Part shown: piece after piece, positions 1-64,000 of the stretch
Layout: every line of letters starts with the position of its first letter
Numbering within the stretch: the stretch's first letter is position 1
From: Bacteroidales bacterium
GTDB lineage: Bacteria; Bacteroidota; Bacteroidia; Bacteroidales; VadinHA17
NCBI GenBank assembly: GCA_003141715.1
Contig: PLNF01000048.1
Coordinates: forward strand, 1,486 to 65,485
Direction of reading: 5' to 3'
DNA: 64,000 bases
Notes under the pieces: generated by a model
Seen by the model: only the letters and a program-made list of their open reading frames with translations
What the model was told of the DNA's origin: nothing
The model's database searches: none
Translations under genes and position numbers: made by a program

Positions 1-133
1 TTTTAAATCGAAGAAATGAAAAGTAATAAACAAAAAAGAATGGGATTTTGGTACCGGAATGAAAATAAATCCAACTAATAATTAATTTGCTGAAATGAAT
101 CTATTCATTATTTTTGTCAGGCTTTTAAAAACT

Positions 134-205
134 GCGGGAGTAGCTCAGGGGTAGAGCATCAGCTTCCCAAGCTGAGGGTCGGGGGTTCGAATCCCCTTTC
201 CCGCT
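134..205 (+). tRNA. tRNA-Gly (anticodon CCC)
   Basis: 72-nt cloverleaf read by eye. Acceptor gcgggag/ttcccgc, D arm gctc-aggggta-gagc, anticodon arm tcagc-ttCCCaa-gctga, T arm ggggg-ttcgaat-cccct. Confidence 0.9.
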
Positions 206-293
206 CAAACTATAAAGAAGTCAATAAATTTCTTTTATATTAATGATAACTTTTTGCCGGATGCGATTATCAGATAATTTCAGAATAAGGAAA

Positions 294-959
294 ATGAAAC
301 AAGAGAATATAATAATATTCGCAATGACTTTGTTTTGTATAGGACTGACCGGGTGTCGGACAACTTCATTGAAAGACTTTGAAGGCAATGAGTATAAAAC
401 TGTAACTTTAGGAACTCAGGAATGGATGGCTGAGAATTTAAAAACCACTAAATATAATGATGGTACTCCAATACAAATGGTAACTGATAATGAAGCCTGG
501 GTAAAATTAACAACACCTGCATTTTCATGGTACAATAATGATTCAACAGAGAATAAAAATACATATGGTGCACTTTATAATTGGTACACGGTTAACACAA
601 ATAAATTATGTCCTGCAGGCTGGCATGTGCCTGCGGATGGAGAATGGATGACACTTACAACCTTTCTGGAAGGATTCAGAATTGCAGGAGGTAAACTGAA
701 AGAAAAAGGCACCGGGCACTGGAAGAGCCCAAATACGAGTGCAACTAACGAAACCGGTTTTAATGCACTCCCGGGTGGGTACCGTAGCATCGAAGGTGTT
801 TTCAACTATATCAGGATCTCTGGTTACTGGTGGAGTTCAACTGAGTACAATGAATCCAGTATATTCTTCTGGAATATGGTTTATAAGTTTAGCAATATAT
901 ACAAGTCAAGGAGTGAGAAATATTGCGGCTTTTCTGTTCGTTGTCTGAAGGATCACTAA
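294..959 (+). CDS. Lipoprotein with Fibrobacter-succinogenes-major-paralogous (FISUMP, TIGR02145-like) domain
   Basis: ORF 243..959. The internal ATG at 294 gives MKQENIIIFAMTLFCIGLTGC (lipobox). Family-typical motifs: TVTLGTQEWMAENL, YGALYNW, CPAGWHVP, ALPGGYR, GYWWSST, SVRCLKD. Confidence 0.75.
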   Translation: MKQENIIIFAMTLFCIGLTGCRTTSLKDFEGNEYKTVTLGTQEWMAENLKTTKYNDGTPIQMVTDNEAWVKLTTPAFSWYNNDSTENKNTYGALYNWYTVNTNKLCPAGWHVPADGEWMTLTTFLEGFRIAGGKLKEKGTGHWKSPNTSATNETGFNALPGGYRSIEGVFNYIRISGYWWSSTEYNESSIFFWNMVYKFSNIYKSRSEKYCGFSVRCLKDH

Positions 960-963
960 CGTA

Positions 964-971
964 TACCTTTG
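964..971 (+). promoter_or_regulatory. Candidate Bacteroidota sigma-A -7 box (TAnnTTTG = TACCTTTG)
   Basis: Exact match to the TAnnTTTG consensus, about 90 nt upstream of the GT22 ORF start. Confidence 0.3.
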
Positions 972-1057
972 ACTACAAGAGCAATAAAGCCAAATGAGAT
1001 GTATGGATCGCACGTTTTGTTTAAATATGTACGGCTATTCCATTTTGCTGTGAAAAC

Positions 1058-2494
1058 ATGTATTTCATGAAAAGAAAATACATATATCTATTGAGTATTA
1101 TTACTCTGATAGTTACTGCTTTCTTCTCGACAGGATATTACCATTTTGATGAGCATTTCCAAATACTTGAGTTTGCGGCACTAAAACTAAAAATGACCGA
1201 GGAAACTAACTTGCCGTGGGAATACTTCTACCAGATGAGACCAGCAATACAACCTGCAATGGTTGTGCTCGTTTTTAAATTTTTCAATGTATTCGGTATA
1301 AATAATCCTTTTACAATTACATTATTATTACGCTTATTATCTGCTGCAATTGCATTTTTAGGCATGTATCTGATTTACAAATCATTTAGCAAAACAATTC
1401 TTAACGATACTTTAAAGGTATGGTTCTTAATGTTGTCATTTTTCCTGTGGTTTATGATTTATAATAATGTAAGGTTTTCATCAGAAAACTGGTCTGGAAG
1501 CATATTCCTGATCGCATTCTCACTGCTGAATATCAAACACTTTCCGAATAGAATATTCTACCTGTATATAGGAATGATTTTAGGGCTGTCATTTCTATTC
1601 AGGTATCAGACAGGTTTACTTGTTGCAGGATTAATTTTGTGGCATCTTTTCATTAATAAAAATATTAACAATACTATTTTTTTAATACTTGGAGTAATAA
1701 TTCTGATTGGAATAGGAATATTAATAGACAGATGGTTTTATGGAAATTGGACACTAACGACGTGGAATTATTTCAACCAGAATATTTTACAAAATAGGGT
1801 TTCTGATTTTGGCATTCGTCCATGGTGGTATTATATTGAAAGAACATTTATTCAGGGAATACCCCCATTCAGTATTATCTAGATTGTAAGTTTTGTACTG
1901 GTTTTTATTTATAAGAGAAAAGATTTATTAACCTGGACTATATTTCCATTTTTGTTCATTCATTTCATCATAGGACACAAAGAAATTCGTTTTCTGTTTC
2001 CAGTCATTGGCTTCTTACCGATCATGATTATTAAATCAGTTGAGATCATTCAGACAAAATGGAATGAGGCTTTCCCGGACAATAAATTTGTCAAGACTTT
2101 TGCAAAATTGTTTTGGGTTGTCAATATCATATTTTTAATAATAATTGCATTTTCACCTGCAGATAGTCAGATATCTCTATATGATAAACTTTATTCTGAT
2201 TATAAGGGTCCCGTAATATTATATTATACATCAGATAACCCGTATCATCGGGTATTGGATATTAACTTCTATAAGAGAGCAAATCTTGAGATAGTAAAAT
2301 TAGATTCTGTCAATAATCTTGATCTGAAGGCAAATAGAAAACAACTCTTTGTCACAAAAGATAAAAGTATTGTGAATGATATAAAAGCGCAAAAAAAAAT
2401 AATTTATTCTTCATTCCCGAATTGGATTAAAATGCTAGATTTTAATAACTGGATGGCAAGAACCAATTGCTGGTATGTGTATGAATTATACTAA
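1058..2494 (+). pseudogene. GT22 (Alg9/PIG-B-like) membrane mannosyltransferase split by a single in-frame TAG at 1880..1882
   Basis: ORF 1058..1882 carries HFDEHFQILEF (GT22 H-x-D-E-x-F-Q motif). ORF 1952..2494 carries GHKEIRFLFP (GT22 HKE-x-RF motif). Both ORFs share one frame and 1883..1951 is open in that frame (IVSFVLVFIYKRKDLLTWTIFPF). Only the TAG separates them. Confidence 0.7.
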
Positions 2495-2579
2495 AATACT
2501 ACTGTGAACATACAATTTGGCAAAATTGAGATATTAGTACGGGAAAGATATCACATCTACCAACTAACCACAGGTTTTG

Positions 2580-2652
2580 AGCCTCCAATGGGACTCGAAC
2601 CCACGACCTGCTCATTACGAATGAGCTGCTCTACCAGCTGAGCTAAGGAGGC
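2580..2652 (-). tRNA. tRNA-Thr (anticodon CGT)
   Basis: Reverse complement reads gcctccttagctcagctggtagagcagctcattCGTaatgagcaggtcgtgggttcgagtcccattggaggct. It forms a standard cloverleaf with one T-T mismatch at the base of the acceptor stem. Confidence 0.85.
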
Positions 2653-2679
2653 ATTTATTTTTCGCAAATATAAGGAAAT

Positions 2680-3906
2680 TCATTCCAACTTTTCAAGCCT
2701 TTGGAGTAACGGAGGATGGGAATAATGAAAAAACACGTAAGCCGGATGCGGCATCATATTTGAAAGGTTTTTTACGGAAAGCTTTTTTAACGCATTTGCT
2801 AATATCTCCGGTTTGAAGTTTCCTCTCACGAATCTGTCAGCAGCAAATTCATTTTTTCGTGAAACCCAATTTGTCAGTAATCCAATTATTAAAGACAAAG
2901 GGCTATAAAGAATTCCAAAAACAATCAATCCAAGGTGGAAGCTGGCATTCTGCGACCCTAATGCCTGAGAGAGAGATGGGCTGTTTACAACCACTGAAAG
3001 GAGGAAAAGCATTAATCCTGTTATAAGAAAAGAAAAAAAGAGATTCAGTAAAACGTGTTTCTTCTTATAATGCCCTATTTCGTGAGCAAGAACAGCAACT
3101 ATCTCCTCTTCTGAAAGTTCTTTTTGCAAAGTATCATAAAGAACAATTCTTTTCTTTGGACCAAAACCTGAAAAATAGGCATTTGCTTTTGTGCTTCTCT
3201 TAGAACCATCAATTATATAAATATTTCTGAGTCTGAAGCCTGTTTTTTGAGAAAAAGCCTCAATCAGGGTTCTTAAAGATCCTTCCGGCAATGGGATTTG
3301 CTTGTTGAACAAAGGGACAATTAATTCAGAATAAAACAGGTTGATAAAAACAGAAAATATGGTTATTAATCCCCATGCGTACCACCAGAAATTTTTTCCG
3401 GTCTTATAGTAGAACCAAGTTATAAGTCCGAGGACGGGAATACCAATCAAAAGCGCGATAAACCATGATTTAATATGATCAGTAATGAACGTTCTGATAG
3501 TCATGGTATTGAATCCATACTTTTTTTCAATAACAAAAGTATCATAACAGCCGAATGGAAGATTTATAATGTCGGAGACAAAGCCAATTATTCCGAAAAA
3601 AACGAGTGCGATGATTACTGCATTTGTGCTGAATGTCCTGGCAAGGTTATCAACAAGCGCAAAACCTCCGGCAATAATCATAATCAGAATAACTGCCAGA
3701 TTAAAAGAGGATGACCAGAAGGATAATCTGTCATTGTCTTTTTGATATAACTGGGTTTTCCTGTACTCTTCATCATCACAGATCCCTTTTAGTTTTTCAG
3801 GAAGAGTATCGGACCACATGAGCGAGTTGAGATAGTCAAGATATCTTTCAATAATAAACCCGGTAATTGGTATTATCAAAATCAGGAAGAAAATAATGTT
3901 GTGCAT
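2680..3906 (-). CDS. M48 family (Ste24/HtpX-like) membrane zinc metalloprotease
   Basis: 408 aa with several TM segments and a HEXXH site (LAHEIGHYKKKH). The N-terminal region resembles the CAAX prenyl protease N-domain. Confidence 0.8.
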   Translation of the reverse strand: MHNIIFFLILIIPITGFIIERYLDYLNSLMWSDTLPEKLKGICDDEEYRKTQLYQKDNDRLSFWSSSFNLAVILIMIIAGGFALVDNLARTFSTNAVIIALVFFGIIGFVSDIINLPFGCYDTFVIEKKYGFNTMTIRTFITDHIKSWFIALLIGIPVLGLITWFYYKTGKNFWWYAWGLITIFSVFINLFYSELIVPLFNKQIPLPEGSLRTLIEAFSQKTGFRLRNIYIIDGSKRSTKANAYFSGFGPKKRIVLYDTLQKELSEEEIVAVLAHEIGHYKKKHVLLNLFFSFLITGLMLFLLSVVVNSPSLSQALGSQNASFHLGLIVFGILYSPLSLIIGLLTNWVSRKNEFAADRFVRGNFKPEILANALKKLSVKNLSNMMPHPAYVFFHYSHPPLLQRLEKLE

Positions 3907-4036
3907 TGATCAGCAGTCTATAAAAAAAGAAGCAGGGCGCCCTTTTAAAATAAGTGTGGAATAAATATGTCTCGCTGCATTTCCTCGTGCTAGAAAGGAT
4001 AGGCGCCCTGCGGTTTTGTAAAGATAATAAATATTT

Positions 4037-4783
4037 TTAAGTTAACATACCTCCGCAGACATGAATTGTTTGTCCGGTTACATAAGAAGACAAATCCGAA
4101 GCAAGAAACAAAGCTGTATTTGCCACATCCTCAGGGGTTCCGCCACGTTTGAGTGGTATCTTTTCGGCCCACTCTTTTTTTACATCTTCCGGCAATTTTT
4201 CTGTCATTTCAGTCAGAATAAATCCCGGGGCAATAGCGTTGCATCTTATATTTCTTGATCCGACTTCTTTTGCAATACTTTTTGTAAATCCAATGATTCC
4301 GGCTTTTGAAGCGGAATAGTTGCTCTGCCCTGCATTACCGGAAACACCAACAACGGAACTCATGTTAATAATTGAACCGCTTTTTTGTTTTATCATGGTC
4401 ATCAGAACGGCTTTCGTGAGATTAAACACCGACTTAAGGTTTACTGCTATTACCGAATCCCATTGATCTTCAGTCATTCGCATAAGCAATGTATCTCTTG
4501 TTATTCCTGCATTATTAATAAGAATATCAATTCTGGTGAAATCTTTAACAACATCATTTATAACACGTTGAGAATCTTCATAATTAGCAGCGTTTGAAAC
4601 GTATCCTTTTGCTTTGACACCCAATGTTTCAATCTCTCTGATGGTTGTTCTAAACTCCTCATCATCCACGATATTAGTGATTGCAATATCAGAACCCTCC
4701 AGGGCAAACCTGAGTGCAATTGCTTTGCCTATGCCTCTGGAAGCTCCTGTGATAAGCGATGTTTTCCCTTTAAGTAAATTCAT
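4037..4783 (-). CDS. fabG: 3-oxoacyl-[ACP] reductase
   Basis: 248-aa SDR. Motifs: TGASRGIGKAIA (NAD(P) binding), NNAGI, and YSASKAG (catalytic Y-x3-K). The whole sequence has the FabG look. Confidence 0.85.
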   Translation of the reverse strand: MNLLKGKTSLITGASRGIGKAIALRFALEGSDIAITNIVDDEEFRTTIREIETLGVKAKGYVSNAANYEDSQRVINDVVKDFTRIDILINNAGITRDTLLMRMTEDQWDSVIAVNLKSVFNLTKAVLMTMIKQKSGSIINMSSVVGVSGNAGQSNYSASKAGIIGFTKSIAKEVGSRNIRCNAIAPGFILTEMTEKLPEDVKKEWAEKIPLKRGGTPEDVANTALFLASDLSSYVTGQTIHVCGGMLT

Positions 4784-4805
4784 TTCTATAATGTTAAAAT
4801 TCCTG

Positions 4806-4813
4806 CAAATATA
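4806..4813 (-). promoter_or_regulatory. Candidate -7 box TATATTTG for fabG
   Basis: Reverse complement of caaatata. Lies 23 nt upstream of the fabG ATG. Confidence 0.4.
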
Positions 4814-4994
4814 GAATAATTAATTTTCTTGACAATTCAATGGTCCCATCCCCCTCAAGGGGGGCTAATACTCTGAATTGAAGTGTAATTCAACTAAAAA
4901 TTGCAGGTTTTTCTCCCCCTTGGGAGAGATGTCAGCGTAGCTGACAGAGGGGTTCTACATCCCAAACAAGATTGACTTAGGCGGTTCCTGCAAT

Positions 4995-5879
4995 TCATAT
5001 AACCATCGGCGAGCCTAACACCTTTGCCACAGTGATCCCAATATCTGCTGGAGACTGGACAACATGAATTCCGCATTTTTTCATAATCTCCATCTTAGCT
5101 GCTGCCGTATCATTCTTACCTCCTATTATAGCTCCTGCATGTCCCATTCTCCGACCTTTCGGTGCAGTCTGGCCGGCAATAAAACCGATGACTGGTTTGG
5201 TACTGTTATCCCTTATCCATTCAGCAGCTTCAGTCTCCATATTTCCACCTATCTCTCCTATAATGACAATTACTTCAGTATCATTGTCATCCATCATCAA
5301 TCTGACTGCATCAAGCGTTGTTGTTCCTACAACAGGATCACCACCGATACCGATACATGTCGATTGGCCAAGCCCTATCCTGGTAACCTGATCAACTGCC
5401 TCATAAGTTAATGTCCCTGAACGCGAAATGATCCCAACTGAACCTTTTTTATGAATGAATCCGGGCATAATACCGACTTTTGACTCGCCCGGTGTGATAA
5501 TTCCGGGACAATTAGGTCCGATTAGTCTGCATTGGAATGATTTAAGATATTCCTTTACCATAACCATATCTGATACCGGAATTCCTTCAGTTATTGCCAC
5601 AATAAGCTTAATTCCGGCATTTGCAGCTTCCATAATAGCGTCGGCTCCTACTGCAGGTGGAACAAAGATTATAGAGACATCGGCCGAAGTTTCAGCAACA
5701 GCTTCCCTTACAGTATTAAAAACGGGCAAGTTAAGGTGAATCTGCCCTCCTTTACCAGGAGTTACACCTCCTACCACTTTTGTTCCATATTCTATCATCT
5801 GCGTAGCATGGAAAGTTCCTTCACTTCCGGTGAATCCCTGAACAATGACTTTTGAGTTTTTATTTAACAGAACACTCAT
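4995..5879 (-). CDS. sucD: Succinyl-CoA synthetase alpha subunit
   Basis: 294 aa. [25 protein letters not shown]-terminus, SRSGTLTYE, and the GHAGAII phosphohistidine loop. Confidence 0.9.
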
Positions 5880-5916
5880 AAATAATAGCTATTTAATGAT
5901 GCTTTAATCACACTCC

Positions 5917-5924
5917 CAAAAATA
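5917..5924 (-). promoter_or_regulatory. Candidate -7 box TATTTTTG for sucD
   Basis: Reverse complement of caaaaata. Lies 38 nt upstream of the sucD ATG. Confidence 0.35.
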
Positions 5925-6063
5925 CCGATTTATAATTGGCTTTTAGATATTTTAAAGTGATAATTATTATTTTGATTTCGAATTTCGGTTTTTTAATTTC
6001 GGATTTTCTCTCTCCTCACGTCTCACCACTCACTTCTGATTTCACGGCCTCAATTAAGTTTCA

Positions 6064-6071
6064 TACATTTG
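6064..6071 (+). promoter_or_regulatory. Candidate -7 box TACATTTG for mnmE
   Basis: Exact TAnnTTTG match, 22 nt upstream of ATG 6093. Confidence 0.4.
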
Positions 6072-6092
6072 TTGCAAATGCGATTTTATTAA

Positions 6093-7496
6093 ATGATCAG
6101 ACCGGAAGAAACTATATGTGCTCCTGCAACAGCCATTGGAGGAGCAATCGCTGTAATAAGAATAAGCGGTTCACAAAGCCTTAACATCTGCGAGAAAATT
6201 TTTTATCATTTAGACAGGAATATAAAACTGGTTGATCAAAAGGGGTTTACAGTTGCATTGGGAGAAATACGTTCAGGCAATGAAGTTATAGATGAAGTAC
6301 TTCTGACTGTTTTCAGGGAACCTCACTCCTACACCGGCGAGAATTCTGTTGAAATTTCCTGTCATGCTTCACCATATATAGTCAGGAAAATTCTTGAACT
6401 ATTAATAAATAATGGAGCTATCTCAGCCAGGCCAGGGGAGTTCACCCAAAGAGCCTTTTTTAATGGTAAAATGGATCTTTCACAGGCTGAAGCAGTTGCT
6501 GATATAATAGCTTCAAAGACCAGTTCATCCCACAAAATAGCTTTAAATCAAATGCGGGGCGGCTTCTCTGCAGAGATAAGCAGTTTAAGACATGAATTAC
6601 TGAATTTTGCCTCTCTGATTGAACTTGAGCTGGATTTTGGCGAGGAAGATGTTGAATTTGCTGACAGGAAAGAGCTTAAAGCTATTATTACAAGAATTAA
6701 AGAACTTGCAGATAAACTGGCAAATTCTTTCATGCTTGGTAATGCATTGAAAAATGGTATCCCGGTTGCTATTGTCGGGAAACCAAATTCAGGCAAATCG
6801 ACACTTTTAAATGCTCTTCTGATGGAGGAAAGAGCGATTGTATCAGAAATCCCCGGGACAACGAGGGATACAATTGAAGATACTATCGTGATTGATGGTA
6901 TCGAGTACAGGTTTATCGATACTGCAGGACTCAGGGAAACAGCGGACATTATTGAGGTCTTGGGCATTAAAAAGACCCATGAGAAAATAAACCAGGCATC
7001 TGTAATACTGTTGATTGATGAAATTACAGACTCGGCTGAATCCATCAATCAACGCGCACAGGCAATCAGAGAGATGATCGGAGAATCAGAAAAACGTTTA
7101 ATTATTCTGATCAATAAAACTGATACTGCTTTGGAAGATCGTCAGACAGAACTTAAAGGCAAGATCAATCTGGAAGAAAAGGACACACTTCTTTTTATTT
7201 CAGCTAAAGAGAAATCAGGACTTGAGGAACTTCGAAATAGATTGAGTGATATTGTAGTGAAGGAAAAGTTAAGCTCGGATGATGTAATAATCACTATTTT
7301 AAGGCATTATGAGGCTCTGCTGCGTGTTTCAGAAAGTCTTGGAAGGGTAATGTCAGGACTTGAAGATCGGATCCCTGAAGACCTTATTGCTATTGATATC
7401 CGGCAGGCGATTCATTATCTTGGAGAGATAACCGGCGAGATTACATCTGATGAGATATTGGGTAATATATTCAGGAATTTCTGTATCGGAAAATGA
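6093..7496 (+). CDS. mnmE: tRNA modification GTPase MnmE (TrmE)
   Basis: 467 aa. N-terminal ICAPATAIGGAIAVIRISG, G-domain motifs GKPNSGKSTLLNAL / DTAGLR / NKTD, and the C-terminal FCIGK tetrapeptide. Confidence 0.92.
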   Translation: MIRPEETICAPATAIGGAIAVIRISGSQSLNICEKIFYHLDRNIKLVDQKGFTVALGEIRSGNEVIDEVLLTVFREPHSYTGENSVEISCHASPYIVRKILELLINNGAISARPGEFTQRAFFNGKMDLSQAEAVADIIASKTSSSHKIALNQMRGGFSAEISSLRHELLNFASLIELELDFGEEDVEFADRKELKAIITRIKELADKLANSFMLGNALKNGIPVAIVGKPNSGKSTLLNALLMEERAIVSEIPGTTRDTIEDTIVIDGIEYRFIDTAGLRETADIIEVLGIKKTHEKINQASVILLIDEITDSAESINQRAQAIREMIGESEKRLIILINKTDTALEDRQTELKGKINLEEKDTLLFISAKEKSGLEELRNRLSDIVVKEKLSSDDVIITILRHYEALLRVSESLGRVMSGLEDRIPEDLIAIDIRQAIHYLGEITGEITSDEILGNIFRNFCIGK

Positions 7497-7499
7497 CCA

Positions 7500-7566
7500 C
7501 CAAAAAACAAACAACGACAATTACCATTTGTGTCACGGCCATACAGTTTTTCCAATAAATTGACCA
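7500..7566 (+). repeat. 67-bp direct repeat, copy 1 (partner at 13891..13957)
   Basis: ccaaaaaacaaacaacgacaattaccatttgtgtcacggccatacagtttttccaataaattgacca. Hand alignment gives 65/67 identity to the copy at 13891..13957. Starts 4 nt after the mnmE stop. Confidence 0.9.
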
Positions 7567-7856
7567 CCAAAAGCCGGAGTTAAAAACTTGTTTTTTAGCT
7601 ATGTATATTATGCGCTATCAGACTGGCCAGTTCCGGCCTTTGTATATTGCTTCCATTCCTTCATGGCAGGTTTTCCTCAATTAGTCAAACTCATCAAAAA
7701 ATCAAATGAATAGGGCTAAAATGAATTTGTTTTTGCATATATTTACATTTATGAGGAAAAGTGGTATTCAATTTAAAATTAAAGAAATAAGATTTTCTGA
7801 TTAAAAGCTTTGTTTGTTTTTAAGTCTAGGATTGATTGTTTAAAGATTTTAATAGG

Positions 7857-9920
7857 ATGACCCTAAAAAGATTTTTTATCATTATCATGGTTATGTTGAC
7901 TTTGCAGGTTTTTAAAATATCTGCTCAACAAAATTATAATGATATCTCTGTTGGTCAACGAGTTTCAATATTCAGTGAAACATTCGATAACAATAATAAC
8001 GACTGGATAACTGATAATTTATGGATCAGTGGAAAATTCGTTAACGGATGTTACGATCTTACCTGCAAAAATTTTAAGCAAAATACTGGACTCACATACA
8101 AGACCGTTTCAATAGACTATACAAAAGACTTTGAGATGGAAACTTCTTTCAAAATAATTAAAGGTACTGGCGGATTAGTTTTTGGACTGACAAAAGATTT
8201 CGATCATTACAGAGTTGAAATAGACGACAAAAGAAATTTAGCCATCATTAAAGACACACCATCAAAAAATAAGGTTGAAAAAATATTTTCAAGTAAAGAA
8301 GGACTACTAATTAATGATATAGGATTTTTTAATAAACTGACAGTAAGAAAGTTTCAGGATTCATATTATATATTCGTTAATAATCTTCTGATCAAACAAT
8401 TTAAGAATTTAATTTTCACTGGAGACCAGGTAGGTTTCAATGTCGGACTGAACTCTGAAATATCAGTTGATTATTTAAATGTTTCCTACTTTAGGAGTCA
8501 GACTGCACCTATCTTGGCAGAGAGAAATATTGTAAAAACAGATTCAGTTAAAACTCATTCAAAAAATACTGCAACTATTATTTCAGCTCCAAAAGATACT
8601 TTAAATATTATCAGGCAAAATGAAGTTAAAATTTTACCCCCTGCTGCAGCTCCCTTAATCACATGGGTTAGTCCTTCGGCTATAACCACACACCTTGAAA
8701 CTTATACAGCCAAGGTCAGGGCAAGTATTAAATCCGGATATGATTTGAGGTCTGTTCTCTTTTATGTGAACGGAGCTTCCATGGGAGAAGGAGAATTAAA
8801 ACCTTCTTCAGATGAGAATAAAACTTTTGTAGTAGAAAAGTTTGTTACATTGAATCCGGGAGAAAATAATGTCTATCTGGTTGCTACCAACTCTGAAGGG
8901 TCAAGCAAATCAGATTTAAGATTTTTTACCAATCCTCTAGCCAATCCTCCTGAAATTAAATGGGGAAGCCCAGAAACGCCAACTGCTTTAGTGAACACGG
9001 AAGCTTTTCTGTTGGAGGTTTGTATCAAATCTCCTGCTGATTTAATTTCTGCCCAGGTACTTGTTAATGGTATTCAGGTGGCCGTGGGAAAAGTTTTTCA
9101 GCATTCAGAGGGGGGTGATTGCAATTATATATGGAAGCCACAAATCATATTAAAGGAAGGAGATAACAGCATATATGTTATTGCTGAGAACATTGCTGGT
9201 AGTTCGACCTCCGAAAACAGGATAATAAAATTCAATAAGGCGGTATCTGAGAAACGTTTGGCGTTAGTATTTGGTAATTCTGAATATATAAATGGTACCA
9301 GTTTAAAAAACCCTGTAAATGATGCAAACTTAATGGAGGCTACATTAAAGGATCTTGGATTTAAGGTAATTAAAAGACTCAATGCCGGAAAAGATATAAT
9401 GATAAGCGCGATAAGAGAGTTTAGTGAAAAATTATCAGATAACAACATTGCTCTGTTCTATTATGCCGGTCACGGTGTACAGGTAGATGGGATTAATTAT
9501 CTTATCCCTACCAATGCGAAGTTAGACAATAAGGATGCTTGTAAATTTGAAGCGATAGACGTGAGTTTTATCACTGATGAATTCAAAAAAAATTCATCTA
9601 ATACGAATATCGTTATTCTTGATGCATGCCGGAATAACCCTTACCGGAGTTGGGCAAGAGGAGGTGAATCAGGATTCAAAGCATTGGCCCCTATCAATGG
9701 CACCATAATTTCATTTTCCACATCGGAGGGAGCCACAGCCGCAGATGGAGAAGGGACTAATGGATTATTTACTGAAGAATTAGTAAAACAAATGGAAATT
9801 CCTCAACCAGTTGAGAGTGTTTTTAAACAAACTCGTAAAGAAGTTATGTCCCGAAGTAAAGGTCAGCAAATCCCAACTGAATGGACATATCTTACAGGGG
9901 ATTTTTATTTTAAAAAATAG
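7857..9920 (+). CDS. Secreted caspase-fold (peptidase C14) protein with an N-terminal jelly-roll/lectin-like region and two Ig-like repeats
   Basis: ATG 7857 gives the signal peptide MTLKRFFIIIMVMLTLQVFKISAQ. The C-terminal domain has the His/Cys dyad contexts FYYAGHGVQ and ILDACRNNP. Two internal about 100-aa repeats are visible (ITWVSP...NVYLVATNSEGSS and IKWGSP...SIYVIAENIAGSS). Confidence 0.8.
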   Translation: MTLKRFFIIIMVMLTLQVFKISAQQNYNDISVGQRVSIFSETFDNNNNDWITDNLWISGKFVNGCYDLTCKNFKQNTGLTYKTVSIDYTKDFEMETSFKIIKGTGGLVFGLTKDFDHYRVEIDDKRNLAIIKDTPSKNKVEKIFSSKEGLLINDIGFFNKLTVRKFQDSYYIFVNNLLIKQFKNLIFTGDQVGFNVGLNSEISVDYLNVSYFRSQTAPILAERNIVKTDSVKTHSKNTATIISAPKDTLNIIRQNEVKILPPAAAPLITWVSPSAITTHLETYTAKVRASIKSGYDLRSVLFYVNGASMGEGELKPSSDENKTFVVEKFVTLNPGENNVYLVATNSEGSSKSDLRFFTNPLANPPEIKWGSPETPTALVNTEAFLLEVCIKSPADLISAQVLVNGIQVAVGKVFQHSEGGDCNYIWKPQIILKEGDNSIYVIAENIAGSSTSENRIIKFNKAVSEKRLALVFGNSEYINGTSLKNPVNDANLMEATLKDLGFKVIKRLNAGKDIMISAIREFSEKLSDNNIALFYYAGHGVQVDGINYLIPTNAKLDNKDACKFEAIDVSFITDEFKKNSSNTNIVILDACRNNPYRSWARGGESGFKALAPINGTIISFSTSEGATAADGEGTNGLFTEELVKQMEIPQPVESVFKQTRKEVMSRSKGQQIPTEWTYLTGDFYFKK

Positions 9921-9999
9921 ATATATTATATTATGCTTTCCTCCAAATAAATAATCTGATTGCCCTGGTTTATTGAAATATGACAATAACCTGTTACTT

Positions 10000-12486
10000 A
10001 TGAGAAAACCTTTTATTCTTCTGGATATATTTCTTTTTGTCTTTATGTGCAATAATGTCTATGCACAAATCCCTACTATTACCTCCTTCACACCTTCTTC
10101 CGGCCCGATTGGGACTACGGTTACTATTACAGGAACAAACTTTAGCACAATAGCTTCAAATAATATTGTATGGTTTGGTGCAACAAAGGCGCCAGTTTCT
10201 GCTGCCACTGCAACACAGCTTACAGTTACTGTACCGACAGGTGCAACATATCAACCTATTTCTGTGACTATAAGTGGTAACACGGCGTGCACCAACCCAC
10301 CCTTTACAGTCACTTTCCCAAGCTCGAAGGTGTTTGATGCAACAGCCTTTGCCTCAAAGGTTGACTTTACCACAACCGGGACAGGAGCGAACCCATCTAA
10401 TGTTGCCATAGGTGATATTGATGGGGACGGTAAACCGGATTTAGTTGTCACAAACTATACAAGCAATACTATTTCAGTCTTTAGGAACACCAGTAGCTCC
10501 GGCTCTCTCACAACAGGTTCATTCGCTCCAAGGATTGACTTTACCACAGGAACGAGTCCAAACTATGTTGCCATAGGTGACATTGATGGCGACGGTAAAC
10601 CGGATTTAGTCGTCGCTAACTTTATCGGCAATCAAGTCTCTGTCTTCAGAAATACAAGCACTCCAGGTTCTATTACAGCAGGCTCATTCTCTCCAAAGGT
10701 TGACTTAACTGCAGGAGCATCTCCTTTTAGTGTTTATATTGGTGACATTGATAGAGATGGCAAACCGGATTTAGTTGTTGTAAACTATAACAGCGGTACA
10801 ATTTCTGTTCTCAGGAATACCAGCACCTCCGGCTCAATTGGGGCAAGCTCATTTGCTGCAAAGGTGGACTATACCACCGGAACGAATCCATACTATGCTG
10901 CCATAGGTGACATTGATGGCGACGGTAAACCTGATGTAGTCGTGGCTAACTTTAACAGTAGTACAGTCTCCGTTCTCAGAAATACAAGCACTCCAGGTTC
11001 TATTACTGCAGGCTCATTCGCTGCAAAGGTTGACCTCACCACTGGACAAGGTACAATCAGTGTTGCCGTTGGAGACATTGATGGCGATGGAAAACCGGAT
11101 TTAGCCGTTTTAAACAGTCATACTAATACGGTTTCTATTTTCAGGAACATCAGCACCCCTGGTTCTATAACAGCAAGCTCATTTGACACTAAGGTCGACT
11201 TTACCACAGGATCGAGTCCATATAGTGTCATTATGGGTGATATTGATGGGGACGGGAAGCCGGATCTGGCTGTTGCAGATTTTGGTCCCAGTGCGGTTTC
11301 TATCTTAAGGAATACAAGCAGTTCCGGCGCCATCGGAGTAGGCTCATTCGCTACCAAGGTTGACTTCGACAATAATATTGGTTCATGGAGTATTTCCTTA
11401 GGTGATATAGATGGAGATGGCAAACCGGATTTAGCTATTGCAAGTACTGGTATCAATTTCGTTTCGGTGCTGAGGAATACAATATCCGATCCAACTGCTC
11501 CAATTGTAGGGACTATCACACAACCAACTTGTACTGTCTCAACAGGAAGTGTTATTTTAAACGGTTTGCCAGCGACAGGAACATGGACATTAATAAAAAT
11601 CCCTGGAGGAACAACAACTACAGGAACAGGAACAAGTTCAACAATAATAGGGCTTGCAGCTGGTACATATACATATACAGTGACCAATTCTTCAGGAGTT
11701 ACTTCAATCGCATCATCTGACGTAGTTATCAATGCCCAACCTTTACCACCACTAGCTCCAACTGTAGGAACTATCACACGACCAACTTGTACTATTTCAA
11801 CAGGAAGCGTTATTTTAAATGGTTTGCCGTCGACAGGAAACTGGACATTAACAGTGACTCCCGGAGGAACAACTACCACGGGAATAGGAACGAGTTCGAC
11901 TGTAATAGCGCTTGCAGTCGGTACATATACTTACACGGTAACCAATGCAACCGGATGTACTTCTGCAGAATCAGGAAATGTGGATATCTTGTTACCTAAG
12001 GCTGGGGTTATACCAAGAATTAAGGCAAAATGGGGCGATGTGCTTATCTGTTATAATCTGGAAGATTCTTTAACAAGCTACCAGTGGTACAATGGAAGTA
12101 GTGTAATTAGTGGAGCTAATGGTCAATACTATCTAACTAACAAACAAATAGGTTCTTATAAAGTATTAACCATGGACAAAAATGGATGTAAGAATTTCTC
12201 AAATGCAATTTCAATTCCAATCTCTGGTACAAAATCATTTTCAATTTATCCAAATCCGGCATCTGTTAGTTTTGCAATTAAATTAGATGATGAATCTATA
12301 GGCAGTGCCGTAGTCACAATATTAAATTCAGCCGGAATAAAAGTCATGGAATTTCAATTTGAAAATTTGAGTGATGAACTGCTCAAAGAGATACCTGTAA
12401 GTAATTTAAATGATGGAATATATATTGTTAAGGTGTTGCTGAATCATACAGATTTGTATTATAGAAGAATTGTTGTCAGTAAGTAA
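10000..12486 (+). CDS. T9SS-sorted surface protein: IPT/TIG-like domain, 7 FG-GAP/VCBS repeats, 2 tandem Ig-like modules, Por C-terminal sorting domain
   Basis: ATG 10000 gives the signal peptide MRKPFILLDIFLFVFMCNNVYAQ. Seven repeats fit F-x-x-K-V-D-F-T-T-G...IGDIDGDGKPDLVV...SV(F/L)RNTS. The C-terminus (SIYPNPASVSFAIKL...GIYIVKVL) is typical of T9SS CTDs. Confidence 0.85.
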   Translation: MRKPFILLDIFLFVFMCNNVYAQIPTITSFTPSSGPIGTTVTITGTNFSTIASNNIVWFGATKAPVSAATATQLTVTVPTGATYQPISVTISGNTACTNPPFTVTFPSSKVFDATAFASKVDFTTTGTGANPSNVAIGDIDGDGKPDLVVTNYTSNTISVFRNTSSSGSLTTGSFAPRIDFTTGTSPNYVAIGDIDGDGKPDLVVANFIGNQVSVFRNTSTPGSITAGSFSPKVDLTAGASPFSVYIGDIDRDGKPDLVVVNYNSGTISVLRNTSTSGSIGASSFAAKVDYTTGTNPYYAAIGDIDGDGKPDVVVANFNSSTVSVLRNTSTPGSITAGSFAAKVDLTTGQGTISVAVGDIDGDGKPDLAVLNSHTNTVSIFRNISTPGSITASSFDTKVDFTTGSSPYSVIMGDIDGDGKPDLAVADFGPSAVSILRNTSSSGAIGVGSFATKVDFDNNIGSWSISLGDIDGDGKPDLAIASTGINFVSVLRNTISDPTAPIVGTITQPTCTVSTGSVILNGLPATGTWTLIKIPGGTTTTGTGTSSTIIGLAAGTYTYTVTNSSGVTSIASSDVVINAQPLPPLAPTVGTITRPTCTISTGSVILNGLPSTGNWTLTVTPGGTTTTGIGTSSTVIALAVGTYTYTVTNATGCTSAESGNVDILLPKAGVIPRIKAKWGDVLICYNLEDSLTSYQWYNGSSVISGANGQYYLTNKQIGSYKVLTMDKNGCKNFSNAISIPISGTKSFSIYPNPASVSFAIKLDDESIGSAVVTILNSAGIKVMEFQFENLSDELLKEIPVSNLNDGIYIVKVLLNHTDLYYRRIVVSK
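10348..11480 (+). repeat. Intragenic tandem array: 7 units of about 165 bp encoding the FG-GAP blades
   Basis: The repeat is obvious at both protein and DNA level. For example, ggtgacattgatggcgacggtaaaccggatttagt recurs with few changes. Confidence 0.9.
11497..11946 (+). repeat. Intragenic tandem duplication with a 258-bp period (two modules)
   Basis: 11497..11688 aligns with 11755..11946. Unit 1 reads APIVGTITQPTCTVSTGSVILNGLPATGTWTL...GTYTYTVTN and unit 2 reads APTVGTITRPTCTISTGSVILNGLPSTGNWTL...GTYTYTVTN. Confidence 0.9.
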
Positions 12487-12514
12487 ATTTCATAATGAGC
12501 TAACTACTTCCAAG

Positions 12515-13399
12515 ATGAGACTCAGAATTTTAAATATCAATCATATCCTCCTCACTGCCTTTCTGATATTAAGTTTTCAAATTAATATCTATTCTCAGGG
12601 AACTGATATAAGTCGTGGAAAACAACCGAGTCTTTTTGTTGGGCTTAGTTTGGGACCATCGCAATCTCAGATTATAAATATAGGGACCCTGTCTATTTCA
12701 GATCTTCTTGCCAACAAAAAGAGTTCCTTCTTTGGATTTGTGGATATCGGATATTTCTTTTCGAACTATTTCGGATTGTCATCAGGAATAGGTTATACAT
12801 CATATAATACTCAGTTAACACTTAGTACCTATCAAAATACTCCATTTGGTACTACCGATTCAGAGAATGAAGCTTATAAAAGGAGCGTTTCAGGCTCTGA
12901 TATTAAAGAGATACAGAAAATTAGTTTTTTAAGTATCCCATTTTGCATTAATTTTCGCTTGCCTTTTAATAAAACAATCGGTTTCTATTTACAGTCCGGC
13001 GTAAATCTGGCAATTACATTAAATAGAAATTACGTGAGCAGTGGAACTTTCTCATATACAGGTTACTATCCTGAGTATAATGTTACGCTTGAAAATCTTC
13101 CTCAATATGGATTTTCGAGTAACGTCAGCATTAGTAAAGATGGTGAATTAGAATTAAAATCATTGGTTTTTAATGCTATTGCTTCTGCTGGATTTGACTT
13201 CTTCATTCAGAAAAAAATTCAGTTTGCAATAGCCGCTTATTTCAATAAATCGCTTTCAAATATCTCTGGTTACTCGTCGCCTGATAAATTCCAGCTTTCG
13301 TCAGAAATCAATCAAATCAATAGTATGATGGGAGGAACCAGCAAAGCTACAACTCAATCTGTTGGGCTGAGACTGTCAATTCGTTATTATTTAAAATAG
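12515..13399 (+). CDS. Outer-membrane beta-barrel protein (porin/OmpA-barrel-like family)
   Basis: ATG 12515 gives the signal peptide MRLRILNINHILLTAFLILSFQINIYSQ. The body has an alternating beta-strand pattern rich in G/S/Y/F and ends in ...VGLRLSIRYYLK. The family assignment is generic. Confidence 0.6.
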   Translation: MRLRILNINHILLTAFLILSFQINIYSQGTDISRGKQPSLFVGLSLGPSQSQIINIGTLSISDLLANKKSSFFGFVDIGYFFSNYFGLSSGIGYTSYNTQLTLSTYQNTPFGTTDSENEAYKRSVSGSDIKEIQKISFLSIPFCINFRLPFNKTIGFYLQSGVNLAITLNRNYVSSGTFSYTGYYPEYNVTLENLPQYGFSSNVSISKDGELELKSLVFNAIASAGFDFFIQKKIQFAIAAYFNKSLSNISGYSSPDKFQLSSEINQINSMMGGTSKATTQSVGLRLSIRYYLK

Positions 13400-13890
13400 G
13401 AAGGAACCTAAAATTGTTGACTTATAAAGTCCTTAAAGTTAAAAAGATTTGAATGATTTACTTGTCGAATAAACATCACGACTCAGAGTTACATTAAGGA
13501 TATGTTATTAGTGGGAATGCTAGTGGCCGTGACCATCTTTGACCAGAATAAACTGACCGACAAAATCCGATGTTAAATGCTTGTTGTATAGTTGTTGTGT
13601 ATGTTAAATGTATTCAGACCGGCCAGATGTGGTCAGATAGTCTGGCTTTTCTAAAGTACGTCCATAAACATTACGAAATGGTCTAAGTAAACCAGTATAA
13701 AAGATTTTTAGAAAATCATCGATACATAATCAAAATTCTGATTGAAATAGTGTTTATTTCAACTTACTACTTTCTACTTCGATTTAATATCAAATCTTAG
13801 AGAATATAGATAATTGCATCTGAAAGAAATCTGTTAGCACAAGCCAGCTAATGTTCTTTAAATAAAAAATATTCTAATGGGAAGTAATAT

Positions 13891-13957
13891 CCAAAAAACA
13901 AACGACGACAATTACCATTTGTGTCACGGCCATACAGTTTTCCCAATAAATTGACCA
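13891..13957 (+). repeat. 67-bp direct repeat, copy 2 (partner at 7500..7566)
   Basis: ccaaaaaacaaacgacgacaattaccatttgtgtcacggccatacagttttcccaataaattgacca. Ends 16 nt before the 3' end of hicB. Confidence 0.9.
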
Positions 13958-13973
13958 AACCCCGCCACAAATA

Positions 13974-14366
13974 TTATAGTAAAAATCTAACTTCCGAAAG
14001 TTCTCTCCCTATTTGCTGAACACCTTCTAATATCCGTTTGGTTTGAGAAATGGAAGGCTTTTTATTCCCTCTGATATATTGAGCCAGCAAACTTTGGTTC
14101 ATTCCAATCCGTTCAGAAAGTGCCTTTGCATTTATAACCTTGTAAAAGTCAAAGAAACTTTCAAGATCATATTTAAACTCAATTTCATCAATTGTATAAA
14201 CAAAGCCTTTATCCTCAAAAGAAAGATTTACTGCATCCAGTATCATAGCTTTGAGGTCATTAAAGTTATCCCCCTGAGTACCGATAAAATCATCTGCTAC
14301 TTTAGTATAAGCGCTATAACCGGTATCTTCTTTAACTATAGTCATTTTAATCTTAGGCTTTTTCAT
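13974..14366 (-). CDS. hicB: HicB-family antitoxin with C-terminal XRE-type HTH
   Basis: 130 aa. HicB-like N-domain (MTIVKEDTGYSAYTKV...) and HTH (LSERIGMNQSLLAQYIRGNKKPSISQTKRI). Its ATG overlaps the hicA stop by 4 nt (ATGA). Confidence 0.8.
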   Translation of the reverse strand: MKKPKIKMTIVKEDTGYSAYTKVADDFIGTQGDNFNDLKAMILDAVNLSFEDKGFVYTIDEIEFKYDLESFFDFYKVINAKALSERIGMNQSLLAQYIRGNKKPSISQTKRILEGVQQIGRELSEVRFLL

Positions 14367-14596
14367 CTTTTATCAGTTTTAATATTCGCTTGTTTTAAGA
14401 TTTTTTTTAACAGTCCCTTTTTAACTTCTTTTGAGCTATGGAATGGAACAGATAAAGTACCTTTTCTTTCAGGATGGTTCATGATGACATGGCTTCCTGA
14501 TTGTCGAATTTCATACCAACCATTGTTTTTTAAAAGTTTAAAAAGTTCGCTACATTTCACATAAGCAAAGGTAATAAATATATTACTTATACGCAA
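14363..14596 (-). CDS. hicA: HicA-family mRNA interferase toxin
   Basis: Contains KCSELFKLLKNNGWYEIRQSGSHVIMNHPERKGTLSVPFHSSKEVKKGLLKKILKQANI, which has the HicA GSH...HP...VP.H pattern. The true start may be the GTG at 14560, giving a 65-aa protein. Confidence 0.8.
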   Translation of the reverse strand: MRISNIFITFAYVKCSELFKLLKNNGWYEIRQSGSHVIMNHPERKGTLSVPFHSSKEVKKGLLKKILKQANIKTDKR

Positions 14597-14650
14597 GTGA
14601 ATAATTACAGATTAATGCTAAATTATTAATTTAGGTTCTATATAAACATA

Positions 14651-14658
14651 TACCTTTG
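14651..14658 (+). promoter_or_regulatory. Candidate -7 box TACCTTTG for the MBL hydrolase gene
   Basis: Exact TAnnTTTG match, 24 nt upstream of ATG 14682. Confidence 0.4.
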
Positions 14659-14681
14659 ACTCCGATTAAAATATAATATTG

Positions 14682-15482
14682 ATGAAGCTGAATTTTTGCA
14701 GTCTTAGCAGCGGAAGTAGCGGAAATTGTTATTACATAGGTAACGAGTTCTATGGAATATTGATCGATGCCGGAATTTCAGCAACTTCGATACGTAAGTT
14801 TCTGAAGGATATCGGTATATCCATGCAGACTATTATGGGTGTAATGATAACACATAACCACATTGATCATATCCGTGGATTAGAAGTGCTTACGAGGAAA
14901 AACAGTCTGCCGGCATTTACTACCCGTAAAATCTGGGAAAGCATTCTCACTCTTCAAAAGAAAATATCCCTGGACTGTATCCGCGAAATTTCCTTACAGC
15001 AAAAGTTCCATTTGGCAGGTTTTGATATCGAGGCATTTCCGGTTTATCATGATGCTCCGGAAACCATAGGGTTCCATATTTGTGCAGGGGATAAGAAAAT
15101 AACAATTGCTACCGATCTGGGACATATTTGCCAGACGGCTGCTCTTTATATAAAAGAAGCAAATTTGCTTGTTATTGAGTCAAATTACGATGAAGAGATG
15201 CTGGTGAATGGCAATTACCCTTACTATTTAAAATCAAGGATAAAGTCGGACCATGGACATTTAGGGAATTATCAGACCTCAGTTTTTCTGGCAGATATTT
15301 TTAACGACAATCTAAGCCATATTTGTCTTGCTCATCTGAGTAAGAACAATAATACCCCTGAAAAAGCGCTTCAGACCCTGCAGCAGACTTTTTCTGAGCG
15401 GGGCATTATCTTAAAGAGTCAACAGCGAATATCGATTCTGAATCGTAATGTGCCAACTGAGATGATACGATTGGTTGAATAA
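14682..15482 (+). CDS. MBL-fold metallo-hydrolase
   Basis: H-x-H-x-D-H motif (ITHNHIDHIRG), plus the later SDHGHL and LAHLS motifs. Confidence 0.8.
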   Translation: MKLNFCSLSSGSSGNCYYIGNEFYGILIDAGISATSIRKFLKDIGISMQTIMGVMITHNHIDHIRGLEVLTRKNSLPAFTTRKIWESILTLQKKISLDCIREISLQQKFHLAGFDIEAFPVYHDAPETIGFHICAGDKKITIATDLGHICQTAALYIKEANLLVIESNYDEEMLVNGNYPYYLKSRIKSDHGHLGNYQTSVFLADIFNDNLSHICLAHLSKNNNTPEKALQTLQQTFSERGIILKSQQRISILNRNVPTEMIRLVE

Positions 15483-15711
15483 ATGGTCCTTAATACCACT
15501 GGAAAAAAGCAACAATGTACCCTATTTATACCTCAGAATATTAGATAACTCTTTGAAATTCAACGGAAGTTACTTTTTGTATCGAAAATAATTATAGGTT
15601 TTGAAAACTTTAAATTGTTTACTTCTTTTCATTGTCAAATATCAACCAAAATTGCAGATATTTGATATTGATTAGAACTTTTAATTCATTTACTAATAAC
15701 ACATAAATTTT

Positions 15712-18144
15712 ATGAAAACCAGGAATACTACTATTCGTCAACTGAAGTATCTTATTTTAGTGATCTCTATAATCCTGTTTAAATATTCACCCATTGTGGC
15801 TCAGATTCCAATCTACTCACCCGACAAAAATCAGGAGTTGCTGAATGAACCTTTTGATATCAGCGGAGATTTCCGGAATTTTACTAATACATATTATCTG
15901 GCTGATAGTCTTTCCTCTTTCGATCCGAAAACCGGTAAAGGTGAGATTACTTACAGGCGTTATGAAAATGTTACCAGGGAAGCTTTTAACAATATGATGG
16001 GAGTTCTGAGACCTGTCGAACCAAATGAATTTCCAACTGGGGAATATGCAGTGTCACCATCCCTCCCCTTTTCAATTGAATTTATTTCTGCAAGAACAAT
16101 ACGCATAAGGGCAAGTTCACGTTTTCAGGTAAAACCTGATCAGGAATCGCTTATGCTTGTCAATGGGAAGCCACCTCATGACAATAGTTCGTGGCAATAT
16201 AATAAGATTGATGGTGGTTACAGCTATACCGGTCCCTACGGTTCGGTAACTATTACAAAATATCCGTGGCATGTTGAAATACGCGATGCGGCAGGAAAAG
16301 TGCTTACTCATACAGTTCATAATTCAGACGGTGCAGAGACATTTATTCCAATATTACCTTTTTCCTTTGTCCGCAGAGCATCCGATTATTCAACAAGCAT
16401 GTCTGCAGTCTTCTCATTGTCACCTGACGAAAAAATATTTGGCTGCGGAGAATCTTTCACTGAATTTAATAAACGAGGTCAGAAAGTTGTACTGTGGGCC
16501 GACGATGCCAACGGTGCACAGAATGAGGCGATGTATAAACCAATCCCGTTTTTTATGAGCAATCGCGGATATGGTGTCTTCATGCATACATCATCACCCA
16601 TTACATGTGATTTCGGAAAATATTATAGCGGTATTTATTCCCTTATGATAGGCGATGATGAGGCTGACCTGTTTATTTTTCTTGGAGAACCTAAAGATAT
16701 CCTGAATGAGTACACCAACCTGACCGGCAAGGCTGCAATGCCACCACTCTGGTCTTTTGGTTTCTGGATGAGCCGGATTAGCTATTTTTCTGAAGCTGAA
16801 GGACGTGCTGTCACAAAGAAACTTAGAGATAACCTTATCCCGAGCGATGTCCTACACTTCGATACAGGATGGTTTGAGAAAGACTGGAGATGCGATTACC
16901 AGTTCTCGAAAACACGTTTCACCGATGCCACCAAGATGATGGCTGATTTTAAGAAAATTGGATTCCAGACCAGCTTATGGCAACTTCCCTATTTCGTACC
17001 TAAAAATACTTTGTTCCCTGAAATCATAGAAAAAGGTCTTTATGTGAAAGATGCTAAAGGTAATCTTCCATTTGAAGATGCTGTTCTTGATTTTTCAAAT
17101 CCTGCGACAGTAAGCTGGTACCAGGATAAGATTGCAGGATTATTAAAACAGGGCGTCGGTGTTATAAAGGTAGATTTCGGTGAAGCCGCTCCGAAAAATG
17201 GATTATACTTTTCAGGACGAACCGGATTTTATGAGCACAATCTCTATCCGCTCCGGTATAATAAAGCTGTTGCTGAAATTACAAAACAGGTGACCGGAGA
17301 GACAATTATTTGGGCACGCAGTGCATGGGCCGGAAGTCAGCGTTATCCTGTCCATTGGGGAGGCGATGCTGAAAATACTAACACCTCAATGGCAGCAACT
17401 CTGAGAGCCGGATTATCTTTTGGTCTTTCCGGATTTTCATTCTGGTCACATGACATCGGTGGATTCGTAAATAAAAAGCCTGAAGATCTCTATCGTCGCT
17501 GGACTCCATTCGGAATGCTGTCTTCCCATACCAGGAGTCATGGTGCACCACCCACCGAACCATGGGAATACGGCGAAAATTTTATGAATGCTTTCAGGCT
17601 TGCTGATAATATGAGATATGAACTTATGCCTTATATCTATTCTCAGGCGAAAGACTGCACTGAAAAAGGTCTCCCGATGTTACGTGCATTGTTTATTGAA
17701 TATCCTGAAGATAAGGGCTCATGGCTGATTGACAATGAGTACTTGTTCGGTTCCGATATGCTGGTAGCTCCGTTGTTTGAAAGTGTTACAAAACGTGATG
17801 TCTATCTCCCACCCGGACAGTGGATCGATTACCAGACCGGGAAAGTATATTCCGGGGGATGGCATAATATCGAGGCAGGAAAGATTCCGATTATTGTCCT
17901 GGTACACGAAGGTTCAGTTATACCGCATATAGCTCTTGCTCAATCTACAACTCAGATGGATTGGTCAAAACTGGAACTTGTGGTTTACTCAATTGACTCA
18001 CAAAAGGTAAATGGAATGATCTGTTTGCCATCCGACAAAGTGCTGCATAAGATATCATTAGCTAGAAAAAATGGTGTTTTCGCGCTTGAAACTGATCCGT
18101 TTGCCGGTAAGGTTAGGTGGAAGATCAGGATGTATTCCAAATAG
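15712..18144 (+). CDS. Glycoside hydrolase family 31 (alpha-xylosidase/alpha-glucosidase type), secreted
   Basis: 810 aa with a signal peptide. GH31-like motifs GVIKVDFGE (nucleophile region, compare YicI KTDFGE) and HWGGDAEN. Substrate specificity was not determined. Confidence 0.75.
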   Translation: MKTRNTTIRQLKYLILVISIILFKYSPIVAQIPIYSPDKNQELLNEPFDISGDFRNFTNTYYLADSLSSFDPKTGKGEITYRRYENVTREAFNNMMGVLRPVEPNEFPTGEYAVSPSLPFSIEFISARTIRIRASSRFQVKPDQESLMLVNGKPPHDNSSWQYNKIDGGYSYTGPYGSVTITKYPWHVEIRDAAGKVLTHTVHNSDGAETFIPILPFSFVRRASDYSTSMSAVFSLSPDEKIFGCGESFTEFNKRGQKVVLWADDANGAQNEAMYKPIPFFMSNRGYGVFMHTSSPITCDFGKYYSGIYSLMIGDDEADLFIFLGEPKDILNEYTNLTGKAAMPPLWSFGFWMSRISYFSEAEGRAVTKKLRDNLIPSDVLHFDTGWFEKDWRCDYQFSKTRFTDATKMMADFKKIGFQTSLWQLPYFVPKNTLFPEIIEKGLYVKDAKGNLPFEDAVLDFSNPATVSWYQDKIAGLLKQGVGVIKVDFGEAAPKNGLYFSGRTGFYEHNLYPLRYNKAVAEITKQVTGETIIWARSAWAGSQRYPVHWGGDAENTNTSMAATLRAGLSFGLSGFSFWSHDIGGFVNKKPEDLYRRWTPFGMLSSHTRSHGAPPTEPWEYGENFMNAFRLADNMRYELMPYIYSQAKDCTEKGLPMLRALFIEYPEDKGSWLIDNEYLFGSDMLVAPLFESVTKRDVYLPPGQWIDYQTGKVYSGGWHNIEAGKIPIIVLVHEGSVIPHIALAQSTTQMDWSKLELVVYSIDSQKVNGMICLPSDKVLHKISLARKNGVFALETDPFAGKVRWKIRMYSK

Positions 18145-18431
18145 CTGATTTATTGAGAAAGAGATCCCTCGCTGACGCTCGGGATGACATATCTGCTTGA
18201 GGGCATAAGGGAAAAAGTGAGGAATCTCCAGTTCTCCAAACGACCTCCCCTTATTGGCTGATCAACCTCAAAGGATGCAGCGTATGACTTTACACTATTC
18301 ATTCGGCCCCGCATATAGGGATCAACAGAAATGGTACATTGTTTAAATAATTCCTGCAAAATATTTCCGGTTTTAGATGTAACCATTTGTACCTTTACGA
18401 GTAATCAATATAGGAACTAAAAAATCAAACA

Positions 18432-18971
18432 GTGGCAGATATTCCTGACGAAGTAATTATGCAGCATGTGAAAGATGGAAATCTGGCTGAGATGTCGGTC
18501 CTGTTTGAACGGTATCATATCAGGTTGTATAACTTTTTTTTAAAATTTACAAGGAACAAGGATATCAGCCAGGACCTTACTCAAAATTTGTTTTACAGGA
18601 TGATAAAGTATAAAAATTCATATAAAAACGAACTCAGTGTCAAATCATGGATGTATCAGATGGCCAGGAATCTTCATATCGATTATTGTAAGGAGGAAAA
18701 GAGATCAGAAGAGCTCTTCCTGAAAACCGATTCCTATCCTGTTGACGTAACTGATGATAATTCCGGTTACCCGGAAGAAGATTATGAAAGACTTGAGGAG
18801 GCATTTTCTGTCCTTACCAATGAACAAAAGGAAATTATTGTGCTGAGCAGGTACCAGGGATTGAAATATGAAGAAATTTCACTCATAATAAATCAATCGG
18901 TACCAGCAATCAAAGTGGCCATGCACAGAGCCATTAAAAGACTAAGGGGTATCTATTTTAATCAGATTTAA
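18432..18971 (+). CDS. ECF-type RNA polymerase sigma factor
   Basis: 179 aa. The sigma-70 region 2 (DLTQNLFYRMIKY...SWMYQMARNLHIDY) and region 4 (EIIVLSRYQGLKYEEISLIINQSVPAIKVAMHRAIKRLR) layout is recognisable. The ORF start is GTG 18432; an ATG at 18459 is the alternative. Confidence 0.8.
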   Translation: MADIPDEVIMQHVKDGNLAEMSVLFERYHIRLYNFFLKFTRNKDISQDLTQNLFYRMIKYKNSYKNELSVKSWMYQMARNLHIDYCKEEKRSEELFLKTDSYPVDVTDDNSGYPEEDYERLEEAFSVLTNEQKEIIVLSRYQGLKYEEISLIINQSVPAIKVAMHRAIKRLRGIYFNQI

Positions 18972-18981
18972 GAGAAGAACT

Positions 18982-19788
18982 ATGAAATGTGAGGAAGTTG
19001 AAGCAAAAATGATCGATTATCTCGATAAGAACCTTGAAGATGGTATTCGTCTGGAGATCGAAAAACACCTTGAAACCTGTGAAAGATGTCTTGATGAAAT
19101 CAGAGAAAGCCAGCAGGTACTGAATCTTATTTCAATGGATGAAATGGTTAAACCCGATGATTCATTACGAATCAACTTTTACCATATGCTGCACAGTCAG
19201 ATTAAAAAGAGTGAGGAAAGCAAAGTATCATCTATAAGGAAACCTCTTACACCCTGGTATAACCTAAGTCAATATAAAATTGCGGCAGGGATTGCCATCC
19301 TCATCTGTGGTACATTTATTGGCATGTTAATAAATGGAGGGTTAAATAATTATTCTGCTTCAAATGAACTTAAGCAACTGCATTCAGAAGTTTCTGATCT
19401 TAAAAAAGCAACTATGTTCACCATGCTTAAGGAAGAATCATCGAGCGACAGGCTTCAGGCAGTTAATTATGCAGGCGATCTTGATAATGCAGATGAAAAT
19501 GTAATAGAGGTTCTGGTTAAAACATTGAATAATGACAAGAATGTAAATGTACGCATGGCAGCAGCTTATGCTCTTTCAAAATTTGCTAATAAACGCGCGG
19601 TCTGTGATTCACTTGTCAATTCTCTGTCACTTCAGAGCGATCCTATCCTGCAGGTTACACTTATAAATATACTTGCCGAGAGAAAAGAAAAAAGTGCATT
19701 CGTTCCAATCCAACGGATTATTGCCAACAAGAGTACATTGAAGGAGGTCAGGGCCGTTGCAGAAAACAGTCTGAGAGTACTGATCTGA
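18982..19788 (+). CDS. Anti-sigma factor (zf-HC2 N-terminus, one TM, HEAT-like C-terminal repeats)
   Basis: MKCEEVEAKMIDYLDKNL...HLETCERC is the zf-HC2 pattern. The TM segment is IAAGIAILICGTFIGMLI. The C-terminus has NVNVRMAAAYALSKF-type HEAT repeats. Lies directly downstream of the ECF sigma gene. Confidence 0.7.
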   Translation: MKCEEVEAKMIDYLDKNLEDGIRLEIEKHLETCERCLDEIRESQQVLNLISMDEMVKPDDSLRINFYHMLHSQIKKSEESKVSSIRKPLTPWYNLSQYKIAAGIAILICGTFIGMLINGGLNNYSASNELKQLHSEVSDLKKATMFTMLKEESSSDRLQAVNYAGDLDNADENVIEVLVKTLNNDKNVNVRMAAAYALSKFANKRAVCDSLVNSLSLQSDPILQVTLINILAERKEKSAFVPIQRIIANKSTLKEVRAVAENSLRVLI

Positions 19789-19881
19789 AAATTATAGGAA
19801 ATAATTGATTTCAATTTAAAATAAATCGTGGCAGATTCCGGGTTTGCCTGATTAATATGTAAATACTTAAAAATAAATATT

Positions 19882-20661
19882 ATGAAAAAAGTGAAAATCA
19901 GCCTTATGGCACTGTTAATATTCTTTGCAGCAGGAATTCTGTCTGCCCAGGAATACAAAATTACCACACAAAACAACAAAGATGGAAGACTTGTTTTAAA
20001 AGATTTCAATGGCTCATTACCGATTGAAGGTTATAGTGGTAGCGATATAGTTATTACATCGACTTCCGGAAATCTTACTCCACCCGAGAAAGCCAAGGGA
20101 CTGAAACCAATTTACCCCTCAGGTTCTGATAATACAGGAATTGGATTGGATGTTCAAAAAAATGATAATCAGATAATCATAACCTGTCTGATCCCTTTTA
20201 CCCAGGATGGTGAATATAAGATTAAAGTTCCTGAAAATATGGCAATTGAGCTATCCAGTGGATGCGAGAGGAATAATGATATCTTAATTACAGGTATGAA
20301 AAATGAAATTGACATTAAAAGTTGTCACGATATTAAATTGAAGGATGTAACTGGACCACTCGTTCTTTCCACTATCAGCGGTAATATTGATATAACATAC
20401 AGCAGTATCAATACAACTAAATCATCTTCTGTTAATTCAATTAGTGGCGAAATCGACATTACATTGCCGGTGAAAACAGCAACTGATTTGGAATTAAGGA
20501 CAGTTTCAGGTGCAATATACTCCGATTTCGATTTCTCGGAATCTCAAAAGAACCTGAAAAAGATTGGAGGTAATGAAATGAATTATTCTCTAAACGGAGG
20601 TGGTTTTAAATTCAACATCGGTACAGTAAGCGGAAATATATATCTGCGAAAGGGAAATTAG
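19882..20661 (+). CDS. Secreted DUF4097-like beta-strand repeat protein (putative adhesin family)
   Basis: Signal peptide present. SG-x-I motifs recur: ISGNIDITY, ISGEIDITLP, VSGAIYSDF, VSGNIYLRK. Confidence 0.5.
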   Translation: MKKVKISLMALLIFFAAGILSAQEYKITTQNNKDGRLVLKDFNGSLPIEGYSGSDIVITSTSGNLTPPEKAKGLKPIYPSGSDNTGIGLDVQKNDNQIIITCLIPFTQDGEYKIKVPENMAIELSSGCERNNDILITGMKNEIDIKSCHDIKLKDVTGPLVLSTISGNIDITYSSINTTKSSSVNSISGEIDITLPVKTATDLELRTVSGAIYSDFDFSESQKNLKKIGGNEMNYSLNGGGFKFNIGTVSGNIYLRKGN

Positions 20662-20675
20662 CCGTATGAGAATTT

Positions 20676-20738
20676 CGGATTTCGGATTGGCAGTTGTACA
20701 TTTTGGAATTACTTAGAGGACAAACAATCCGAAATCCG
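20676..20738. repeat. Perfect 14-bp inverted repeat with a 35-nt loop
   Basis: cggatttcggattg (20676..20689) pairs with caatccgaaatccg (20725..20738). The atttcgga motif also recurs at about 5975..6010. No T-run follows, so it is not a clear intrinsic terminator. Confidence 0.6.
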
Positions 20739-20782
20739 TAATATCATTAATCAAATAGTCTGAATTTTTAAAAAATATTTCA

Positions 20783-21424
20783 ATGAAATCATTAACTATT
20801 TTAGTTGTAGTTTTGCTATGCTTTGGTACAATCCAGGCTCAGCAGGTAATCGAAAAGCATATAGATTTTTCAGGAAAAGAATCTATCTCCCTGAAAATTC
20901 AGATAGCTGATTCCATCATTCTGCAGACATGGAATAAAAATGAAGTCTATATAAAAGCTTCTGTTAATATCAATGAAAATAAGGATAACGATGCTTATAT
21001 AACCTCATTCGATGCGACAGGCAATACAGTGGCTGTTAAAGCAAATTTCAAGGATAACTATTTCAAAGGGAAAAATAATTGCTGTAACAAGACTGACATT
21101 TACTGGCAGGTCTTTATTCCGGAAAAAACCAAATTTTCGATTGAGACAATTAATGCAAACGTTATCATAACAGGTCAAACCCGTGAAGTGAACGTTAAAT
21201 CCATAAGCGGTTATATCGATCTTACAGAACCGGCAGGCAAAAAGGCAGATTTAGATTTTTCAACAATCTCAGGAAGAATGTATTCAAACCATGAACTTGC
21301 TTTGAATAAGATGCATAGCGGTATCCCCCTGAAAATATCTGAAAAGCTAAATAACGGAGGTGATCCGATTAAACTTGAAACCATAAGCGGCGATATTTTT
21401 TTCAGGAAGACTAATGCTAATTGA
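20783..21424 (+). CDS. Second secreted DUF4097-like repeat protein
   Basis: Signal peptide MKSLTILVVVLLCFGTIQAQ. Motifs ISGYIDLTEP, ISGRMYSNHE and ISGDIFFRK parallel the upstream paralog. Confidence 0.5.
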   Translation: MKSLTILVVVLLCFGTIQAQQVIEKHIDFSGKESISLKIQIADSIILQTWNKNEVYIKASVNINENKDNDAYITSFDATGNTVAVKANFKDNYFKGKNNCCNKTDIYWQVFIPEKTKFSIETINANVIITGQTREVNVKSISGYIDLTEPAGKKADLDFSTISGRMYSNHELALNKMHSGIPLKISEKLNNGGDPIKLETISGDIFFRKTNAN

Positions 21425-21667
21425 GTTCACCCTTTAGTAAGTAATGAATGAAGCAGTCCTGCCAAAAGTCTTAAGTACGAATAATATAAGGCGCAAGGTA
21501 CAGTTACATGCTCATAGCAAAAAGAGATATCTTTTTATAAAGGATATTTGCAGCTTTCCTAAAAATTCAAAGTCTTTAGAAAGTATTTTGTAACCCCACT
21601 TCCCGATCAGCGTTATCAGAGTTATAACTAACTATTAATTGAATTATTCCTTAACAGATTTAACCTT

Positions 21668-24319
21668 ATGAAATATACCGTTTTATATAAAACAATTCTC
21701 AGTCTCATTCTGATATTCATATTTACAGGCAGTTATGCTCATTCAAACGATTCGACGGTGATTGCGAAAAGAACTTATCAGACTGCATTCGTAAAAACCG
21801 CCCCGGTTATTGACGGGGTGATGAATGATGAATGCTGGAACCTGGTTGAATGGACAAGCGATTTTACCCAATCCCAGCCGGTTGAGAATAAACCTCCAAC
21901 TCAACAAACAGCCTTTAAAATACTCTACGATAATGATAACCTTTATATGCTTGTTCGATGTTATGATACTGAACCTGATAAGATCAGTAAGATTATGTCG
22001 CGGAGGGATAATTTCAGCGGAGATATGATATTTGTTGAATTCGACAGCCACTTTGACAAACAGACTGATTTCTTATTCTCTGCCTCTGCTTCCGGCGCTA
22101 AAAGTGATGCAGCTATGAGCAATGATGGGAATAATGAAGATGACAACTGGAACCCTATCTGGTATATGAAAACTTCCGTTGATGATAAGGGTTGGTGTGC
22201 CGAAATGAAAATTCCTTTAAGTCAGCTTCGTTTCGATAAGAACAGTGAACAAATATGGGGGCTGCAGGTTACACGTGCTATTTACCGTTTGCAGGAACGT
22301 TCTCAATGGCAATATATTCCGAAGGGGTCTCCTGGTGTAATTCATTTATTCGGTGAGCTTCAGGGAATAAATAATGTAAAAACAAAACATCAGATAGAAT
22401 TAATGCCCTACACAGTTGCACGTACTGAAAGATTTCAAAAAATCGAAGGAGATCCCTTTAACACAGGAAAATTATCAAAGATCTCAGCCGGGCTGGACGG
22501 GAAGATTGGTCTCTCAAATAATTTTACACTTGATTTCACAATAAACCCGGATTTTGGCCAGGTTGAAGCTGACCCATCGGAAGTCAATCTTACAGCTTTT
22601 GAATCATACTTTTCTGAAAAACGTCCTTTTTTTATTGAAGGTCAGAACATTTATCAGTTTATGCCAGATCAGACAATAGTAATTCATAACATGTATTCCG
22701 ACAATCTGTTTTACTCCAGGAGAATTGGAAGATATCCTCAGTATTATCCTTCCGTTGGAGACAGTGTCCACGTGAAAATGCCTGAATCAACAACAATTCT
22801 TGGAGCAATGAAGTTATCAGGAAAAACAAAGAAAGGTCTGTCTGTAGGAATTCTCGAAAGTCTTACGTCAAGGGAAGATGCATTGATAGACAGTTTAGGG
22901 ACAAGGCGAAAAGAGACCGTAGAGCCTCTCACAAATTATTTTGTCGGAAGAGTTCAGCAGGATTTCAATAAAGGGCAAACTATTCTTGGTGCAATGCTTA
23001 CAGCAGTGAACAGAGATATAAACTCAAGCAATCTCAACTTCCTGCACACTGCAGCCTATACAGCCGGATTAGACTTTCAGCATACCTGGAAAGACAGAAC
23101 ATGGTATTTAGCAGGAAATGCCGAATTCAGTAATGTCAAAGGGTCCACTACCTCAATAACTGAAACACAAACATCATCTGCACGCTATTTTCAGAGGCCC
23201 GATGCGAAATACCTTTCCGTTGATTCAACCCTCACTTCGCTTTCTGGTTACGGAGGAACCGTGAAATTTGGGAAAACAAGTAAAAAAAGATTGCAGTTTG
23301 AAACATGTGTTATAGTGCGATCACCAGGACTTGAATTCAACGATATAGGCTATATGAGATACTCAGATGTAATCTATCAGGGCAATTGGATGGGTTATTA
23401 TCTGCGAAATCCATTCTGGATATTAAATTATTTATATTTCAATACAAACTACTGGATGTACTTTGACTTTGGTGGCCAACTTTTGTCAAGAAACTATAAT
23501 ACTAATTTTAGTTCCCAGTTCAAAAATAAATGGCAGATCAATGGACAGTTCAACAGACAAAGTGAAAATATTTCTACAACATTATTACGTGGCGGTCCTT
23601 CAATTATTATCCCCGGAAACCAGAGTTTTAATTTGAACCTCAATACTGACCACTCCAAGAAACTCTCCTTCAATGTGGGCAACTATCATGGTTTCGGCAA
23701 TGCATTGAGCTACAGAGCGCATGAATATTGGGTCGGAATTTATTACAGACCAACGAACTCTGTTTCAATTTCTTTTGAACCTGATTACAGCATACAGAAC
23801 ACTGAACTGCAATATGTCAGTACAACTGGCTCCGGCACGAATCCTATCTACCTGTTTGGTAAATTAAATCAGAGCACTTTGTATTTCACCTTCAGAGTAA
23901 ACTATACAATTAATCCCGAGTTAAGTGTTGAGTATTATGGTCAACCTTTTATTTCGGCAGGAAAGTATTCTGCATTTAAGAAAATAACTGTGCCGGATGC
24001 CGATAAATTCAAACAAAGATATTATGAATTTACCCCTAGCGAACTCACTTACGATCCATCAAGCAGTACATATAATGTTAATGATGGAGGAGCTTATTCC
24101 TTTGGGAATCCGGATTACAATTTCAGACAGTTCCGTTCAAACCTCGTTATAAGATGGGAATATTTGCCGGGTTCGACACTTTATCTTGTATGGTCACAGG
24201 GCAGAACAAGTAATGATACAAATGGAATGTTTTCTTATGGAACCGACATGAAGGACCTTTTTAAAATGACGGCTCAGAATGTATTCTTAATTAAGTTCTC
24301 TTACTGGTTTGCATTATAA
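21668..24319 (+). CDS. CBM9-like N-domain plus large beta-barrel protein (DUF5916-like)
   Basis: 883 aa with a signal peptide. APVIDGVMNDECWNLVEW resembles the CBM9-type IDG-x-x-DE-x-W motif. The aromatic-rich C-terminus ends ...FLIKFSYWFAL. The family call is from memory. Confidence 0.5.
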   Translation: MKYTVLYKTILSLILIFIFTGSYAHSNDSTVIAKRTYQTAFVKTAPVIDGVMNDECWNLVEWTSDFTQSQPVENKPPTQQTAFKILYDNDNLYMLVRCYDTEPDKISKIMSRRDNFSGDMIFVEFDSHFDKQTDFLFSASASGAKSDAAMSNDGNNEDDNWNPIWYMKTSVDDKGWCAEMKIPLSQLRFDKNSEQIWGLQVTRAIYRLQERSQWQYIPKGSPGVIHLFGELQGINNVKTKHQIELMPYTVARTERFQKIEGDPFNTGKLSKISAGLDGKIGLSNNFTLDFTINPDFGQVEADPSEVNLTAFESYFSEKRPFFIEGQNIYQFMPDQTIVIHNMYSDNLFYSRRIGRYPQYYPSVGDSVHVKMPESTTILGAMKLSGKTKKGLSVGILESLTSREDALIDSLGTRRKETVEPLTNYFVGRVQQDFNKGQTILGAMLTAVNRDINSSNLNFLHTAAYTAGLDFQHTWKDRTWYLAGNAEFSNVKGSTTSITETQTSSARYFQRPDAKYLSVDSTLTSLSGYGGTVKFGKTSKKRLQFETCVIVRSPGLEFNDIGYMRYSDVIYQGNWMGYYLRNPFWILNYLYFNTNYWMYFDFGGQLLSRNYNTNFSSQFKNKWQINGQFNRQSENISTTLLRGGPSIIIPGNQSFNLNLNTDHSKKLSFNVGNYHGFGNALSYRAHEYWVGIYYRPTNSVSISFEPDYSIQNTELQYVSTTGSGTNPIYLFGKLNQSTLYFTFRVNYTINPELSVEYYGQPFISAGKYSAFKKITVPDADKFKQRYYEFTPSELTYDPSSSTYNVNDGGAYSFGNPDYNFRQFRSNLVIRWEYLPGSTLYLVWSQGRTSNDTNGMFSYGTDMKDLFKMTAQNVFLIKFSYWFAL

Positions 24320-24357
24320 TGGCTCAACGACACAAAGATGTTAATTTTTATCCTTTC

Positions 24358-25227
24358 TTATTTGAGTATGAATGGGATACCTAATCTTTTATAATTATTT
24401 TCAGCAAGAGGATTATAACTTATTAACTCAATTTGGATTCGACTGTCAACATCATGTACAAATCTTACACAAGCATTCTTATTCTCTTCAGTATCAGTTA
24501 TGCCATTTATCAGAGGGATCCGGACAAGAATAGGTTTACCTGATTTTGCAATATATCTGAAGTTTTCTTTGATAATTTCGTTGGATTTGCCTGTATAACG
24601 TATGTGTTGAGCCGTGTCAAAAATCTTCATATCGATAATAAACAGATCTACATAATCTGAAATACTACTAATTGTATCTCTCTCACAAAAGAGGCAGGTT
24701 TCAATTGCCGTATGGATATTCTTTTTCCTGCAAGCTTCCAGAATCTCTGCTGAAAAATCAGGTTGGTAAAGAGGTTCTCCACCGGTTAGTGTAACACCGC
24801 CTCCGGACATTTTGTAGTATAGAAAATCTTTTTCAATTTCATCAATTACATCATATACCCCAATTTTTGATCCTGTAAATTGTATTGCACAGGTAGGGCA
24901 TGCTTTTACACAATCGCCTGTTATATTGCATAATTCCCGATTGATATTAATATAGGTTTCAGTATCCGAAATAATCTCTAAAGCATTATTTGGACAAATC
25001 TGAACACATTTGCCACATGCTATACAAAGGCTCTTGTCATACCATATTGAAATATCTGAACTTATTCCCTCGGGGCTATGGCACCAGATGCAGCTAAGCG
25101 GACATCCTTTCAGGAATACAGAGGTACGTATCCCCGGGCCATCATGGACAGAAAACCGTTTTATCTTGAAAATAATTCCTTCGGTTTCAGTTGTTTTCTC
25201 CATGCGTGGTCCGTTTAATAATCTCAT
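24358..25227 (-). CDS. Glycyl-radical enzyme activating protein (radical SAM)
   Basis: CPLSCIWCHSPE matches C-x3-C-x2-C. Two ferredoxin-type motifs are present (CIACGKCVQICP and CNITGDCVKACP). Lies immediately downstream of the GRE. The start is probably the internal Met (MEKTTETEG) at 25203. Confidence 0.85.
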   Translation of the reverse strand: MRLLNGPRMEKTTETEGIIFKIKRFSVHDGPGIRTSVFLKGCPLSCIWCHSPEGISSDISIWYDKSLCIACGKCVQICPNNALEIISDTETYININRELCNITGDCVKACPTCAIQFTGSKIGVYDVIDEIEKDFLYYKMSGGGVTLTGGEPLYQPDFSAEILEACRKKNIHTAIETCLFCERDTISSISDYVDLFIIDMKIFDTAQHIRYTGKSNEIIKENFRYIAKSGKPILVRIPLINGITDTEENKNACVRFVHDVDSRIQIELISYNPLAENNYKRLGIPFILK

Positions 25228-27556
25228 CCTGCAAATCTTCTGCTAATTCCGTAAAATATGCAGTATAGCCTGCCACTCTTATAGTCAGTCCCCTGTACGA
25301 TTCAGGATCAGCTTTCGCATTGATCAATTCCTGTGCAGTTATCACATTGAACTGGACATGATTAACAGGAAGACAAACGAAAGTTTTAAGCAGTGAAGTA
25401 AATTTTTCTCTGTCAGGATCATTATTAAAAAAAGAGGGAAGAAATTTCATGTTCAGTAGTGTCCCATTGGTTGCCAGTCGAGAAGGAATCCTGCTGACTG
25501 AATTTAAAACTGCAGTTGGACCCAGCTTATCTCGCCCGTACATCGGTGACATTCCACCATCTGCGAGAGGAGTCTTAGCATACCTGCCATCAGGGGTAGC
25601 TCCAACATTCTGTCCCATTGGCATATGTGCCGACACCGTATAAAGACCCATGTGAAAATCTCCACCCCTGAAGTTCTTGTATTGTTTTATCTTACCCGCA
25701 AAATAAGTCACCCATTCTGCCCCCAGGTTATCCACCCAGGCAATATCATTACCATATTTTGGTACACGATTTAGGCAAAGTTGTCTTAATGTTTCATTAC
25801 AGGCAAAATTGTTCCTCAAGGCATAAAGCATTGACTCCTTTTTAACAAGTTTGTCTTCGAAAACCAGTTTTTTAAGTACCGCCAGACAGTCAGCTAAATT
25901 TGCCACCTGAATTGCCTGGATACCAGATAGATTATATTTTGCACCGCCCGCAGTTACATCTATTCCATTTGCAAGACAATTATCGACAACACTTGACAGG
26001 AATGGTGAAGGCAGATGTGATTGATGACATTTTTCAACTGCCTCACAAGCATGAATCATCTTATTTATAAAAAAATCAATTTGCTTTTTATATGCATTTT
26101 CTAAAGAACCAAAATCAGGGTAATTATCCAGAGAACCGGTTTTTAAACCTATCTGATTACCGGATATCATACATCTTCCATCATTCAGGGTCAATTCCAG
26201 TACTTTAACGAGATTGAACATAGCTGCGTCGCTCCAACCCAGATAATTACCTTGAGAGCTAAGTTCTACACAGCCAACAAGGGCATAATCGAGGCAATCC
26301 TCGCGACTGAGGCCAATGGTTTTTAACGCAGGAATGATGCTCTCATCATTTACGATCTGAGGCATTCCGTTACCCAGGCCGATCACCCGGCTACATTCGC
26401 TTATAAACTCGTCGGGAGAATGTTTATGAAGACGGGCTGTAAGATTCGGTTGTGGTAACCTGATATGATCCTGAGTTTTAAGGATCAGGTATGAGAGTTC
26501 ATTTGTTGCATCATCTCTGTTTTTCTTTTGTCCGCCGATAGTTACATTAAAGCCAATGGGAAAACCAGCAAAGTACTTCGCGCTGTGTGCATTGCGCATA
26601 TAAACAATCTGGTTGAACTTAATAAACAAAGCATCCAGTAACTCAATTGCTTTATCAGCATCAATTCTGTCAGATTTAATATCATTATGGTAAAATGGGT
26701 ACAAATATTGATCCATCCGTCCGGGAGAAAATGAAGAGGCATTTGATTCCATGTGCAGGATTACAAAAAGGAACCAGACAGATTGCAAAGCCTCCCTGAA
26801 AGTCGCAGGAGGATTTTCTGCCAGTTTTATACATACATCCGCAATTTCTTCAAGATTTATTTTTAAAGAGTCTTCCTCCTGATTTTTAGCCATATTGGAA
26901 GCCAGGACCCCATAACGATTGATAAATTTAGATGCAGCGTCAAGTGTGATAAATACACTTTTATAAAATACCTTCAGGTCATCTGGTGCAGTTCCAAGCT
27001 TATCCAGCGTTTTTTTTAACAAACTGGCAGGACCGAATTTAAGCCAATCTTCGACTTTAGGACAGATATGACCCTGGGCATGATCTTTCTGATTGATTTT
27101 TACTACTTTTTCAATTGCTGATATCTCTTCCCCATAAGATCTGTAAATATCATTTTCCAGTGTTTTACCGCGCCAGTAAGGTTCAATTTTTTCTTTGAAA
27201 CAAGAGACATCGTTTTGTCTCACATTGAAAGGATCCTGTGGTCTGCCGGGCAAAGTCTCGATTTCATCCACAAGCCAGTTAATACCCGCTTCCGGAAACA
27301 CTACCCCTGCCCTGATGCCCGGAGTACGGTTTCCAACAATAAGCTCTTCCGGATCTATTGCTATAGGCATCTCTGAGAGAGATTCAGCCAGTGCTTTGGA
27401 ACGTTTCAATATTACCGGGAGTTCCTCATTTTGCTGATATACATGGGTGATTATTTTAGCCTGTTCTATTGAAAGATACCGTACAGAAGAGAGAGTTTTA
27501 TTCTTCAGTGACAGAATCCTATCGGTTGGTTTTAGATTTTGAAAATCTGATATCAT
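25187..27556 (-). CDS. Glycyl radical enzyme, PFL2/glycerol-dehydratase-like (Cys-x-Glu type); substrate unknown
   Basis: 789 aa. C-terminal glycyl radical motif TIRVAGYTAYF. Active-site loop LVGCVELS has a single Cys followed by x-Glu, unlike the Cys-Cys of PFL. Confidence 0.85.
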   Translation of the reverse strand: MISDFQNLKPTDRILSLKNKTLSSVRYLSIEQAKIITHVYQQNEELPVILKRSKALAESLSEMPIAIDPEELIVGNRTPGIRAGVVFPEAGINWLVDEIETLPGRPQDPFNVRQNDVSCFKEKIEPYWRGKTLENDIYRSYGEEISAIEKVVKINQKDHAQGHICPKVEDWLKFGPASLLKKTLDKLGTAPDDLKVFYKSVFITLDAASKFINRYGVLASNMAKNQEEDSLKINLEEIADVCIKLAENPPATFREALQSVWFLFVILHMESNASSFSPGRMDQYLYPFYHNDIKSDRIDADKAIELLDALFIKFNQIVYMRNAHSAKYFAGFPIGFNVTIGGQKKNRDDATNELSYLILKTQDHIRLPQPNLTARLHKHSPDEFISECSRVIGLGNGMPQIVNDESIIPALKTIGLSREDCLDYALVGCVELSSQGNYLGWSDAAMFNLVKVLELTLNDGRCMISGNQIGLKTGSLDNYPDFGSLENAYKKQIDFFINKMIHACEAVEKCHQSHLPSPFLSSVVDNCLANGIDVTAGGAKYNLSGIQAIQVANLADCLAVLKKLVFEDKLVKKESMLYALRNNFACNETLRQLCLNRVPKYGNDIAWVDNLGAEWVTYFAGKIKQYKNFRGGDFHMGLYTVSAHMPMGQNVGATPDGRYAKTPLADGGMSPMYGRDKLGPTAVLNSVSRIPSRLATNGTLLNMKFLPSFFNNDPDREKFTSLLKTFVCLPVNHVQFNVITAQELINAKADPESYRGLTIRVAGYTAYFTELAEDLQDEIIKRTTHGENN

Positions 27557-29220
27557 TTATACGAATCATTATGCACACTTTTCACTGCCCTTCCGGAAGG
27601 ATCAATCATGTTTTTAAATGAGGCATCCCAGGCAATAGCTTCAGGTGTACTGCAAGCGACAGATGGGACGGATGGAACGCAGGAAGCTGCTGAATCAGAC
27701 GGGAAATGCTCGGTAAAGATGCACCTGTAGAAATATTCTTCCTTCGACATCGGAGGATTAATTGGAAAGCGATATTTTGCATTTGCAAGCTGTTCATCAG
27801 TAACTTCTTTTGAAGTAAGAGCCCTTAATGTATCAATCCAGTTATACCCTACTCCATCGGAGAACTGTTCTTTTTGTCTCCAGGCCACGCTTGCAGGCAA
27901 GTAGTCTTCGAAGGCTTTTCTCAGGACCCACTTTTCCATACGATCCTTATTTATCATCTTATCCTTTGGATTAATGCGCATTGCGACATCCATAAATTCC
28001 TTATCCAAAAAAGGAACACGACCTTCAACGCCCCATGCAGCAAGTGATTTGTTTGCACGCAGGCAGTCATATAAATGTAATTTACTTATTTTTCTTACGG
28101 TTTCTTCATGAAAAGCCCTGGGATCAGGAGCTTTATGGAAATAGAGATAACCGCCAAAAATTTCATCGGCCCCTTCACCCGAGAGCACCATCTTTACCCC
28201 CATAGATTTGATCACCCTGGCAAGCAGGTACATAGGAGTAGATGCCCTGATAGTTGTAACATCGTATGTTTCAATGTGATAAATAACGTCTCTTAATGCA
28301 TCCAGACCTTCCTGAACTGTAAAGTTAATTTCATGATGGATCGTTCCGATGTGATCAGCCACTTTACGAGCTGCCGCAAGGTCGGGAGAACCCTCCAGTC
28401 CGACTGCAAATGAGTGTAGCTGGGGCCACCATGCCTCACTTTTGTCCTGTGACTCAATTCTCTTTGGTGCAAATTTCTTGGCAATTGCAGAAACCACCGA
28501 TGAATCAAGACCTCCGGAGAGCAGAACCCCGTATGGAACATCCGACATTAACTGACGGTGAACTGATGCTTCAAATGCTTCTTTAAGATCCTCAATACTT
28601 GTTTCGTTGTTTTCAACTACAGAATATTCCATCCAGTCGCGTTTGTACCATTTTGTCATCACGCCATCTTTGCTGTAGAGATAATGGCCAGGCAAGAATT
28701 CCTGTATCTTATTGCATACTCCTTCCAGTGCTTTAAGCTCTGAGGCAACATAAAAATTTCCAAATGAATCCCAGCCAACATACAGAGGTACTATACCAAT
28801 ATGATCACGGGCAATGAAATAGCAATCTTTCAACCTGTCGTATAATGCGAAAGCGAAAATTCCATTTAATTCTTCAATGAAAGCCGGACCTTTATCCTGA
28901 TAAAGAGCAAGGATCACTTCACAATCGGAATGAGTCAGAAATTCGTAAGTGTTTTCATAACGCTTTCTTATTTCCTGATGATTATAAATCTCACCGTTTA
29001 CTGCAAGTATGAGGTTGCCATCTTTACTGTATAAAGGCTGTTTGCCCGATTGAGGATCAACAATTGATAATCTCTCATGAGCAAGTATAGCCTTCTCGCA
29101 ATAAAATATCCCTGACCAGTCAGGACCACGATGCCTTACCTTCTTTGACATTTTAAGGACAGTCGCCCTTAATTCCATATGATTGACTTTAAGATCAAAA
29201 ACGCCTACAATTCCACACAT
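27553..29220 (-). CDS. asnB: Asparagine synthetase B (glutamine-hydrolysing) family
   Basis: 555 aa. MCGIVGVF provides the N-terminal Cys nucleophile. PP-loop LLSGGLDSSVVSAIA. The stop overlaps the GRE ATG (ATGA at 27553..27556). Confidence 0.85.
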   Translation of the reverse strand: MCGIVGVFDLKVNHMELRATVLKMSKKVRHRGPDWSGIFYCEKAILAHERLSIVDPQSGKQPLYSKDGNLILAVNGEIYNHQEIRKRYENTYEFLTHSDCEVILALYQDKGPAFIEELNGIFAFALYDRLKDCYFIARDHIGIVPLYVGWDSFGNFYVASELKALEGVCNKIQEFLPGHYLYSKDGVMTKWYKRDWMEYSVVENNETSIEDLKEAFEASVHRQLMSDVPYGVLLSGGLDSSVVSAIAKKFAPKRIESQDKSEAWWPQLHSFAVGLEGSPDLAAARKVADHIGTIHHEINFTVQEGLDALRDVIYHIETYDVTTIRASTPMYLLARVIKSMGVKMVLSGEGADEIFGGYLYFHKAPDPRAFHEETVRKISKLHLYDCLRANKSLAAWGVEGRVPFLDKEFMDVAMRINPKDKMINKDRMEKWVLRKAFEDYLPASVAWRQKEQFSDGVGYNWIDTLRALTSKEVTDEQLANAKYRFPINPPMSKEEYFYRCIFTEHFPSDSAASCVPSVPSVACSTPEAIAWDASFKNMIDPSGRAVKSVHNDSYK

Positions 29221-29273
29221 ACTTTTTCGTTTAATAATTATTGACAGTTTGATACTTTTTAAAACCCGAATTG

Positions 29274-29281
29274 CAAAGCTA
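29274..29281 (-). promoter_or_regulatory. Candidate -7 box TAGCTTTG for the asnB operon
   Basis: Reverse complement of caaagcta. Lies 54 nt upstream of the asnB ATG, inside a very AT-rich 394-bp intergenic region. Confidence 0.3.
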
Positions 29282-29614
29282 ATAGAATTTTAGTAATCAT
29301 TATTCAAATTGATATATTTTGTGATATAAATAGCAAATTAATTAAGTAAATATTTATATTAACTAAATAAATGATATATAATACTTGTATTTAATAAATA
29401 TTATTAATATGACAAAAATCATGTTTTTGATTACTGATCTTCACTTCATCAGGCAAATGTGATGCTTATACAATAAAATTTTAATGCTGTTAAAAATTCT
29501 TAATTATTACGATAATAAATGCAAAATATCAATTCGCTAAATTTATTAAACACGGTTTTCATATATTGCAATCTCATTTAAAAAGGACGTTATCAGAATG
29601 TTTGACTGAAGAAT

Positions 29615-31069
29615 ATGTTATTACAGGTAAAAAAAAGAACATTAATTGCTGCCGGAGTTGTTTTAGTTTTTGCATTTATTCTGTTTTGGTGGTTATTGAA
29701 AGGTCAGCCTTTAGATCTTAGTGAAAGGATTCCGGGAATGGATGACCGTCCCAAAATGGAAGCAAAGTCAGATACAATTATCATCGGTCAGTTTTTTGAT
29801 ACTCTTTCTGAAATGGATGCAATGGTCGCAGGTGACTGGCCAAGGTTCAGAGGAGCTGACCTGGATAATATTAGTAAGGATACAACCCCTCTTGCAGAAT
29901 CGTGGGATACTTCAGGACCAGCCATTATCTGGAGAACCACACTGGGTGAAGGATATGCAGGTCCGGCTGTGCATAATGGACGGGTTTACCTTCTTGATTA
30001 TAACGAAAGAAAGAAAGCTGATGCTCTCAGATGTTTTTCCCTTTCATCAGGAAAAGAGTTATGGAGGCGTTGGTATTATGTTGATCTGAAAAGGAATCAT
30101 GGATATTCCAGAACTATTCCTGCAGTAACTGATAAATATCTTGTTACCATTGGCCCTCGATCGCATGTTATGTGTGTTGATCCGCTTACAGGTAAAATGT
30201 TATGGTCTATTGATCTTGAAAAAGAGTTTGGAATTCCTGGAACAGAAAAGGGAAGAATCACACCTGATTTTTATACTGGTCAATGTCCATTGATCGATAA
30301 TGATGTAGCTGTACTTGCCCCGGGAGGAAAAGCACTGATGATAGGATTAGATTGTGCATCAGGTAAAATAATCTGGCAGACACCTAATATTGACTCCATC
30401 CGGATGTCACACAGTTCGATAATGCCGATGATAATTCACGGGAAAAGAATGTATGTTTATAATGGCATTGGCGGAGTTTGTGGTGTTTCTGCTGAAAAGA
30501 CGGATATAGGAAAATTATTGTGGACCACAACTAAGTGGAGTCCGGCAACAACAGCTGCTTCTCCCCTGTTTCTTGGAAATAATGAAATAGCGGTTTTTGG
30601 AAGTTATGGTGCAGGTGGTGCCCGGATTGTAATAAATACCACCGGATCGGGATATTCAGCAACAGTAAAGGAACAACATAAAGCTACGAATGGGCTGGCA
30701 AGTGATCAGCAAACACCCATAATCGCAGGAACTTATATATGGAGCGTTTTACCTGAGAATGCCGGTACATTGAAAAAGCAATTGGTTTGTTATAAAAAAT
30801 CGGATCTATTGACAGCTGTATGGTCAAGTGGTAAAGAAAACAGATTTGGACGCGGACTTGGTCCGTATATTGTCAGCGGAAATAAATTATATCTTCTCGA
30901 TGATGATGGGAAACTTTACTTTTATAAAATTCAGGATAACAAAGTCATATTAATTGCAAGCCATAAGGTTATCAAAGGAATTGAGGCCTGGGGACCAATG
31001 GCAATTGCAGGAAAGTACCTCATTATGAGGGATGCAAGAAATTTACTTTGTCTTAATATTGGTAAATGA
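29615..31069 (+). CDS. Membrane-anchored PQQ-like (PQQ_2/BamB-fold) beta-propeller repeat protein, paralog 1
   Basis: 484 aa. N-terminal TM RTLIAAGVVLVFAFILFWWLL, WPRFRGADLDN entry motif, and repeated ...G-x-x-Y-x-x-D...G-K-x-L-W blades. Confidence 0.7.
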   Translation: MLLQVKKRTLIAAGVVLVFAFILFWWLLKGQPLDLSERIPGMDDRPKMEAKSDTIIIGQFFDTLSEMDAMVAGDWPRFRGADLDNISKDTTPLAESWDTSGPAIIWRTTLGEGYAGPAVHNGRVYLLDYNERKKADALRCFSLSSGKELWRRWYYVDLKRNHGYSRTIPAVTDKYLVTIGPRSHVMCVDPLTGKMLWSIDLEKEFGIPGTEKGRITPDFYTGQCPLIDNDVAVLAPGGKALMIGLDCASGKIIWQTPNIDSIRMSHSSIMPMIIHGKRMYVYNGIGGVCGVSAEKTDIGKLLWTTTKWSPATTAASPLFLGNNEIAVFGSYGAGGARIVINTTGSGYSATVKEQHKATNGLASDQQTPIIAGTYIWSVLPENAGTLKKQLVCYKKSDLLTAVWSSGKENRFGRGLGPYIVSGNKLYLLDDDGKLYFYKIQDNKVILIASHKVIKGIEAWGPMAIAGKYLIMRDARNLLCLNIGK

Positions 31070-31076
31070 ACAGAAG

Positions 31077-31997
31077 ATGAAAAAGAAAGTAGTAACTATT
31101 TTAGCAGTATTAATCATACTCGTCTTTATCGGGTACATAATCTTTGATTCTGTTAAACCTGCGGTTTCAGTAAAAAGTGAAACCAAAAATTCACAAATTA
31201 AGGAAATACCAGATGCCTGGAAGATTTCAAATGAGCTCAAGGTGAATGAAGGTTCCCTTAAGGCAGTAACTGTTACTACCGCAGGAAAAATATATCTCGG
31301 TGGTGATTCTTTTGTATCATGTTATGATAAAGATCTGAAACTCATCTGGAATGTGAAAACTCCTTCGCCTGTGACAGCTCTTTCGAACTATGGAGATACA
31401 GTTTTTGCATCAACAATAGAACAGATACTTGTAATGAATTCTGCTGGTAAGATATTGAGCGAATGGGGGCCATTTGAGGATAGCTGCATTATTACTTCTG
31501 TGAGTTCAAACAGAGAATTTATTGCCTTTGCCGATGCAGGAAATAAAATGGTTTTCATTCTTGACAAAAGTGGTGAGGTTAAAAAAATGATTGGCCAGAA
31601 TGACGGACAATTTGTCATCCCAAGTCCCTATTTTGAAGTAGCCCTCGATAATGAGAATAACCTGTTTGTAGCAAATACTGGACACCATCGGATTGAAACC
31701 CGTACAATTGATGGGGTTTTAAAAAGCTATTTCGGAGAGGCCGGAACAGATCCCGACCGATTCTGCGGTTGTTGTGCTCCTCCTCATTTCATACTCATTC
31801 CTGGGGGATTTGTAACTGCTGAAAAAGGAATTAACAGGATTAAGATCCTCAACAAAAAGGGAGAATTTGTTGAATTTGTCAATTCAAAAAATGACTTTAT
31901 TAAATCGGTTCCTCTGGATCTGGCTTCCGCAGACGGGAAAACAATTTATGGGGCTTATCCGGCGGACTCTAAGCTTTATGTATTTAACCGTAAATAA
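31077..31997 (+). CDS. Membrane-anchored NHL-repeat / 6-bladed beta-propeller protein
   Basis: ATG 31077 gives MKKKVVTILAVLIILVFIGYIIF (TM anchor). NLFVANTGHHRIETRTIDG is an NHL-type blade. A distinctive FCGCCAPPHF motif is present. Confidence 0.6.
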   Translation: MKKKVVTILAVLIILVFIGYIIFDSVKPAVSVKSETKNSQIKEIPDAWKISNELKVNEGSLKAVTVTTAGKIYLGGDSFVSCYDKDLKLIWNVKTPSPVTALSNYGDTVFASTIEQILVMNSAGKILSEWGPFEDSCIITSVSSNREFIAFADAGNKMVFILDKSGEVKKMIGQNDGQFVIPSPYFEVALDNENNLFVANTGHHRIETRTIDGVLKSYFGEAGTDPDRFCGCCAPPHFILIPGGFVTAEKGINRIKILNKKGEFVEFVNSKNDFIKSVPLDLASADGKTIYGAYPADSKLYVFNRK

Positions 31998-32140
31998 AAT
32001 AATAGAAATGCTACTAAAACGATAAGATTGCTTCGCTTCGCTCGCAATGACCCTGCAAGTTAGATAGATTATACGCTCAACGAGGAACGCGAAACGAGTA
32101 AAAAGCAACAAGCAACAAGTAACGAGTAATCAGACAATAT

Positions 32141-32305
32141 ATGACCAGAAATGAATTATTAAAAAAGCTTGGAAGATATCTTCTCCTGATGTTAATAGCT
32201 GTAATAGTCATTGCACTGGGAAAAAAGGTCGTGAGCGGGAATGATTGTTCAACATGTCCTGGCAAGGGGATTTGTAACGGTAAAACCGACTGTAATAAAT
32301 ATTAA
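32141..32305 (+). CDS. Unlisted 54-codon ORF: small membrane-anchored Cys-rich peptide
   Basis: My own translation is MTRNELLKKLGRYLLLMLIAVIVIALGKKVVSGNDCSTCPGKGICNGKTDCNKY, followed by a stop. It has one TM plus a C-x2-C-x5-C-x5-C tail. It ends 11 nt before the Tat-ferredoxin ATG. It falls below the 60-aa cutoff of the ORF track. Confidence 0.45.
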   Translation: MTRNELLKKLGRYLLLMLIAVIVIALGKKVVSGNDCSTCPGKGICNGKTDCNKY

Positions 32306-32316
32306 TTGCAGTAAGC

Positions 32317-32880
32317 ATGAAGGATGCTAAGAATAAATATCAGTCAAGGAGGGATTTTGTAAAAACTGCAGGTAAGCTGATTGTTACAGTACCACTGGTT
32401 ATTATACCTGCTTTTCTTATAAAAAAGATTTCAGCAGCAGGATATGTCTGGCAGATAGATCCTTTCAAATGCACACAGTGCGGACAATGCAAGACTAACT
32501 GTGTACTTACACCTTCTGCATCAAAATGTGTACATGCTTTCCGGATGTGTGGCTATTGTGATCTTTGTGGAGGCTATCTCCGTCAGGGAGTAAAAACGAT
32601 CAGCACCGGAGCGGAAAACCAGTTATGTCCAACCGGAGCAATAACTAGAAAATTTGTTGAAGAGCCTTATTTTGAATATACAATAAATGAAGAAATATGT
32701 GATGGATGTGCAAAATGTGTAAAGGGATGCGGTGATTTTGGAAACGGGTCACTTTATATGCAGATCAGGCATGACCGGTGTGTAAACTGCAATGAATGCT
32801 CAATTGCACGTACTTGCCCGTCGAATGCAATTTCTCGAATTCCTGTAAACATTGCTTACTTACCGAAAGACAAAAGATAA
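32317..32880 (+). CDS. Tat-signal poly-[4Fe-4S] ferredoxin (NapG/MauM/NosG-like)
   Basis: SRRDFVKTAG is a twin-arginine motif followed by a hydrophobic stretch. Cluster motifs: CTQCGQCKTNC, CGYCDLCGG...CPTGAI, CDGCAKCVKGC, CVNCNECSIARTCP. Confidence 0.75.
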   Translation: MKDAKNKYQSRRDFVKTAGKLIVTVPLVIIPAFLIKKISAAGYVWQIDPFKCTQCGQCKTNCVLTPSASKCVHAFRMCGYCDLCGGYLRQGVKTISTGAENQLCPTGAITRKFVEEPYFEYTINEEICDGCAKCVKGCGDFGNGSLYMQIRHDRCVNCNECSIARTCPSNAISRIPVNIAYLPKDKR

Positions 32881-32945
32881 AAGTAAAAATGGAAAAATGG
32901 AATGAAAAAACGGAGAACGTTAAACACTGAACCCTAAACTTATAG

Positions 32946-34211
32946 ATGAAAAAGGCTCTGCCATATATTGTTTTTATACTGCTATTATGCTGGCATGTGG
33001 TTCTTTTTGCCCAGGACAGGTTTCCGAGACCTGAATTTGAATCGGGGCATGTTTATCCGACAAACCAGATGCCAAAACCCAGGGTTCCGGGCTGGGAGTA
33101 TTTTGATGTTCTGATATTGACCGGAGCTTTGATAATGACAACCTGGCTGGCATTGAAAAAGCGTTCACGACAGGGTTTAATCTGGATGTCGGTCTTTTCT
33201 CTGGCTTATTTCGGTTTTTACAGAGAGGGTTGTATCTGTGCAGTCGGATCAGTTCAGAATGTATCGCTGGCTTTATTTAATACAGGATATTCAATTCCTC
33301 TTTCAGCACTTCTGTTCTTTATTATTCCTTTATTGTTTGCACTTGCCTATGGACGTGTATTTTGTTCTGGAGTCTGTCCCCTCGGAGCCATTCAGGAACT
33401 AACTGGCCTCAAACCGGTAAAGCTTCCAAAAGCTGTTGAATTAATTCTGGCCTTTGTACCTTTTATTTATCTTGGGATCGCTATCTTATTCGCTTCAACT
33501 AATAGCCAGTTTCTTATATGCAGGTATGATCCTTTCGTCGGAATATTCAGGCTGGATGCTCCTTACACAATGATAATCTTTGGAGCATTGTTACTTTTAG
33601 CAGGGATATTTGTTAACAGGCCTTACTGCAGGTTTCTCTGCCCCTATGGTGTCCTGCTTAATATCTTTTCAAGGTTTGCAGGAAAGCATCTGACAATAAC
33701 ACCTGCTGAATGTACGAATTGCAGACTTTGCGAAGATGTTTGCCCTTATGATGCGATAATTCCTTCAGATACAGATCAAAAGAGGGAAGAGCCGCAAAAG
33801 TCAAGGAAGCGTTTTATTATTTATTTCCTTTTTGTTCCCCTGTTTGCAGCTACAGGAGCATTTTTACTTCACAACCTCGCTCCCGCCTTGTCAGGGGCAA
33901 ATAATACAGTAAGACTTGCAAGAGAGATCAGAATCGAGAAGAAAACTGGTATTGAATCAGAGCTAAAAGATGTTGTCGCGTTCAAAGAATCAGGTAAGAC
34001 AGAATCAGAATTATATACAGAAGAAGAGTTAATCATCGGGCGATTCAGAAGAGGTTCTCCATGGGCTGGCGCGTTTTTGGGAATATCATTCGGAATAGGA
34101 ATGATAACACTCACAATAAGAAGTAAGAGAAGTGAATATAAACCCCATCAGGGGAAGTGTTATAGTTGTGGAAGATGTTTTAAATATTGTCCAATTAAAG
34201 TGAAAACATAA
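32946..34211 (+). CDS. NapH/MauN/NosH-type membrane polyferredoxin
   Basis: 421 aa and multi-TM. Two CX3CP motifs (FCSGVCPLG, YCRFLCPYG). Two 4Fe-4S motifs (CTNCRLCEDVCPYDAI, CYSCGRCFKYCP). Confidence 0.75.
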   Translation: MKKALPYIVFILLLCWHVVLFAQDRFPRPEFESGHVYPTNQMPKPRVPGWEYFDVLILTGALIMTTWLALKKRSRQGLIWMSVFSLAYFGFYREGCICAVGSVQNVSLALFNTGYSIPLSALLFFIIPLLFALAYGRVFCSGVCPLGAIQELTGLKPVKLPKAVELILAFVPFIYLGIAILFASTNSQFLICRYDPFVGIFRLDAPYTMIIFGALLLLAGIFVNRPYCRFLCPYGVLLNIFSRFAGKHLTITPAECTNCRLCEDVCPYDAIIPSDTDQKREEPQKSRKRFIIYFLFVPLFAATGAFLLHNLAPALSGANNTVRLAREIRIEKKTGIESELKDVVAFKESGKTESELYTEEELIIGRFRRGSPWAGAFLGISFGIGMITLTIRSKRSEYKPHQGKCYSCGRCFKYCPIKVKT

Positions 34212-35906
34212 ATGAAGTTTATTTTTACTGAAAAAGATATAAGTATTCTTAAAGTTATTAGTCAGATCGCAGGAGGATTTGCCCTTATTGTGGCAATGAC
34301 TATGATCTTCAGCCTGGTACAGTTAAAAACGGTTAATCCTTTAGACAATCCGGTACTGTTGTCGGTAAAAGAACAATACGACAAGGATCCATCGAATGCT
34401 GCTAAGGCTGAGCAGGTAAGGGCAATGGATCTGATGGCAAGAAAAGCTTATTTCAGTTCAAGATGGCAGGTGGAAACAGGTTCATATCTCCTGATTGCCG
34501 GGGTCATTATCTTCATTATTTGCCAGCGGATTATTTCAGAGAATGAAAAACTTGTACTTGTACTCGCTGATGCAAAAACTGATTCATCCATGCAACGGGG
34601 AAAAAACAGAAAATACCTGATTTCAGCAGTCATAATTATTTTTATTACAGCAATTATTGCATCTTTTTTTCTGCGTGCCGATCTCCCGGATATCTCAGGA
34701 AAAGCTCCGGGGTCCTCGAAGAAAGAGGAACGCAGCAATGAAAAGGCACCCAAACCCGATAAAACAAACTGGCCATTCTTTCGTGGTCAGGATAGTCGTG
34801 GAATTGCAGGAGGTACTGGATATCCGACCGAATGGGATGCTACAGCTGGAAAGAATATCGGTTGGAAAATTGAGGTACCTGAAAATGGAAAGAGCTCTCC
34901 TGTTATTTGGGAAGATAAAATTTTTATTACCGGAGCTCAGGAAAAGATTTGCGAGGTTTATTGCATTGATAAAAAAACAGGAAAAATACTATGGACCGGG
35001 TCTGCTTCTGATATCCCGGGCGAACCGGCAGTATTGCCTAAAATGGCTCAGGAAGCAGGGCTGGCTGTATCGACAGTAGCCACAAATGGTAAAGTGGTAT
35101 GTGCTGTTTTCTCAAATGGCAACCTTGTCTGCTTCGATATGGATGGGAAACAGAAATGGGCAAAAAACATAGGCGTCCCTGAAAACAGTTATGGTTATGC
35201 ATCTTCCCTGATGATTTATAAAGACATTCTGCTCGTTCAATTCGACAGTAATGTAAAGATATCGCTTATTGGATTTGATCTGGTAACGGGTGATCAGAAG
35301 TGGGAAACCCTGCGACATGGACATGCTGTATGGTCATCACCGGTTATGGCTTATTTCGCCGGAAAATCAGAACTGATAATAAACGGAAATCCATATGTGA
35401 GTGGTTATGATCCTTTAACAGGAAATGAACTCTGGGAAGTAGAATGCATGAGCGGAGATGTTGCTCCATCGGTCGCAGTAAACAGCACAATGACCTATGC
35501 CGTAACTGATTATGCAAAACTTGTAGCAATTAAACCTGGAAATGGAGTATCAATAGTTTGGCAAGACAACACCTACACTCCTGACGTTTCAAGCCCTGTA
35601 GCTACTGATCAGTTTTTGTTTGTATCAACAGGGAACGGTGATGTTGCATGTTATAATGCAGCAAAAGGAGATACATTATGGACACATTATTTTCAGAATC
35701 CTTTTTATGCTTCACCTATAATATCAGATGATATGGTTTATCTTCTTGACAGATCAGGCGTGATGCACATTGTAAAGGCAGGATCATCGTTCAGTTTGAT
35801 CGCTGAATCGCCGCTTGGAGAAGGTGCCGACTGTTCACCCGCATTTTCTGACAAGAAAATTTATATACGGGGAACGAAAAACCTTTATTGCATATCGAAG
35901 AAATGA
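34212..35906 (+). CDS. Polytopic-anchored PQQ-like beta-propeller protein, paralog 2
   Basis: 564 aa. About three N-terminal TM segments, then WPFFRGQDSRGIAGG and the propeller blades. The ATG directly abuts the upstream TAA. Confidence 0.7.
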   Translation: MKFIFTEKDISILKVISQIAGGFALIVAMTMIFSLVQLKTVNPLDNPVLLSVKEQYDKDPSNAAKAEQVRAMDLMARKAYFSSRWQVETGSYLLIAGVIIFIICQRIISENEKLVLVLADAKTDSSMQRGKNRKYLISAVIIIFITAIIASFFLRADLPDISGKAPGSSKKEERSNEKAPKPDKTNWPFFRGQDSRGIAGGTGYPTEWDATAGKNIGWKIEVPENGKSSPVIWEDKIFITGAQEKICEVYCIDKKTGKILWTGSASDIPGEPAVLPKMAQEAGLAVSTVATNGKVVCAVFSNGNLVCFDMDGKQKWAKNIGVPENSYGYASSLMIYKDILLVQFDSNVKISLIGFDLVTGDQKWETLRHGHAVWSSPVMAYFAGKSELIINGNPYVSGYDPLTGNELWEVECMSGDVAPSVAVNSTMTYAVTDYAKLVAIKPGNGVSIVWQDNTYTPDVSSPVATDQFLFVSTGNGDVACYNAAKGDTLWTHYFQNPFYASPIISDDMVYLLDRSGVMHIVKAGSSFSLIAESPLGEGADCSPAFSDKKIYIRGTKNLYCISKK

Positions 35907-38311
35907 ATACAGATAAGTCAAACATATTGACCAGTGACTGCGGATGTGAGCAGACCTCCTCAAAGGATATTACTTCTGTTGTGGATGAAGTTGTTAAATT
36001 GACGGGCAGAGAACCGGAAAAGGTTATTTTAATACTCCAGGAAGTACAGAAAAGGCTTAACTGGCTTCCATCAGAAGCGCTTAAACATATTTGTAAAGTA
36101 ACTGATATCACTCCTGGCCAGATCTCCGGCGTTTCAACATTTTATTCTCAGTTCAGACATCTTCCTGTTGGCAAACATACGATAAAAATTTGCGCTGGAA
36201 CAGCATGCCATGTCAAGGGAAGCCCGTTGATATCTGATGCATTTAAAAGGATTCTCAAAATTGATAATGACAGGAATGCTTCACCCGATAACCTGTTTTC
36301 AATTGAAGAAGTTGCCTGTCTTGGATGTTGCACGCTGGCTCCTGTAGTTCAGATTGACGGGAAAACCTATGGTCATGTCAGACCAATCCAGGTAGAAAAA
36401 ATAATTCATGATTTCCTGAGTTCAGGCAATCAGAGCACCAATACAACTGAATCAGACGGGAATGAAGATATTGATGCCGAAATCAGGATTGGGATCGGCT
36501 CATGCTGTGTTGCCGGGGGCAGTAAGGAGATTCTCTCTGAAATAATTGATGTCAAGGAAAGGTATAATCTCAATATCAGGTTGAAGCCTGTTGGTTGTGT
36601 GGGAGTATGTAACCAGACGCCATTGATGGAAATAGTTACAAAAGAGAACATTCATTCCAGATATACTAAAGTCAGCAAGTTTCAGGTTGAAGAGATTCTT
36701 CTTAAACATATTACGCCCAGGAGTTTAAACAAAAGAATCAAAGGCAACATTAATGATCTGGTCGATACGTTTCTTTCTGAAGATAAGCTTTCAGGACAGG
36801 TCAATATTCCGGTTGAATTAAGAGAGAAATACCTTAATAATTTTCTGAATCATCAGGTACATATTGCCACAAAGAACAGTGGTATTCTTTCTCCTGAATC
36901 ATTTGAAGAGTATTGTTTGTCCGGTGGTTTCGAAGCACTTAATAAATGTATTAAAGAGTTGGATCAGGAATCAATTATCAGAATTATAACTGATAGCGGA
37001 TTAAGAGGTCGCGGAGGAGCAGGATTTTCTACCGGTAAAAAATGGGGAATTTCACTTTTTGCAACCGGGAATCCGAAGTATGTTATCTGCAACGGGGATG
37101 AAGGAGACCCAGGCGCTTTCATGGACAGGATGCTTCTTGAATCTTTTCCTTTCAGGGTAATTGAGGGGATGATCATTGCAGGCTATTCAACCAGCGCCAA
37201 TGAAGGGATTTTCTATACCAGGGCAGAATACCCGCTTGCAGTAACAAGGATCAGGATGGCCCTTAAATTGTGCTATGATAATGGAATACTTGGCCACAAT
37301 ATTTTTGGCACTGCTTTTTCTTTTAATATTAAGATTTTTGAAGGAGCCGGAGCCTTCGTATGCGGTGAAGAAACAGCATTGATTTCATCACTTGAAGGTA
37401 AGCGGGGAACTCCTCATCTGAGGCCTCCCTACCCTGCTGTCAGAGGTTTCAGGGGCTTGCCTACGCTGGTTAATAACGTTGAGACTCTTTCAGTAGTTCC
37501 ATGGATAATTATAAACGGAGCTGAAGCGTTCATATCTGTAGGAACTGAAAAGAGCAAAGGAACGAAAGTATTTGCACTTGCAGGAAAAATTTCCAAAGGT
37601 GGCCTCATTGAAGTTCCAATGGGAATAACAATACGCGAAATAGTTGAGAAAATTGGTGATGGTGTAGCTGATGGTAATACTTTCAAAGCTGTTCAGATCG
37701 GAGGTCCTTCAGGTGGTTGTATTCCTGCAAGTAAAGCTGACACTACTATTGATTATGAAAAACTTACAGAGCTGGGCGCTATGATGGGTTCTGGTGGTAT
37801 GGTTGTCCTGGATAACACAGATTGTATGGTTGACATGGCAAAATACTTTCTGACATTCACTCACAAACAATCATGCGGGAAATGTACATTTTGCAGAATC
37901 GGCACGAAACAGATGCTGAATATTATTACCGGATTGACTGAAGGTAAAGGAACTATTGAAGATATAATCGAGCTTGAAAATCTATGCAAATCGGTTATAG
38001 ATGGCAGTTTATGCGGACTTGGAAAGACTTCTCCTAATCCTGTTCTCACGGGCTTGAGATATTTCAGGGAGGAATATGAAGAACATACACGAGGAATATG
38101 CAGAGCTAACAAATGCAGGGATCTCATAAGATATAGTGTAAATGACAATTGTACAGGATGCACAAAATGTTCACAGGAGTGTCCTGTAAAAGCAATTCCT
38201 TTTAAACCTTATGAAAAACATGAGATAAACCAGTTAATATGCACGAAATGCGATAATTGCAGAAGTATTTGTCCTGAAAAAGCAATTGAAATTATTAATA
38301 TAAATGGTTAA
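35903..38311 (+). CDS. Fused NuoE-like [2Fe-2S] / NuoF-like NADH-FMN / 2x[4Fe-4S] flavoprotein (HydBC/HndAC-type diaphorase)
   Basis: Thioredoxin-like 2Fe-2S motifs: CAGTACHVKG...CLGCCTLAP and SCCVAGG...GCVGVCNQ. NuoF motifs: GRGGAGFSTGKKW, NGDEGDPGAF, VCGEETALISSLEG, SCGKCTFCR...LCGLGKT. C-terminal CTGCTKCSQECP and CTKCDNCRSICP. The ATG overlaps the upstream stop (ATGA at 35903..35906). Confidence 0.8.
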   Translation: MNTDKSNILTSDCGCEQTSSKDITSVVDEVVKLTGREPEKVILILQEVQKRLNWLPSEALKHICKVTDITPGQISGVSTFYSQFRHLPVGKHTIKICAGTACHVKGSPLISDAFKRILKIDNDRNASPDNLFSIEEVACLGCCTLAPVVQIDGKTYGHVRPIQVEKIIHDFLSSGNQSTNTTESDGNEDIDAEIRIGIGSCCVAGGSKEILSEIIDVKERYNLNIRLKPVGCVGVCNQTPLMEIVTKENIHSRYTKVSKFQVEEILLKHITPRSLNKRIKGNINDLVDTFLSEDKLSGQVNIPVELREKYLNNFLNHQVHIATKNSGILSPESFEEYCLSGGFEALNKCIKELDQESIIRIITDSGLRGRGGAGFSTGKKWGISLFATGNPKYVICNGDEGDPGAFMDRMLLESFPFRVIEGMIIAGYSTSANEGIFYTRAEYPLAVTRIRMALKLCYDNGILGHNIFGTAFSFNIKIFEGAGAFVCGEETALISSLEGKRGTPHLRPPYPAVRGFRGLPTLVNNVETLSVVPWIIINGAEAFISVGTEKSKGTKVFALAGKISKGGLIEVPMGITIREIVEKIGDGVADGNTFKAVQIGGPSGGCIPASKADTTIDYEKLTELGAMMGSGGMVVLDNTDCMVDMAKYFLTFTHKQSCGKCTFCRIGTKQMLNIITGLTEGKGTIEDIIELENLCKSVIDGSLCGLGKTSPNPVLTGLRYFREEYEEHTRGICRANKCRDLIRYSVNDNCTGCTKCSQECPVKAIPFKPYEKHEINQLICTKCDNCRSICPEKAIEIINING

Positions 38312-39353
38312 GCTGAAAATAAATAATGCCGATTATGAAGTTCAGGACGGGTTGACTATTCTGGATATTGCCAGGAGTGCCGGAATTTATATCCCTACCC
38401 TGTGTCATAATGAAAAACTCCCTCATTATTCTTCATGTATGGTTTGTATGGTAAAGGATCAGAGAACCGGAAACTTTTTACCTTCATGTTCAGCTTTGCT
38501 TCAGGATGGAATGGACATTGATTGTTCATCCGAAGAGGTTATCTCCCTAAGACGGAAAGCTATCGAACTTCTTCTGTCAGAACATCGGGCTGAATGTGAA
38601 GCTCCATGCAAAGTAGTATGCCCCGGCGGATACAATATTCCTCTAATGAACAGGTTATTAGGCGCTAAGAATTTTGAAGGTGCACTTAAACTTTCCAGTA
38701 CGCAGCTTCAATCTTCCGGATTATTGTGTACAGATTGTCCTGGATACTGCGAGAATGCATGCCGGCGAAAAAAAGTTGACATTCCTGTTTCGATAAGAAA
38801 TATGCAAATATTTATTTCACAACAAATTAAGCAGGAAAACATTGCTGTCAATCAACACAATATCGAAAAATCATCTAAACGGTTTACATCTCATATCGGC
38901 CGACTTGAGGAAGGCGAATTAAAGGAGTGGTTAAAAGAATGTTCTGATGAAGTAAAACGGATCAGGGAAATATCCGATCCAGAATCCGCTGCCAGGGAGT
39001 CTGAGAGTTGTATGCACTGCGATTGTCGTGCCGCTGATAATTGCAGACTCAGGGATATAGCTGATGATTTTTCTATTAAAGATCCCAGAGGCAAGCTTGT
39101 AAACTCGCCGATACAGAAGAAAATTAATATTAATACCGGATTGATATTTGAGAACGCAAAATGTATTAAATGCGGACTCTGCGTAAGGCTTTGTGAAGAT
39201 TCAAAAGATGAACCTTCTCTCTGTTTTATTAACAGAGGATTTGTAAGCATTATCTCTGAACCTCTTACTGAGGATTTTAATAATATCCTGAAATCAAAAA
39301 CCAAAGAGGTTATAGCAATATGTCCGACAGGTGCATTAAGTATGTTTAAGTAA
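38304..39353 (+). CDS. [2Fe-2S] (NuoG/HydA N-terminal type) plus multi-[4Fe-4S] protein with no catalytic domain
   Basis: MVKLKINNADYEVQDGLTILD...PTLCH...SSCMVCMV is a fer2-type N-terminus. CEAPCKVVCPGGYNIP and CPGYCENACRR resemble the GltD N-terminal cluster region. Also CMHCDCRAADNCR and CIKCGLCVRLCE...ICPTGAL. Overlaps the upstream gene by 8 nt. Confidence 0.7.
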   Translation: MVKLKINNADYEVQDGLTILDIARSAGIYIPTLCHNEKLPHYSSCMVCMVKDQRTGNFLPSCSALLQDGMDIDCSSEEVISLRRKAIELLLSEHRAECEAPCKVVCPGGYNIPLMNRLLGAKNFEGALKLSSTQLQSSGLLCTDCPGYCENACRRKKVDIPVSIRNMQIFISQQIKQENIAVNQHNIEKSSKRFTSHIGRLEEGELKEWLKECSDEVKRIREISDPESAARESESCMHCDCRAADNCRLRDIADDFSIKDPRGKLVNSPIQKKININTGLIFENAKCIKCGLCVRLCEDSKDEPSLCFINRGFVSIISEPLTEDFNNILKSKTKEVIAICPTGALSMFK

Positions 39354-39385
39354 TTAGTTAACATTGATTTGTTTAAAAATGAAGA

Positions 39386-39463
39386 CCCCCTTCCCAACCT
39401 TCCCCCACGGGGGAAGGCGTATCAATACATTTCCCCCTTGGGGGAAACTAGAAAGGGGGTAAT
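39386..39463. repeat. About 75-nt G/C-tract nested-hairpin intergenic element, copy A
   Basis: cccccttcccaaCCTTCCCCcacGGGGAAGGcgtatcaatacaTTTCCCCCttgGGGGAAActagaaagggggtaat. Near-identical to the copy at 56940..57013. Confidence 0.85.
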
Positions 39464-39491
39464 TTGAAAAAATGGAATAAAAAATCTCTGT

Positions 39492-40607
39492 ATGAAATTC
39501 ATTTATATAGGAATCCTGTATTTGTTCATCTTCATATCTGTTTCCGGTCAGACTAATGAAACAGAATGGCCGCTATTCAGAGGCAAAGCTGACCTGGCCG
39601 GAAGAATTGAAACTGAACTACCTGTATCACCCAAACTATTATGGAGCCTAAAAACAGGCGGAACAACAAAATCATCACCGGTTATAAGTGAAGGAACTGT
39701 TTATTTTGGTAATGACAAAGGGTCCCTGATTGCAGTGAGTACCGATGGTAAAATCAAGTGGAAATATGAGTCAGGAAGTTCAATTGATGCCGCTCCTATG
39801 GTGTATGGTAATAAAGTCATTTTTGGGACAAACGAAGGCATTCTAAAAGCGGTTGATAAGATTTCTGGTAAATTTATATGGTCGTATACCACTGATAACC
39901 AGATTGCAGGCTCAGCAAATGTGTGGGTTGCCGGAAATAAAGCAGGAATCGTTGCTGGAAGCTATGATTATTTCCTGCACTGTGTTGATCCTGAAACAGG
40001 TAAAGTTATGTGGAAGATCGAGACTGAAAATTATATCAACGGGACACCTGCAATATTAAACGGTAAAATTGTATTCGGTGGATGTGATGGTATGATCAGG
40101 GTTGTGGATCCGCTGACAGGAAAACAAAAAGATACTATTAATATCGGAGTCTATATTGCTTCTTCTCCTGCCCTTACGCTTGATATGGCATATTTCGGGG
40201 ATTACGATGGCACAAAATACTGTGTAAATATTAACACAAAGAAAATTGTATGGAAGATTCCGGGAAGTGAGGAATCGGGCGCAATATTGGCTATTCCTGC
40301 AATCAGAAATAATTCAGTTGTAATTGGAAGTGAAGATAAATATCTTTATTGTTACAACTCTTCCGACGGAAAACTGTTATGGAAATACCGTACGAACGGT
40401 AGAATAATCGGCTCTGCGGTTTTAACATCAACAAAAGTTCTCTTTACAGGTATGGATGGTTATATTTATATTCTGGGATTGGCAGATGGGAAAAAACTGT
40501 GGAGTTTCAATGCAGGAACTCCTGTGAGCAGCTCTCCGGCAGTGATTAAAGGAAAGTTTTTCATTCTGACTGAAGATGGAAGGTTACTTTCATTCGGTGA
40601 AAAGTAA
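39492..40607 (+). CDS. Secreted PQQ-like beta-propeller protein, paralog 3
   Basis: 371 aa. Signal peptide MKFIYIGILYLFIFISVSGQ, WPLFRGKADLAGR entry motif, and repeated G-x-x-Y-x-G...DG-K-x-x-W blades. Confidence 0.75.
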   Translation: MKFIYIGILYLFIFISVSGQTNETEWPLFRGKADLAGRIETELPVSPKLLWSLKTGGTTKSSPVISEGTVYFGNDKGSLIAVSTDGKIKWKYESGSSIDAAPMVYGNKVIFGTNEGILKAVDKISGKFIWSYTTDNQIAGSANVWVAGNKAGIVAGSYDYFLHCVDPETGKVMWKIETENYINGTPAILNGKIVFGGCDGMIRVVDPLTGKQKDTINIGVYIASSPALTLDMAYFGDYDGTKYCVNINTKKIVWKIPGSEESGAILAIPAIRNNSVVIGSEDKYLYCYNSSDGKLLWKYRTNGRIIGSAVLTSTKVLFTGMDGYIYILGLADGKKLWSFNAGTPVSSSPAVIKGKFFILTEDGRLLSFGEK

Positions 40608-40611
40608 TGTT

Positions 40612-41898
40612 ATGAAAATTGTTTATCTGATAACTGGTTCAGGAGGTTCATTTTATTGCGGCAATTGTTACCGGGATATGATTTACCTCAGGGCTATGCG
40701 TAAAGTTCCTGGAATAACGGCTTCAGCCATACCGTTATATCTTCCTCCCGATGGAACAAATATTGAAACCGGTCTTGACAAAAATGTCTTCTTCGGTGCA
40801 ATTTCTATGTTTCTGAGGGAGAAAGTACCTTTTCTCAGGAATATGCCTGTATTCATGGACAAGCTGTTTGATTCTTCACCGATGCTTAAGATGGCTGCTC
40901 GCAGGGCTGGTACAACCAGAACAGTGGGACTTGAAGAGATGACGCTGAATATGATAAAGGGAGAAAATGCCTTTCCTGAAAAGGAGCTCCAACGACTGGT
41001 GGATTACCTGACAAGAGACGGGAAACCAGATATTATTCACCTTTCAAATGCTCTTATAATCGGACTTGCCCGTCAGATCAAGAAAAAACTGGATGTTAAG
41101 ATTGTTTGCTCTCTTCTGAATGAAGATGACTGGATAGATGAGATGGCAGAGCCTTATCAGTCAGGAGCCTGGAAACTGATATCAAAAGAAGCATCCAATG
41201 TTGATGTCTTTTTAACTCCCAGCAATTACTATAAAGAGTTGTTCATTTCGAAAACGGGTATATCAGGTGACAATTTTTATGTTATCCCTCTTGGAATTGA
41301 TCCCGCTGAATTATTAAAAATTGAAAAAAGAGATAACTACCCTTCAATCGGATATTTCTGCCGGATAAATTCTCAAAACGGATTCGACAAGCTGGTAGAT
41401 GCTTTTATTGAACTGAAATCAGGCAACAACCTGCCAGGACTAACTCTTCATATATCGGGCGGTTATACAGGTGATGATAAGCCTTTTATAGCAGATCAGA
41501 TCAGGAAAATAAAGGCTGCAGGTCTGAAAAGCTTTGTCAGAATTTATCCGGAATTTCATGGGAACAGCAAACAGGAGTTTTTCAGTAATATAGATGTTAT
41601 GAGTGTACCTGTCAGAAAACATGATGGTTACGGATTATATATACTTGAAGCCAATGCTGCCGGGGTACCAGTAGTTCAGCCTGCAACCGGAGCATTTCCG
41701 GAAATCATTGAAAGAACCATGGGAGGAATGACTTATTCACCTGACAATGTTGGGGAGTTGTCAGCGAACCTTCTGAAATTATTAAAGGATAATGACTTAC
41801 GCTCCCGCCTTGGGAAACTGGGAAAAGAAAAGGTCTTAACTGAACTTTCACTTGAAAAAATGTCCGAAGGTTTATCTAAAGTTTATAATACCTTATAA
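40612..41898 (+). CDS. GT4-type (GT-B fold) glycosyltransferase
   Basis: ATG 40612 gives MKIVYLITGSGGSFYCGNCYRD. The C-terminal half has GYGLYILEANAAGVPVVQPATGAFPEII, a GT4 E-x7-E-like region. Confidence 0.7.
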   Translation: MKIVYLITGSGGSFYCGNCYRDMIYLRAMRKVPGITASAIPLYLPPDGTNIETGLDKNVFFGAISMFLREKVPFLRNMPVFMDKLFDSSPMLKMAARRAGTTRTVGLEEMTLNMIKGENAFPEKELQRLVDYLTRDGKPDIIHLSNALIIGLARQIKKKLDVKIVCSLLNEDDWIDEMAEPYQSGAWKLISKEASNVDVFLTPSNYYKELFISKTGISGDNFYVIPLGIDPAELLKIEKRDNYPSIGYFCRINSQNGFDKLVDAFIELKSGNNLPGLTLHISGGYTGDDKPFIADQIRKIKAAGLKSFVRIYPEFHGNSKQEFFSNIDVMSVPVRKHDGYGLYILEANAAGVPVVQPATGAFPEIIERTMGGMTYSPDNVGELSANLLKLLKDNDLRSRLGKLGKEKVLTELSLEKMSEGLSKVYNTL

Positions 41899-41899
41899 T

Positions 41900-42565
41900 A
41901 TGTTAAATATCAATAATATATCAAAGTCATTCATTCAACGTGGTTTGGTCCTTGATAATCTATGCCTTGAAGTGAATGAAGGTGAGACTCTTGCCATAAT
42001 GGGACCATCCGGTTCAGGGAAGACTACACTTATGAATATTATTGGTCTGTTAGATAAGCCTGACAAGGGAGAGATTATTTTCAGAGGGGCTCCAATAGCA
42101 AACTTTACAGAGGACGAGTCTGCAGATTACAGAAACCTGAATATCGGTTTTGTATTCCAGGAGCATCTGCTGCTACCGTATCTTACTGTTTCAGAGAATA
42201 TACAGCTTCCTTTACTTGCATCAAAACATTCACAGGAAGAACTTTCTGTTAAACAGCAATATTTAAAAGGATTAATGGAAAAGGCCGGCATTTCTGATCT
42301 TAAAGACAAGTATCCTTTTCGAATCTCCTGTGGAGAAGCTCAACGGGCTGCTTTGGTAAGAGCCCTGGCGAATAACCCGTCAATTCTTCTTGCAGACGAA
42401 CCAACCGGATCTCTTGATTCAAAAAATGCAGAAAATATGGGTGAACTTCTTCTTGAGATGAACAGAGAATTTGGGATAACAATCATTCTGGCAACCCATT
42501 CGTTTGACCTTGCAAATAAGATGTCAAAGATATTACGGCTTGAGGAAGGCAAATTAATAGTCTGA
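41900..42565 (+). CDS. ABC transporter ATP-binding protein (MacB/LolD type)
   Basis: Walker A GPSGSGKTTL, signature variant ISCGEAQRAAL, Walker B LLADEPTGSLD. The ATG lies 1 nt after the GT4 stop. Confidence 0.85.
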   Translation: MLNINNISKSFIQRGLVLDNLCLEVNEGETLAIMGPSGSGKTTLMNIIGLLDKPDKGEIIFRGAPIANFTEDESADYRNLNIGFVFQEHLLLPYLTVSENIQLPLLASKHSQEELSVKQQYLKGLMEKAGISDLKDKYPFRISCGEAQRAALVRALANNPSILLADEPTGSLDSKNAENMGELLLEMNREFGITIILATHSFDLANKMSKILRLEEGKLIV

Positions 42566-42590
42566 ATTAAAAAGAAAATAACTGTTTCTA

Positions 42591-45500
42591 ATGCCTGGCA
42601 CATTCCAGATAATAATCAAATCAATAAAATTCTATAAAAAGCCGGTCCTGTACCAGGTTCTTATAATCATTCTGCTGTGCGCCGTCATAACCGGATCATT
42701 ACTGACAGGGAGATCTGTTAAGGAGAGTCTAAAAAAATCAGCCTCAGAACGCCTTGGAAATACAGGCATTCTCATTAGTTCAGGAATCAGATACTTTGAT
42801 TCTGAACTTGTTCAAAGAATGAAAGACAGCTCCGGTATATTATGCACCGGGATACTTGAAATGAACGGTTATTGTCAGAGTCTGAATTCGCAAAAAGGGG
42901 CGTTCAATACGCATATTTATGGTGTCAATAAAGACTTTTTTATTTTTCACGGACATGATTCAATGGCTATCAAACCAGGAGAAGTTGCTGTTAATAAACG
43001 GCTTGCAGATTATCTTGGAATTAAACCGGGTGACGACCTGATAATACGATTCAAGGTCATAAGCGACATACCTTCAGATGCACCATTTGCACCTGGCGGA
43101 GGTGCCGGAAAGTCAATTGTGATGAAAATAGGAAGTATTCTTGAACCAACAAAAACCGGAAACTTCTCCTTGTCAATCAGTCAGATAACACCTATGAATA
43201 TCTTCATGAACCTGTCAAATATAGAAGATGATCAAGGCAACCATTTTAAACTAAACAGGTTGCTTATTAAAAGAGACAATATCAATTCCCTAAAACAAAT
43301 ATCTGGTGCCTTAAAGCATTATTTGAAACCCTCCGATATTGGCCTGAGGTTAAGAACAGTGAAGAAGACAGGAGAATATGAACTCATTTCTGACAGGATT
43401 TTTATAGATGAATCAATTTTAAAAGAGATTGGCAACTTGTTGCCCAATTCTTATCCTGTTATAACGTACCTTGGTAACAGGTTCGAGGCGGATACCAAAT
43501 CGACTCCCTACTCATTTGTTTCAGCATTGCCTTCTTCATTATATCATGATATTGATGCCGGCAATGGAATGATAATAAACAAATGGATGGCAAATGATCT
43601 TTTAGTGCGGGAAGGGGACACTGTTAAAATGTATTGGTATACACCTGATTCACTAAATAAACTTATTGAAAAAAGCAGCGGTTTTATTGTCAATCATATT
43701 GTAGATATGAAGGGTATCTGGTCAGATTCTCTTCTTATGCCTGATTTTCCCGGAATCTCAGGAAAAGAATCATGCTCTGACTGGGATGCCGGTGTTCCCA
43801 TAAAAATGCATGAAATTCGCGCTAAAGATGAGGATTACTGGAATAGATACAGAGGTACACCCAAGGCATTTATCAATTATGATAAGGGTAAGGAGCTGTG
43901 GGGAAATAATTTTGGCCCCGCGACTGCTATCCGTTATCCTGCAGGTGTAACAGAAAAAGAGATAGAAGATAAACTTGCAGGATCGCTTGATCCTCTAAAA
44001 ATGGGGTTCAGTATAAAAGATCTGTCGGATGAATCATTTAAAGCTGCAAATGAGAGTGTTGATTTCGGTACTTTGTTCCTGAGTCTGGGGTTTTTCCTCA
44101 TTCTGGCTACACTGGTTTTGTTATCGTTCGCGGCCTCTTCATATTTTGATTCTAAAAGAAAGCATATAATAACATTATTTGCCCTGGGATTTAAAAACAG
44201 GTGGATTGCACAACTACTATTTCTCGAATCAGGATTGATAAGTATTGCCGGATGCTCAATTGGAGTATTTGCCGGTTATCTGGTTAATATTATTATAACC
44301 AGGGCTTTGAATACTGTTTGGAATGGTGCAGTACAGACCGATACACTTGATGCGTATTTTAATCTTTTGCCAATAATTTCAGGATTTCTATTGACATTCC
44401 TGACCATTATGATATTTATGCTGGTTAAGGTTAAACGTTTCCTGAATGGGTTGAATAAGAGGGAAAAGGAGATTTACAATACTCCTTCAATCCTTAATAA
44501 TCTGTTTTTATTACTTACATCAGCTATTGTAACAATTTCATTATTTGTACTTTCTATATTATTCAGAGACAAGCAACTCACTTTCTCGTTTGCCTCAGGT
44601 ATTGTGCTTTTGCTTACATTGATCTTATTATGGAGGCAATATTATATAGGCAGATTTATTAATAATACAGGAAGAATCAAAAATAGAAAACAGTTATCGC
44701 ATCTCTATTACTCTTTTAATCCGTCTAATGCTGTAACACCAATTCTTTTTATAGCTGCAGGAATTTTTACTGTCTTTATCACCGGTGCAAACAGGATGAC
44801 TTTTAATGAAAAACAGGTTAAACGTTCAGGTGGTACCGGCGGTTATTTGCTATGGTGTGAAAACACTATCCCTTTAAAAGAAGATCTGAATACAGTATCC
44901 GGAAGGAAAACAACCGGACTTGACAACGATCAGCTTTCGGAGATGAGTTTTGTCCAGATGAAAAGGTATTCAGGCAATGACGCCAGCTGTCTGAATCTTA
45001 ACCATATTACATCTCCTCCTCTTCTGGGAATTGATCCTGACGATTTTATAGCGAAAAAGTCTTTTGCTTTTTCAAAAGTACTCATAGCTAATAGCATTGA
45101 GAATCCATGGCAGTTTCTGAATCTTCCTTCAGAAAACAATACAATTTATGGCATTGCTGATCAGACTGTTCTCGATTGGGGACTGAAACTAAAACCGGGA
45201 GATACTTTAGTCCTGAGAGCTGAGAATGGACGACCTCTGAATATTATTATTGCTGCAGGATTACAATCATCTGTTTTTCAGGGTAATGTACTCATTGGAA
45301 AGGAAAATTTCACAAAGTATTATCCTTCTGTTTCCGGAAGTCAGGTATTGCTTGTAGATGGTAAGAGTTCGTTAACTGATTTATATAAAAGTACTTTGAA
45401 CGAAAGGCTGGAAAATTATGGTGTAAATATTGAAAAAACATCTGATCGCCTTGCAACATTTTATAAAGTTACAAATACATATCTCTCAGTATTTGGAGTT

Positions 45501-45854
45501 TTTGGAGCATTTGGAATGATAATTGGTATTGCCGGAATTGGATTTGTACTTTTACGGAACTATAACCAGCGAAAAAATGAATTTGCGCTTCTGCTTGCTA
45601 CAGGCTTTCATGTAAAAAAGATCAGAAGAATGATTCTCTCAGAACAAGTGATAATTCTTTTTGCCGGAGTTTCAGCAGGCATTGTTTCTGCCCTTGTTGC
45701 AACTTCGTCATCAATTAAAAACAGCCCCGATATACCATGGTTGTTTATAATCCTGATGATTCTGGCGATAGTGATCACAGGTTTATTTGCCATGTTTCTG
45801 TCTGTGAGATCAGTGACAAAGGATTCACTAATTGCCAGTCTGAAAAATGAATAG
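42591..45854 (+). CDS. Large double-FtsX-domain ABC permease (1087 aa)
   Basis: An N-terminal TM is followed by a large extracytoplasmic domain and a TM bundle. This pattern is repeated, which is the MacB/YbbP-like architecture. Follows the ATPase gene. Confidence 0.75.
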   Translation: MPGTFQIIIKSIKFYKKPVLYQVLIIILLCAVITGSLLTGRSVKESLKKSASERLGNTGILISSGIRYFDSELVQRMKDSSGILCTGILEMNGYCQSLNSQKGAFNTHIYGVNKDFFIFHGHDSMAIKPGEVAVNKRLADYLGIKPGDDLIIRFKVISDIPSDAPFAPGGGAGKSIVMKIGSILEPTKTGNFSLSISQITPMNIFMNLSNIEDDQGNHFKLNRLLIKRDNINSLKQISGALKHYLKPSDIGLRLRTVKKTGEYELISDRIFIDESILKEIGNLLPNSYPVITYLGNRFEADTKSTPYSFVSALPSSLYHDIDAGNGMIINKWMANDLLVREGDTVKMYWYTPDSLNKLIEKSSGFIVNHIVDMKGIWSDSLLMPDFPGISGKESCSDWDAGVPIKMHEIRAKDEDYWNRYRGTPKAFINYDKGKELWGNNFGPATAIRYPAGVTEKEIEDKLAGSLDPLKMGFSIKDLSDESFKAANESVDFGTLFLSLGFFLILATLVLLSFAASSYFDSKRKHIITLFALGFKNRWIAQLLFLESGLISIAGCSIGVFAGYLVNIIITRALNTVWNGAVQTDTLDAYFNLLPIISGFLLTFLTIMIFMLVKVKRFLNGLNKREKEIYNTPSILNNLFLLLTSAIVTISLFVLSILFRDKQLTFSFASGIVLLLTLILLWRQYYIGRFINNTGRIKNRKQLSHLYYSFNPSNAVTPILFIAAGIFTVFITGANRMTFNEKQVKRSGGTGGYLLWCENTIPLKEDLNTVSGRKTTGLDNDQLSEMSFVQMKRYSGNDASCLNLNHITSPPLLGIDPDDFIAKKSFAFSKVLIANSIENPWQFLNLPSENNTIYGIADQTVLDWGLKLKPGDTLVLRAENGRPLNIIIAAGLQSSVFQGNVLIGKENFTKYYPSVSGSQVLLVDGKSSLTDLYKSTLNERLENYGVNIEKTSDRLATFYKVTNTYLSVFGVFGAFGMIIGIAGIGFVLLRNYNQRKNEFALLLATGFHVKKIRRMILSEQVIILFAGVSAGIVSALVATSSSIKNSPDIPWLFIILMILAIVITGLFAMFLSVRSVTKDSLIASLKNE

Positions 45855-45861
45855 AAAAAGA

Positions 45862-47220
45862 TTATTTTTTCCCAACTGCCACAAGGTATTTCTGAGTTCT
45901 GAAGAATATCATACCATCAGTAATGGCAGGAGCAGTTAAACATATATCATTCATAGGTATTTCGGCGAGTTGTTTAAATGAAATGCCATCCTCAATGATA
46001 TACACAATTCCCTGTTCGTCAACGATGTACAGTTTTCCATCTGAAGCAACAGGAGAAGCAATAAAACTCTGTGAATTACCGAGTTTTGCATGATATAACT
46101 CTTTACCTGTGCCGGCATCATAGCAAACAACAGTGCCATTCCAGTTAACATTATACAGATGATCTCTGTAAAGAAGCAAAGTATGAATATACGAACCTCC
46201 CCGGGGAATACTCCATTTCACATATTCATTCAGAATTCCTGTCGGTTTAAGAGTGATATCTCCGGAAGCATTAGATTTAATCGCATATATTGGTGAACTG
46301 GGCCCATGTGCGCTATTGAAATATATCAGGTCCTTGCCAATTACGGGAGTCGGAATCGGAACATCGCCCCCACCCGACATCCGCCATATTTCTTTTCCTG
46401 TTTCAAAATCATATCCTCCCCGATGTTTGTACCCGTTTACAGCGATACGCGTTTTATCCCCGTCTTTATAAATATTTGGTGTGCACCACCCGGGATATTC
46501 GTCTCTTTTTTTATTCCATAATTCCTTTCCAGTCTTCAGATCATAGGCAGCCAAAAATGAATTCTCAAGAACGTCACATTGAACTATCACTACACCATTA
46601 TATATTATAGGTGAACTGGCAAACTCCCATTCGGCAGCAACATAATCGTATGCAACGGATTTTAGCACGCCAAAATTCTTTTTCCAAACAAGATTCCCAT
46701 TATAATCATAACAATACAAGCCTTCAGATCCGAAAAACGCCACAGCATATTTTCCATCAGTCGCTACTGAAGGATTGGCATGCGTCGATTTAGGATGCCG
46801 CTTTATTTTGGGAATGCCCTTGTATGCTGTTTTTTCCCAGATTATTTTTCCCGAATTTTTGTTAATGCAGAAAACTTTCCAGTCATGTACCGAGCTATCA
46901 GCTACCGGCATGCCATCTCCATAAATACCGGTCTTGATCCCTTGTTTATCAGAGTTGCTTACGGCAGTGGTGATAAATAACTTATCGCCCCAAATAACCG
47001 GACTTGATAGTCCGAGGCCGGGTATCTCGGTTTTCCATCTCACATTTATCATTTTTTGAAAGTCAAATGATTCGGGAAGGTTTGCATTATCAAGAACTCC
47101 TGATGCCATATACCCGCGAAATCCCGGCCATTGACGCTCCGGTACTATTTGTCCGGTAAGATTAAATGAAAGAGTGAATAAAGTAATAAATGTTCCGAGT
47201 GACAGAAAAATGGATCTCAT
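45862..47220 (-). CDS. Secreted PQQ-like beta-propeller protein, paralog 4
   Basis: 452 aa. Signal peptide MRSIFLSLGTFITLFTLSFNLTGQ and WPGFRGYMASGV entry motif. The LSSPVIWGDKLFITTA blade parallels paralog 2 (KSSPVIWEDKIFITGA). Confidence 0.75.
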   Translation of the reverse strand: MRSIFLSLGTFITLFTLSFNLTGQIVPERQWPGFRGYMASGVLDNANLPESFDFQKMINVRWKTEIPGLGLSSPVIWGDKLFITTAVSNSDKQGIKTGIYGDGMPVADSSVHDWKVFCINKNSGKIIWEKTAYKGIPKIKRHPKSTHANPSVATDGKYAVAFFGSEGLYCYDYNGNLVWKKNFGVLKSVAYDYVAAEWEFASSPIIYNGVVIVQCDVLENSFLAAYDLKTGKELWNKKRDEYPGWCTPNIYKDGDKTRIAVNGYKHRGGYDFETGKEIWRMSGGGDVPIPTPVIGKDLIYFNSAHGPSSPIYAIKSNASGDITLKPTGILNEYVKWSIPRGGSYIHTLLLYRDHLYNVNWNGTVVCYDAGTGKELYHAKLGNSQSFIASPVASDGKLYIVDEQGIVYIIEDGISFKQLAEIPMNDICLTAPAITDGMIFFRTQKYLVAVGKK

Positions 47221-47241
47221 ATATTTAATAGGGATTTCAGG

Positions 47242-48639
47242 TTATTTCTTGCCAGTCAGTTTCCCGTTATTCATCCACAAAGTGATTCTGCCCATCCTGT
47301 CATATGGAGGATAAGCATGCATATCACCTGTTACAAAATCCATTAACCCGTCGTTATTGAAGTCAGCTGACTCCAGCGTTAAAATGTGGGTCGGAGAACT
47401 GGCTATGTTATGAAGTACAAATTGCATGTTACCGACATTCTCCAGCCATATAAAGCTCTGAGATTCAGGTTTATCCCATAAATTAAAGGCACTTACGCAA
47501 AATATATCCAGATCTCCGTCATTATCTATGTCAACGGGCCTCGCATTATATGCCCCGATGAAAGTGCAAATCCTATGGAATTCAAAATTAAAGTTCCCCT
47601 TGTTTTCAAGCCACTGAATTCCATGCCATGGCCGACCCTGGGGAGGTATGTAATCAAAAGCGTCGCCGTTTGTATACAAGATGTCATCGTCACCATCCTT
47701 GTCCAGATCGCAAATGTAAATCCCGCTTGAACCAAAGTCTTCATTATTTGAGCCATATATCAGCTTTGAAGTGAAATTCCCTTTTCCATCATTGATGAAA
47801 CCGTAGATTTCCTCCCATTCCTGGCTGACAAGTGAGATAATGTCAAGATCTCCATCCTTATCAATATCATCTATTATAACATTAATTGGACCAGAGAGAT
47901 TCTGCAGTATATGGCTTTTAAACTGCCAGTTTCCAAGATTCTCAATCCATCGGGTTTCTCCATCATCATATCCAAATTGTGCAACAGCAAGGTCCAAATC
48001 ACCATCACCATCCAAATCACCTGCCCTGACATCTGATACACGGGCTATCTTGTCAACAACTACATGTTTTGTGAAATGATTCTTACCATCATTTTCGAGT
48101 ATGACAACTGAGCCGATTTTATCATTACTGGGAAAAATTAAGCCAAGGACAGCGACCAGAATATCATTATCTCCGTCTTTGTCAAAATCAATGACCTGAA
48201 CGTGGGCCGGTGCATTCAGACCATCAGCAATAACTGTTTCTGTATAAACACCGGCAGGAAACTGCCGGATCCAGTTAACAGAGTTGCTCTTACAATCACA
48301 AACAATGATATCCATTAATCCATCTCCATCAAGATCTGCGGCCTGAACATTTGAAATAAGCGGGGGCTCTTCAAACGTTTGTCCAACCGGAATAGGATTT
48401 AGGAAATCTATTTTAGCACCAACAGGAGTATTATCTGATTTTCCCGATACATTATCTTTTGAACCCGTTCTATTAACGATCCGTTTGATAACCTCGTTTC
48501 TGCTCATTCCTTTTTGTTTAGCCTGGTAACTAACTAACAGAAAAGGGATACCAACAATCAGGATTAAAACAATAACTAATAGTATCAGGGTTTTAAGACC
48601 TTTTTTATGATTTACATGTGGACGATTATCTTTTGGCAT
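47242..48639 (-). CDS. Membrane-anchored FG-GAP/VCBS repeat protein (7 Ca-loop repeats)
   Basis: TM LKTLILLVIVLILIVGIPFLLV. Seven D-x-D-x-D-G-x-x-D loops: DLDGDGLMD, DFDKDGDND, DLDGDGDLD, DIDKDGDLD, DLDKDGDDD, DIDNDGDLD, DFNNDGLMD. Confidence 0.8.
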   Translation of the reverse strand: MPKDNRPHVNHKKGLKTLILLVIVLILIVGIPFLLVSYQAKQKGMSRNEVIKRIVNRTGSKDNVSGKSDNTPVGAKIDFLNPIPVGQTFEEPPLISNVQAADLDGDGLMDIIVCDCKSNSVNWIRQFPAGVYTETVIADGLNAPAHVQVIDFDKDGDNDILVAVLGLIFPSNDKIGSVVILENDGKNHFTKHVVVDKIARVSDVRAGDLDGDGDLDLAVAQFGYDDGETRWIENLGNWQFKSHILQNLSGPINVIIDDIDKDGDLDIISLVSQEWEEIYGFINDGKGNFTSKLIYGSNNEDFGSSGIYICDLDKDGDDDILYTNGDAFDYIPPQGRPWHGIQWLENKGNFNFEFHRICTFIGAYNARPVDIDNDGDLDIFCVSAFNLWDKPESQSFIWLENVGNMQFVLHNIASSPTHILTLESADFNNDGLMDFVTGDMHAYPPYDRMGRITLWMNNGKLTGKK

Positions 48640-48680
48640 AAGATGTAATTTATTAATTGCAGGAAATAAAATATTAACCG

Positions 48681-48688
48681 CAAAAATA
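48681..48688 (-). promoter_or_regulatory. Candidate -7 box TATTTTTG for the FG-GAP/propeller operon
   Basis: Reverse complement of caaaaata. Lies 42 nt upstream of the ATG at 48639. Confidence 0.35.
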
Positions 48689-48803
48689 ATCTAAATGTGC
48701 TTTATGACAGCACTGCATTGAAATAAATTAATTATCATTGAAAATTATAGGATCCTAATTTTAGAAGTTGTGAAATTCAGAGTATTTAATGATATTTCTT
48801 TAG

Positions 48804-50750
48804 ATGAAAGTTAGTGGCAGACATTTTCTTAATCTCTTGATAATCTTTGGTTTTGGATTGCTACCAGCTATCTTAAGTCAGTTTTTTACAGAAAAGCCAA
48901 CCAGTCGGCATATTCATATCAGGAGTTTCCGGTATGGGAAAGATCCGTATGTAATCAGATGTAACAGAGGTGACACGCTTCATTTAACTTTTTCGACTGA
49001 CGATACCGGACATTCATTTTTTCTTCAGGAGTTTGATATTGATGTCAAAATTACTCCGTCAAGTGATGAGGTTAATGTTTTTAAAACAAGTGATCCAACC
49101 AGTAAACCTGTTATTAAAAAGGAAGTAACTCTGATTGCAAAGCATCCGGGGATTTATAATTACATAGTTTCAAAGAGTAACTATCGTTGTCATGTCTGGT
49201 GCGGGCCGATGCATGCTTTTGAGCAGGGTAAACTTATAATATTGCCGAATACACTGCTGGTCTTCAGCCTGGGTAGCCTTCTTGGGATATTATTAATCTG
49301 GTTAGTTGCAATTTTCAAAAATGTCAAACCTGAGATAAGAAGCGACAGCGAAAAAGCCGGTTATAAAGATTTACTTAAAGAATCAGGTTTTTTAAGGGGG
49401 ATTGTAGTATCAAGGTATACTCAGGCAGCTCTCACCATTATTACTATGGTCATGATTTATATTGTTATTCTGACCTCTGTTTTTGGCACCAAAGTATCTG
49501 GTAGAAACCTGGGAGTCCTTTTAATGTGGGCCGTATGGTTATTTGCACTGGTAGCAATAATTACTCCATTTTTTGGAAGATTCTGGTGTACGATCTGTCC
49601 TTTGCCCTTTTTCGGAGATCTTATCCAGAGAAAATCATTTTTTAATCCGCTTATAGGCAAAACCAAAAATTTAAACAACAAGTTTTCAGGACTTTTCCTG
49701 AAGTGGCCTGAATGGTTAAAAAATGACTGGTTAAGATTAATAGTCTTCTTGTTACTTGCGACATTTTCAACTACACTTGTCGCAACACCCTTTATTTCAG
49801 GTATTACGGTACTTATGCTGATGCTTGTTCCAACATTGATGTCAGGTATTTGGGAACTGAGGGCATTTTGTCGTTATGTATGTCCGGTGAGTGTTTTTGT
49901 AGGACCGTTTTCAAGGATGAGTACTTTGTCTCTCAGAAATAAATCTCAGGATATTTGTGATCAATGCAAGCCCCGCTATTGTGAGAATGGAAATACCAGT
50001 GGGTGGGCATGCCCGTACGGCCTTAATGTCGGCGAAATAAAGGAAAATTCTGATTGCGGGCTATGTCTCGAATGTCTGCGAAGTTGCACATATAATAATG
50101 TTTCACTCTATTCACGACCTCTTGCATCTGAAAGGGGAACCCGTAGTCTGAGTGAAGCGTGGATGACAATTGCTGCTTTTACTATTGCTATAATTTATTG
50201 CATTCTTTATCTTGGACCATGGCCTGTTGTTCGTGATTATGTAAATATACTGGATAAGCATAACTGGGGTTTATTTGGTATATATTCTCTGATAATGTGG
50301 ACATTAGTGCTGATAATAGTTCCGGGAATTATTTATCTCCTTTCTCTCCTTGGCCTCAAACTTTCAAAAATTAAAGACACTCCAATGGAAGTATTTCTTG
50401 AATTTGCCGGATCTCTTCTACCTTTTGCGCTTATGAACTGGATAGCATTTGTAATACCAATGTTATTTGTAAATGTCACTTTTATAAAGCAATCGTTATC
50501 AGATCCTTTTGGCTGGGGATGGGATTTCTTTGGCACGGCAAATACTCCATGGCACCAGTTTTTACCACAGTTTATTCCATGGTTTCAGGCAGTAGCTGTA
50601 TTGAGCGGGCTATATTTGAGCTTAAGAAATATAAGAAAGTCAAGGATGTTTTATGAATTGAATCCGAAACAGATTTTAAATATTAGTTTGCCCATAAGTC
50701 TGTTTATCACAGGAGTGGCAGTAGCCATGTTGGTTTTCTTTACCAATTAA
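48804..50750 (+). CDS. Cupredoxin-like N-terminal domain fused to a NapH/NosR-type membrane polyferredoxin
   Basis: 648 aa. N-domain motifs: GDTLHLTFSTDDTGHSF and YRCHVWCGPMHAFEQGKLIILP (C-x3-C-G-x2-H). Then a multi-TM region with WCTICPLP and FCRYVCPV (CX2-3CP motifs). Also CDQCKPRYCENG...ACPYG and CGLCLECLRSC. Confidence 0.65.
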   Translation: MKVSGRHFLNLLIIFGFGLLPAILSQFFTEKPTSRHIHIRSFRYGKDPYVIRCNRGDTLHLTFSTDDTGHSFFLQEFDIDVKITPSSDEVNVFKTSDPTSKPVIKKEVTLIAKHPGIYNYIVSKSNYRCHVWCGPMHAFEQGKLIILPNTLLVFSLGSLLGILLIWLVAIFKNVKPEIRSDSEKAGYKDLLKESGFLRGIVVSRYTQAALTIITMVMIYIVILTSVFGTKVSGRNLGVLLMWAVWLFALVAIITPFFGRFWCTICPLPFFGDLIQRKSFFNPLIGKTKNLNNKFSGLFLKWPEWLKNDWLRLIVFLLLATFSTTLVATPFISGITVLMLMLVPTLMSGIWELRAFCRYVCPVSVFVGPFSRMSTLSLRNKSQDICDQCKPRYCENGNTSGWACPYGLNVGEIKENSDCGLCLECLRSCTYNNVSLYSRPLASERGTRSLSEAWMTIAAFTIAIIYCILYLGPWPVVRDYVNILDKHNWGLFGIYSLIMWTLVLIIVPGIIYLLSLLGLKLSKIKDTPMEVFLEFAGSLLPFALMNWIAFVIPMLFVNVTFIKQSLSDPFGWGWDFFGTANTPWHQFLPQFIPWFQAVAVLSGLYLSLRNIRKSRMFYELNPKQILNISLPISLFITGVAVAMLVFFTN

Positions 50751-50840
50751 TATCCTGATCTTAAAATACACAAATTACTATTGTTGAAAAATAAATTAAT
50801 CTTAATCTGACCATTTGAACAAATTAGTCAGAGAGATTGT

Positions 50841-50848
50841 TATATTTG
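50841..50848 (+). promoter_or_regulatory. Candidate -7 box TATATTTG for the TetR gene, next to a CTGAC-N15-GTCAG palindrome
   Basis: Exact TAnnTTTG match, 16 nt upstream of ATG 50864. The sequence ctgaccatttgaacaaattagtcag lies just upstream and is a possible operator. Confidence 0.35.
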
Positions 50849-50863
50849 CAACTTTTTGAATAA

Positions 50864-51490
50864 ATGAATACTGATAAATCCGTTTCTGAGAAAAGCAACA
50901 AGGTACAGATGATAATCGAAGCTTCACAAAAGCGCTTCGGATTATATGGGATAGAGAAGACCTCAATGCGTGAAATAGCCGATGATCTTAAATTATCCAA
51001 GGCATCATTGTACTACTATTTCCCTGATAAAGAGAGTCTGTACTTTGCCGTAGTCAAAAAAGAGCAGGATGAGTTCCTTGATAAGATTTCAAAGAGAATT
51101 TTGAGTTTTCACGAGCCTGAACAATTGCTTCTTGAATACGCAAATGCTCGCCTGTCATACTTCAGAACGTTGCTGAACCTGAGCAGATTAAGACTCGAAG
51201 ATTATTCCAATCTTAAACCTGTTTTCAGGGAGACAATAATGCTTTTTAAAGAAAAGGAAAAAGAAATTATTATGAAGATTTTTGAGAAAGGAAAGAGTAA
51301 GGGAATATTCTTTATTAAAAATCCCGATGCAACTGCTTCGCTTTTTCTTGACTTGCTTAAAGGACTCAGAATTTCAGTAGTAAATGATAACAAAACCTTG
51401 ATCATTGAACAGGAAGAATTTGCCCAGCTTCTAGAAAACACAAATACTTTTACAGAAATATTTATAAATGGATTGAAATTCAAACAATAG
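50864..51490 (+). CDS. TetR/AcrR family transcriptional regulator
   Basis: N-terminal HTH region FGLYGIEKTSMREIADDLKLSKASLYYYFPDKESLY. Confidence 0.85.
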   Translation: MNTDKSVSEKSNKVQMIIEASQKRFGLYGIEKTSMREIADDLKLSKASLYYYFPDKESLYFAVVKKEQDEFLDKISKRILSFHEPEQLLLEYANARLSYFRTLLNLSRLRLEDYSNLKPVFRETIMLFKEKEKEIIMKIFEKGKSKGIFFIKNPDATASLFLDLLKGLRISVVNDNKTLIIEQEEFAQLLENTNTFTEIFINGLKFKQ

Positions 51491-51532
51491 AAAAAAGACA
51501 GTTAACAATTAAAATAAATTTAGAAAGATTTT

Positions 51533-52540
51533 ATGAAACCAGAATCAAAAAACAACCGGCTCAGAGTTTATATTCCACTTTCGTTAGTTATTCTAATAGT
51601 CCTTGGAGGTGCATGGTACTGGTACAGGGATTATTCCCATTATGTCACTACCGATGATGCTCATGTTGATGCTGACAATGTAAGTGTCAGTGCGAAGATA
51701 ATCGGCAGAATTTCTGCTATTTATGCCGATGAAGGAAATTTGGTAAAACAAGGCAGCCTTCTGGCAGTCCTGGACAGTTTCGATTTGCTTGCACAGAGAA
51801 ATCAGACTGTTGCGTTGAGAGCTCAGGCATCGGCTAATTACACACAGGCAGAGGTTAAATATAACTCTGATCAAGTGAGCCTTAAGGTTCTTGAGATAAA
51901 TCTTGAACGGGCTACAGAAGATTTGACAAGGGCCAAAAGCCAGTCAGAAGGAGGAGTTATAACTAAAGAACAATTCGACCATATTAATAAAGCTTATGAA
52001 ACTTCACTAGCTCAGCTTGAGGCAGCCAAGGCACAGTTAATGGTTTCAAAATCGATGATAAGCAGTGCATCGGCTGCAGTCGAAACAACTATAGCACAAA
52101 TTAAAGTTCTTGATACCCAGCTTAAAAATACCAGGCTTTATGCTCCTGCTGATGGGATCATTGCTAAAAGATGGCTTCTTCCAGGGGATGTCGTTCAGCC
52201 AAGTCAGTCAGTTTTCACAATGACCATAAGTAAGAATCTATGGGTAGTGGCATTTCTTGAGGAGACAAAAATTTCAAGCATTCGCATAGGTCAAAGCGTA
52301 AGATTTAGTATAGATGCTTTTCCGAGAGTAAGATTCAGTGGTAAAGTATTCCTTGTTGGTTCCAACACTGCATCTGTATTTTCATTGATCCCTGCAAATA
52401 ATGCTTCAGGTAATTTTACCAAGGTTACTCAACGTATACCAGTCAGGATTTCAATTGAAAAGGCAGAAAATGGTAAAGAATTATCCTCATTCAATATTTT
52501 ATCCGGAATGTCTGCTGTTGTAAAGATTATTAAAAACTAA
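51533..52540 (+). CDS. HlyD/EmrA-family membrane fusion protein
   Basis: Single N-terminal TM, then YVTTDDAHVDADNVSVSAKIIGRI, a long coiled-coil and a C-terminal beta domain. Precedes the MFS pump. Confidence 0.8.
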   Translation: MKPESKNNRLRVYIPLSLVILIVLGGAWYWYRDYSHYVTTDDAHVDADNVSVSAKIIGRISAIYADEGNLVKQGSLLAVLDSFDLLAQRNQTVALRAQASANYTQAEVKYNSDQVSLKVLEINLERATEDLTRAKSQSEGGVITKEQFDHINKAYETSLAQLEAAKAQLMVSKSMISSASAAVETTIAQIKVLDTQLKNTRLYAPADGIIAKRWLLPGDVVQPSQSVFTMTISKNLWVVAFLEETKISSIRIGQSVRFSIDAFPRVRFSGKVFLVGSNTASVFSLIPANNASGNFTKVTQRIPVRISIEKAENGKELSSFNILSGMSAVVKIIKN

Positions 52541-52542
52541 GA

Positions 52543-54165
52543 ATGGAAAAACGGAGAACACCTTCCCATCATATCCGGATGCTTGTAAGGGGAAGCAATT
52601 CAGCTTTTCATCCTAAACATCTGTCGTACAAATGGTTTTTGCTTGCCAATGTCATGCTCGGTACCTTTATGGCGGTTCTTGATGCTACAATAGTGAATGT
52701 CGGCTTGCCGAAAATTATGGCATCATTTGGAGTGGGTCTTGATAAAATTGAATGGGTTATAACGGCATATATGCTGGCTATGGCTGTTGCGCTTCCTACT
52801 TCGGGCTGGCTTGCAGATAAATTTGGTTATAAGAGGTTGTATTTCATCGGATTATTCCTTTTCACATTAGGGTCAATGTTATGTGGAAGATCTTCGGATG
52901 AAAACATGCTGATAGCATCAAGAGTTATTCAGGGATTAGGTGCGGGGACAATTCAGCCGCTTGGCATGGCAATTATTTCACGGGAATTTCCACCTCACCA
53001 AAGAGGCCTTGCACTCGGATTCTGGGGAATTGCAGCCGCAGCATCAGTCTCATTCGGGCCGCTAATTGGTGGTTTTCTGATCGACCGTTTCAACTGGCCC
53101 CTGATTTTTGATGTAAATATACCGATTGGAATATTAGCCATGTTGTTCACTATTATTATACAAAGCGAATATATAAACAGGCAGGCAAGAAAGTTCGATA
53201 TAGTCGGATTCATTTCAGTGACTATATTTCTTCCGTTGACATTATATGCACTATCTCAGGGGAATGCAGCTACAAACTCGGCAGGGTGGCACGCCACGTA
53301 TATACTAGTATGTGGCGCAATTGCCTTTATTGCTCTGGCGGTTTTTATTACCGCAGAATTAACAATAAAAGAACCGCTTTTAGATCTGAGGCTCCTCATG
53401 AATCATAATTTTGGCATCGCAAATATTATTTTGGTTATTTTCAGTCTTGGGATGTTCGGAAGCACATTTCTTTTGCCTGTTTATCTTCAGAATTCCATGG
53501 GTTATACTGCTCTGCAGGCGGGTTCTGTATTTCTTCCAGTCGGTATTATACAAGGAATAATGGCTCCTATTTCCGGGAGGATTTCCGACAAGATAAGTCC
53601 AAAATTTCCCCTTTTTATAGGCGTAATCCTGTTTGCCTTTAGTTTCTACCTTAATTCAAATCTGTCATGGCTTACTGAGCTTAAATTCATTATGCTCTCG
53701 TTATATCTCAGAGGATTTGCCATGGGACTGATGTTCACTGCACTGACCACAGTATCACTATTGGAAATTCCACGTGAAAAGATGGCACAGGCCTCGGCAA
53801 TAACCAATTCTATCAGGCAACTTGGTGGAAGTCTGGGTGTTGCATTGCTTGCCACCTTGTTATCATCAAGAGTCACCTATCATACTCAGATTTTTGGTGG
53901 GGCGATTAAACCCAGCTCTGAGATTTATCAGCAGACAGTAAGCAAAATGAAATATTATCTTCAATACGAAGCAGGAAGTTCACCTGCAGATGCCAACAGG
54001 CAAAGCCAGGCTTTGCTTCTTTCAAATCTCAATAAACAGGCTTATATCCAGGGTATTGATGATGATTTCCTACTGGCAGGTATTATAACTCTTATGGGAG
54101 GGATCCCGATAATTTTTCTGCATACAAAAAAATTAAAAATTAAAAATCTTCCGGCAAATGAATAA
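52543..54165 (+). CDS. MFS transporter, DHA2 (EmrB/QacA, 14-TMS) family
   Basis: 540 aa. LDATIVNVGLPKI, GWLADKFGYKRLY and a many-TM profile. Confidence 0.8.
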   Translation: MEKRRTPSHHIRMLVRGSNSAFHPKHLSYKWFLLANVMLGTFMAVLDATIVNVGLPKIMASFGVGLDKIEWVITAYMLAMAVALPTSGWLADKFGYKRLYFIGLFLFTLGSMLCGRSSDENMLIASRVIQGLGAGTIQPLGMAIISREFPPHQRGLALGFWGIAAAASVSFGPLIGGFLIDRFNWPLIFDVNIPIGILAMLFTIIIQSEYINRQARKFDIVGFISVTIFLPLTLYALSQGNAATNSAGWHATYILVCGAIAFIALAVFITAELTIKEPLLDLRLLMNHNFGIANIILVIFSLGMFGSTFLLPVYLQNSMGYTALQAGSVFLPVGIIQGIMAPISGRISDKISPKFPLFIGVILFAFSFYLNSNLSWLTELKFIMLSLYLRGFAMGLMFTALTTVSLLEIPREKMAQASAITNSIRQLGGSLGVALLATLLSSRVTYHTQIFGGAIKPSSEIYQQTVSKMKYYLQYEAGSSPADANRQSQALLLSNLNKQAYIQGIDDDFLLAGIITLMGGIPIIFLHTKKLKIKNLPANE

Positions 54166-55501
54166 CCAAATAATCAGAAAATCAATTCTTCCCTGCTTAA
54201 TACTGGTATTATTTTTTAATAACATTATTGTTGGCCAGATTAATATTGACACTAAAGTGAATGCATCCACCGATTCCTTAACATTGAAAAATGTAATTGA
54301 TCGCGTTGTTGCTTCATATCCGTCAGTAATGGTTGCTAAAGAAACAATAAATAACGCAGATGCAAGAATCGGATTAGCGAAAACCAACTATAATCCGGTA
54401 GTTGATTTGACTGCTAGTTTTGCCAACCTGGCACCTGTTATTAAATTTACTTTTCCAGAGCTAGGGACTTTCCAGCTTTATCCCAATAACAATTATTCTG
54501 CATCCATAAATTACGAGCAGCTGGTTTATGATTTCGGCCGAACGCGCCAGAATATTGAACTTGAAAATGCAAACAAGGCAGTCGGGGAAAAGACACTCGA
54601 GCAGGTAAAACAACAATTATCACTTTTTACGGTTAATAATTTTTATAATCTGGTTTTTTTGCAGACAGCAATAAAAATTAAAGATGAGGAGTTAGACGCA
54701 TTAAATGAACACCTGCAATATATTGAAAAAATGATGGCCACCGGTTCAGCCACAGAATACCAGGTTCTTTCAACAAAAGTAAAAATATCGACAGTAGAGA
54801 GTCAGAAGGTTGACCTTGGTGCATCGCTTATTTCACAGCAGGCATCTTTAAACTCGTTGCTTGGTAATGATCAGGTTACTAATCCTGTTGTAAAAAACGA
54901 ACTTTTTATTGATCCGCCGGTCATCCCTTCAGATTCAATATTATCCTACGCTTTTCATAACAGGGATGAAGTGTTGATTAATGAAAAGAAAACTTCACTT
55001 GCTGAATTGAGATATGATCTGACAAAATTGCAGAATAAACCCTTGCTAAGTTTTGAGGCATCTGCCGGAGCAAAAAACGGATATATTCCCGACCTGAATA
55101 AGTTCACGCCAAATTATGTCTTAGGTCTTGGGCTAAGGGTTCCACTTTTCGACGGCATGAAAAATAAGTATAATCTTTCACAGGCTCAATCGGCAATAAC
55201 TTCTCTGTCCTATGAATCTGAATTTACAAAACGTAAAATCTCAAACGAGGTTTATGAGGCCGAAGCATATATGTTTGCTGCAAAGAAAAAAATCAGTCAG
55301 TTTGAGCTTCAGCTCAGGCAGGCATTAAAAGCATTTTCACTTGCTGAAACAAGTTTTAGATCCGGGGTAATTACGAACCTTGATCTTTTGGATGCAAGTA
55401 CTGCCGTTTCTGAAAGCAGGTTGAATCTTCTCAAATCAAGAATTGATTATGCAGCAAGTGTTTATAAGCTTAAAGCAGCATTAGGTGAAAGGATTTATTG
55501 A
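54158..55501 (+). CDS. TolC-family outer membrane efflux protein
   Basis: 447 aa with a signal peptide. Two-repeat coiled-coil/beta pattern. 8-nt overlap with the MFS gene. Confidence 0.75.
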   Translation: MNNQIIRKSILPCLILVLFFNNIIVGQINIDTKVNASTDSLTLKNVIDRVVASYPSVMVAKETINNADARIGLAKTNYNPVVDLTASFANLAPVIKFTFPELGTFQLYPNNNYSASINYEQLVYDFGRTRQNIELENANKAVGEKTLEQVKQQLSLFTVNNFYNLVFLQTAIKIKDEELDALNEHLQYIEKMMATGSATEYQVLSTKVKISTVESQKVDLGASLISQQASLNSLLGNDQVTNPVVKNELFIDPPVIPSDSILSYAFHNRDEVLINEKKTSLAELRYDLTKLQNKPLLSFEASAGAKNGYIPDLNKFTPNYVLGLGLRVPLFDGMKNKYNLSQAQSAITSLSYESEFTKRKISNEVYEAEAYMFAAKKKISQFELQLRQALKAFSLAETSFRSGVITNLDLLDASTAVSESRLNLLKSRIDYAASVYKLKAALGERIY

Positions 55502-55508
55502 TATCCAA

Positions 55509-56894
55509 TCATACTTTACATCTGGTAAGGCCCAGGTTCAGGGAAGATTTTGAACCAGAAACAACAAGAGCAGATCCCAGCGCTGATCCATTGGCAATTT
55601 CAGATGTATATACAAATTTTGAAGAATAGGCATTTGAGATTGAATTTTGAAAAAGTTCATTTTTGGAAAATCCTCCTGTTATATAAATATTTTCAGTTTC
55701 ATCGATGGCCGGGAGCACCAGATTGACTGCTTCTATGGTAAGATCACCTAATTCATTCATTAACTGATGATAAGCCTCCTCGAAAGTACTGAATTCGTAC
55801 ACGTCAATATAATCTTTAAGATCACGGGAATATGGTCCGGTTTGAAAGAAAACTTTTTCCCCGTGGAATTTCGACTTCAAAGTGGTTGATAATTGATTAT
55901 CGGCTTTGACTTTTTTATAATAATCTTCTGGCTTCCTGAAATGATCACATACCTGTTTTAATGCCGTTTCATGCAGATGTCCGAGGAATAATCTTGAAGA
56001 TTTTACCGGTTGCCCGGTTATACTCATATAGCAGAGACAATCTTTGTCAAGTTGGTCAGCGGTTAATTTTTCAGTATTAAAGGGATTCATGTTAATGCAC
56101 CAGGTCCCGGTAGAAATTAATAAGAATTTCCCTTCACTGCTTGAGAAATAGGGCGCCAGTGAGGATGAACTATCGTGAATACCTATTCCGATCTTGACTT
56201 TTTTTCCATCCACATCTATTTCATTCAATGTTTCAACAGGTACAGGTTCGGGCAAATTCAGTCCGTGAACTTTAATCCACGGATGATAATTCATATTATC
56301 AAAATCCCAAAGAGCAGTATGACATCCAATCGAGGTGTGTTCGGAATAAATCTTCCCTGTTATTATATATGATAGATACTGTGGAAAATGAAGGATATGT
56401 TTTATTTTAGAAAATACTTCCGGTTTTGTTGCCTTGAGCCAAAGTGGCTGTAGACCCGAATTTAGCATACCCAGTGCGGGAGAAGCTGTTCTTCTGCAAA
56501 ACTCATCCCTCCCGCCATGCCTCTTATAGAGGCTCTCAGGGATATTTTCATCCATAGGTTTCAGATAATTATAAACAGGAGTAAGTCTGTTGCCATTTTC
56601 ATCAAGATAGACTAGAGTTGCCCCGTAAGTGGTAAAATTAACAGCCTTAAGTTCATATTTATCAGAATGTACTAATCTGGTCAGAGACTCCTTAATCCAC
56701 CGTCCAATATGTTCAATATCATCACATTCAAAGCCATCATCGTCCTGAATTTCAGCAAATTTCTCTTCAATTTCTGAGACTATTTTAAAGTCCTCATTAA
56801 AAAGAATTATCTTCTTGTTCGTCTTTCCAATGTCATAAATAGCTATAACTATCTCTTTCATTTTTAAAATATTTTGCCCGTAAAGCCTCACCAA
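55509..56894 (-). CDS. rhaB: FGGY-family sugar kinase, probable rhamnulokinase
   Basis: Motifs IAIYDIGKTNKK and ISTGTWCINMNP are FGGY kinase signatures. Lies downstream of rhaA in the same direction. The start is probably MKEIVIAIYD at 56861. Confidence 0.6.
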   Translation of the reverse strand: MVRLYGQNILKMKEIVIAIYDIGKTNKKIILFNEDFKIVSEIEEKFAEIQDDDGFECDDIEHIGRWIKESLTRLVHSDKYELKAVNFTTYGATLVYLDENGNRLTPVYNYLKPMDENIPESLYKRHGGRDEFCRRTASPALGMLNSGLQPLWLKATKPEVFSKIKHILHFPQYLSYIITGKIYSEHTSIGCHTALWDFDNMNYHPWIKVHGLNLPEPVPVETLNEIDVDGKKVKIGIGIHDSSSSLAPYFSSSEGKFLLISTGTWCINMNPFNTEKLTADQLDKDCLCYMSITGQPVKSSRLFLGHLHETALKQVCDHFRKPEDYYKKVKADNQLSTTLKSKFHGEKVFFQTGPYSRDLKDYIDVYEFSTFEEAYHQLMNELGDLTIEAVNLVLPAIDETENIYITGGFSKNELFQNSISNAYSSKFVYTSEIANGSALGSALVVSGSKSSLNLGLTRCKV

Positions 56895-56939
56895 GACTTA
56901 CTATGTGTCGGATAATTCTTCACTTTTATATCTAATTAA

Positions 56940-57013
56940 CCCCCTTCCCATCCTTCCCCCACGGGGGAAGGAGTAAATCATTTCCCCCGTGGGGGAAAAT
57001 GAAAGGGGGTAAT
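56940..57013. repeat. About 75-nt G/C-tract nested-hairpin intergenic element, copy B
   Basis: cccccttcccatCCTTCCCCcacGGGGAAGGagtaaatcaTTTCCCCCgtgGGGGGAAAatgaaagggggtaat. Sits between rhaA and the kinase gene. Confidence 0.85.
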
Positions 57014-57058
57014 AAATGATTAATAACAGTAATATATTCTATTACTGAACTTGTAAAA

Positions 57059-58324
57059 TTATCTTTTCAGAAGCACTTCTTTTTCGTACTTCACTATCTC
57101 TTCAATATATTCCTGTCCTATCGGAACTTTATTCTTCATACAATAATAATCATAAACAGCTCCGAACGGTTTTGTTTTAAGAAGCTCAAGCAATGCGAGT
57201 CTTTCAAAGTTTCTGGTTTCTTCTTCATACTTAACAAGGGTTTTAAAAGGCTCAAGCAGAGCATACATAAAAGCCATCTGGGCAGAACGTGTTCCAATAA
57301 CATAAGCGCCAATACGATTGAGACTTGCATCAAAGAAATCCAGACCAATATTTACCCTGTTCAGAGCTTTTGTCCTGACTATTTCCTGTGCAATCAGCAA
57401 CAGTTCTTCGTTAAGTGTAAGAACATGATCGCTGTCCCAGCGAACACCACGCGTTAAGTGCAAAAGTATCTCATCAACAAAATGCAAAATCGATGAAATT
57501 TTGTCCCCTACCTGTTCAGTAGGATGAAAATGACCGTTATCGAGAGTTATTAAAATATTGTTTTTTATTGCATAACCAAGATAGAAATCGTGTGATCCTA
57601 CAACCATCGCCTCAGAACCAATGCCAAATAGTTTGCTTTCAACCGAATCTTTAAGATGTTTTTTTGGATATTTAACTGCGAAGATCTCATCCAACGATTT
57701 TTTCAGCTGTTTTCGCAGGGTATTCCTGTCAACTGGGGTATCTTTCATACCATCTGGAATCCAGATATTATGTACGGCAGGAGTCCCGAGTTGCTTTCCC
57801 ATTTCAGCGCCAATAGCCCGGCATCGTTTAGTATGCTCAACCCAGAATTTTCTGATCTTTTCATTCTTGCTTGAGAGAGTAAAGCCATCGTCAGCTAAAG
57901 GATGAGAGAAACAAGTACAATTGAAATCAAGGCCAATACCTCTCTTCTTAGCCCAGTCGATCCAGCCCTGAAAATGTTTTGGCTCGATCTGATCGCGGTC
58001 AATAAGTTTACCACCGAACTCACCGTAAATTGCATGTAGATTTAATCTCTGTTTACCGGGAAGAAGCGACATCACCTTATCAAGGTCAGATCTCATCTGT
58101 TCTATAGTTTTTGCTTTGCCTGGAAAGTTCCCGGTAGCCTGAATACCACCTCCTCCAAGAACAGATCCGGGTTTTTCAAAACCACCTACATCATCAGTTT
58201 GCCAGCAATGCAAACTGATATTTATGTTATCCATTTCAGAAAGCACTTTGTCGGTATCAACTCCTAATGCCGCATATTGTTCCTTTGCAAGCTGATATGA
58301 TTTTTCAATTATTTCCTTTTTCAT
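57059..58324 (-). CDS. rhaA: L-rhamnose isomerase
   Basis: 421 aa. ISLHCWQTDDVGGFE...GGIQATGNFPGKA...QRLNLHAIY matches my recollection of the E. coli RhaA N-terminal region. Confidence 0.9.
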   Translation of the reverse strand: MKKEIIEKSYQLAKEQYAALGVDTDKVLSEMDNINISLHCWQTDDVGGFEKPGSVLGGGGIQATGNFPGKAKTIEQMRSDLDKVMSLLPGKQRLNLHAIYGEFGGKLIDRDQIEPKHFQGWIDWAKKRGIGLDFNCTCFSHPLADDGFTLSSKNEKIRKFWVEHTKRCRAIGAEMGKQLGTPAVHNIWIPDGMKDTPVDRNTLRKQLKKSLDEIFAVKYPKKHLKDSVESKLFGIGSEAMVVGSHDFYLGYAIKNNILITLDNGHFHPTEQVGDKISSILHFVDEILLHLTRGVRWDSDHVLTLNEELLLIAQEIVRTKALNRVNIGLDFFDASLNRIGAYVIGTRSAQMAFMYALLEPFKTLVKYEEETRNFERLALLELLKTKPFGAVYDYYCMKNKVPIGQEYIEEIVKYEKEVLLKR

Positions 58325-58381
58325 ATGTAATATTGATTTATATGTATTAATGTCATTCTTCTATAAGATCTGGGCACTAAG

Positions 58382-58429
58382 CCTTAACCTTAACCTTAAC
58401 CTTAACCTTAATCTTACCTTGCCTTAGCC
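58382..58429. repeat. Hexanucleotide microsatellite (ccttaa)5 plus degenerate units
   Basis: There are five perfect ccttaa units at 58382..58411. Degenerate units (tcttac, cttgcc, ttagcc) follow. Confidence 0.9.
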
Positions 58430-58522
58430 TTTCATGTCGTTTTACCTCACCCTGAATCCCTCTCCCGGGAGGGGATTTAGATGAATTCACTTCCTTTCGA
58501 CTTTTTACTTTTATCTTTTGTC

Positions 58523-58843
58523 TTACTCCATATAGAACACCTGTTCCAAAGGAATTGTTACCGGAGAGTTATCGGGATTTGTTTCCATAATATCAGCCAT
58601 AAATTTCCACCACTTTTTAACAACTTCAGTATTTCCAAGATCCTGCGAAGAGCTCTCACCGGATTGTTCCTGATAAGCAAAAAGCGTATTGGTTTCTTCA
58701 TCGAGGAAGATGGAATAATTTCCAATACCTTCATTTTTTAATAAACGTATAAGTTCAGGCCATATTTCGCTATGACGTCTTTTATATTCTTCCCTGAAAC
58801 CCGGAAGCATTTTCATCTTAAAACCGAATCTTTTTGTCTCCAT
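58523..58843 (-). CDS. rhaM: L-rhamnose mutarotase
   Basis: METKRFGFKMKMLPGFREEYKRRHSEIWPELIRLLKNEGIGNYSIF is the typical RhaM N-terminus. The start was chosen at the internal Met (58843). Confidence 0.85.
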   Translation of the reverse strand: METKRFGFKMKMLPGFREEYKRRHSEIWPELIRLLKNEGIGNYSIFLDEETNTLFAYQEQSGESSSQDLGNTEVVKKWWKFMADIMETNPDNSPVTIPLEQVFYME

Positions 58844-58847
58844 TTTT

Positions 58848-59876
58848 CTAACCCAATTTAACAACAAAAGTTGAAAGTATAAGAATAATTATTCCGATTG
58901 ACAGCACAACCAAAGTTTTTCTTTTGGCTCCCTTCCATTCATCCAGAAAGATACCCCATATATTGCTTATTGCGATGTTTAAGGCCATCAGGATACTCCA
59001 TCCAAAGACAGCCATACCCTGCGGAAGTTTACTTGAGCCCATTCCAAAAAAATGAAATTGAAGGAACCATAGGAAGCCTGCCATGAATGTAAAAAAAAGA
59101 TTATTAAACAGAACGCTGCCAGATACAGATATATAATCCCTGTAGGTTTTATTTTTGATATTCAGGTAACCGCAATAAATTAGGTTCGTAATAAAACCTC
59201 CGAAGAGGATGAAAATGAGGGAAGGGTTTTTTTGGAAGAGAGGGTTTGTACCATGAGCGAGAGCTACAGTTTCTATGGGCTTTGCTGATTCGAAACCGAA
59301 ATTAAAACAAGCGCTCATCACCCCTGCGAAGATAGCAATAAGTATACCTTTTTTCAGAGCAAATTCTTTAACTGCTGCTCTTTTTTCCTCCTCCGTCATT
59401 TCTTTGCTCTTTAGTGAACCTGCATAACCAATAACTGCAATACCAACTACGGTAATTGATACACCAACTATGGTTAATATTCCGGCGGTTGACGAAAAGA
59501 GGTTATCTCCGGAAATTATCGGAGGAATTAAAGTACCGAAAGCAGCACAAAGGCCTAATGCAATACTCTGCCCGAGAGCTACCCCCAGATATCGTATGCT
59601 TAATCCAAATGTCAGTCCGCCAAAACCCCATAAAGCTCCAAAAAACATTGCCATTAGTTTAGCAGAGGATGGTGCTTCACGAATGATCGGTATGAGCTCA
59701 CCCTTCGGAACAAAAATCAATGCGAATAACACAGGTGCAATGAGCCAGGCAGCAACACCCTGGCTTATCCAATACGATTCCCATGCCCACAATCTGACTT
59801 TTTTAAATGGTACATAAAAGCTCGCAGCGCCTATGCTTCCCAAAGCTATCAGTATTATTCCTGCCAATGGATTCAT
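58848..59876 (-). CDS. rhaT: L-rhamnose/proton symporter
   Basis: From ATG 59876: MNPLAGIILIALGSIGAASFYVPFKKVRLWAWESYW parallels the E. coli RhaT N-terminus ([21 protein letters not shown]). About 10 TM segments. Confidence 0.85.
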   Translation of the reverse strand: MNPLAGIILIALGSIGAASFYVPFKKVRLWAWESYWISQGVAAWLIAPVLFALIFVPKGELIPIIREAPSSAKLMAMFFGALWGFGGLTFGLSIRYLGVALGQSIALGLCAAFGTLIPPIISGDNLFSSTAGILTIVGVSITVVGIAVIGYAGSLKSKEMTEEEKRAAVKEFALKKGILIAIFAGVMSACFNFGFESAKPIETVALAHGTNPLFQKNPSLIFILFGGFITNLIYCGYLNIKNKTYRDYISVSGSVLFNNLFFTFMAGFLWFLQFHFFGMGSSKLPQGMAVFGWSILMALNIAISNIWGIFLDEWKGAKRKTLVVLSIGIIILILSTFVVKLG

Positions 59877-60003
59877 GTAAAATTCTTTAATTAGAGTGAT
59901 CTGCAATTTATAAACTTTCAGGCATGAAAAAGACTTTTGAGATATTTTTTTATTCAGACATTTTTTTATAACCTTGATACTAATTATCAAATATTCTTAA
60001 ACT

Positions 60004-62736
60004 ATGAAATCACTCAAACTTACGCTTATTTTTCTTTCTCTTTTCGGAATCACTTTTGCTCAGGATCTGTCTTTAAAAGATCTGACTGTGGATCATAAGC
60101 TGAATCCCATAGGAATCGACAATAAACAGCCCAGGTTTTCCTGGAAGATAGACGGAGTAGGAAATAATATCATGCAAACCGCTTATTCAGTAAGGGTCGC
60201 TACAGATGAGAAATTTTCACCTTCAAAAATTGTCTGGCAATCAGGTAAGGTTGAATCTGATGAATCGATTCTTCAGCCTTATAAAGGTACTGACCTTAAG
60301 TCGGGACAAAGATATTTCTGGCAGGTAAAAATTTGGGACAATAAAGGGAAAGAATCAAAATGGAGCACTCCGGCTTACTGGGAAATGGGGCTGCTCTCGC
60401 AATCTGACTGGAAAGCAAAATGGATTGAAATGGAAGGCGATACGTCAAGATATTCTCCTGCACCCCATTTCAGAAAAGAATTTCTGTCAACCAAAACAAT
60501 TGCCACTGCAAGAATATATATAACATCCCACGGTTTTTACGAGTTACAGCTTAATGGGAAAAAAGTTGGTGACCAGGTACTGACTCCCGGCTGGACTTCT
60601 TATGGAAAGAGACTTCAATATCAGGTATATGATGTCACTAATATGCTCTTAAAAGGGAATAATGCAATTGGAGCTGTACTTGGCGATGGCTGGTACAGGG
60701 GAACCCTTGCCTGGGGGAATAACTGGGCAATTTATGGCAAAAAGCTTGGAATACTGTTTCAGTTAAAAATCACATATACAGATGGTTCTGTATCAATGAT
60801 TGTGAGTGATGAAACCTGGAAAGCTTCCAATGACGGGGCTATCAGGATGGATGATATTTATAATGGTGAAACTTTCGATGCGACAAAAAAACTCACTGGT
60901 TGGAACAATCCGGGGTACGATGACAAAAACTGGCAAAGTGTAAAAATTGGCAATTATAATAATGCCAACCTTATAGCTTCTGAGGGATCCCCGATAAAAA
61001 AGATTCAGGAAATTAAGCCGGTTAAAATATTCAGAACTCCAAAAGGAAAGCTGATTGTGGATATGGGTCAGAACATGGTAGGATGGTTAAGATTAAAGGT
61101 TTCAGGAAATAGAGGAACTGTTGTTACATTGCGTCATGCAGAAGTACTGGATAAATCGGGTGAGTTTTATACAACAAATCTACGTGCTGCAAAGTGCCAG
61201 TTAACATATACTCTTGCCGGTACCGGTGAAGAAATATATGAACCCAGGTTTACTTTTATGGGGTTCAGGTTTGTTGAAGTTACCGGATTCCCCGGCGAAC
61301 TTACAACAGATAATCTGACAGGAGTGGTTATCCATTCAGACATGGCAGTTACAGGCAGCTATGAATGTTCCAATCCTCTTGTCAATCAATTGCAGCATAA
61401 CATTCAATGGGGCCAAAAGGGCAATTTTGTAGATGTCCCTACTGACTGCCCACAGAGAGACGAACGGTTAGGCTGGACCGGCGATGCTCAGGCATTCTGC
61501 AGGACTGCAGCATTTAATATGGATGTCTCTTCTTTTTTCACAAAATGGCTAAAAGATGTTGCTGCAGATCAGAAACCAGCCGGAGAAATACCATTTGTTA
61601 TTCCGGATATTCTTAACAAACAAAGATCACTAACAGGAGGAACTTCAGCCGGATGGGGAGATATTTGTGTAATTGCACCATGGACAATGTACCAGGTTTA
61701 TGGTGATAAAAAGTTACTTGAAACACAGTACGTGAGTATGAAAGCATGGGTAGAATATATAAGAAAAAAAGCGGGTAATAGCTATATATGGAAGGATGGA
61801 AGCGTTTTTGGAGACTGGTTGTTTTATCATCCTCCGGTTAATAACCATACAGAACCCGATGGATATACTGACCATGATTTTATAGCTACAGCATTTTATG
61901 CATATTCGACGAGTATTCTTGCAGAAGCTGCAAAGGCACTTGGCAAAACTGATGATGCAAAAATGTATGCAGATCTTTTTAATAAGATCAAAGAAGTGTT
62001 TATTAATGAATATGTTACCAAAGCTGGTAGGGTAGGAACCAATTCTCAGACATCTTATGTTTTAGCTCTTAAATTCAATCTTTTACCTGAAAACCTTAGA
62101 ACTAAAGCTGCAGAGTTTTTGGCTAATGATATTAAAAGCAGGAATAATCACCTTTCTACAGGTTTCCTGGGGACACCTTATCTCTGTCACGTTTTATCCG
62201 ACAATGGATATACTGATACTGCATATGATCTGTTACTTCAGGAATCTTATCCTTCATGGCTATACCCTGTTAAAATGGGTGCCACAACAATATGGGAACG
62301 CTGGGATGGCGAGAAGACTGACAGCACTTTCCAGGATCCGGGGATGAACTCATTCAACCATTATGCCTATGGTGCCATCGGCGATTGGATGTACAGGGTA
62401 TCAGCAGGGATTGAAACTATGGGACCCGGATATAAACATATAATTATTCAGCCGCATCCGACTAAAAAGCTTGCATATTCCAGAGCCTCTTTTGAAAGTT
62501 CATATGGTAAAATTGAATCAGGATGGGAAAGAAAAGATGGAAAAGTAATAATCAAGGTAAAGGTACCCGTTAATACTTCGGCTACAATTATTCTGCCAGC
62601 TTCAAGTCAGGACAAAGTTACCGAGGGTGGCAAAGCATTGTCTCAGAATGGATATTTTAAAGATATTAAAAGCACTGATAATAAAGTAACGATGGAGGCT
62701 GGATCAGGAGAATACATCTTTGAGATTGCGGAATAA
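60004..62736 (+). CDS. Alpha-L-rhamnosidase (GH78), secreted
   Basis: 910 aa with a signal peptide. N-domain KPRFSWK-type motif, DCPQRDERLGWTGDAQ and TIWERWDG motifs. Divergent from the rha operon. Confidence 0.85.
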   Translation: MKSLKLTLIFLSLFGITFAQDLSLKDLTVDHKLNPIGIDNKQPRFSWKIDGVGNNIMQTAYSVRVATDEKFSPSKIVWQSGKVESDESILQPYKGTDLKSGQRYFWQVKIWDNKGKESKWSTPAYWEMGLLSQSDWKAKWIEMEGDTSRYSPAPHFRKEFLSTKTIATARIYITSHGFYELQLNGKKVGDQVLTPGWTSYGKRLQYQVYDVTNMLLKGNNAIGAVLGDGWYRGTLAWGNNWAIYGKKLGILFQLKITYTDGSVSMIVSDETWKASNDGAIRMDDIYNGETFDATKKLTGWNNPGYDDKNWQSVKIGNYNNANLIASEGSPIKKIQEIKPVKIFRTPKGKLIVDMGQNMVGWLRLKVSGNRGTVVTLRHAEVLDKSGEFYTTNLRAAKCQLTYTLAGTGEEIYEPRFTFMGFRFVEVTGFPGELTTDNLTGVVIHSDMAVTGSYECSNPLVNQLQHNIQWGQKGNFVDVPTDCPQRDERLGWTGDAQAFCRTAAFNMDVSSFFTKWLKDVAADQKPAGEIPFVIPDILNKQRSLTGGTSAGWGDICVIAPWTMYQVYGDKKLLETQYVSMKAWVEYIRKKAGNSYIWKDGSVFGDWLFYHPPVNNHTEPDGYTDHDFIATAFYAYSTSILAEAAKALGKTDDAKMYADLFNKIKEVFINEYVTKAGRVGTNSQTSYVLALKFNLLPENLRTKAAEFLANDIKSRNNHLSTGFLGTPYLCHVLSDNGYTDTAYDLLLQESYPSWLYPVKMGATTIWERWDGEKTDSTFQDPGMNSFNHYAYGAIGDWMYRVSAGIETMGPGYKHIIIQPHPTKKLAYSRASFESSYGKIESGWERKDGKVIIKVKVPVNTSATIILPASSQDKVTEGGKALSQNGYFKDIKSTDNKVTMEAGSGEYIFEIAE

Positions 62737-62798
62737 ACCTCTCTGTCCCACTGAAGCGGGACATCTCACCTATAGGGGGGATTGGGGGCCAATAAAAT

Positions 62799-63545
62799 CT
62801 ATTTAATTCTTTTCTGTACTTTTTTCCAGGAATCAGTTATGAGAAAACTTTCATCCATGTAGTTGATCATCTTCGTGAATTTGATCATTGGGACAGAAAA
62901 TGTAAGAACTCCCTCCTGAACACATGGTCTGGCCGAAACATCAAACATACCCATGACTGCTCTGGGCCGTTGGGAATCTTTCTCGATATATGGAAAATAG
63001 ACTAATGATCCGCATCCTGCAGCAAACGGAGTAATAGTACCGTTTGGTTCAGACTGGTCATAGTTTGCAAGGGTAAAAAGTCCGGAAAGAATATCGGATG
63101 TTGCAAAGAATATTGCAACATCAGGATTATCATTTTCATTAAGATTGTCCCATCTTTTAAATACGATATATTTCCCGGGAATTTTTAACTTCTCCTGCTT
63201 TTTCATCAGCTCTGCAACTAATTCAGGAGTTCGTTTGTACCTCTCACCTTCCATTTTGTTTTCGATCCCGCATGACAGGAAATACTCAAAGTTTGGACGC
63301 ATTCTGTGAGTAAATCCAAGGTATCTTTTTGCTCCCCCGCATTTCAGTGACTCAGAGCTAAAAGCTAAAGATTGTCCTGCCCTGACCTTTTGAAGTTCAC
63401 ATATAAGGCAGTTCCATTTCCCTGAGGATGGTAAGACTGTTGCATTCCCCGGATCGTTGGTATAATAGAATATTACAGGAAGATCAGCATTGTTAAAATA
63501 CTTCTTCCATTGCCCGATAAAATGATCTTTAATTTCGATGTTCAT
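62799..63545 (-). CDS. Conserved hypothetical protein (possibly DUF169 family)
   Basis: Clean 248-aa ORF. The family guess rests only on size and Cys/Gly motifs (LKCGGAKRYLGF, AAGCGSL) and is weak. Confidence 0.45.
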   Translation of the reverse strand: MNIEIKDHFIGQWKKYFNNADLPVIFYYTNDPGNATVLPSSGKWNCLICELQKVRAGQSLAFSSESLKCGGAKRYLGFTHRMRPNFEYFLSCGIENKMEGERYKRTPELVAELMKKQEKLKIPGKYIVFKRWDNLNENDNPDVAIFFATSDILSGLFTLANYDQSEPNGTITPFAAGCGSLVYFPYIEKDSQRPRAVMGMFDVSARPCVQEGVLTFSVPMIKFTKMINYMDESFLITDSWKKVQKRIK

Positions 63546-63702
63546 AATTTATTTTTTTAAAAATTCTTAAGCATAGAACCCGTGTGGTGTTCAATCATTT
63601 CATTTCATAACGTTACAATCTATTAGAAATTCCTGAAAAATTACACACAAATAGTTATAATTTTACGGCCTTTAAAGATAATTACAACTATCTGATATTA
63701 AA

Positions 63703-64000
63703 ATGAATTTTTTTAATCATCATCTGGGTGAATTTGCTGCACTTCTGACAGCGTTTTTCTGGACAGTCACTTCACTTTCATTTGAGTCTGCCAGTCATAA
63801 AATCGGATCAGTTGCAGTTAATATACTCAGGCTTATAATCGGATTTGCCTTCCTAAGCGTGTTCAATCTCATCCGGAGAGGTTTGGTATTACCCGTTGAT
63901 GCCAGTATTGAGAACTGGATATGGTTATCATTGTCCGGGCTGGTTGGATTTGTATTTGGAGATCTGTTCCTCTTCAAATCATATACAATGATCGGCTCAA
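63703..64000 (+). CDS. EamA/DMT-family transporter, 5' part (truncated by the window end)
   Basis: My own translation from ATG 63703 is MNFFNHHLGEFAALLTAFFWTVTSLSFESASHKIGSVAVNILRLIIGFAFLSVFNL...GLVGFVFGDLFLFKSYTMIGS. It is hydrophobic, EamA-like, and open to the end of the window. Confidence 0.6.
   Translation, partial: MNFFNHHLGEFAALLTAFFWTVTSLSFESASHKIGSVAVNILRLIIGFAFLSVFNLIRRGLVLPVDASIENWIWLSLSGLVGFVFGDLFLFKSYTMIGS

Follow-up and report, generated by a model that had tools for sequence, protein, structure and literature searches.

A conserved operon of anaerobic bacteria that appears to link periplasmic beta-propellers across the membrane to an NADH/ferredoxin flavoprotein in the cytoplasm

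The window, a 64-kb stretch of DNA, carries the genes listed in Table 1, which encode beta-propellers, Fe-S and flavin proteins, a cupredoxin-like protein, a glycosyltransferase and an ABC system. All 14 large open reading frames (ORFs) of the original prediction exist at the positions it gave, and the motifs and domains were present where it had placed them, with small corrections.

Table 1. Genes of the locus, with positions in the window.
Feature	Position	Strand	Domain matches and remarks
prop1, membrane-anchored 8-bladed PQQ_2-type propeller	29615..31069	+	
NHL-type six-bladed propeller, N-terminal TM anchor	31077..31997	+	ORF opens at 31032; likely true start from reading of the translation
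54-aa small protein, upstream of the Tat-ferredoxin gene	32141..32305	+	
Tat-exported NapG-like polyferredoxin, predicted 4 x [4Fe-4S]	32317..32880	+	Fer4 families
NapH/NosH-like integral membrane Fe-S protein	32946..34211	+	
prop2TM, conserved 3-TM N-terminal domain, then PQQ_2 propeller	34212..35906	+	
BfuC-BfuB fusion	35888..38311	+	
BfuA-derived Fe-S protein	38304..39353	+	
prop3, secreted or anchored 8-bladed PQQ_2/ACSF4-type propeller	39492..40607	+	
GT4 glycosyltransferase	40612..41898	+	Glycos_transf_1 9e-18; likely true start from gene call
LolD/MacB-type ABC ATPase	41900..42565	+	ABC_tran 7.7e-32; LolD TIGR02211 7e-61; likely true start from gene call
Duplicated FtsX permease	42591..45854	+	FtsX x2; ADOP duplicated permease 3e-11
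prop4, clade-specific PQQ_2 propeller	45862..47220	-	PQQ_2 6.4e-18
FG-GAP seven-bladed propeller, TM anchor	47242..48639	-	FG-GAP_3 1.1e-41, 7 stretches
Cupredoxin-NapH protein, NosR-like architecture	48804..50750	+	Fer4_5 7.7e-6; NapH 2e-6

Eleven of these genes (prop1, NHL, Tat-ferredoxin, NapH-like, TM-propeller, NuoE/F fusion, Fe-S protein, prop3, GT4, ABC ATPase and double-FtsX permease) are collinear in the majority of 80 related loci, with the full set in 36 of them. The exact order from prop1 through NHL, Tat-ferredoxin, NapH-like, prop2TM, flavoprotein and Fe-S genes to prop3, on a single strand, is found in 47 of the 80, and contig ends truncate most of the others. Synteny persists to 34-37% anchor identity, and the operon occurs in Bacteroidales families, Victivallales, FCPU426, Muiribacteriota, a MAG labelled Eubacteriales and others. 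Homologues from prop1 through FtsX are syntenic rather than scattered, being collinear across families and phyla. The operon is genuine and common to many anaerobes, among them Parabacteroides distasonis of the human gut; it is undescribed, and we found no literature on the gene cluster. The minimal core consists of the first eight genes, prop1 through prop3, which are tightly packed in the window (neighbours overlap or lie only a few bases apart) except for gaps of approximately 320 bp, 65 bp and 139 bp, the largest of which contains the 54-aa ORF. No further gene family recurring across lineages was found.

Translated in all six frames, the window contains the W-P-x-F-R-G motif in exactly four places (WPRFRG, WPFFRG, WPLFRG and WPGFRG), each time at the N-terminal edge of a propeller that Pfam confirms as PQQ_2. 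All six propellers of the locus carry an N-terminal hydrophobic segment, in keeping with the signal peptides or TM anchors of the original prediction. At curated thresholds, they belong neither to BamB (TIGR03300, 29-133 bits versus a cut-off of 285) nor to the PQQ dehydrogenases (TIGR03075, 26-69 bits versus 480). Prop1 (PQQ_2, 6.6e-21; TM segment at residues 10-28) retains 42-48% identity across phyla, with conserved C140, C187, C224, H162, H266 and a KRNHGxSRT motif. The NHL assignment is weak in Pfam (E 0.009) but solid in a phmmer comparison with NHL domains in the PDB (Thin/TRIM71, 8e-14), and there is a ScyF NHL match (3e-6); the gene lies collinearly downstream of prop1 in 47 of the 80 loci, and its product has a conserved vicinal pair, C247-C248, within F-x-G-C-C-x-P. 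In prop2TM, the propeller (PQQ_2, 1.5e-27) follows an N-terminal membrane domain of three TM segments with conserved F23, P43, R70, D73, R77 and G90. The prop3 gene, always downstream of the Fe-S gene, encodes a signal-like N-terminus and a propeller matching Beta-prop_ACSF4 (1.5e-57) and PQQ_2 (2.3e-35). Prop4 is restricted to the window's clade (loci with at least ~57% anchor identity), where it is sometimes tandemly duplicated; among the paralogues it stands closest to the prop2TM propeller, and it is 27-31% identical to prop2TM orthologues.

The predicted Tat-signal polyferredoxin carries an SRRDFVK motif and 16-17 conserved cysteines; R11, R12, F14 and 17 cysteines are conserved in 58 orthologues, and the Tat motif and Cys ligands overall in 58-72. 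In its membrane partner, which matches Fer4_5 (1.2e-16) and has two NapH-type CX3CP motifs, TM segments and conserved cysteines, the 2x[4Fe-4S] ferredoxin domain is interrupted by a TM hairpin. The 54-aa protein has no meaningful Pfam family; it consists of one TM helix followed by a tail with four cysteines (C-x2-C-x5-C-x5-C), and at least 18 loci from the window's clade have a homologous small ORF in the equivalent place.

The gene pair originally described as a fused NuoE/NuoF-type flavoprotein and a 2Fe-2S/4Fe-4S protein does encode the respective domains, but judging from sequence it represents a module of the electron-bifurcating Bfu family (for the defining features, see PMC9304861) rather than simply NuoE/F. 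The flavoprotein (2Fe-2S_thioredx, Complex1_51K, NADH_4Fe-4S and Fer4 in Pfam) has the layout of a BfuC-BfuB fusion: a NuoE [2Fe-2S] domain, a second [2Fe-2S], a NuoF FMN/NADH domain carrying [4Fe-4S], and 2x[4Fe-4S] at the C-terminus. Over residues 199-803 it gives an end-to-end alignment with NfnB (9n5u_B, 5e-199), every cysteine of the aligned NfnB region having a matching cysteine, and the next best PDB matches are StnB (8oh5_B) and HydB (7q4v, 8a6t, 7p5h). The second protein (Fer2_4, Fer4_20, Fer4_Nqo3) contains [2Fe-2S], GltD-type 2x[4Fe-4S] and HydA/NuoG-type clusters, and its residues 1-173 match StnC (8oh5_C, 2e-38) and NfnA (9n5u_A). It is a truncated BfuA of the NfnA/StnC type that has lost the FAD/NADP domain, as the size classes among its relatives show: those of ~510-530 aa retain a Rossmann remnant, and one (P0232) the full Pyr_redox_2 domain. 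In three independent sequences (P0203, L059 and L071), the Fe-S protein is fused to prop3 via a hydrophobic stretch; these fusions lend support to a complex that spans the membrane.

The predicted GT4, LolD/MacB-like ATPase and 1087-aa permease with two FtsX domains are all present. The GT4 has a conserved N-terminal Y-C-x-N-C-x-R-D motif, and PimB' and BshA come closest to it among PDB entries whose activity is named. The permease, for which no PDB sequence match was found, combines ~10 TM segments with a pair of large periplasmic domains, each bearing a conserved cysteine (C395 and S-C800-L-N-L-N).

A single 15-gene unit, as initially proposed, was not borne out: prop4 is clade-specific, and the FG-GAP and cupredoxin-NapH genes are a neighbouring, separable divergent unit, which in one locus (L133) directly abuts asnB, with the prop1-prop4 block absent from that site. 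The FG-GAP protein has the seven predicted repeats (FG-GAP_3), six with an exact DxDxDG motif and one with a degenerate DFNNDG. In the cupredoxin-NapH protein, a CuA-like cupredoxin domain on the periplasmic side is joined to a NapH-like membrane core, which bears cytoplasmic Fe-S clusters, and to extra TM segments. The cupredoxin domain lacks a Pfam match; its assignment is based on an invariant C-x3-C-G-x2-H-x2-E motif (resembling CuA but with Glu in place of Met; invariant H70, C129, C133, G134, H137 and E140) and on a low-confidence AF2 model (pLDDT 54.6), for which the top 50 Foldseek matches are all cupredoxins (best, 4.5e-3).

We consider it fairly probable that 29615-45854, together with the paralogue prop4, constitutes one conserved operon for an envelope-spanning electron-transfer machine, although GT4, ABC and FtsX are next to the core in neither of the two Victivallales loci (L075, L078). 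On the cytoplasmic side, the BfuC-BfuB flavoprotein would handle NADH and, by homology, ferredoxin, and the BfuA-derived protein, devoid of its FAD/NADP(H) domain, provides an Fe-S cluster chain alone. This chain may dock on the NapH-like protein at its ferredoxin domain in the cytoplasm, from which electrons would reach the periplasmic polyferredoxin, possibly complexed with the four propellers tethered to the membrane (prop1, NHL, prop2TM and prop3). The route by which electrons cross the membrane in NapH-type proteins is not known to have been established, even for NapGH. The outward direction, from NADH with or without reduced ferredoxin to a membrane or periplasmic acceptor, appears most likely. 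The MacB/LolC-type ABC system probably works by mechanotransmission, on a ligand located in the periplasm or the membrane, and a lipid is probably what the GT4 glycosylates.

The missing active site would most plausibly reside in prop1, a candidate catalytic subunit that is the most conserved non-Fe-S periplasmic part and has conserved Cys, His and Arg, or in the NHL protein, given its invariant vicinal Cys pair. Against a catalytic role of prop1, its AF2 model (pLDDT 77.8, pTM 0.84) is structurally nearest to BamB, a non-catalytic protein (Foldseek, 2e-18; tetrathionate hydrolase, 2e-14), and no recognizable cofactor site was found in it. For the acceptor, an isoprenoid-derived lipid is the leading candidate because the operon of a large sister clade, to which P. 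distasonis and Mangrovibacterium belong, opens with a dedicated terpenoid module of polyprenyl synthase, SHC-like class-II cyclase and radical SAM genes. The module suggests a lipid-directed role, where ABC-assisted maturation or export of the propellers had initially been proposed. The module lies directly upstream of the operon in P. distasonis-type contigs, Mangrovibacterium marinum and L092, and an SHC-like gene precedes prop1 in at least nine further loci. In a reverse-anchor scan, almost all modules with downstream sequence adjoin the cluster, and two short loci (L116, L121) end within ~2 kb of it; the order is rearranged in one locus. The catalytic motifs (DxDDT, 2x DDxxD, CX3CX2C) are intact. 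The absence of the module from the window, from L091 of the same clade and from Viscerimonas counts against this assignment, and we regard an isoprenoid lipid as a possible substrate.

As predicted, there is no recognizable terminal enzyme, either here or in any lineage: the CxxCH haem-c motif is absent from every ORF, and no molybdopterin, H-cluster or NosZ domains were found. The proposed analogy with the nos and mau clusters holds for the NapG/NapH-like pair only; NosZ, NosD, NosL and MauA/B are absent. The NapH-like protein matches the NapH/MauN model TIGR02163 at 1.3e-18, but with 67 bits versus a cut-off of 213.

All of the ORFs underlying the original prediction of a 15-gene redox locus were recovered in place. 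Translated in six frames, the window contains the motif W-P-x-F-R-G exactly four times, always at the N-terminal edge of a PQQ_2 propeller, and the four propellers themselves (prop1, prop2TM, prop3 and prop4) were borne out by Pfam and NCBIfam searches. The same searches recognized the redox genes, namely a polyferredoxin with a Tat motif (TatFdx), a Fer4_5 NapH-like membrane protein, an 807-aa fusion of NuoE, [2Fe-2S], NuoF and 2x[4Fe-4S] modules (NuoEF) and a 349-aa Fer2_4/Fer4_20/Fer4_Nqo3 protein (FeS), as well as the glycosyltransferase (GT4), the LolD/MacB-like ATPase and the 1087-aa double-FtsX permease. The FG-GAP propeller was confirmed as such (seven FG-GAP_3 repeats, 1.1e-41), but of its seven DxDxDG motifs, six are exact and one is degenerate. 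The NHL propeller gave weak Pfam matches, below the cut-off, and was clearly matched by solved NHL domains (Thin, 8e-14; TRIM71, 1e-11; two to three matched stretches). A hydrophobic segment opens every propeller, and the CxxCH motif, molybdopterin, H-cluster and NosZ domains are indeed absent from the ORFs of the locus. The probable gene starts were corrected to 31077 for NHL, by reading of the translation, and to 40612 and 41900 for GT4 and the ATPase, respectively, by gene calls.

An additional 54-aa ORF (Table) recurs at an equivalent place in at least 18 loci from the window's clade; no meaningful Pfam family matches it, and distant clades showed no counterpart. The more general motif W-x-x-[FY]-R-G is conserved in the orthologues of prop1, prop3 and prop4, mostly degenerate in those of prop2TM, and absent from 47 extra propellers encoded in the related loci. 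A promoter and terminator scan, the models of which do not cover Bacteroidota promoters, yielded matches near the shuffled expectation.

The 349-aa Fe-S protein served as the anchor for a scan of one genome per GTDB species, which returned 516 relatives; the best 80 loci (±10 kb) were kept, and the proteins of the window were compared by blastp with every ORF found there. The full set of eleven genes, prop1 to FtsX, is present in 36 of the 80 loci, and the exact order prop1-NHL-TatFdx-NapH-prop2TM-NuoEF-FeS-prop3 is found in 47, most of the others being truncated by contig ends. Collinearity holds down to 34-37% anchor identity and includes Parabacteroides, Bacteroidaceae, Prevotella, Alistipes, Tannerella, Saccharicrinis, Maribellus, Victivallales, candidate division FCPU426, Muiribacteriota and a MAG labelled Eubacteriales, with partial conservation in Planctomycetaceae. 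Scattered homologues, the outcome that the original prediction had set against itself, were looked for, and the gene order was instead found to be kept across phyla. The order of GT4, the ABC ATPase and FtsX is variable, and in both Victivallales loci none of the three adjoins the core. Because these genes are variable or missing beside it, the minimal core comprises the first eight genes. The unassigned flanking ORFs of the 80 loci clustered into lineage-specific families only; given that no further family recurs across lineages, no terminal enzyme appears to be hidden in the relatives. Homologues of the Fe-S protein also occur as solitary genes in unrelated contexts, in Victivallales, Odoribacter and Planctomycetaceae (L053, L061 and L080), so that the anchor family is wider than the operon. 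Literature searches under combinations of the component names found no description of the cluster.

The originally proposed single unit of 15 genes did not withstand this comparison. The prop4 gene is limited to the window's clade, where it is at times tandem-duplicated, and its nearest relative is the prop2TM propeller (27-31%). The FG-GAP and cupredoxin-NapH genes form a divergent pair that can stand apart from the operon: in the related locus L133, which encodes a cupredoxin-NapH protein 78% identical to that of the window, the asnB, glycyl-radical-enzyme and activase genes directly abut this pair. In the window, asnB and the glycyl-radical-enzyme gene sit upstream of prop1, and the ~17.6-kb prop1-prop4 block is missing at the L133 site, which thus looks like an insertion/deletion polymorphism. 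Between prop4 and the FG-GAP gene, L132 has a TPR gene. From the restriction of prop4 and the layout of L133 it follows that the locus is a 12-gene operon, the small ORF counted, accompanied by a clade-specific paralogue and a neighbouring two-gene unit. The TetR gene beyond this unit (Table) belongs to the adjacent efflux operon and not to the propeller/redox locus, which has no regulator of its own in the window. Upstream of the cluster, P. distasonis-type contigs and Viscerimonas tarda carry genes for a LytS-type histidine kinase and a LytTR response regulator (Table); this pair is a candidate dedicated regulator.

The flavoprotein belongs to the electron-bifurcating Bfu family (subunits BfuA, BfuB and BfuC), which is defined by a BfuBC core with extra clusters and includes 17 BfuB clades without assigned function as well as enzymes predicted to use peroxide or quinone as the third substrate (PMC9304861). 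Residues 199-803 of the 807-aa fusion align end to end with residues 7-595 of NfnB (9n5u_B; 5e-199), each Cys of the aligned NfnB region being paired with a Cys in the fusion; the next best PDB matches are StnB, a NiFe-HydB and three HydB chains. The N-terminal 175 residues form a NuoE/BfuC domain (2Fe-2S_thioredx, 1.5e-46, residues 34-175) with conserved C102, C107, C144 and C148, and the BfuB part carries Complex1_51K (6.6e-39) and NADH_4Fe-4S (3.5e-30) domains, with C663, C666, C669 and C709 conserved in 68 orthologues. The extra clusters specific to BfuB, an N-terminal [2Fe-2S] and C-terminal 2x[4Fe-4S], which are absent from non-bifurcating homologues (PMC9304861), are all present. By the defining features tested here, the system as a whole is, at the sequence level, a Bfu family member.

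The 349-aa Fe-S protein is similar to StnC and NfnA in their N-terminal part (2e-38) and to HydA in the cluster region; it contains Fer2_4, Fer4_20 and Fer4_Nqo3 only and no GltD-type FAD/NADP(H) domain of BfuA. Its relatives comprise a class of ~350 aa, to which the window protein belongs, and a class of ~510-530 aa with a Rossmann remnant where the window protein has a deletion, and one relative of 706 aa has a full Pyr_redox_2 domain. The remnant in the longer relatives and its deletion in the window point to a Bfu core the BfuA subunit of which has lost the NADP(H) site; the remainder is predicted to be a chain of clusters without a catalytic end. In three relatives, the BfuA-like protein and prop3 are encoded by a single ORF and joined via a hydrophobic segment (Table), which in L059 and L071 has a lipobox-like end (LLSGC and LLTGC, respectively). 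As judged from their sequences, these fusions combine, in a single chain that spans the membrane, an Fe-S domain in the cytoplasm with a propeller in the periplasm. Seeming prop3-GT4 fusions in L027 and L037 were dismissed as artefacts, one being an N-run and the other merely having no in-frame stop before the GT4 start.

In the predicted membrane conduit, 58 orthologues of the polyferredoxin share the Tat motif and 17 Cys, and the Cys motifs of the NapH-like protein are conserved too. The latter has TM segments and the motifs C140-x3-C144-P and C228-x3-C232-P together with two CX2CX2CX3CP, all of them conserved; it scores 67.4 bits against the NapH/MauN model TIGR02163 (cut-off 213) and is a relative of this family rather than a member. 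The marks of nos clusters, NosZ (CuZ propeller and CuA), NosD and NosL, gave no Pfam or NCBIfam match in the ORFs of the locus, and none recurs in the related loci; nor do the locus ORFs include families matching the mau-cluster marks MauA/MauB and amicyanin.

On the periplasmic side, prop1 is the best conserved protein without Fe-S clusters (42-48% across phyla), its conserved positions including C140, C187, C224, H162, H266 and a KRNHGxSRT loop. An AF2 model (pLDDT 77.8) shows an eight-bladed propeller, for which the nearest Foldseek matches are BamB (2e-18) and tetrathionate hydrolase (2e-14); with regard to an active site, the fold search gave these two only. The NHL protein has an invariant vicinal Cys-Cys. 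Against the BamB models TIGR03300/NF008351, the best score is 133 bits (prop3), the others reaching 29-77 (cut-off 285), and against the PQQ-dehydrogenase models TIGR03075/TIGR03074, the propellers score 26-69 bits (cut-off 480). All being below the cut-offs, the propellers are neither BamB nor quinoprotein dehydrogenases at curated thresholds, families into which they might have fallen at the expense of the original prediction.

The consensus ligands of CuA are H...C-x3-C-x3-H-x2-M. In the cupredoxin-NapH protein, the corresponding motif, H70...C129-x3-C133-G-x2-H137-x2-E140, is invariant in 24 homologues and has Glu where CuA has Met. Scanned alone against Pfam, the domain had no relevant match at E up to 10, and phmmer against the PDB gave faint matches to ba3 CoxII only (E 0.4). 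The AF2 model is all-beta and of low confidence (pLDDT 54.6), so that the Foldseek result obtained with it, in which the top 50 are all cupredoxins (best E 4.5e-3, TM about 0.5), is suggestive; we regard the periplasmic domain as a putative CuA-like cupredoxin. The entire protein scores 27.5 bits against TIGR02163 (cut-off 213).

The ABC system matches FtsX twice (2.4e-20), LolD (7e-61) and the MacB ATPase domain (1.6e-44), with curated cut-offs not reached, and its permease has no MacB_PCD match and no sequence relative in the PDB. The periplasmic domains of FtsX each contain one conserved Cys, and a CxxC-type motif is conserved at the N-terminus of GT4.

When the prop1 orthologue from Parabacteroides sp. 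PF5-6 was used as the query, close relatives turned up in several cultured species, among them P. distasonis (a 763-sequence cluster), Mangrovibacterium marinum and Viscerimonas tarda. Five genes lie directly 5' of the operon and on the same strand in P. distasonis-type contigs, M. marinum and L092, encoding a Fer4-like protein, a radical SAM enzyme, a DUF116-polyprenyl synthase fusion, a Prenyltrans-like protein and a class-II cyclase resembling squalene-hopene cyclase (SHC-like). The catalytic motifs of this terpenoid module are intact (DADDTS for DxDDT, two DDxxD and CX3CX2C), and an SHC-like gene is found upstream of prop1 in at least nine further loci. In a reverse scan of metagenomes with the DUF116-polyprenyl synthase as the anchor, nearly all modules for which the locus contains downstream sequence had the propeller/Bfu cluster beside them; two short loci without the cluster (L116 and L121) end within ~2 kb of the module, and in one locus of 46% identity the order is rearranged. 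The module is absent from the 64 kb of the window and from L091 of the same clade. The radical SAM enzyme is distantly HpnH-like (2e-11) versus 2e-19 for NirJ-like proteins. The cyclase may belong to the SHC-like clade without known function described in FCB/PVC bacteria (PMC12324236, PMC7306690).

Other additions are lineage-specific. A MIP-family channel and a CobW/COG0523-like GTPase adjoin the cluster in a rumen/gut subclade (L057, L059, L067, L074 and L082). In L059, L074 and L082, both genes share the strand of the cluster and are 3' of its FtsX and extra-propeller genes, with GT4 on the far side of them from the extra propeller in L059; L057 has them on the opposite strand. These neighbours hint at a small neutral solute and a metal-insertion step. 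In L091, further propeller and transport genes precede prop1 (Table).

Table. Positions of features in the window and in related loci
Feature	Source	Coordinates	Strand	Remarks
Glycyl radical enzyme PFL2/glycerol dehydratase (TIGR01774, 793 bits), activase, asparagine synthase B	window	24358-29220	-	divergent from prop1
54-aa ORF	window	32141-32305	+	one TM helix, C-x2-C-x5-C-x5-C tail; between NHL and Tat-ferredoxin genes
NapH-like protein	window	32946-34211
prop4	window	45862-47220	-
FG-GAP propeller	window	47242-48639	-
Cupredoxin-NapH protein	window	48804-50750	+
TetR regulator, then HlyD-MFS-OEP efflux operon, then rhamnose utilisation set	window	50864-62736		rhamnose set: FGGY kinase, RhaA, RhaM, RhaT, alpha-L-rhamnosidase
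Terpenoid module	L087/L088	3888-9992	same as prop1 orthologue
Terpenoid module	L089	2498-8611	same as prop1 orthologue
Terpenoid module	L092	2575-8733	same as prop1 orthologue
Fe-S/prop3 fusion	L059	4469-6532
Fe-S/prop3 fusion	L071	4331-6373
Fe-S/prop3 fusion	P0203
PQQ_2 propeller, single-FtsX permease, ABC ATPase, TonB-dependent receptor, another PQQ_2 propeller	L091 (window's clade)	2624-9848		5' of prop1
LytS-type histidine kinase, LytTR regulator	L087	1226-3007		upstream of cluster
LytS-type histidine kinase, LytTR regulator	L090	5611-7385		upstream of cluster

By analogy, the system probably works like a Bfu enzyme joined to a conduit of the NapGH/NosGH type. Electrons from NADH, with or without those of reduced ferredoxin, would exit via the wire derived from BfuA, reach the clusters on the cytoplasmic side of the NapH-like protein and pass from there to the periplasmic polyferredoxin and the propeller assembly; the FtsX-type ABC system and GT4 would act on the same, possibly isoprenoid, substrate. 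A further-reaching reading, possible but less probable, is that the operon encodes an unrecognised class of periplasmic redox enzyme, in which the cofactor-poor propellers prop1 and NHL, with cysteine- or metal-based chemistry, receive low-potential electrons that Bfu-type NADH/ferredoxin confurcation sends over the inner membrane through the NapH/NapG-like conduit and an FtsX-type ABC motor presents a membrane isoprenoid, which in the clade of P. distasonis and Mangrovibacterium would be the product of the SHC-like cyclases. The operon might possibly instead be a machine for the biosynthesis and export of a terpenoid glycolipid that follows the logic of hopanoid clusters, the redox module powering a modification, GT4 glycosylating the lipid, and the FtsX-type ABC system and the propellers moving it to the outer membrane. 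The terpenoid module, which has intact motifs and adjoins the operon in P. distasonis, in Mangrovibacterium and in relatives from metagenomes, is consistent with such a role, as are the lipid mannosyltransferase PimB' among the nearest solved GT4 relatives with a named activity and the resemblance of the LolD-like ATPase and duplicated FtsX permease to lipoprotein/lipid extractors. However, the eight-gene core is found without adjacent terpenoid genes in the window's clade, Victivallales, FCPU426 and Muiribacteriota, a periplasmic four-cluster polyferredoxin and a Bfu module occur in no known lipid pathway, and the radical SAM enzyme is closer to NirJ than to HpnH. A third reading, possible to a similar degree, is an anaerobic respiratory or detoxifying reductase of a soluble periplasmic acceptor (e.g., a sulfur compound, peroxide or oxygen, or a metalloid), with prop1 and NHL as the terminal, cysteine- or metal-based components and NapH also exchanging electrons with the quinone pool. 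A NapG/NapH-like pair is typical of periplasmic reductase systems, tetrathionate hydrolase, which prop1 and prop3 resemble, is a propeller enzyme without cofactor, and Bfu enzymes acting on peroxide or quinone have been predicted (PMC9304861); the conserved Cys/His of prop1, the Cys-Cys of NHL and the Cys of the FtsX periplasmic domains, the MIP channel and CobW-like metallochaperone of the rumen/gut subclade and the TonB-dependent receptor upstream in L091 fit as well. Against it stand the absence of a known catalytic motif, the lack of a role for GT4 and the terpenoid module, and the unexplained need for four or more propellers.

Electron flow in the opposite direction, from a periplasmic propeller dehydrogenase through the Tat-ferredoxin and NapH to a Bfu core bifurcating to NAD+ and ferredoxin, is unlikely. 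Characterised Bfu enzymes physiologically run this way with H2, formate or NADPH (PMC9304861), and the propellers are of the PQQ-like superfamily, but bifurcating to ferredoxin takes a donor of about -400 mV, for which the periplasm offers no recognisable site. Moreover, the propellers score below the PQQ-dehydrogenase thresholds and are Sec- or TM-targeted, which makes a cytoplasmically inserted cofactor impossible. That there is no functional unit at all, the locus consisting of housekeeping BamB-like propellers and an ABC transporter which merely stand beside the remnant of an Nfn-like transhydrogenase, is highly improbable: the propellers are named 'BamB' in source annotations and the FG-GAP and cupredoxin-NapH genes are indeed separable, but the gene order kept across phyla and the Fe-S/propeller fusions contradict this reading, the BamB thresholds are missed, and the TM anchors of the window propellers are of the inner-membrane type rather than lipoboxes.

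If the electron route outlined above holds, this would be the first Bfu-type module wired to the periplasm, extending the family beyond the predicted cytoplasmic and proton-pumping types, and NapH-like proteins would gain a defined electron donor in the cytoplasm. The operon has a wide distribution among anaerobic Bacteroidales from soils, sediments, digesters, the rumen and the human gut, as well as in other phyla, with its proteins annotated merely as 'BamB', 'polyferredoxin' or 'PQQ-like repeat protein'. The terpenoid-joined version in P. distasonis, a cultured human gut species, would make both the role of the propellers and the products of the FCB/PVC SHC-like cyclases testable.

The system is not part of Nfn-Bfu, NapH/MauN, nos, mau, BamB or the PQQ dehydrogenases, and resembles each of several known systems in part. 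With BamB and tetrathionate hydrolase, the propellers share PQQ_2 repeats and the eight-bladed PQQ-like fold; unlike BamB, those of the window have TM anchors or Sec signals instead of an outer-membrane lipobox and are co-operonic with redox genes. The LolD-like ATPase and FtsX-domain permease with large periplasmic domains recall type VII transporters (MacB/LolCDE/FtsEX), from which the system departs in its duplicated permease of ~10 TM and 1087 aa and in an operon without a MacA-like adaptor. Like hopanoid clusters (Shc, HpnH, HpnI and HpnN), the extended operon combines a DxDD class-II cyclase, a radical SAM enzyme, a glycosyltransferase and a dedicated exporter, but the cyclase is a distant SHC-like protein (78 bits versus a cut-off of 431), prenyl supply relies on a DUF116-polyprenyl synthase fusion rather than squalene synthase, the exporter is ABC/FtsX rather than RND, and the Bfu/NapH/propeller block has no hopanoid counterpart. 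The cupredoxin-NapH protein alone resembles NosR, in that one chain combines a NapH-like membrane core with Fe-S motifs in the cytoplasm and an N-terminal redox domain in the periplasm; it differs in having, in place of the FMN-binding domain, the putative CuA-like cupredoxin (C-x3-C-G-x2-H-x2-E), the fold of which is weakly supported, as well as extra C-terminal TM segments and an FG-GAP propeller rather than NosZ as the partner. The complete BfuB architecture (N-terminal [2Fe-2S], FMN/NADH domain, NuoF cluster and C-terminal 2x[4Fe-4S]) and the NuoE-type BfuC are shared with the Bfu enzymes NfnABC of Caldicellulosiruptor, StnABC of Sporomusa ovata and HydABC, and the BfuA-like N-terminus is like that of StnC and NfnA. 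In contrast to these enzymes, BfuC and BfuB are fused here, BfuA is without the catalytic FAD/NADP domain, and the operon also encodes a NapH-like membrane protein, a polyferredoxin exported via Tat and periplasmic propellers, partners described for no Bfu type in PMC9304861, the text and supplement of which mention neither propellers nor NapH. Finally, as in NapGH, NosGH and MauMN, a Tat-signal polyferredoxin with at least 16 Cys stands beside a polytopic CX3CP protein with a cytoplasmic 2x[4Fe-4S] domain, but in the present pair, which has no NapA, NosZ or MauAB partner, an extra TM hairpin interrupts the ferredoxin domain, and the pair is genomically coupled to a cytoplasmic NADH flavoprotein and not only to the quinone pool.

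Follow-up and report, generated by a model that had tools for sequence, protein, structure and literature searches.

The gene cluster analysed here extends over about 29.6-48.6 kb of a 64-kb window (the whole stretch of DNA under analysis, 64,000 nucleotides, from a Bacteroidales bacterium). The initial annotation had described an operon of six genes; all six ORFs, from mini54 to the BfuA-like protein, were present on the + strand, and the cluster was larger than those six. The features, in order, are:

29615..31069, + strand: propA484, a PQQ_2-type propeller of 8 blades behind an N-terminal TM anchor (PQQ_2, 6.6e-21)
31077..31997, + strand: NHL321, an NHL-like propeller behind a TM anchor (weak NHL and ScyF matches; alternative start at 31032)
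32141..32305, + strand: mini54, a small membrane-anchored protein of 54 aa with four conserved Cys
32317..32880, + strand: TatFd, 187 aa, matching Fer4 families, with a Tat signal (SRRDFVK, ISA/AG)
32946..34211, + strand: NapH-like polyferredoxin, 421 aa (Fer4_5, two matches, 1.2e-16)
34212..35906, + strand: TMprop, 564 aa, three hydrophobic helices and then a propeller (PQQ_2, 1.5e-27)
35903..38311, + strand: BfuC-BfuB fusion ("NuoE/NuoF"), 802 aa from the ATG (Pfam and NCBIfam matches; frame also open from a TTG at 35888)
38304..39353, + strand: BfuA-like Fe-S protein (FeS349), 349 aa (Fer2_4, Fer4_20 and Fer4_Nqo3)
39492..40607, + strand: propS371, a secreted (signal peptide) ACSF4/PQQ_2-type propeller (Beta-prop_ACSF4, 1.5e-57; synteny)
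40576..41898, + strand: cytoplasmic GT4 glycosyltransferase (Glycos_transf_1, 9e-18; synteny)
41852..42565, + strand: LolD/MacB/YbbA-type ABC ATPase (ABC_tran, 7.7e-32; synteny; start placed at about 41900 by gene callers)
42591..45854, + strand: double-FtsX permease (MacB-type, type VII), 1087 aa, ADOP-like (FtsX, 2.4e-20)
45862..47220, - strand: propM452, an anchored or secreted PQQ_2 propeller (PQQ_2, 6.4e-18), convergent with the operon
47242..48639, - strand: TM-anchored FG-GAP repeat protein (FG-GAP_3, 1.1e-41), of uncertain membership in the system

The NapH-like and TMprop genes meet as TAAATG at 34209-34214, with the two ORFs in frame across the junction. TMprop overlaps the BfuC-BfuB gene by ATGA at 35903-35906, and the overlap of the latter with the BfuA-like gene reads ATGGTTAA at 38304-38311. 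Across loci, the tight spacing between TMprop and NuoEF is kept (median gap 2 nt). These three junctions had been reported in the initial annotation, as had the motifs GRGGAGFSTGKKW and SCGKCTFCR, both of which lie in the 802-aa product, and its domain calls agree with the Pfam and NCBIfam results.

We found the same gene order in about 50 species-level Bacteroidota genomes (Marinifilum, Draconibacterium and Labilibaculum among them), with NapH identities as low as 46%; it was also present in a Saprospiraceae MAG. The core was found again on contigs of 57-75% GC from other lineages. Because of this recurrence, the six-gene arrangement is far beyond chance, and the view of it as a conserved unit holds, although not its size: the upstream TM propeller and the NHL-like protein also belong to the invariant core, which consists of propA484, NHL321, the small Cys-rich protein, TatFd, the NapH-like protein and TMprop. 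The Bfu module (BfuC-BfuB and the BfuA-like protein) was found in about 90% of loci, inside the operon and flanked by the genes for the TM propeller and the secreted propeller. It is cleanly missing from L023, L024, L028, L029, L089 and L092, all of which retain 15/15 NapH cysteines. The NapH-like protein is thus not dependent on the Bfu genes, and the NADH module is therefore optional, apparently a pluggable electron input.

The upstream genes encode predicted envelope proteins. propA484, which precedes the cluster in every Bacteroidota locus as well as in L089 and L092, both high-GC loci, is unusually conserved (motifs KRNHGxSRT, QCP and MSHS); its AF2 model (pLDDT 87.4) is nearest to BamB and tetrathionate hydrolase by Foldseek. 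NHL321 is syntenic in 63 loci and carries an invariant vicinal Cys-Cys (GCCxP, C232/C233) that is retained in L089, a locus of 71% GC. The mini-ORF is a conserved gene: a small ORF lies directly 5' of the Tat ferredoxin gene in 63/78 loci, and it was annotated by gene calling on L002. Its conserved cysteines are C36, C39, C45 and C51. Orthologs from Marinilabiliales begin with a Tat-like RR[DE]F[LI], which is degenerate here (TRNELL).

TatFd contains four Cys clusters with 17 conserved Cys, enough for four [4Fe-4S]. R11, R12, F14 and the cysteines were at least 90% conserved in 77 orthologs, and the closest solved relative is the WorS polyferredoxin (9mqx_E). TatFd is a predicted periplasmic ferredoxin analogous to NapG/NosG.

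The NapH-like protein has a predicted signal peptide and, from an AF2 model and hydropathy, about 7 predicted TM helices. Two CX3CP motifs (C140/C144 and C228/C232) and both parts of a split ferredoxin domain, 2x[4Fe-4S] (C256-C266 and C405-C415), would lie on the cytoplasmic side, and C96, C98 and C192 on the periplasmic side. Across 40 sequences of 37-47% identity, all 15 cysteines showed no or almost no variation, and relatives at E<1e-30 form 398 clusters at 50% identity. In TMprop, three TM helices are followed by a conserved juxtamembrane helix (R70-Q86) and an 8-bladed BamB-type propeller predicted to face the periplasm (AF2 pLDDT 85.7; Foldseek TM-score to BamB 0.75-0.84). The two proteins are a single polypeptide in at least nine lineages that are at most 50% identical to each other. 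These nine independent fusion proteins, of ~1000 aa, carry the propeller at the NapH-like C-terminus, and fusion genes seen in context lie between the Tat ferredoxin and Bfu genes. The fusions in such distant lineages indicate that the NapH-like protein and the TM-anchored propeller very probably work together. The initial annotation had named absence of the propeller from otherwise conserved operons as evidence against its reading; the fusions therefore point the other way. Among the top 150 representatives, no fusion of NapH to BfuA or BfuB was found.

The 802-aa protein had been described as an orphan NADH diaphorase. Its Pfam content (2Fe-2S_thioredx, Complex1_51K, NADH_4Fe-4S and 2x[4Fe-4S]) is arranged as a NuoE/HydC-like [2Fe-2S] domain, a thioredoxin-like [2Fe-2S] domain, the FMN/NADH site, an N3-type [4Fe-4S] cluster and a 2x[4Fe-4S] ferredoxin-interacting C-terminal domain. 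The alignment of residues 194-798 with the bifurcating enzymes of solved structure, NfnB (9n5u_B, E 5e-199) and StnB (8oh5_B), runs over the full length (E about 1e-198), and the score against the NuoF equivalog model is 442, with a cut-off of 559. All cofactor and cluster ligands of the Bfu proteins were at least 98% conserved in 53 orthologs. By its sequence, the supposed diaphorase is instead a Bfu-family (HydABC/NfnABC-type) electron-bifurcase core with a BfuA partner derived from NfnA/StnC, and ferredoxin probably takes part in its chemistry alongside NADH.

The BfuA-like partner has a [2Fe-2S], two GltD-type [4Fe-4S], a CxxCxC..C cluster and one ferredoxin-type cluster. Its residues 1-173 correspond to StnC 4-175 and residues 224-345 to StnC 550-671, so that it is an NfnA/StnC protein without its C-terminal domain and without the FAD/NADP(H) domains. 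The initial annotation had the protein stop before any catalytic domain. The protein does not simply stop, however, since the FAD/NADP(H) domains are excised by an internal deletion of ~375 aa and the C-terminal Fe-S domain is retained. Ortholog lengths are bimodal, 349-367 aa or 509-524 aa, and in the longer forms the FAD Rossmann fold is present and the NADPH Rossmann fold absent. In NfnABC and Stn, the FAD/NADP(H) domain of BfuA carries the third substrate. With these domains excised, the usual third-substrate site is gone, NADP+ is therefore not possible as third substrate, and another partner is needed.

Downstream, the secreted propeller, GT4 and the MacB-type ABC transporter co-travel with the core cluster. 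propS371 accompanies the ABC-FtsX pair across phyla, and its homologues adjoin ABC-FtsX genes in L086 and L089, the high-GC loci in which, as in Bacteroidota, the FtsX permease accompanies the cluster. The ABC ATPase matches the LolD model at 5.6e-61, under the cut-off. GT4, with a conserved N-terminal CxxC (C16 and C19), is kept in the Bacteroidota version of the cluster. A pure electron-transfer model leaves the co-conserved MacB-type transporter and GT4 unexplained. propM452 is kept 3' of FtsX in L023, L028 and L029 at 66-71% identity and also in L001 and L002, and the FG-GAP protein was found on no contigs other than L001 and L002, which are near-identical.

On balance, we favor a reading of the cluster as an envelope-spanning, cytochrome-free electron-transfer assembly in which an NADH/ferredoxin module is wired through the NapH-like protein to the exported ferredoxin. 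The core would be formed by three components: a membrane polyferredoxin of the NapH/NosR superfamily, the Tat-exported four-cluster ferredoxin and the BamB-like propeller anchored by three helices. TatFd would stand to the NapH-like protein as NapG or NosG does to NapH or NosH. TMprop would be positioned at the periplasmic surface of the NapH-like protein, where it would most likely provide a platform onto which the ferredoxin, propA484, NHL321 and the Cys4 mini-protein dock. On the cytoplasmic side, BfuC-BfuB would take NADH at the FMN and ferredoxin via its C-terminal 2x[4Fe-4S] domain, and the freed end of the BfuA-like cluster chain may exchange electrons with the cytoplasmic 2x[4Fe-4S] of the NapH-like protein. 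The CX3CP-bound site or sites, together with the cysteines of the periplasmic face, would then carry electrons through the membrane to the exported ferredoxin. In sum, NADH and probably ferredoxin, in a presumably confurcating or bifurcating manner, would be coupled to a periplasmic redox reaction, which most plausibly serves as an electron sink in these fermentative anaerobes. If so read, the cluster moves electrons across the inner membrane without cytochromes. The NADH-to-periplasm conduit proposed in the initial annotation is partly supported: the conserved unit and the NapH-propeller fusions speak for it, but the NADH module is not a fixed part.

Quinol oxidation, the established role of NapH, could feed a periplasmic ferredoxin without a cytoplasmic partner. 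It is possible, though we think unlikely, that the proteins oxidize menaquinol in the membrane in the manner of NapGH/NosGH and pass the electrons to a periplasmic process. NapH, MauN and NosR are the best family models for the 421-aa protein, but every NapH and NapG family score is far under the cut-off (TIGR02163 NapH/MauN, 1.3e-18 and 67 bits with a cut-off of 213; NapG model TIGR00397 against TatFd, only 16 bits with a cut-off of 179). NapGH has been described as a quinol dehydrogenase (PMC5449189; PMC9012536), and versions lacking Bfu but with intact NapH cysteines exist. The Bfu proteins would then form a separate soluble NADH/ferredoxin enzyme that is simply co-transcribed, or would reduce the quinone pool via NapH as an NADH/ferredoxin:menaquinone reductase like the predicted Nuo-Bfu; for other Bfu enzymes, quinone has been proposed as the third substrate (PMC9304861). 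However, a stand-alone soluble enzyme would have two substrates only, as the BfuA-like protein is without its own substrate site, and the Bfu genes are embedded in the operon with overlapping stop and start codons. Moreover, the cytoplasmic 2x[4Fe-4S] of NapH would be without a role in a pure quinol-to-periplasm path.

Instead of feeding a respiratory or sink reaction, low-potential electrons might alternatively be used to build a cofactor, metal site or thiol or to maintain it in the reduced state, for example the Cys-Cys of NHL321 or the cysteines conserved in the propellers and in the Cys4 mini-protein, with a component brought in or taken out by the MacB-type ABC transporter. NapH-like proteins are often accessory factors, and the case would be comparable to others: NosR with NosDFY serves NosZ, CcoG serves the cbb3 oxidase and MauMN serves methylamine dehydrogenase. 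Each periplasmic partner has conserved Cys, including a GCCxP that is invariant across phyla, a Tat-type Cys4 mini-protein is in the cluster, and the ABC/FtsX pair and secreted propeller co-travel across phyla. However, the cluster has no recognizable catalytic client enzyme, a full Bfu module of about 12 clusters would be costly for upkeep, and the transporter is of the MacB rather than the NosFY type; we regard this explanation as quite improbable. Least probable is a flow in the opposite direction, in which a periplasmic donor is oxidized, electrons pass inward via NapH and Bfu bifurcates them to NADH and reduced ferredoxin: Bfu enzymes are reversible (PMC9304861, PMC11829005) and a four-cluster periplasmic ferredoxin is usable in either direction, but the hosts are fermentative organoheterotrophs whose usual problem is electron disposal (PMC9765461), inward transfer against the membrane potential needs energy, and no periplasmic oxidase-type domain was recognized in domain searches and Foldseek searches of the modelled propellers.

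The conserved gene cluster is a real variant of NapGH-like and Bfu-type systems and is previously undescribed; a literature search found no description of the system, in line with the statement in the initial annotation that no example of this composition was known. As in NapGH/NosGH of E. coli and Wolinella, adjacent genes encode a Tat-exported four-[4Fe-4S] ferredoxin and a polytopic membrane protein that bears CX3CP twice and has two [4Fe-4S] clusters on the cytoplasmic side. In strain MLMS-1, NapH and NapG are fused into a Sec/Tat polyferredoxin, with the NapH clusters cytoplasmic and those of NapG periplasmic (PMC5449189). The present protein differs in having about 7 rather than 4 TM helices, a second ferredoxin motif after two extra helices, extra conserved periplasmic-face Cys and family scores far under the cut-offs. 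Its partners are BamB-like propellers and a Bfu module, whereas NapA, NapB and NosZ are absent; no hydrogenase, FDH, NapA or NosZ genes were found within the window. TMprop (8 blades, about 350 aa) resembles BamB, an assembly factor for outer-membrane proteins, as well as YxaL and tetrathionate hydrolase, all three being cofactor-less PQQ_2 propellers. Both modelled propellers (TMprop and propA484) are generic BamB-like folds, with no cofactor site recognizable in the propellers. Unlike BamB, TMprop is not a lipoprotein but is held in the inner membrane by three helices or joined to NapH, lies among redox genes rather than in the context of the BAM complex, and scores 77 against the BamB model (cut-off 285).

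NapH-like proteins have been described as modular devices that move electrons across membranes (Meheust et al. 2021, PMC8238504). In flavinylated systems (NosR, PceC/RdhC), such a protein likewise links cytosolic or membrane pools to extracytosolic partners (PMC8238504), but domain searches found no FMN-binding domain or ApbE in the present cluster, where the periplasmic carrier is an Fe-S protein. A NuoF-like NAD-binding subunit is also encoded beside a membrane protein in that survey, there accompanying MsrQ-like (heme b) rather than NapH-like proteins (PMC8238504).

With Nfn-Bfu and Stn (9n5u, 8oh5, 9bov; PMC9304861, PMC11829005), the module shares a BfuB that is conserved over its full length and keeps FMN and every cluster and Zn ligand, a BfuC-type [2Fe-2S] domain, and a BfuA with the NfnA/StnC-type N-terminus, in which [2Fe-2S] leads directly into GltD-type clusters, and matching C-terminal clusters. 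It differs in that BfuC and BfuB are one polypeptide, BfuA has lost the FAD, NADP(H) and C-terminal FDH-like domains, and the genes sit among those for membrane and periplasmic proteins within one operon. The 2022 survey of Bfu enzymes listed only Mbh-Bfu and Nuo-Bfu as membrane-bound types and left 17 clades unassigned. The Bfu core of WorABCSL plugs into polyferredoxin wires (PDB 9mqx; PMC12318220). There too, a short BfuA relays electrons between the BfuBC core and four-cluster polyferredoxin subunits, of which WorS is the best solved relative of TatFd. WorS, however, is cytoplasmic and the chain ends at a tungsten enzyme (PMC12318220), whereas the present cluster has no recognizable catalytic metalloenzyme; here, a membrane protein would provide the polyferredoxin partner in the form of its cytoplasmic domain, and the four-cluster ferredoxin would be exported.

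The six open reading frames of the operon, which the initial annotation had proposed as an NADH-to-periplasm conduit running through a NapH-like protein, were all confirmed, together with its three tight junctions (TAAATG at 34209, ATGA at 35903, and ATGGTTAA at 38304). The first gene encodes a 54-aa mini-protein with a single hydrophobic helix and a Cys-rich tail. Domains were assigned to the other five proteins with Pfam and NCBIfam. The 187-aa Tat ferredoxin (TatFd) carries SRRDFVK and four ferredoxin-type Cys groups, the 421-aa NapH-like protein two Fer4_5 (CX3CP) units and ferredoxin motifs, and the 564-aa TMprop a PQQ_2 propeller after three hydrophobic helices. The 802-aa NuoEF combines a NuoE-like domain, a thioredoxin-like [2Fe-2S] domain, NuoF and 2x[4Fe-4S], and the 349-aa Fe-S protein (FeS349) contains Fer2_4, Fer4_20 and Fer4_Nqo3. 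The operon is flanked by the following genes.

29615-31069, same strand as the operon, upstream: TM-anchored PQQ_2 propeller (propA484)
31077-31997, same strand as the operon, upstream: TM-anchored NHL-like protein (NHL321)
Downstream of the operon: secreted propeller (propS), GT4 glycosyltransferase, LolD/MacB-type ABC ATPase and 1087-aa double-FtsX permease
Opposite strand to the operon: further propeller and FG-GAP protein

The GT4 glycosyltransferase (40576-41898, +) has a conserved N-terminal G-G-x-F-Y-C-x-N-C-x-R-D motif (CxxC), an unusual feature in a GT4 enzyme. The window contains two copies (39399-39447 and 56953-56998) of a REP-like pair of GC-rich hairpins, CTTCCCCCACGGGGGAAG ... 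TTTCCCCC(TT/GT)GGGGGAAA, one of them in the 138 nt that separate the Fe-S protein gene from that of the secreted propeller. The pattern gave 8 matches against 0.15 expected, and the folding energy of the first region is -46.6 kcal/mol (z -3.3). Elsewhere in the window, an Alg9-like GT22 mannosyltransferase extends over two consecutive ORFs (1058-1882 and 1952-2494, +; profile positions 2-267 and 303-378), which may reflect a frameshift or a pseudogene. At 7836-12486 (+), the gene for a 694-aa caspase-domain (Peptidase_C14) protein precedes one for an FG-GAP/TIG protein of 837 aa that carries a T9SS sorting domain at its C-terminus. A PFL-like glycyl-radical enzyme (789 aa) and a radical-SAM activase (24358-27556, -) lie beside asnB, divergent from the cluster; asnB is syntenic in close Rikenellaceae-like relatives only.

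We found that the conserved unit is larger than six genes. The same gene block was present on contigs encoding an identical NuoEF protein. Scanning one genome per species for relatives of the NapH-like protein returned at least 596 loci, and the best 80 of these were all from Bacteroidota. They included Rikenellaceae-like MAGs, the cultured Marinifilum fragile and M. flexuosum, Draconibacterium orientale and D. sediminis, Labilibaculum, Ancylomarina, and Gaoshiqia. BLAST of the window proteins against these 80 loci gave the order [extra propellers]-propA-NHL-(mini)-TatFd-NapH-TMprop-NuoEF-FeS-propS-GT4-ABC-FtsX, which was kept down to 46% NapH identity with small gaps between genes. An exhaustive search of 50%-identity representatives identified 398 NapH-like clusters at E<1e-30. 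The core genes were also located on contigs of 57-75% GC (L085-L092), compared with 38-44% in the Bacteroidota loci, indicating that the system spans very different lineages. The ABC/FtsX pair and the secreted ACSF4-type propeller recur in these high-GC loci. The cluster is real, conserved, and widespread. One high-GC contig (L092) also has a radical-SAM gene and a 301-aa Fer4 gene divergently upstream.

To characterize the NapH-like protein, we compared it with NCBIfam models. Its best family matches were NapH/MauN and NosR, both far under cut-off: it scored 67.4 bits against a cut-off of 213 (TIGR02163) and 57.8 against 234 (NF007013, quinol dehydrogenase NapH), and the NapH/MauN match was confined to residues 108-277. 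The motifs expected of a NapH were nevertheless found, namely two CX3CP (Fer4_5 x2) and two ferredoxin-type [4Fe-4S] motifs in a polytopic membrane protein. C140/C144, C228/C232, C256-C266 and C405-C415 were invariant in 40 diverse homologues (37-47% identity), and 15 Cys in all were invariant or nearly so. No molybdopterin, cytochrome c, or mau genes were detected in the window or the 80 related loci, and the association with napA, napB or mau was absent there. From the AF2 helices, hydropathy and the positive-inside rule, we infer a cleaved signal peptide and seven TM helices, with both CX3CP motifs and both halves of the 2x[4Fe-4S] ferredoxin domain on the cytoplasmic side. These halves (C256-266 and C405-415) are split by two helices. 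C96 and C98 (GCxC) and C192 would lie at periplasmic helix ends, a placement which suggests a site on the outer face. The predicted topology agrees with the accepted picture, in which the NapH clusters are cytoplasmic and NapG is periplasmic (PMC5449189). No solved structural relative of the NapH-like part was found. A second NapH-like polytopic protein (648 aa; Fer4_5; TIGR02163 2e-6) is encoded at 48804-50750 (+). Its N-terminal periplasmic domain of ~130 aa shows, by eye, a CuA-like C-x3-C-G-x2-H motif (CHVWCGPMH); Pfam gave no support for a cupredoxin domain.

The mini-ORF (32141-32305) is a genuine gene: in 63 out of 78 loci, the Tat ferredoxin is preceded by a small ORF that encodes four Cys and a hydrophobic helix. 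Pfam gave no domain for it. In Marinilabiliales the mini-protein starts with an intact Tat-like RR[DE]F[LI] motif (RRDFL-type), which is degenerate (TRNELL) in the clade of the window and present as an RK variant in some other orthologs (among L031-L084). The four-Cys spacing varied between clades. TatFd, with its Tat motif SRRDFVK and 17 conserved Cys, scored 16.4 against a cut-off of 178.85 for the NapG/MauM model (TIGR00397) and is an analogue, not a demonstrated member, of that family. Its best solved relative is the WorS subunit of WorABCSL.

The TM propeller belongs to the NapH-like protein. Among the top 150 of the 398 clusters, 9 contained fusions of ~1000 aa in which a NapH-like part is followed by the 3-TM/PQQ_2 part. 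In the window, the NapH stop and the TMprop start are adjacent and in frame, consistent with these fusions. The three fusion genes examined in context, on contigs of 58-71% GC, all directly followed a Tat-type ferredoxin gene, and two of them preceded an 806-808-aa NuoEF gene and then a 514-534-aa Fe-S/FAD gene. When the NapH-like protein and TMprop of the window were joined head to tail, the AF2 model was confident per residue (pLDDT 85.7) and not in domain packing (pTM 0.57). BamB gave the best match to the modelled propeller (TM-score 0.75-0.84), ahead of YxaL, tetrathionate hydrolase, and PQQ dehydrogenases. We conclude that the propeller is BamB-like and probably cofactor-less, a module on the predicted periplasmic face of the NapH-like membrane protein. 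TMprop, which has three TM helices and no lipobox, falls outside both the BamB (TIGR03300; 77 against a cut-off of 285) and the PQQ-dependent dehydrogenase (TIGR03075; 59.5 against 480) families. The 3-TM domain had no Pfam support. The propellers were rejected as PQQ enzymes, as their scores are far under cut-off and their folds are nearest to cofactor-less BamB.

On the cytoplasmic side, residues 194-798 of NuoEF can be aligned over their full length with two bifurcating subunits of solved structure, NfnB (9n5u_B, E 5e-199) and StnB (8oh5_B). The N-terminal 190 residues form a NuoE/HydC-like BfuC domain (2Fe-2S_thioredx; NuoE, HoxE, and FDH-gamma matches), here fused to BfuB. In 53 orthologs, the BfuC C1 [2Fe-2S] ligands C97, C102, C139 and C143 were 100% conserved, and the BfuB ligands C201/202/232/236, C658/661/664/704, H728/C733/C738, C750-760 and C780-790 were conserved at 98% or more. 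BfuB is recognized by an FMN/NADH site, the B1 [4Fe-4S], the B2 site, the thioredoxin-like B5 site and the C-terminal B3/B4 2x[4Fe-4S], and the Bfu family is defined by an invariant BfuBC core (PMC9304861, PMC11829005). NuoEF has the features of both BfuB and BfuC. Judged from its sequence, the cytoplasmic module is a Bfu-type bifurcase core, for which bifurcation activity is predicted. NuoEF scored 441.9 against a cut-off of 558.65 for the complex I NuoF equivalog (TIGR01959), and no other nuo genes were found next to it.

The best solved relatives of FeS349 were StnC and NfnA. Residues 1-173 match StnC 4-175 ([2Fe-2S] and GltD-type clusters), and residues 224-345 match StnC 550-671. Between them, a linker of 50 residues stands in for the ~375 that bind FAD and NADP(H), and FeS349 has no C-terminal FDH-like domain. 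The initial annotation had described this protein as stopping before any catalytic domain; more precisely, the internal FAD/NADP(H) stretch has been removed and the C-terminal Fe-S stretch at 224-345 kept. Orthologs fall into two size classes, 349-367 aa in the clade of the window and 509-524 aa, the latter keeping the FAD Rossmann fold (GAGPAGL) without the NADPH Rossmann fold. In FeS349 the site for a third substrate is dismantled, and the Fe-S chain now terminates at the clusters that once faced FAD. In L081 (15408-18260), the Fe-S/FAD and secreted propeller parts share one stop-to-stop reading frame of 951 aa and are separated by a hydrophobic segment; a start codon may have been missed, or the cytoplasm-TM-periplasm fusion may be real.

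With sites for NADH and ferredoxin alone, a Bfu core requires a third partner. Identity as an Nfn/Stn transhydrogenase was ruled out by the missing NADP(H) domain. No hydrogenase, formate dehydrogenase, molybdoenzyme, or cytochrome genes were found within the 64-kb window, and a nearby hydrogenase, FDH, NapA or NosZ partner was absent both from it and from ±10 kb of the 80 related loci. Marinifilaceae genomes carry separate hydABC sets elsewhere (PMC9765461); these do not explain the cluster, which has its own BfuA-like gene. The cytoplasmic NapH clusters, the only candidates encoded alongside, would then be the third partner. A structural precedent is WorABCSL, in which a short BfuA passes electrons to polyferredoxins (PMC12318220). 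A search for NapH::Bfu fusions among the longer representatives turned up none, the only NapH fusions there being to the TM part of the propeller protein.

NuoEF was present in ~90% of the Bacteroidota loci with enough downstream sequence. In L023, L024, L028 and L029, the TM propeller was followed directly by the secreted propeller with no Bfu genes. The high-GC L089 and L092 also had none and kept propA-NHL-(small ORF)-TatFd-NapH-propeller. All 15 NapH cysteines were retained in these six loci. The Bfu module is therefore optional, one of several possible electron inputs or outputs, and the invariant core faces the periplasm, comprising two propellers, the Cys4 mini-protein, the Tat ferredoxin, the NapH-like protein, and the TM propeller.

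In propA484, KRNHGxSRT, QCP and MSHS were invariant in 40 sequences and persist in a homologue of 38% identity on a contig of 71% GC. This conservation is well above what a scaffold needs. NHL321 has an invariant vicinal Cys-Cys. The AF2 model of propA484 (pLDDT 87.4) was a generic BamB/tetrathionate-hydrolase-like propeller, and a tetrathionate-hydrolase link was rejected, as the profile match (E 1.5e-5) covered generic blade motifs only. The hosts are fermentative anaerobes, and fermenting Labilibaculum species reduce Fe(III) and Mn(IV) (PMC9765461 section 12), which is circumstantially consistent with an electron-sink role.

The mechanism is plausible, with the BfuA-NapH contact, the direction in which electrons flow, and the substrate all putative. 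We tentatively propose, as a possibility that we hold to be somewhat doubtful, a new membrane-integrated Bfu class, 'NapH-Bfu'. In such a class, a transmembrane Fe-S wire made up of the NapH-like protein, the periplasmic four-cluster ferredoxin, and the propeller platform would take the place of the third substrate site. Oxidation of NADH, bifurcating or confurcating with ferredoxin, would be tied directly to a periplasmic acceptor and would need neither quinones nor cytochromes, and propA484 and NHL321 would form a new cofactor-poor periplasmic reductase (candidate substrates being metal oxides, sulfur species, and organic disulfides). If true, this would give the long-unexplained cytoplasmic NapH/NosR-type clusters their first identified cytoplasmic redox partner. 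The cluster is a concrete candidate, accessible to genetics, for the system that supplies the Fe-S clusters on the cytoplasmic side of these membrane proteins with electrons. The source of those electrons bears on nitrate, N2O, and organohalide respiration. It would also extend the flavin-based bifurcating Bfu family to a periplasm-directed partner and alter modelling of the NADH/ferredoxin balance in the fermentative Bacteroidota that abound in sediments, peat, and digesters. The cluster also places a large, uncharacterised group of PQQ_2 and NHL propellers in a redox setting. Public annotations of the parts read only 'PQQ-binding-like beta-propeller', 'BamB', 'polyferredoxin', or 'NosR regulator'.

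We found no description of this gene combination in the literature. The survey of the Bfu family reported Mbh-Bfu and Nuo-Bfu as the only membrane-bound forms and left 17 clades unassigned (PMC9304861); its supplement does not include these taxa. A flavinylation survey placed NuoF-like genes beside MsrQ-like proteins, not NapH-like ones (PMC8238504). The flavinylated NapH-like systems have an FMN-binding domain on or beside the NapH-like protein together with ApbE (PMC8238504). The window cluster differs in having neither, with no Pfam match to FMN_bind or ApbE in any of its proteins. The system thus lies outside these flavinylated systems, as it does outside NapH (by scores and gene context), NapG (by score), NuoF, Nfn-Bfu, and BamB. 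In its workings it would resemble a NapGH/NosGH pair to which a Bfu core has been attached.
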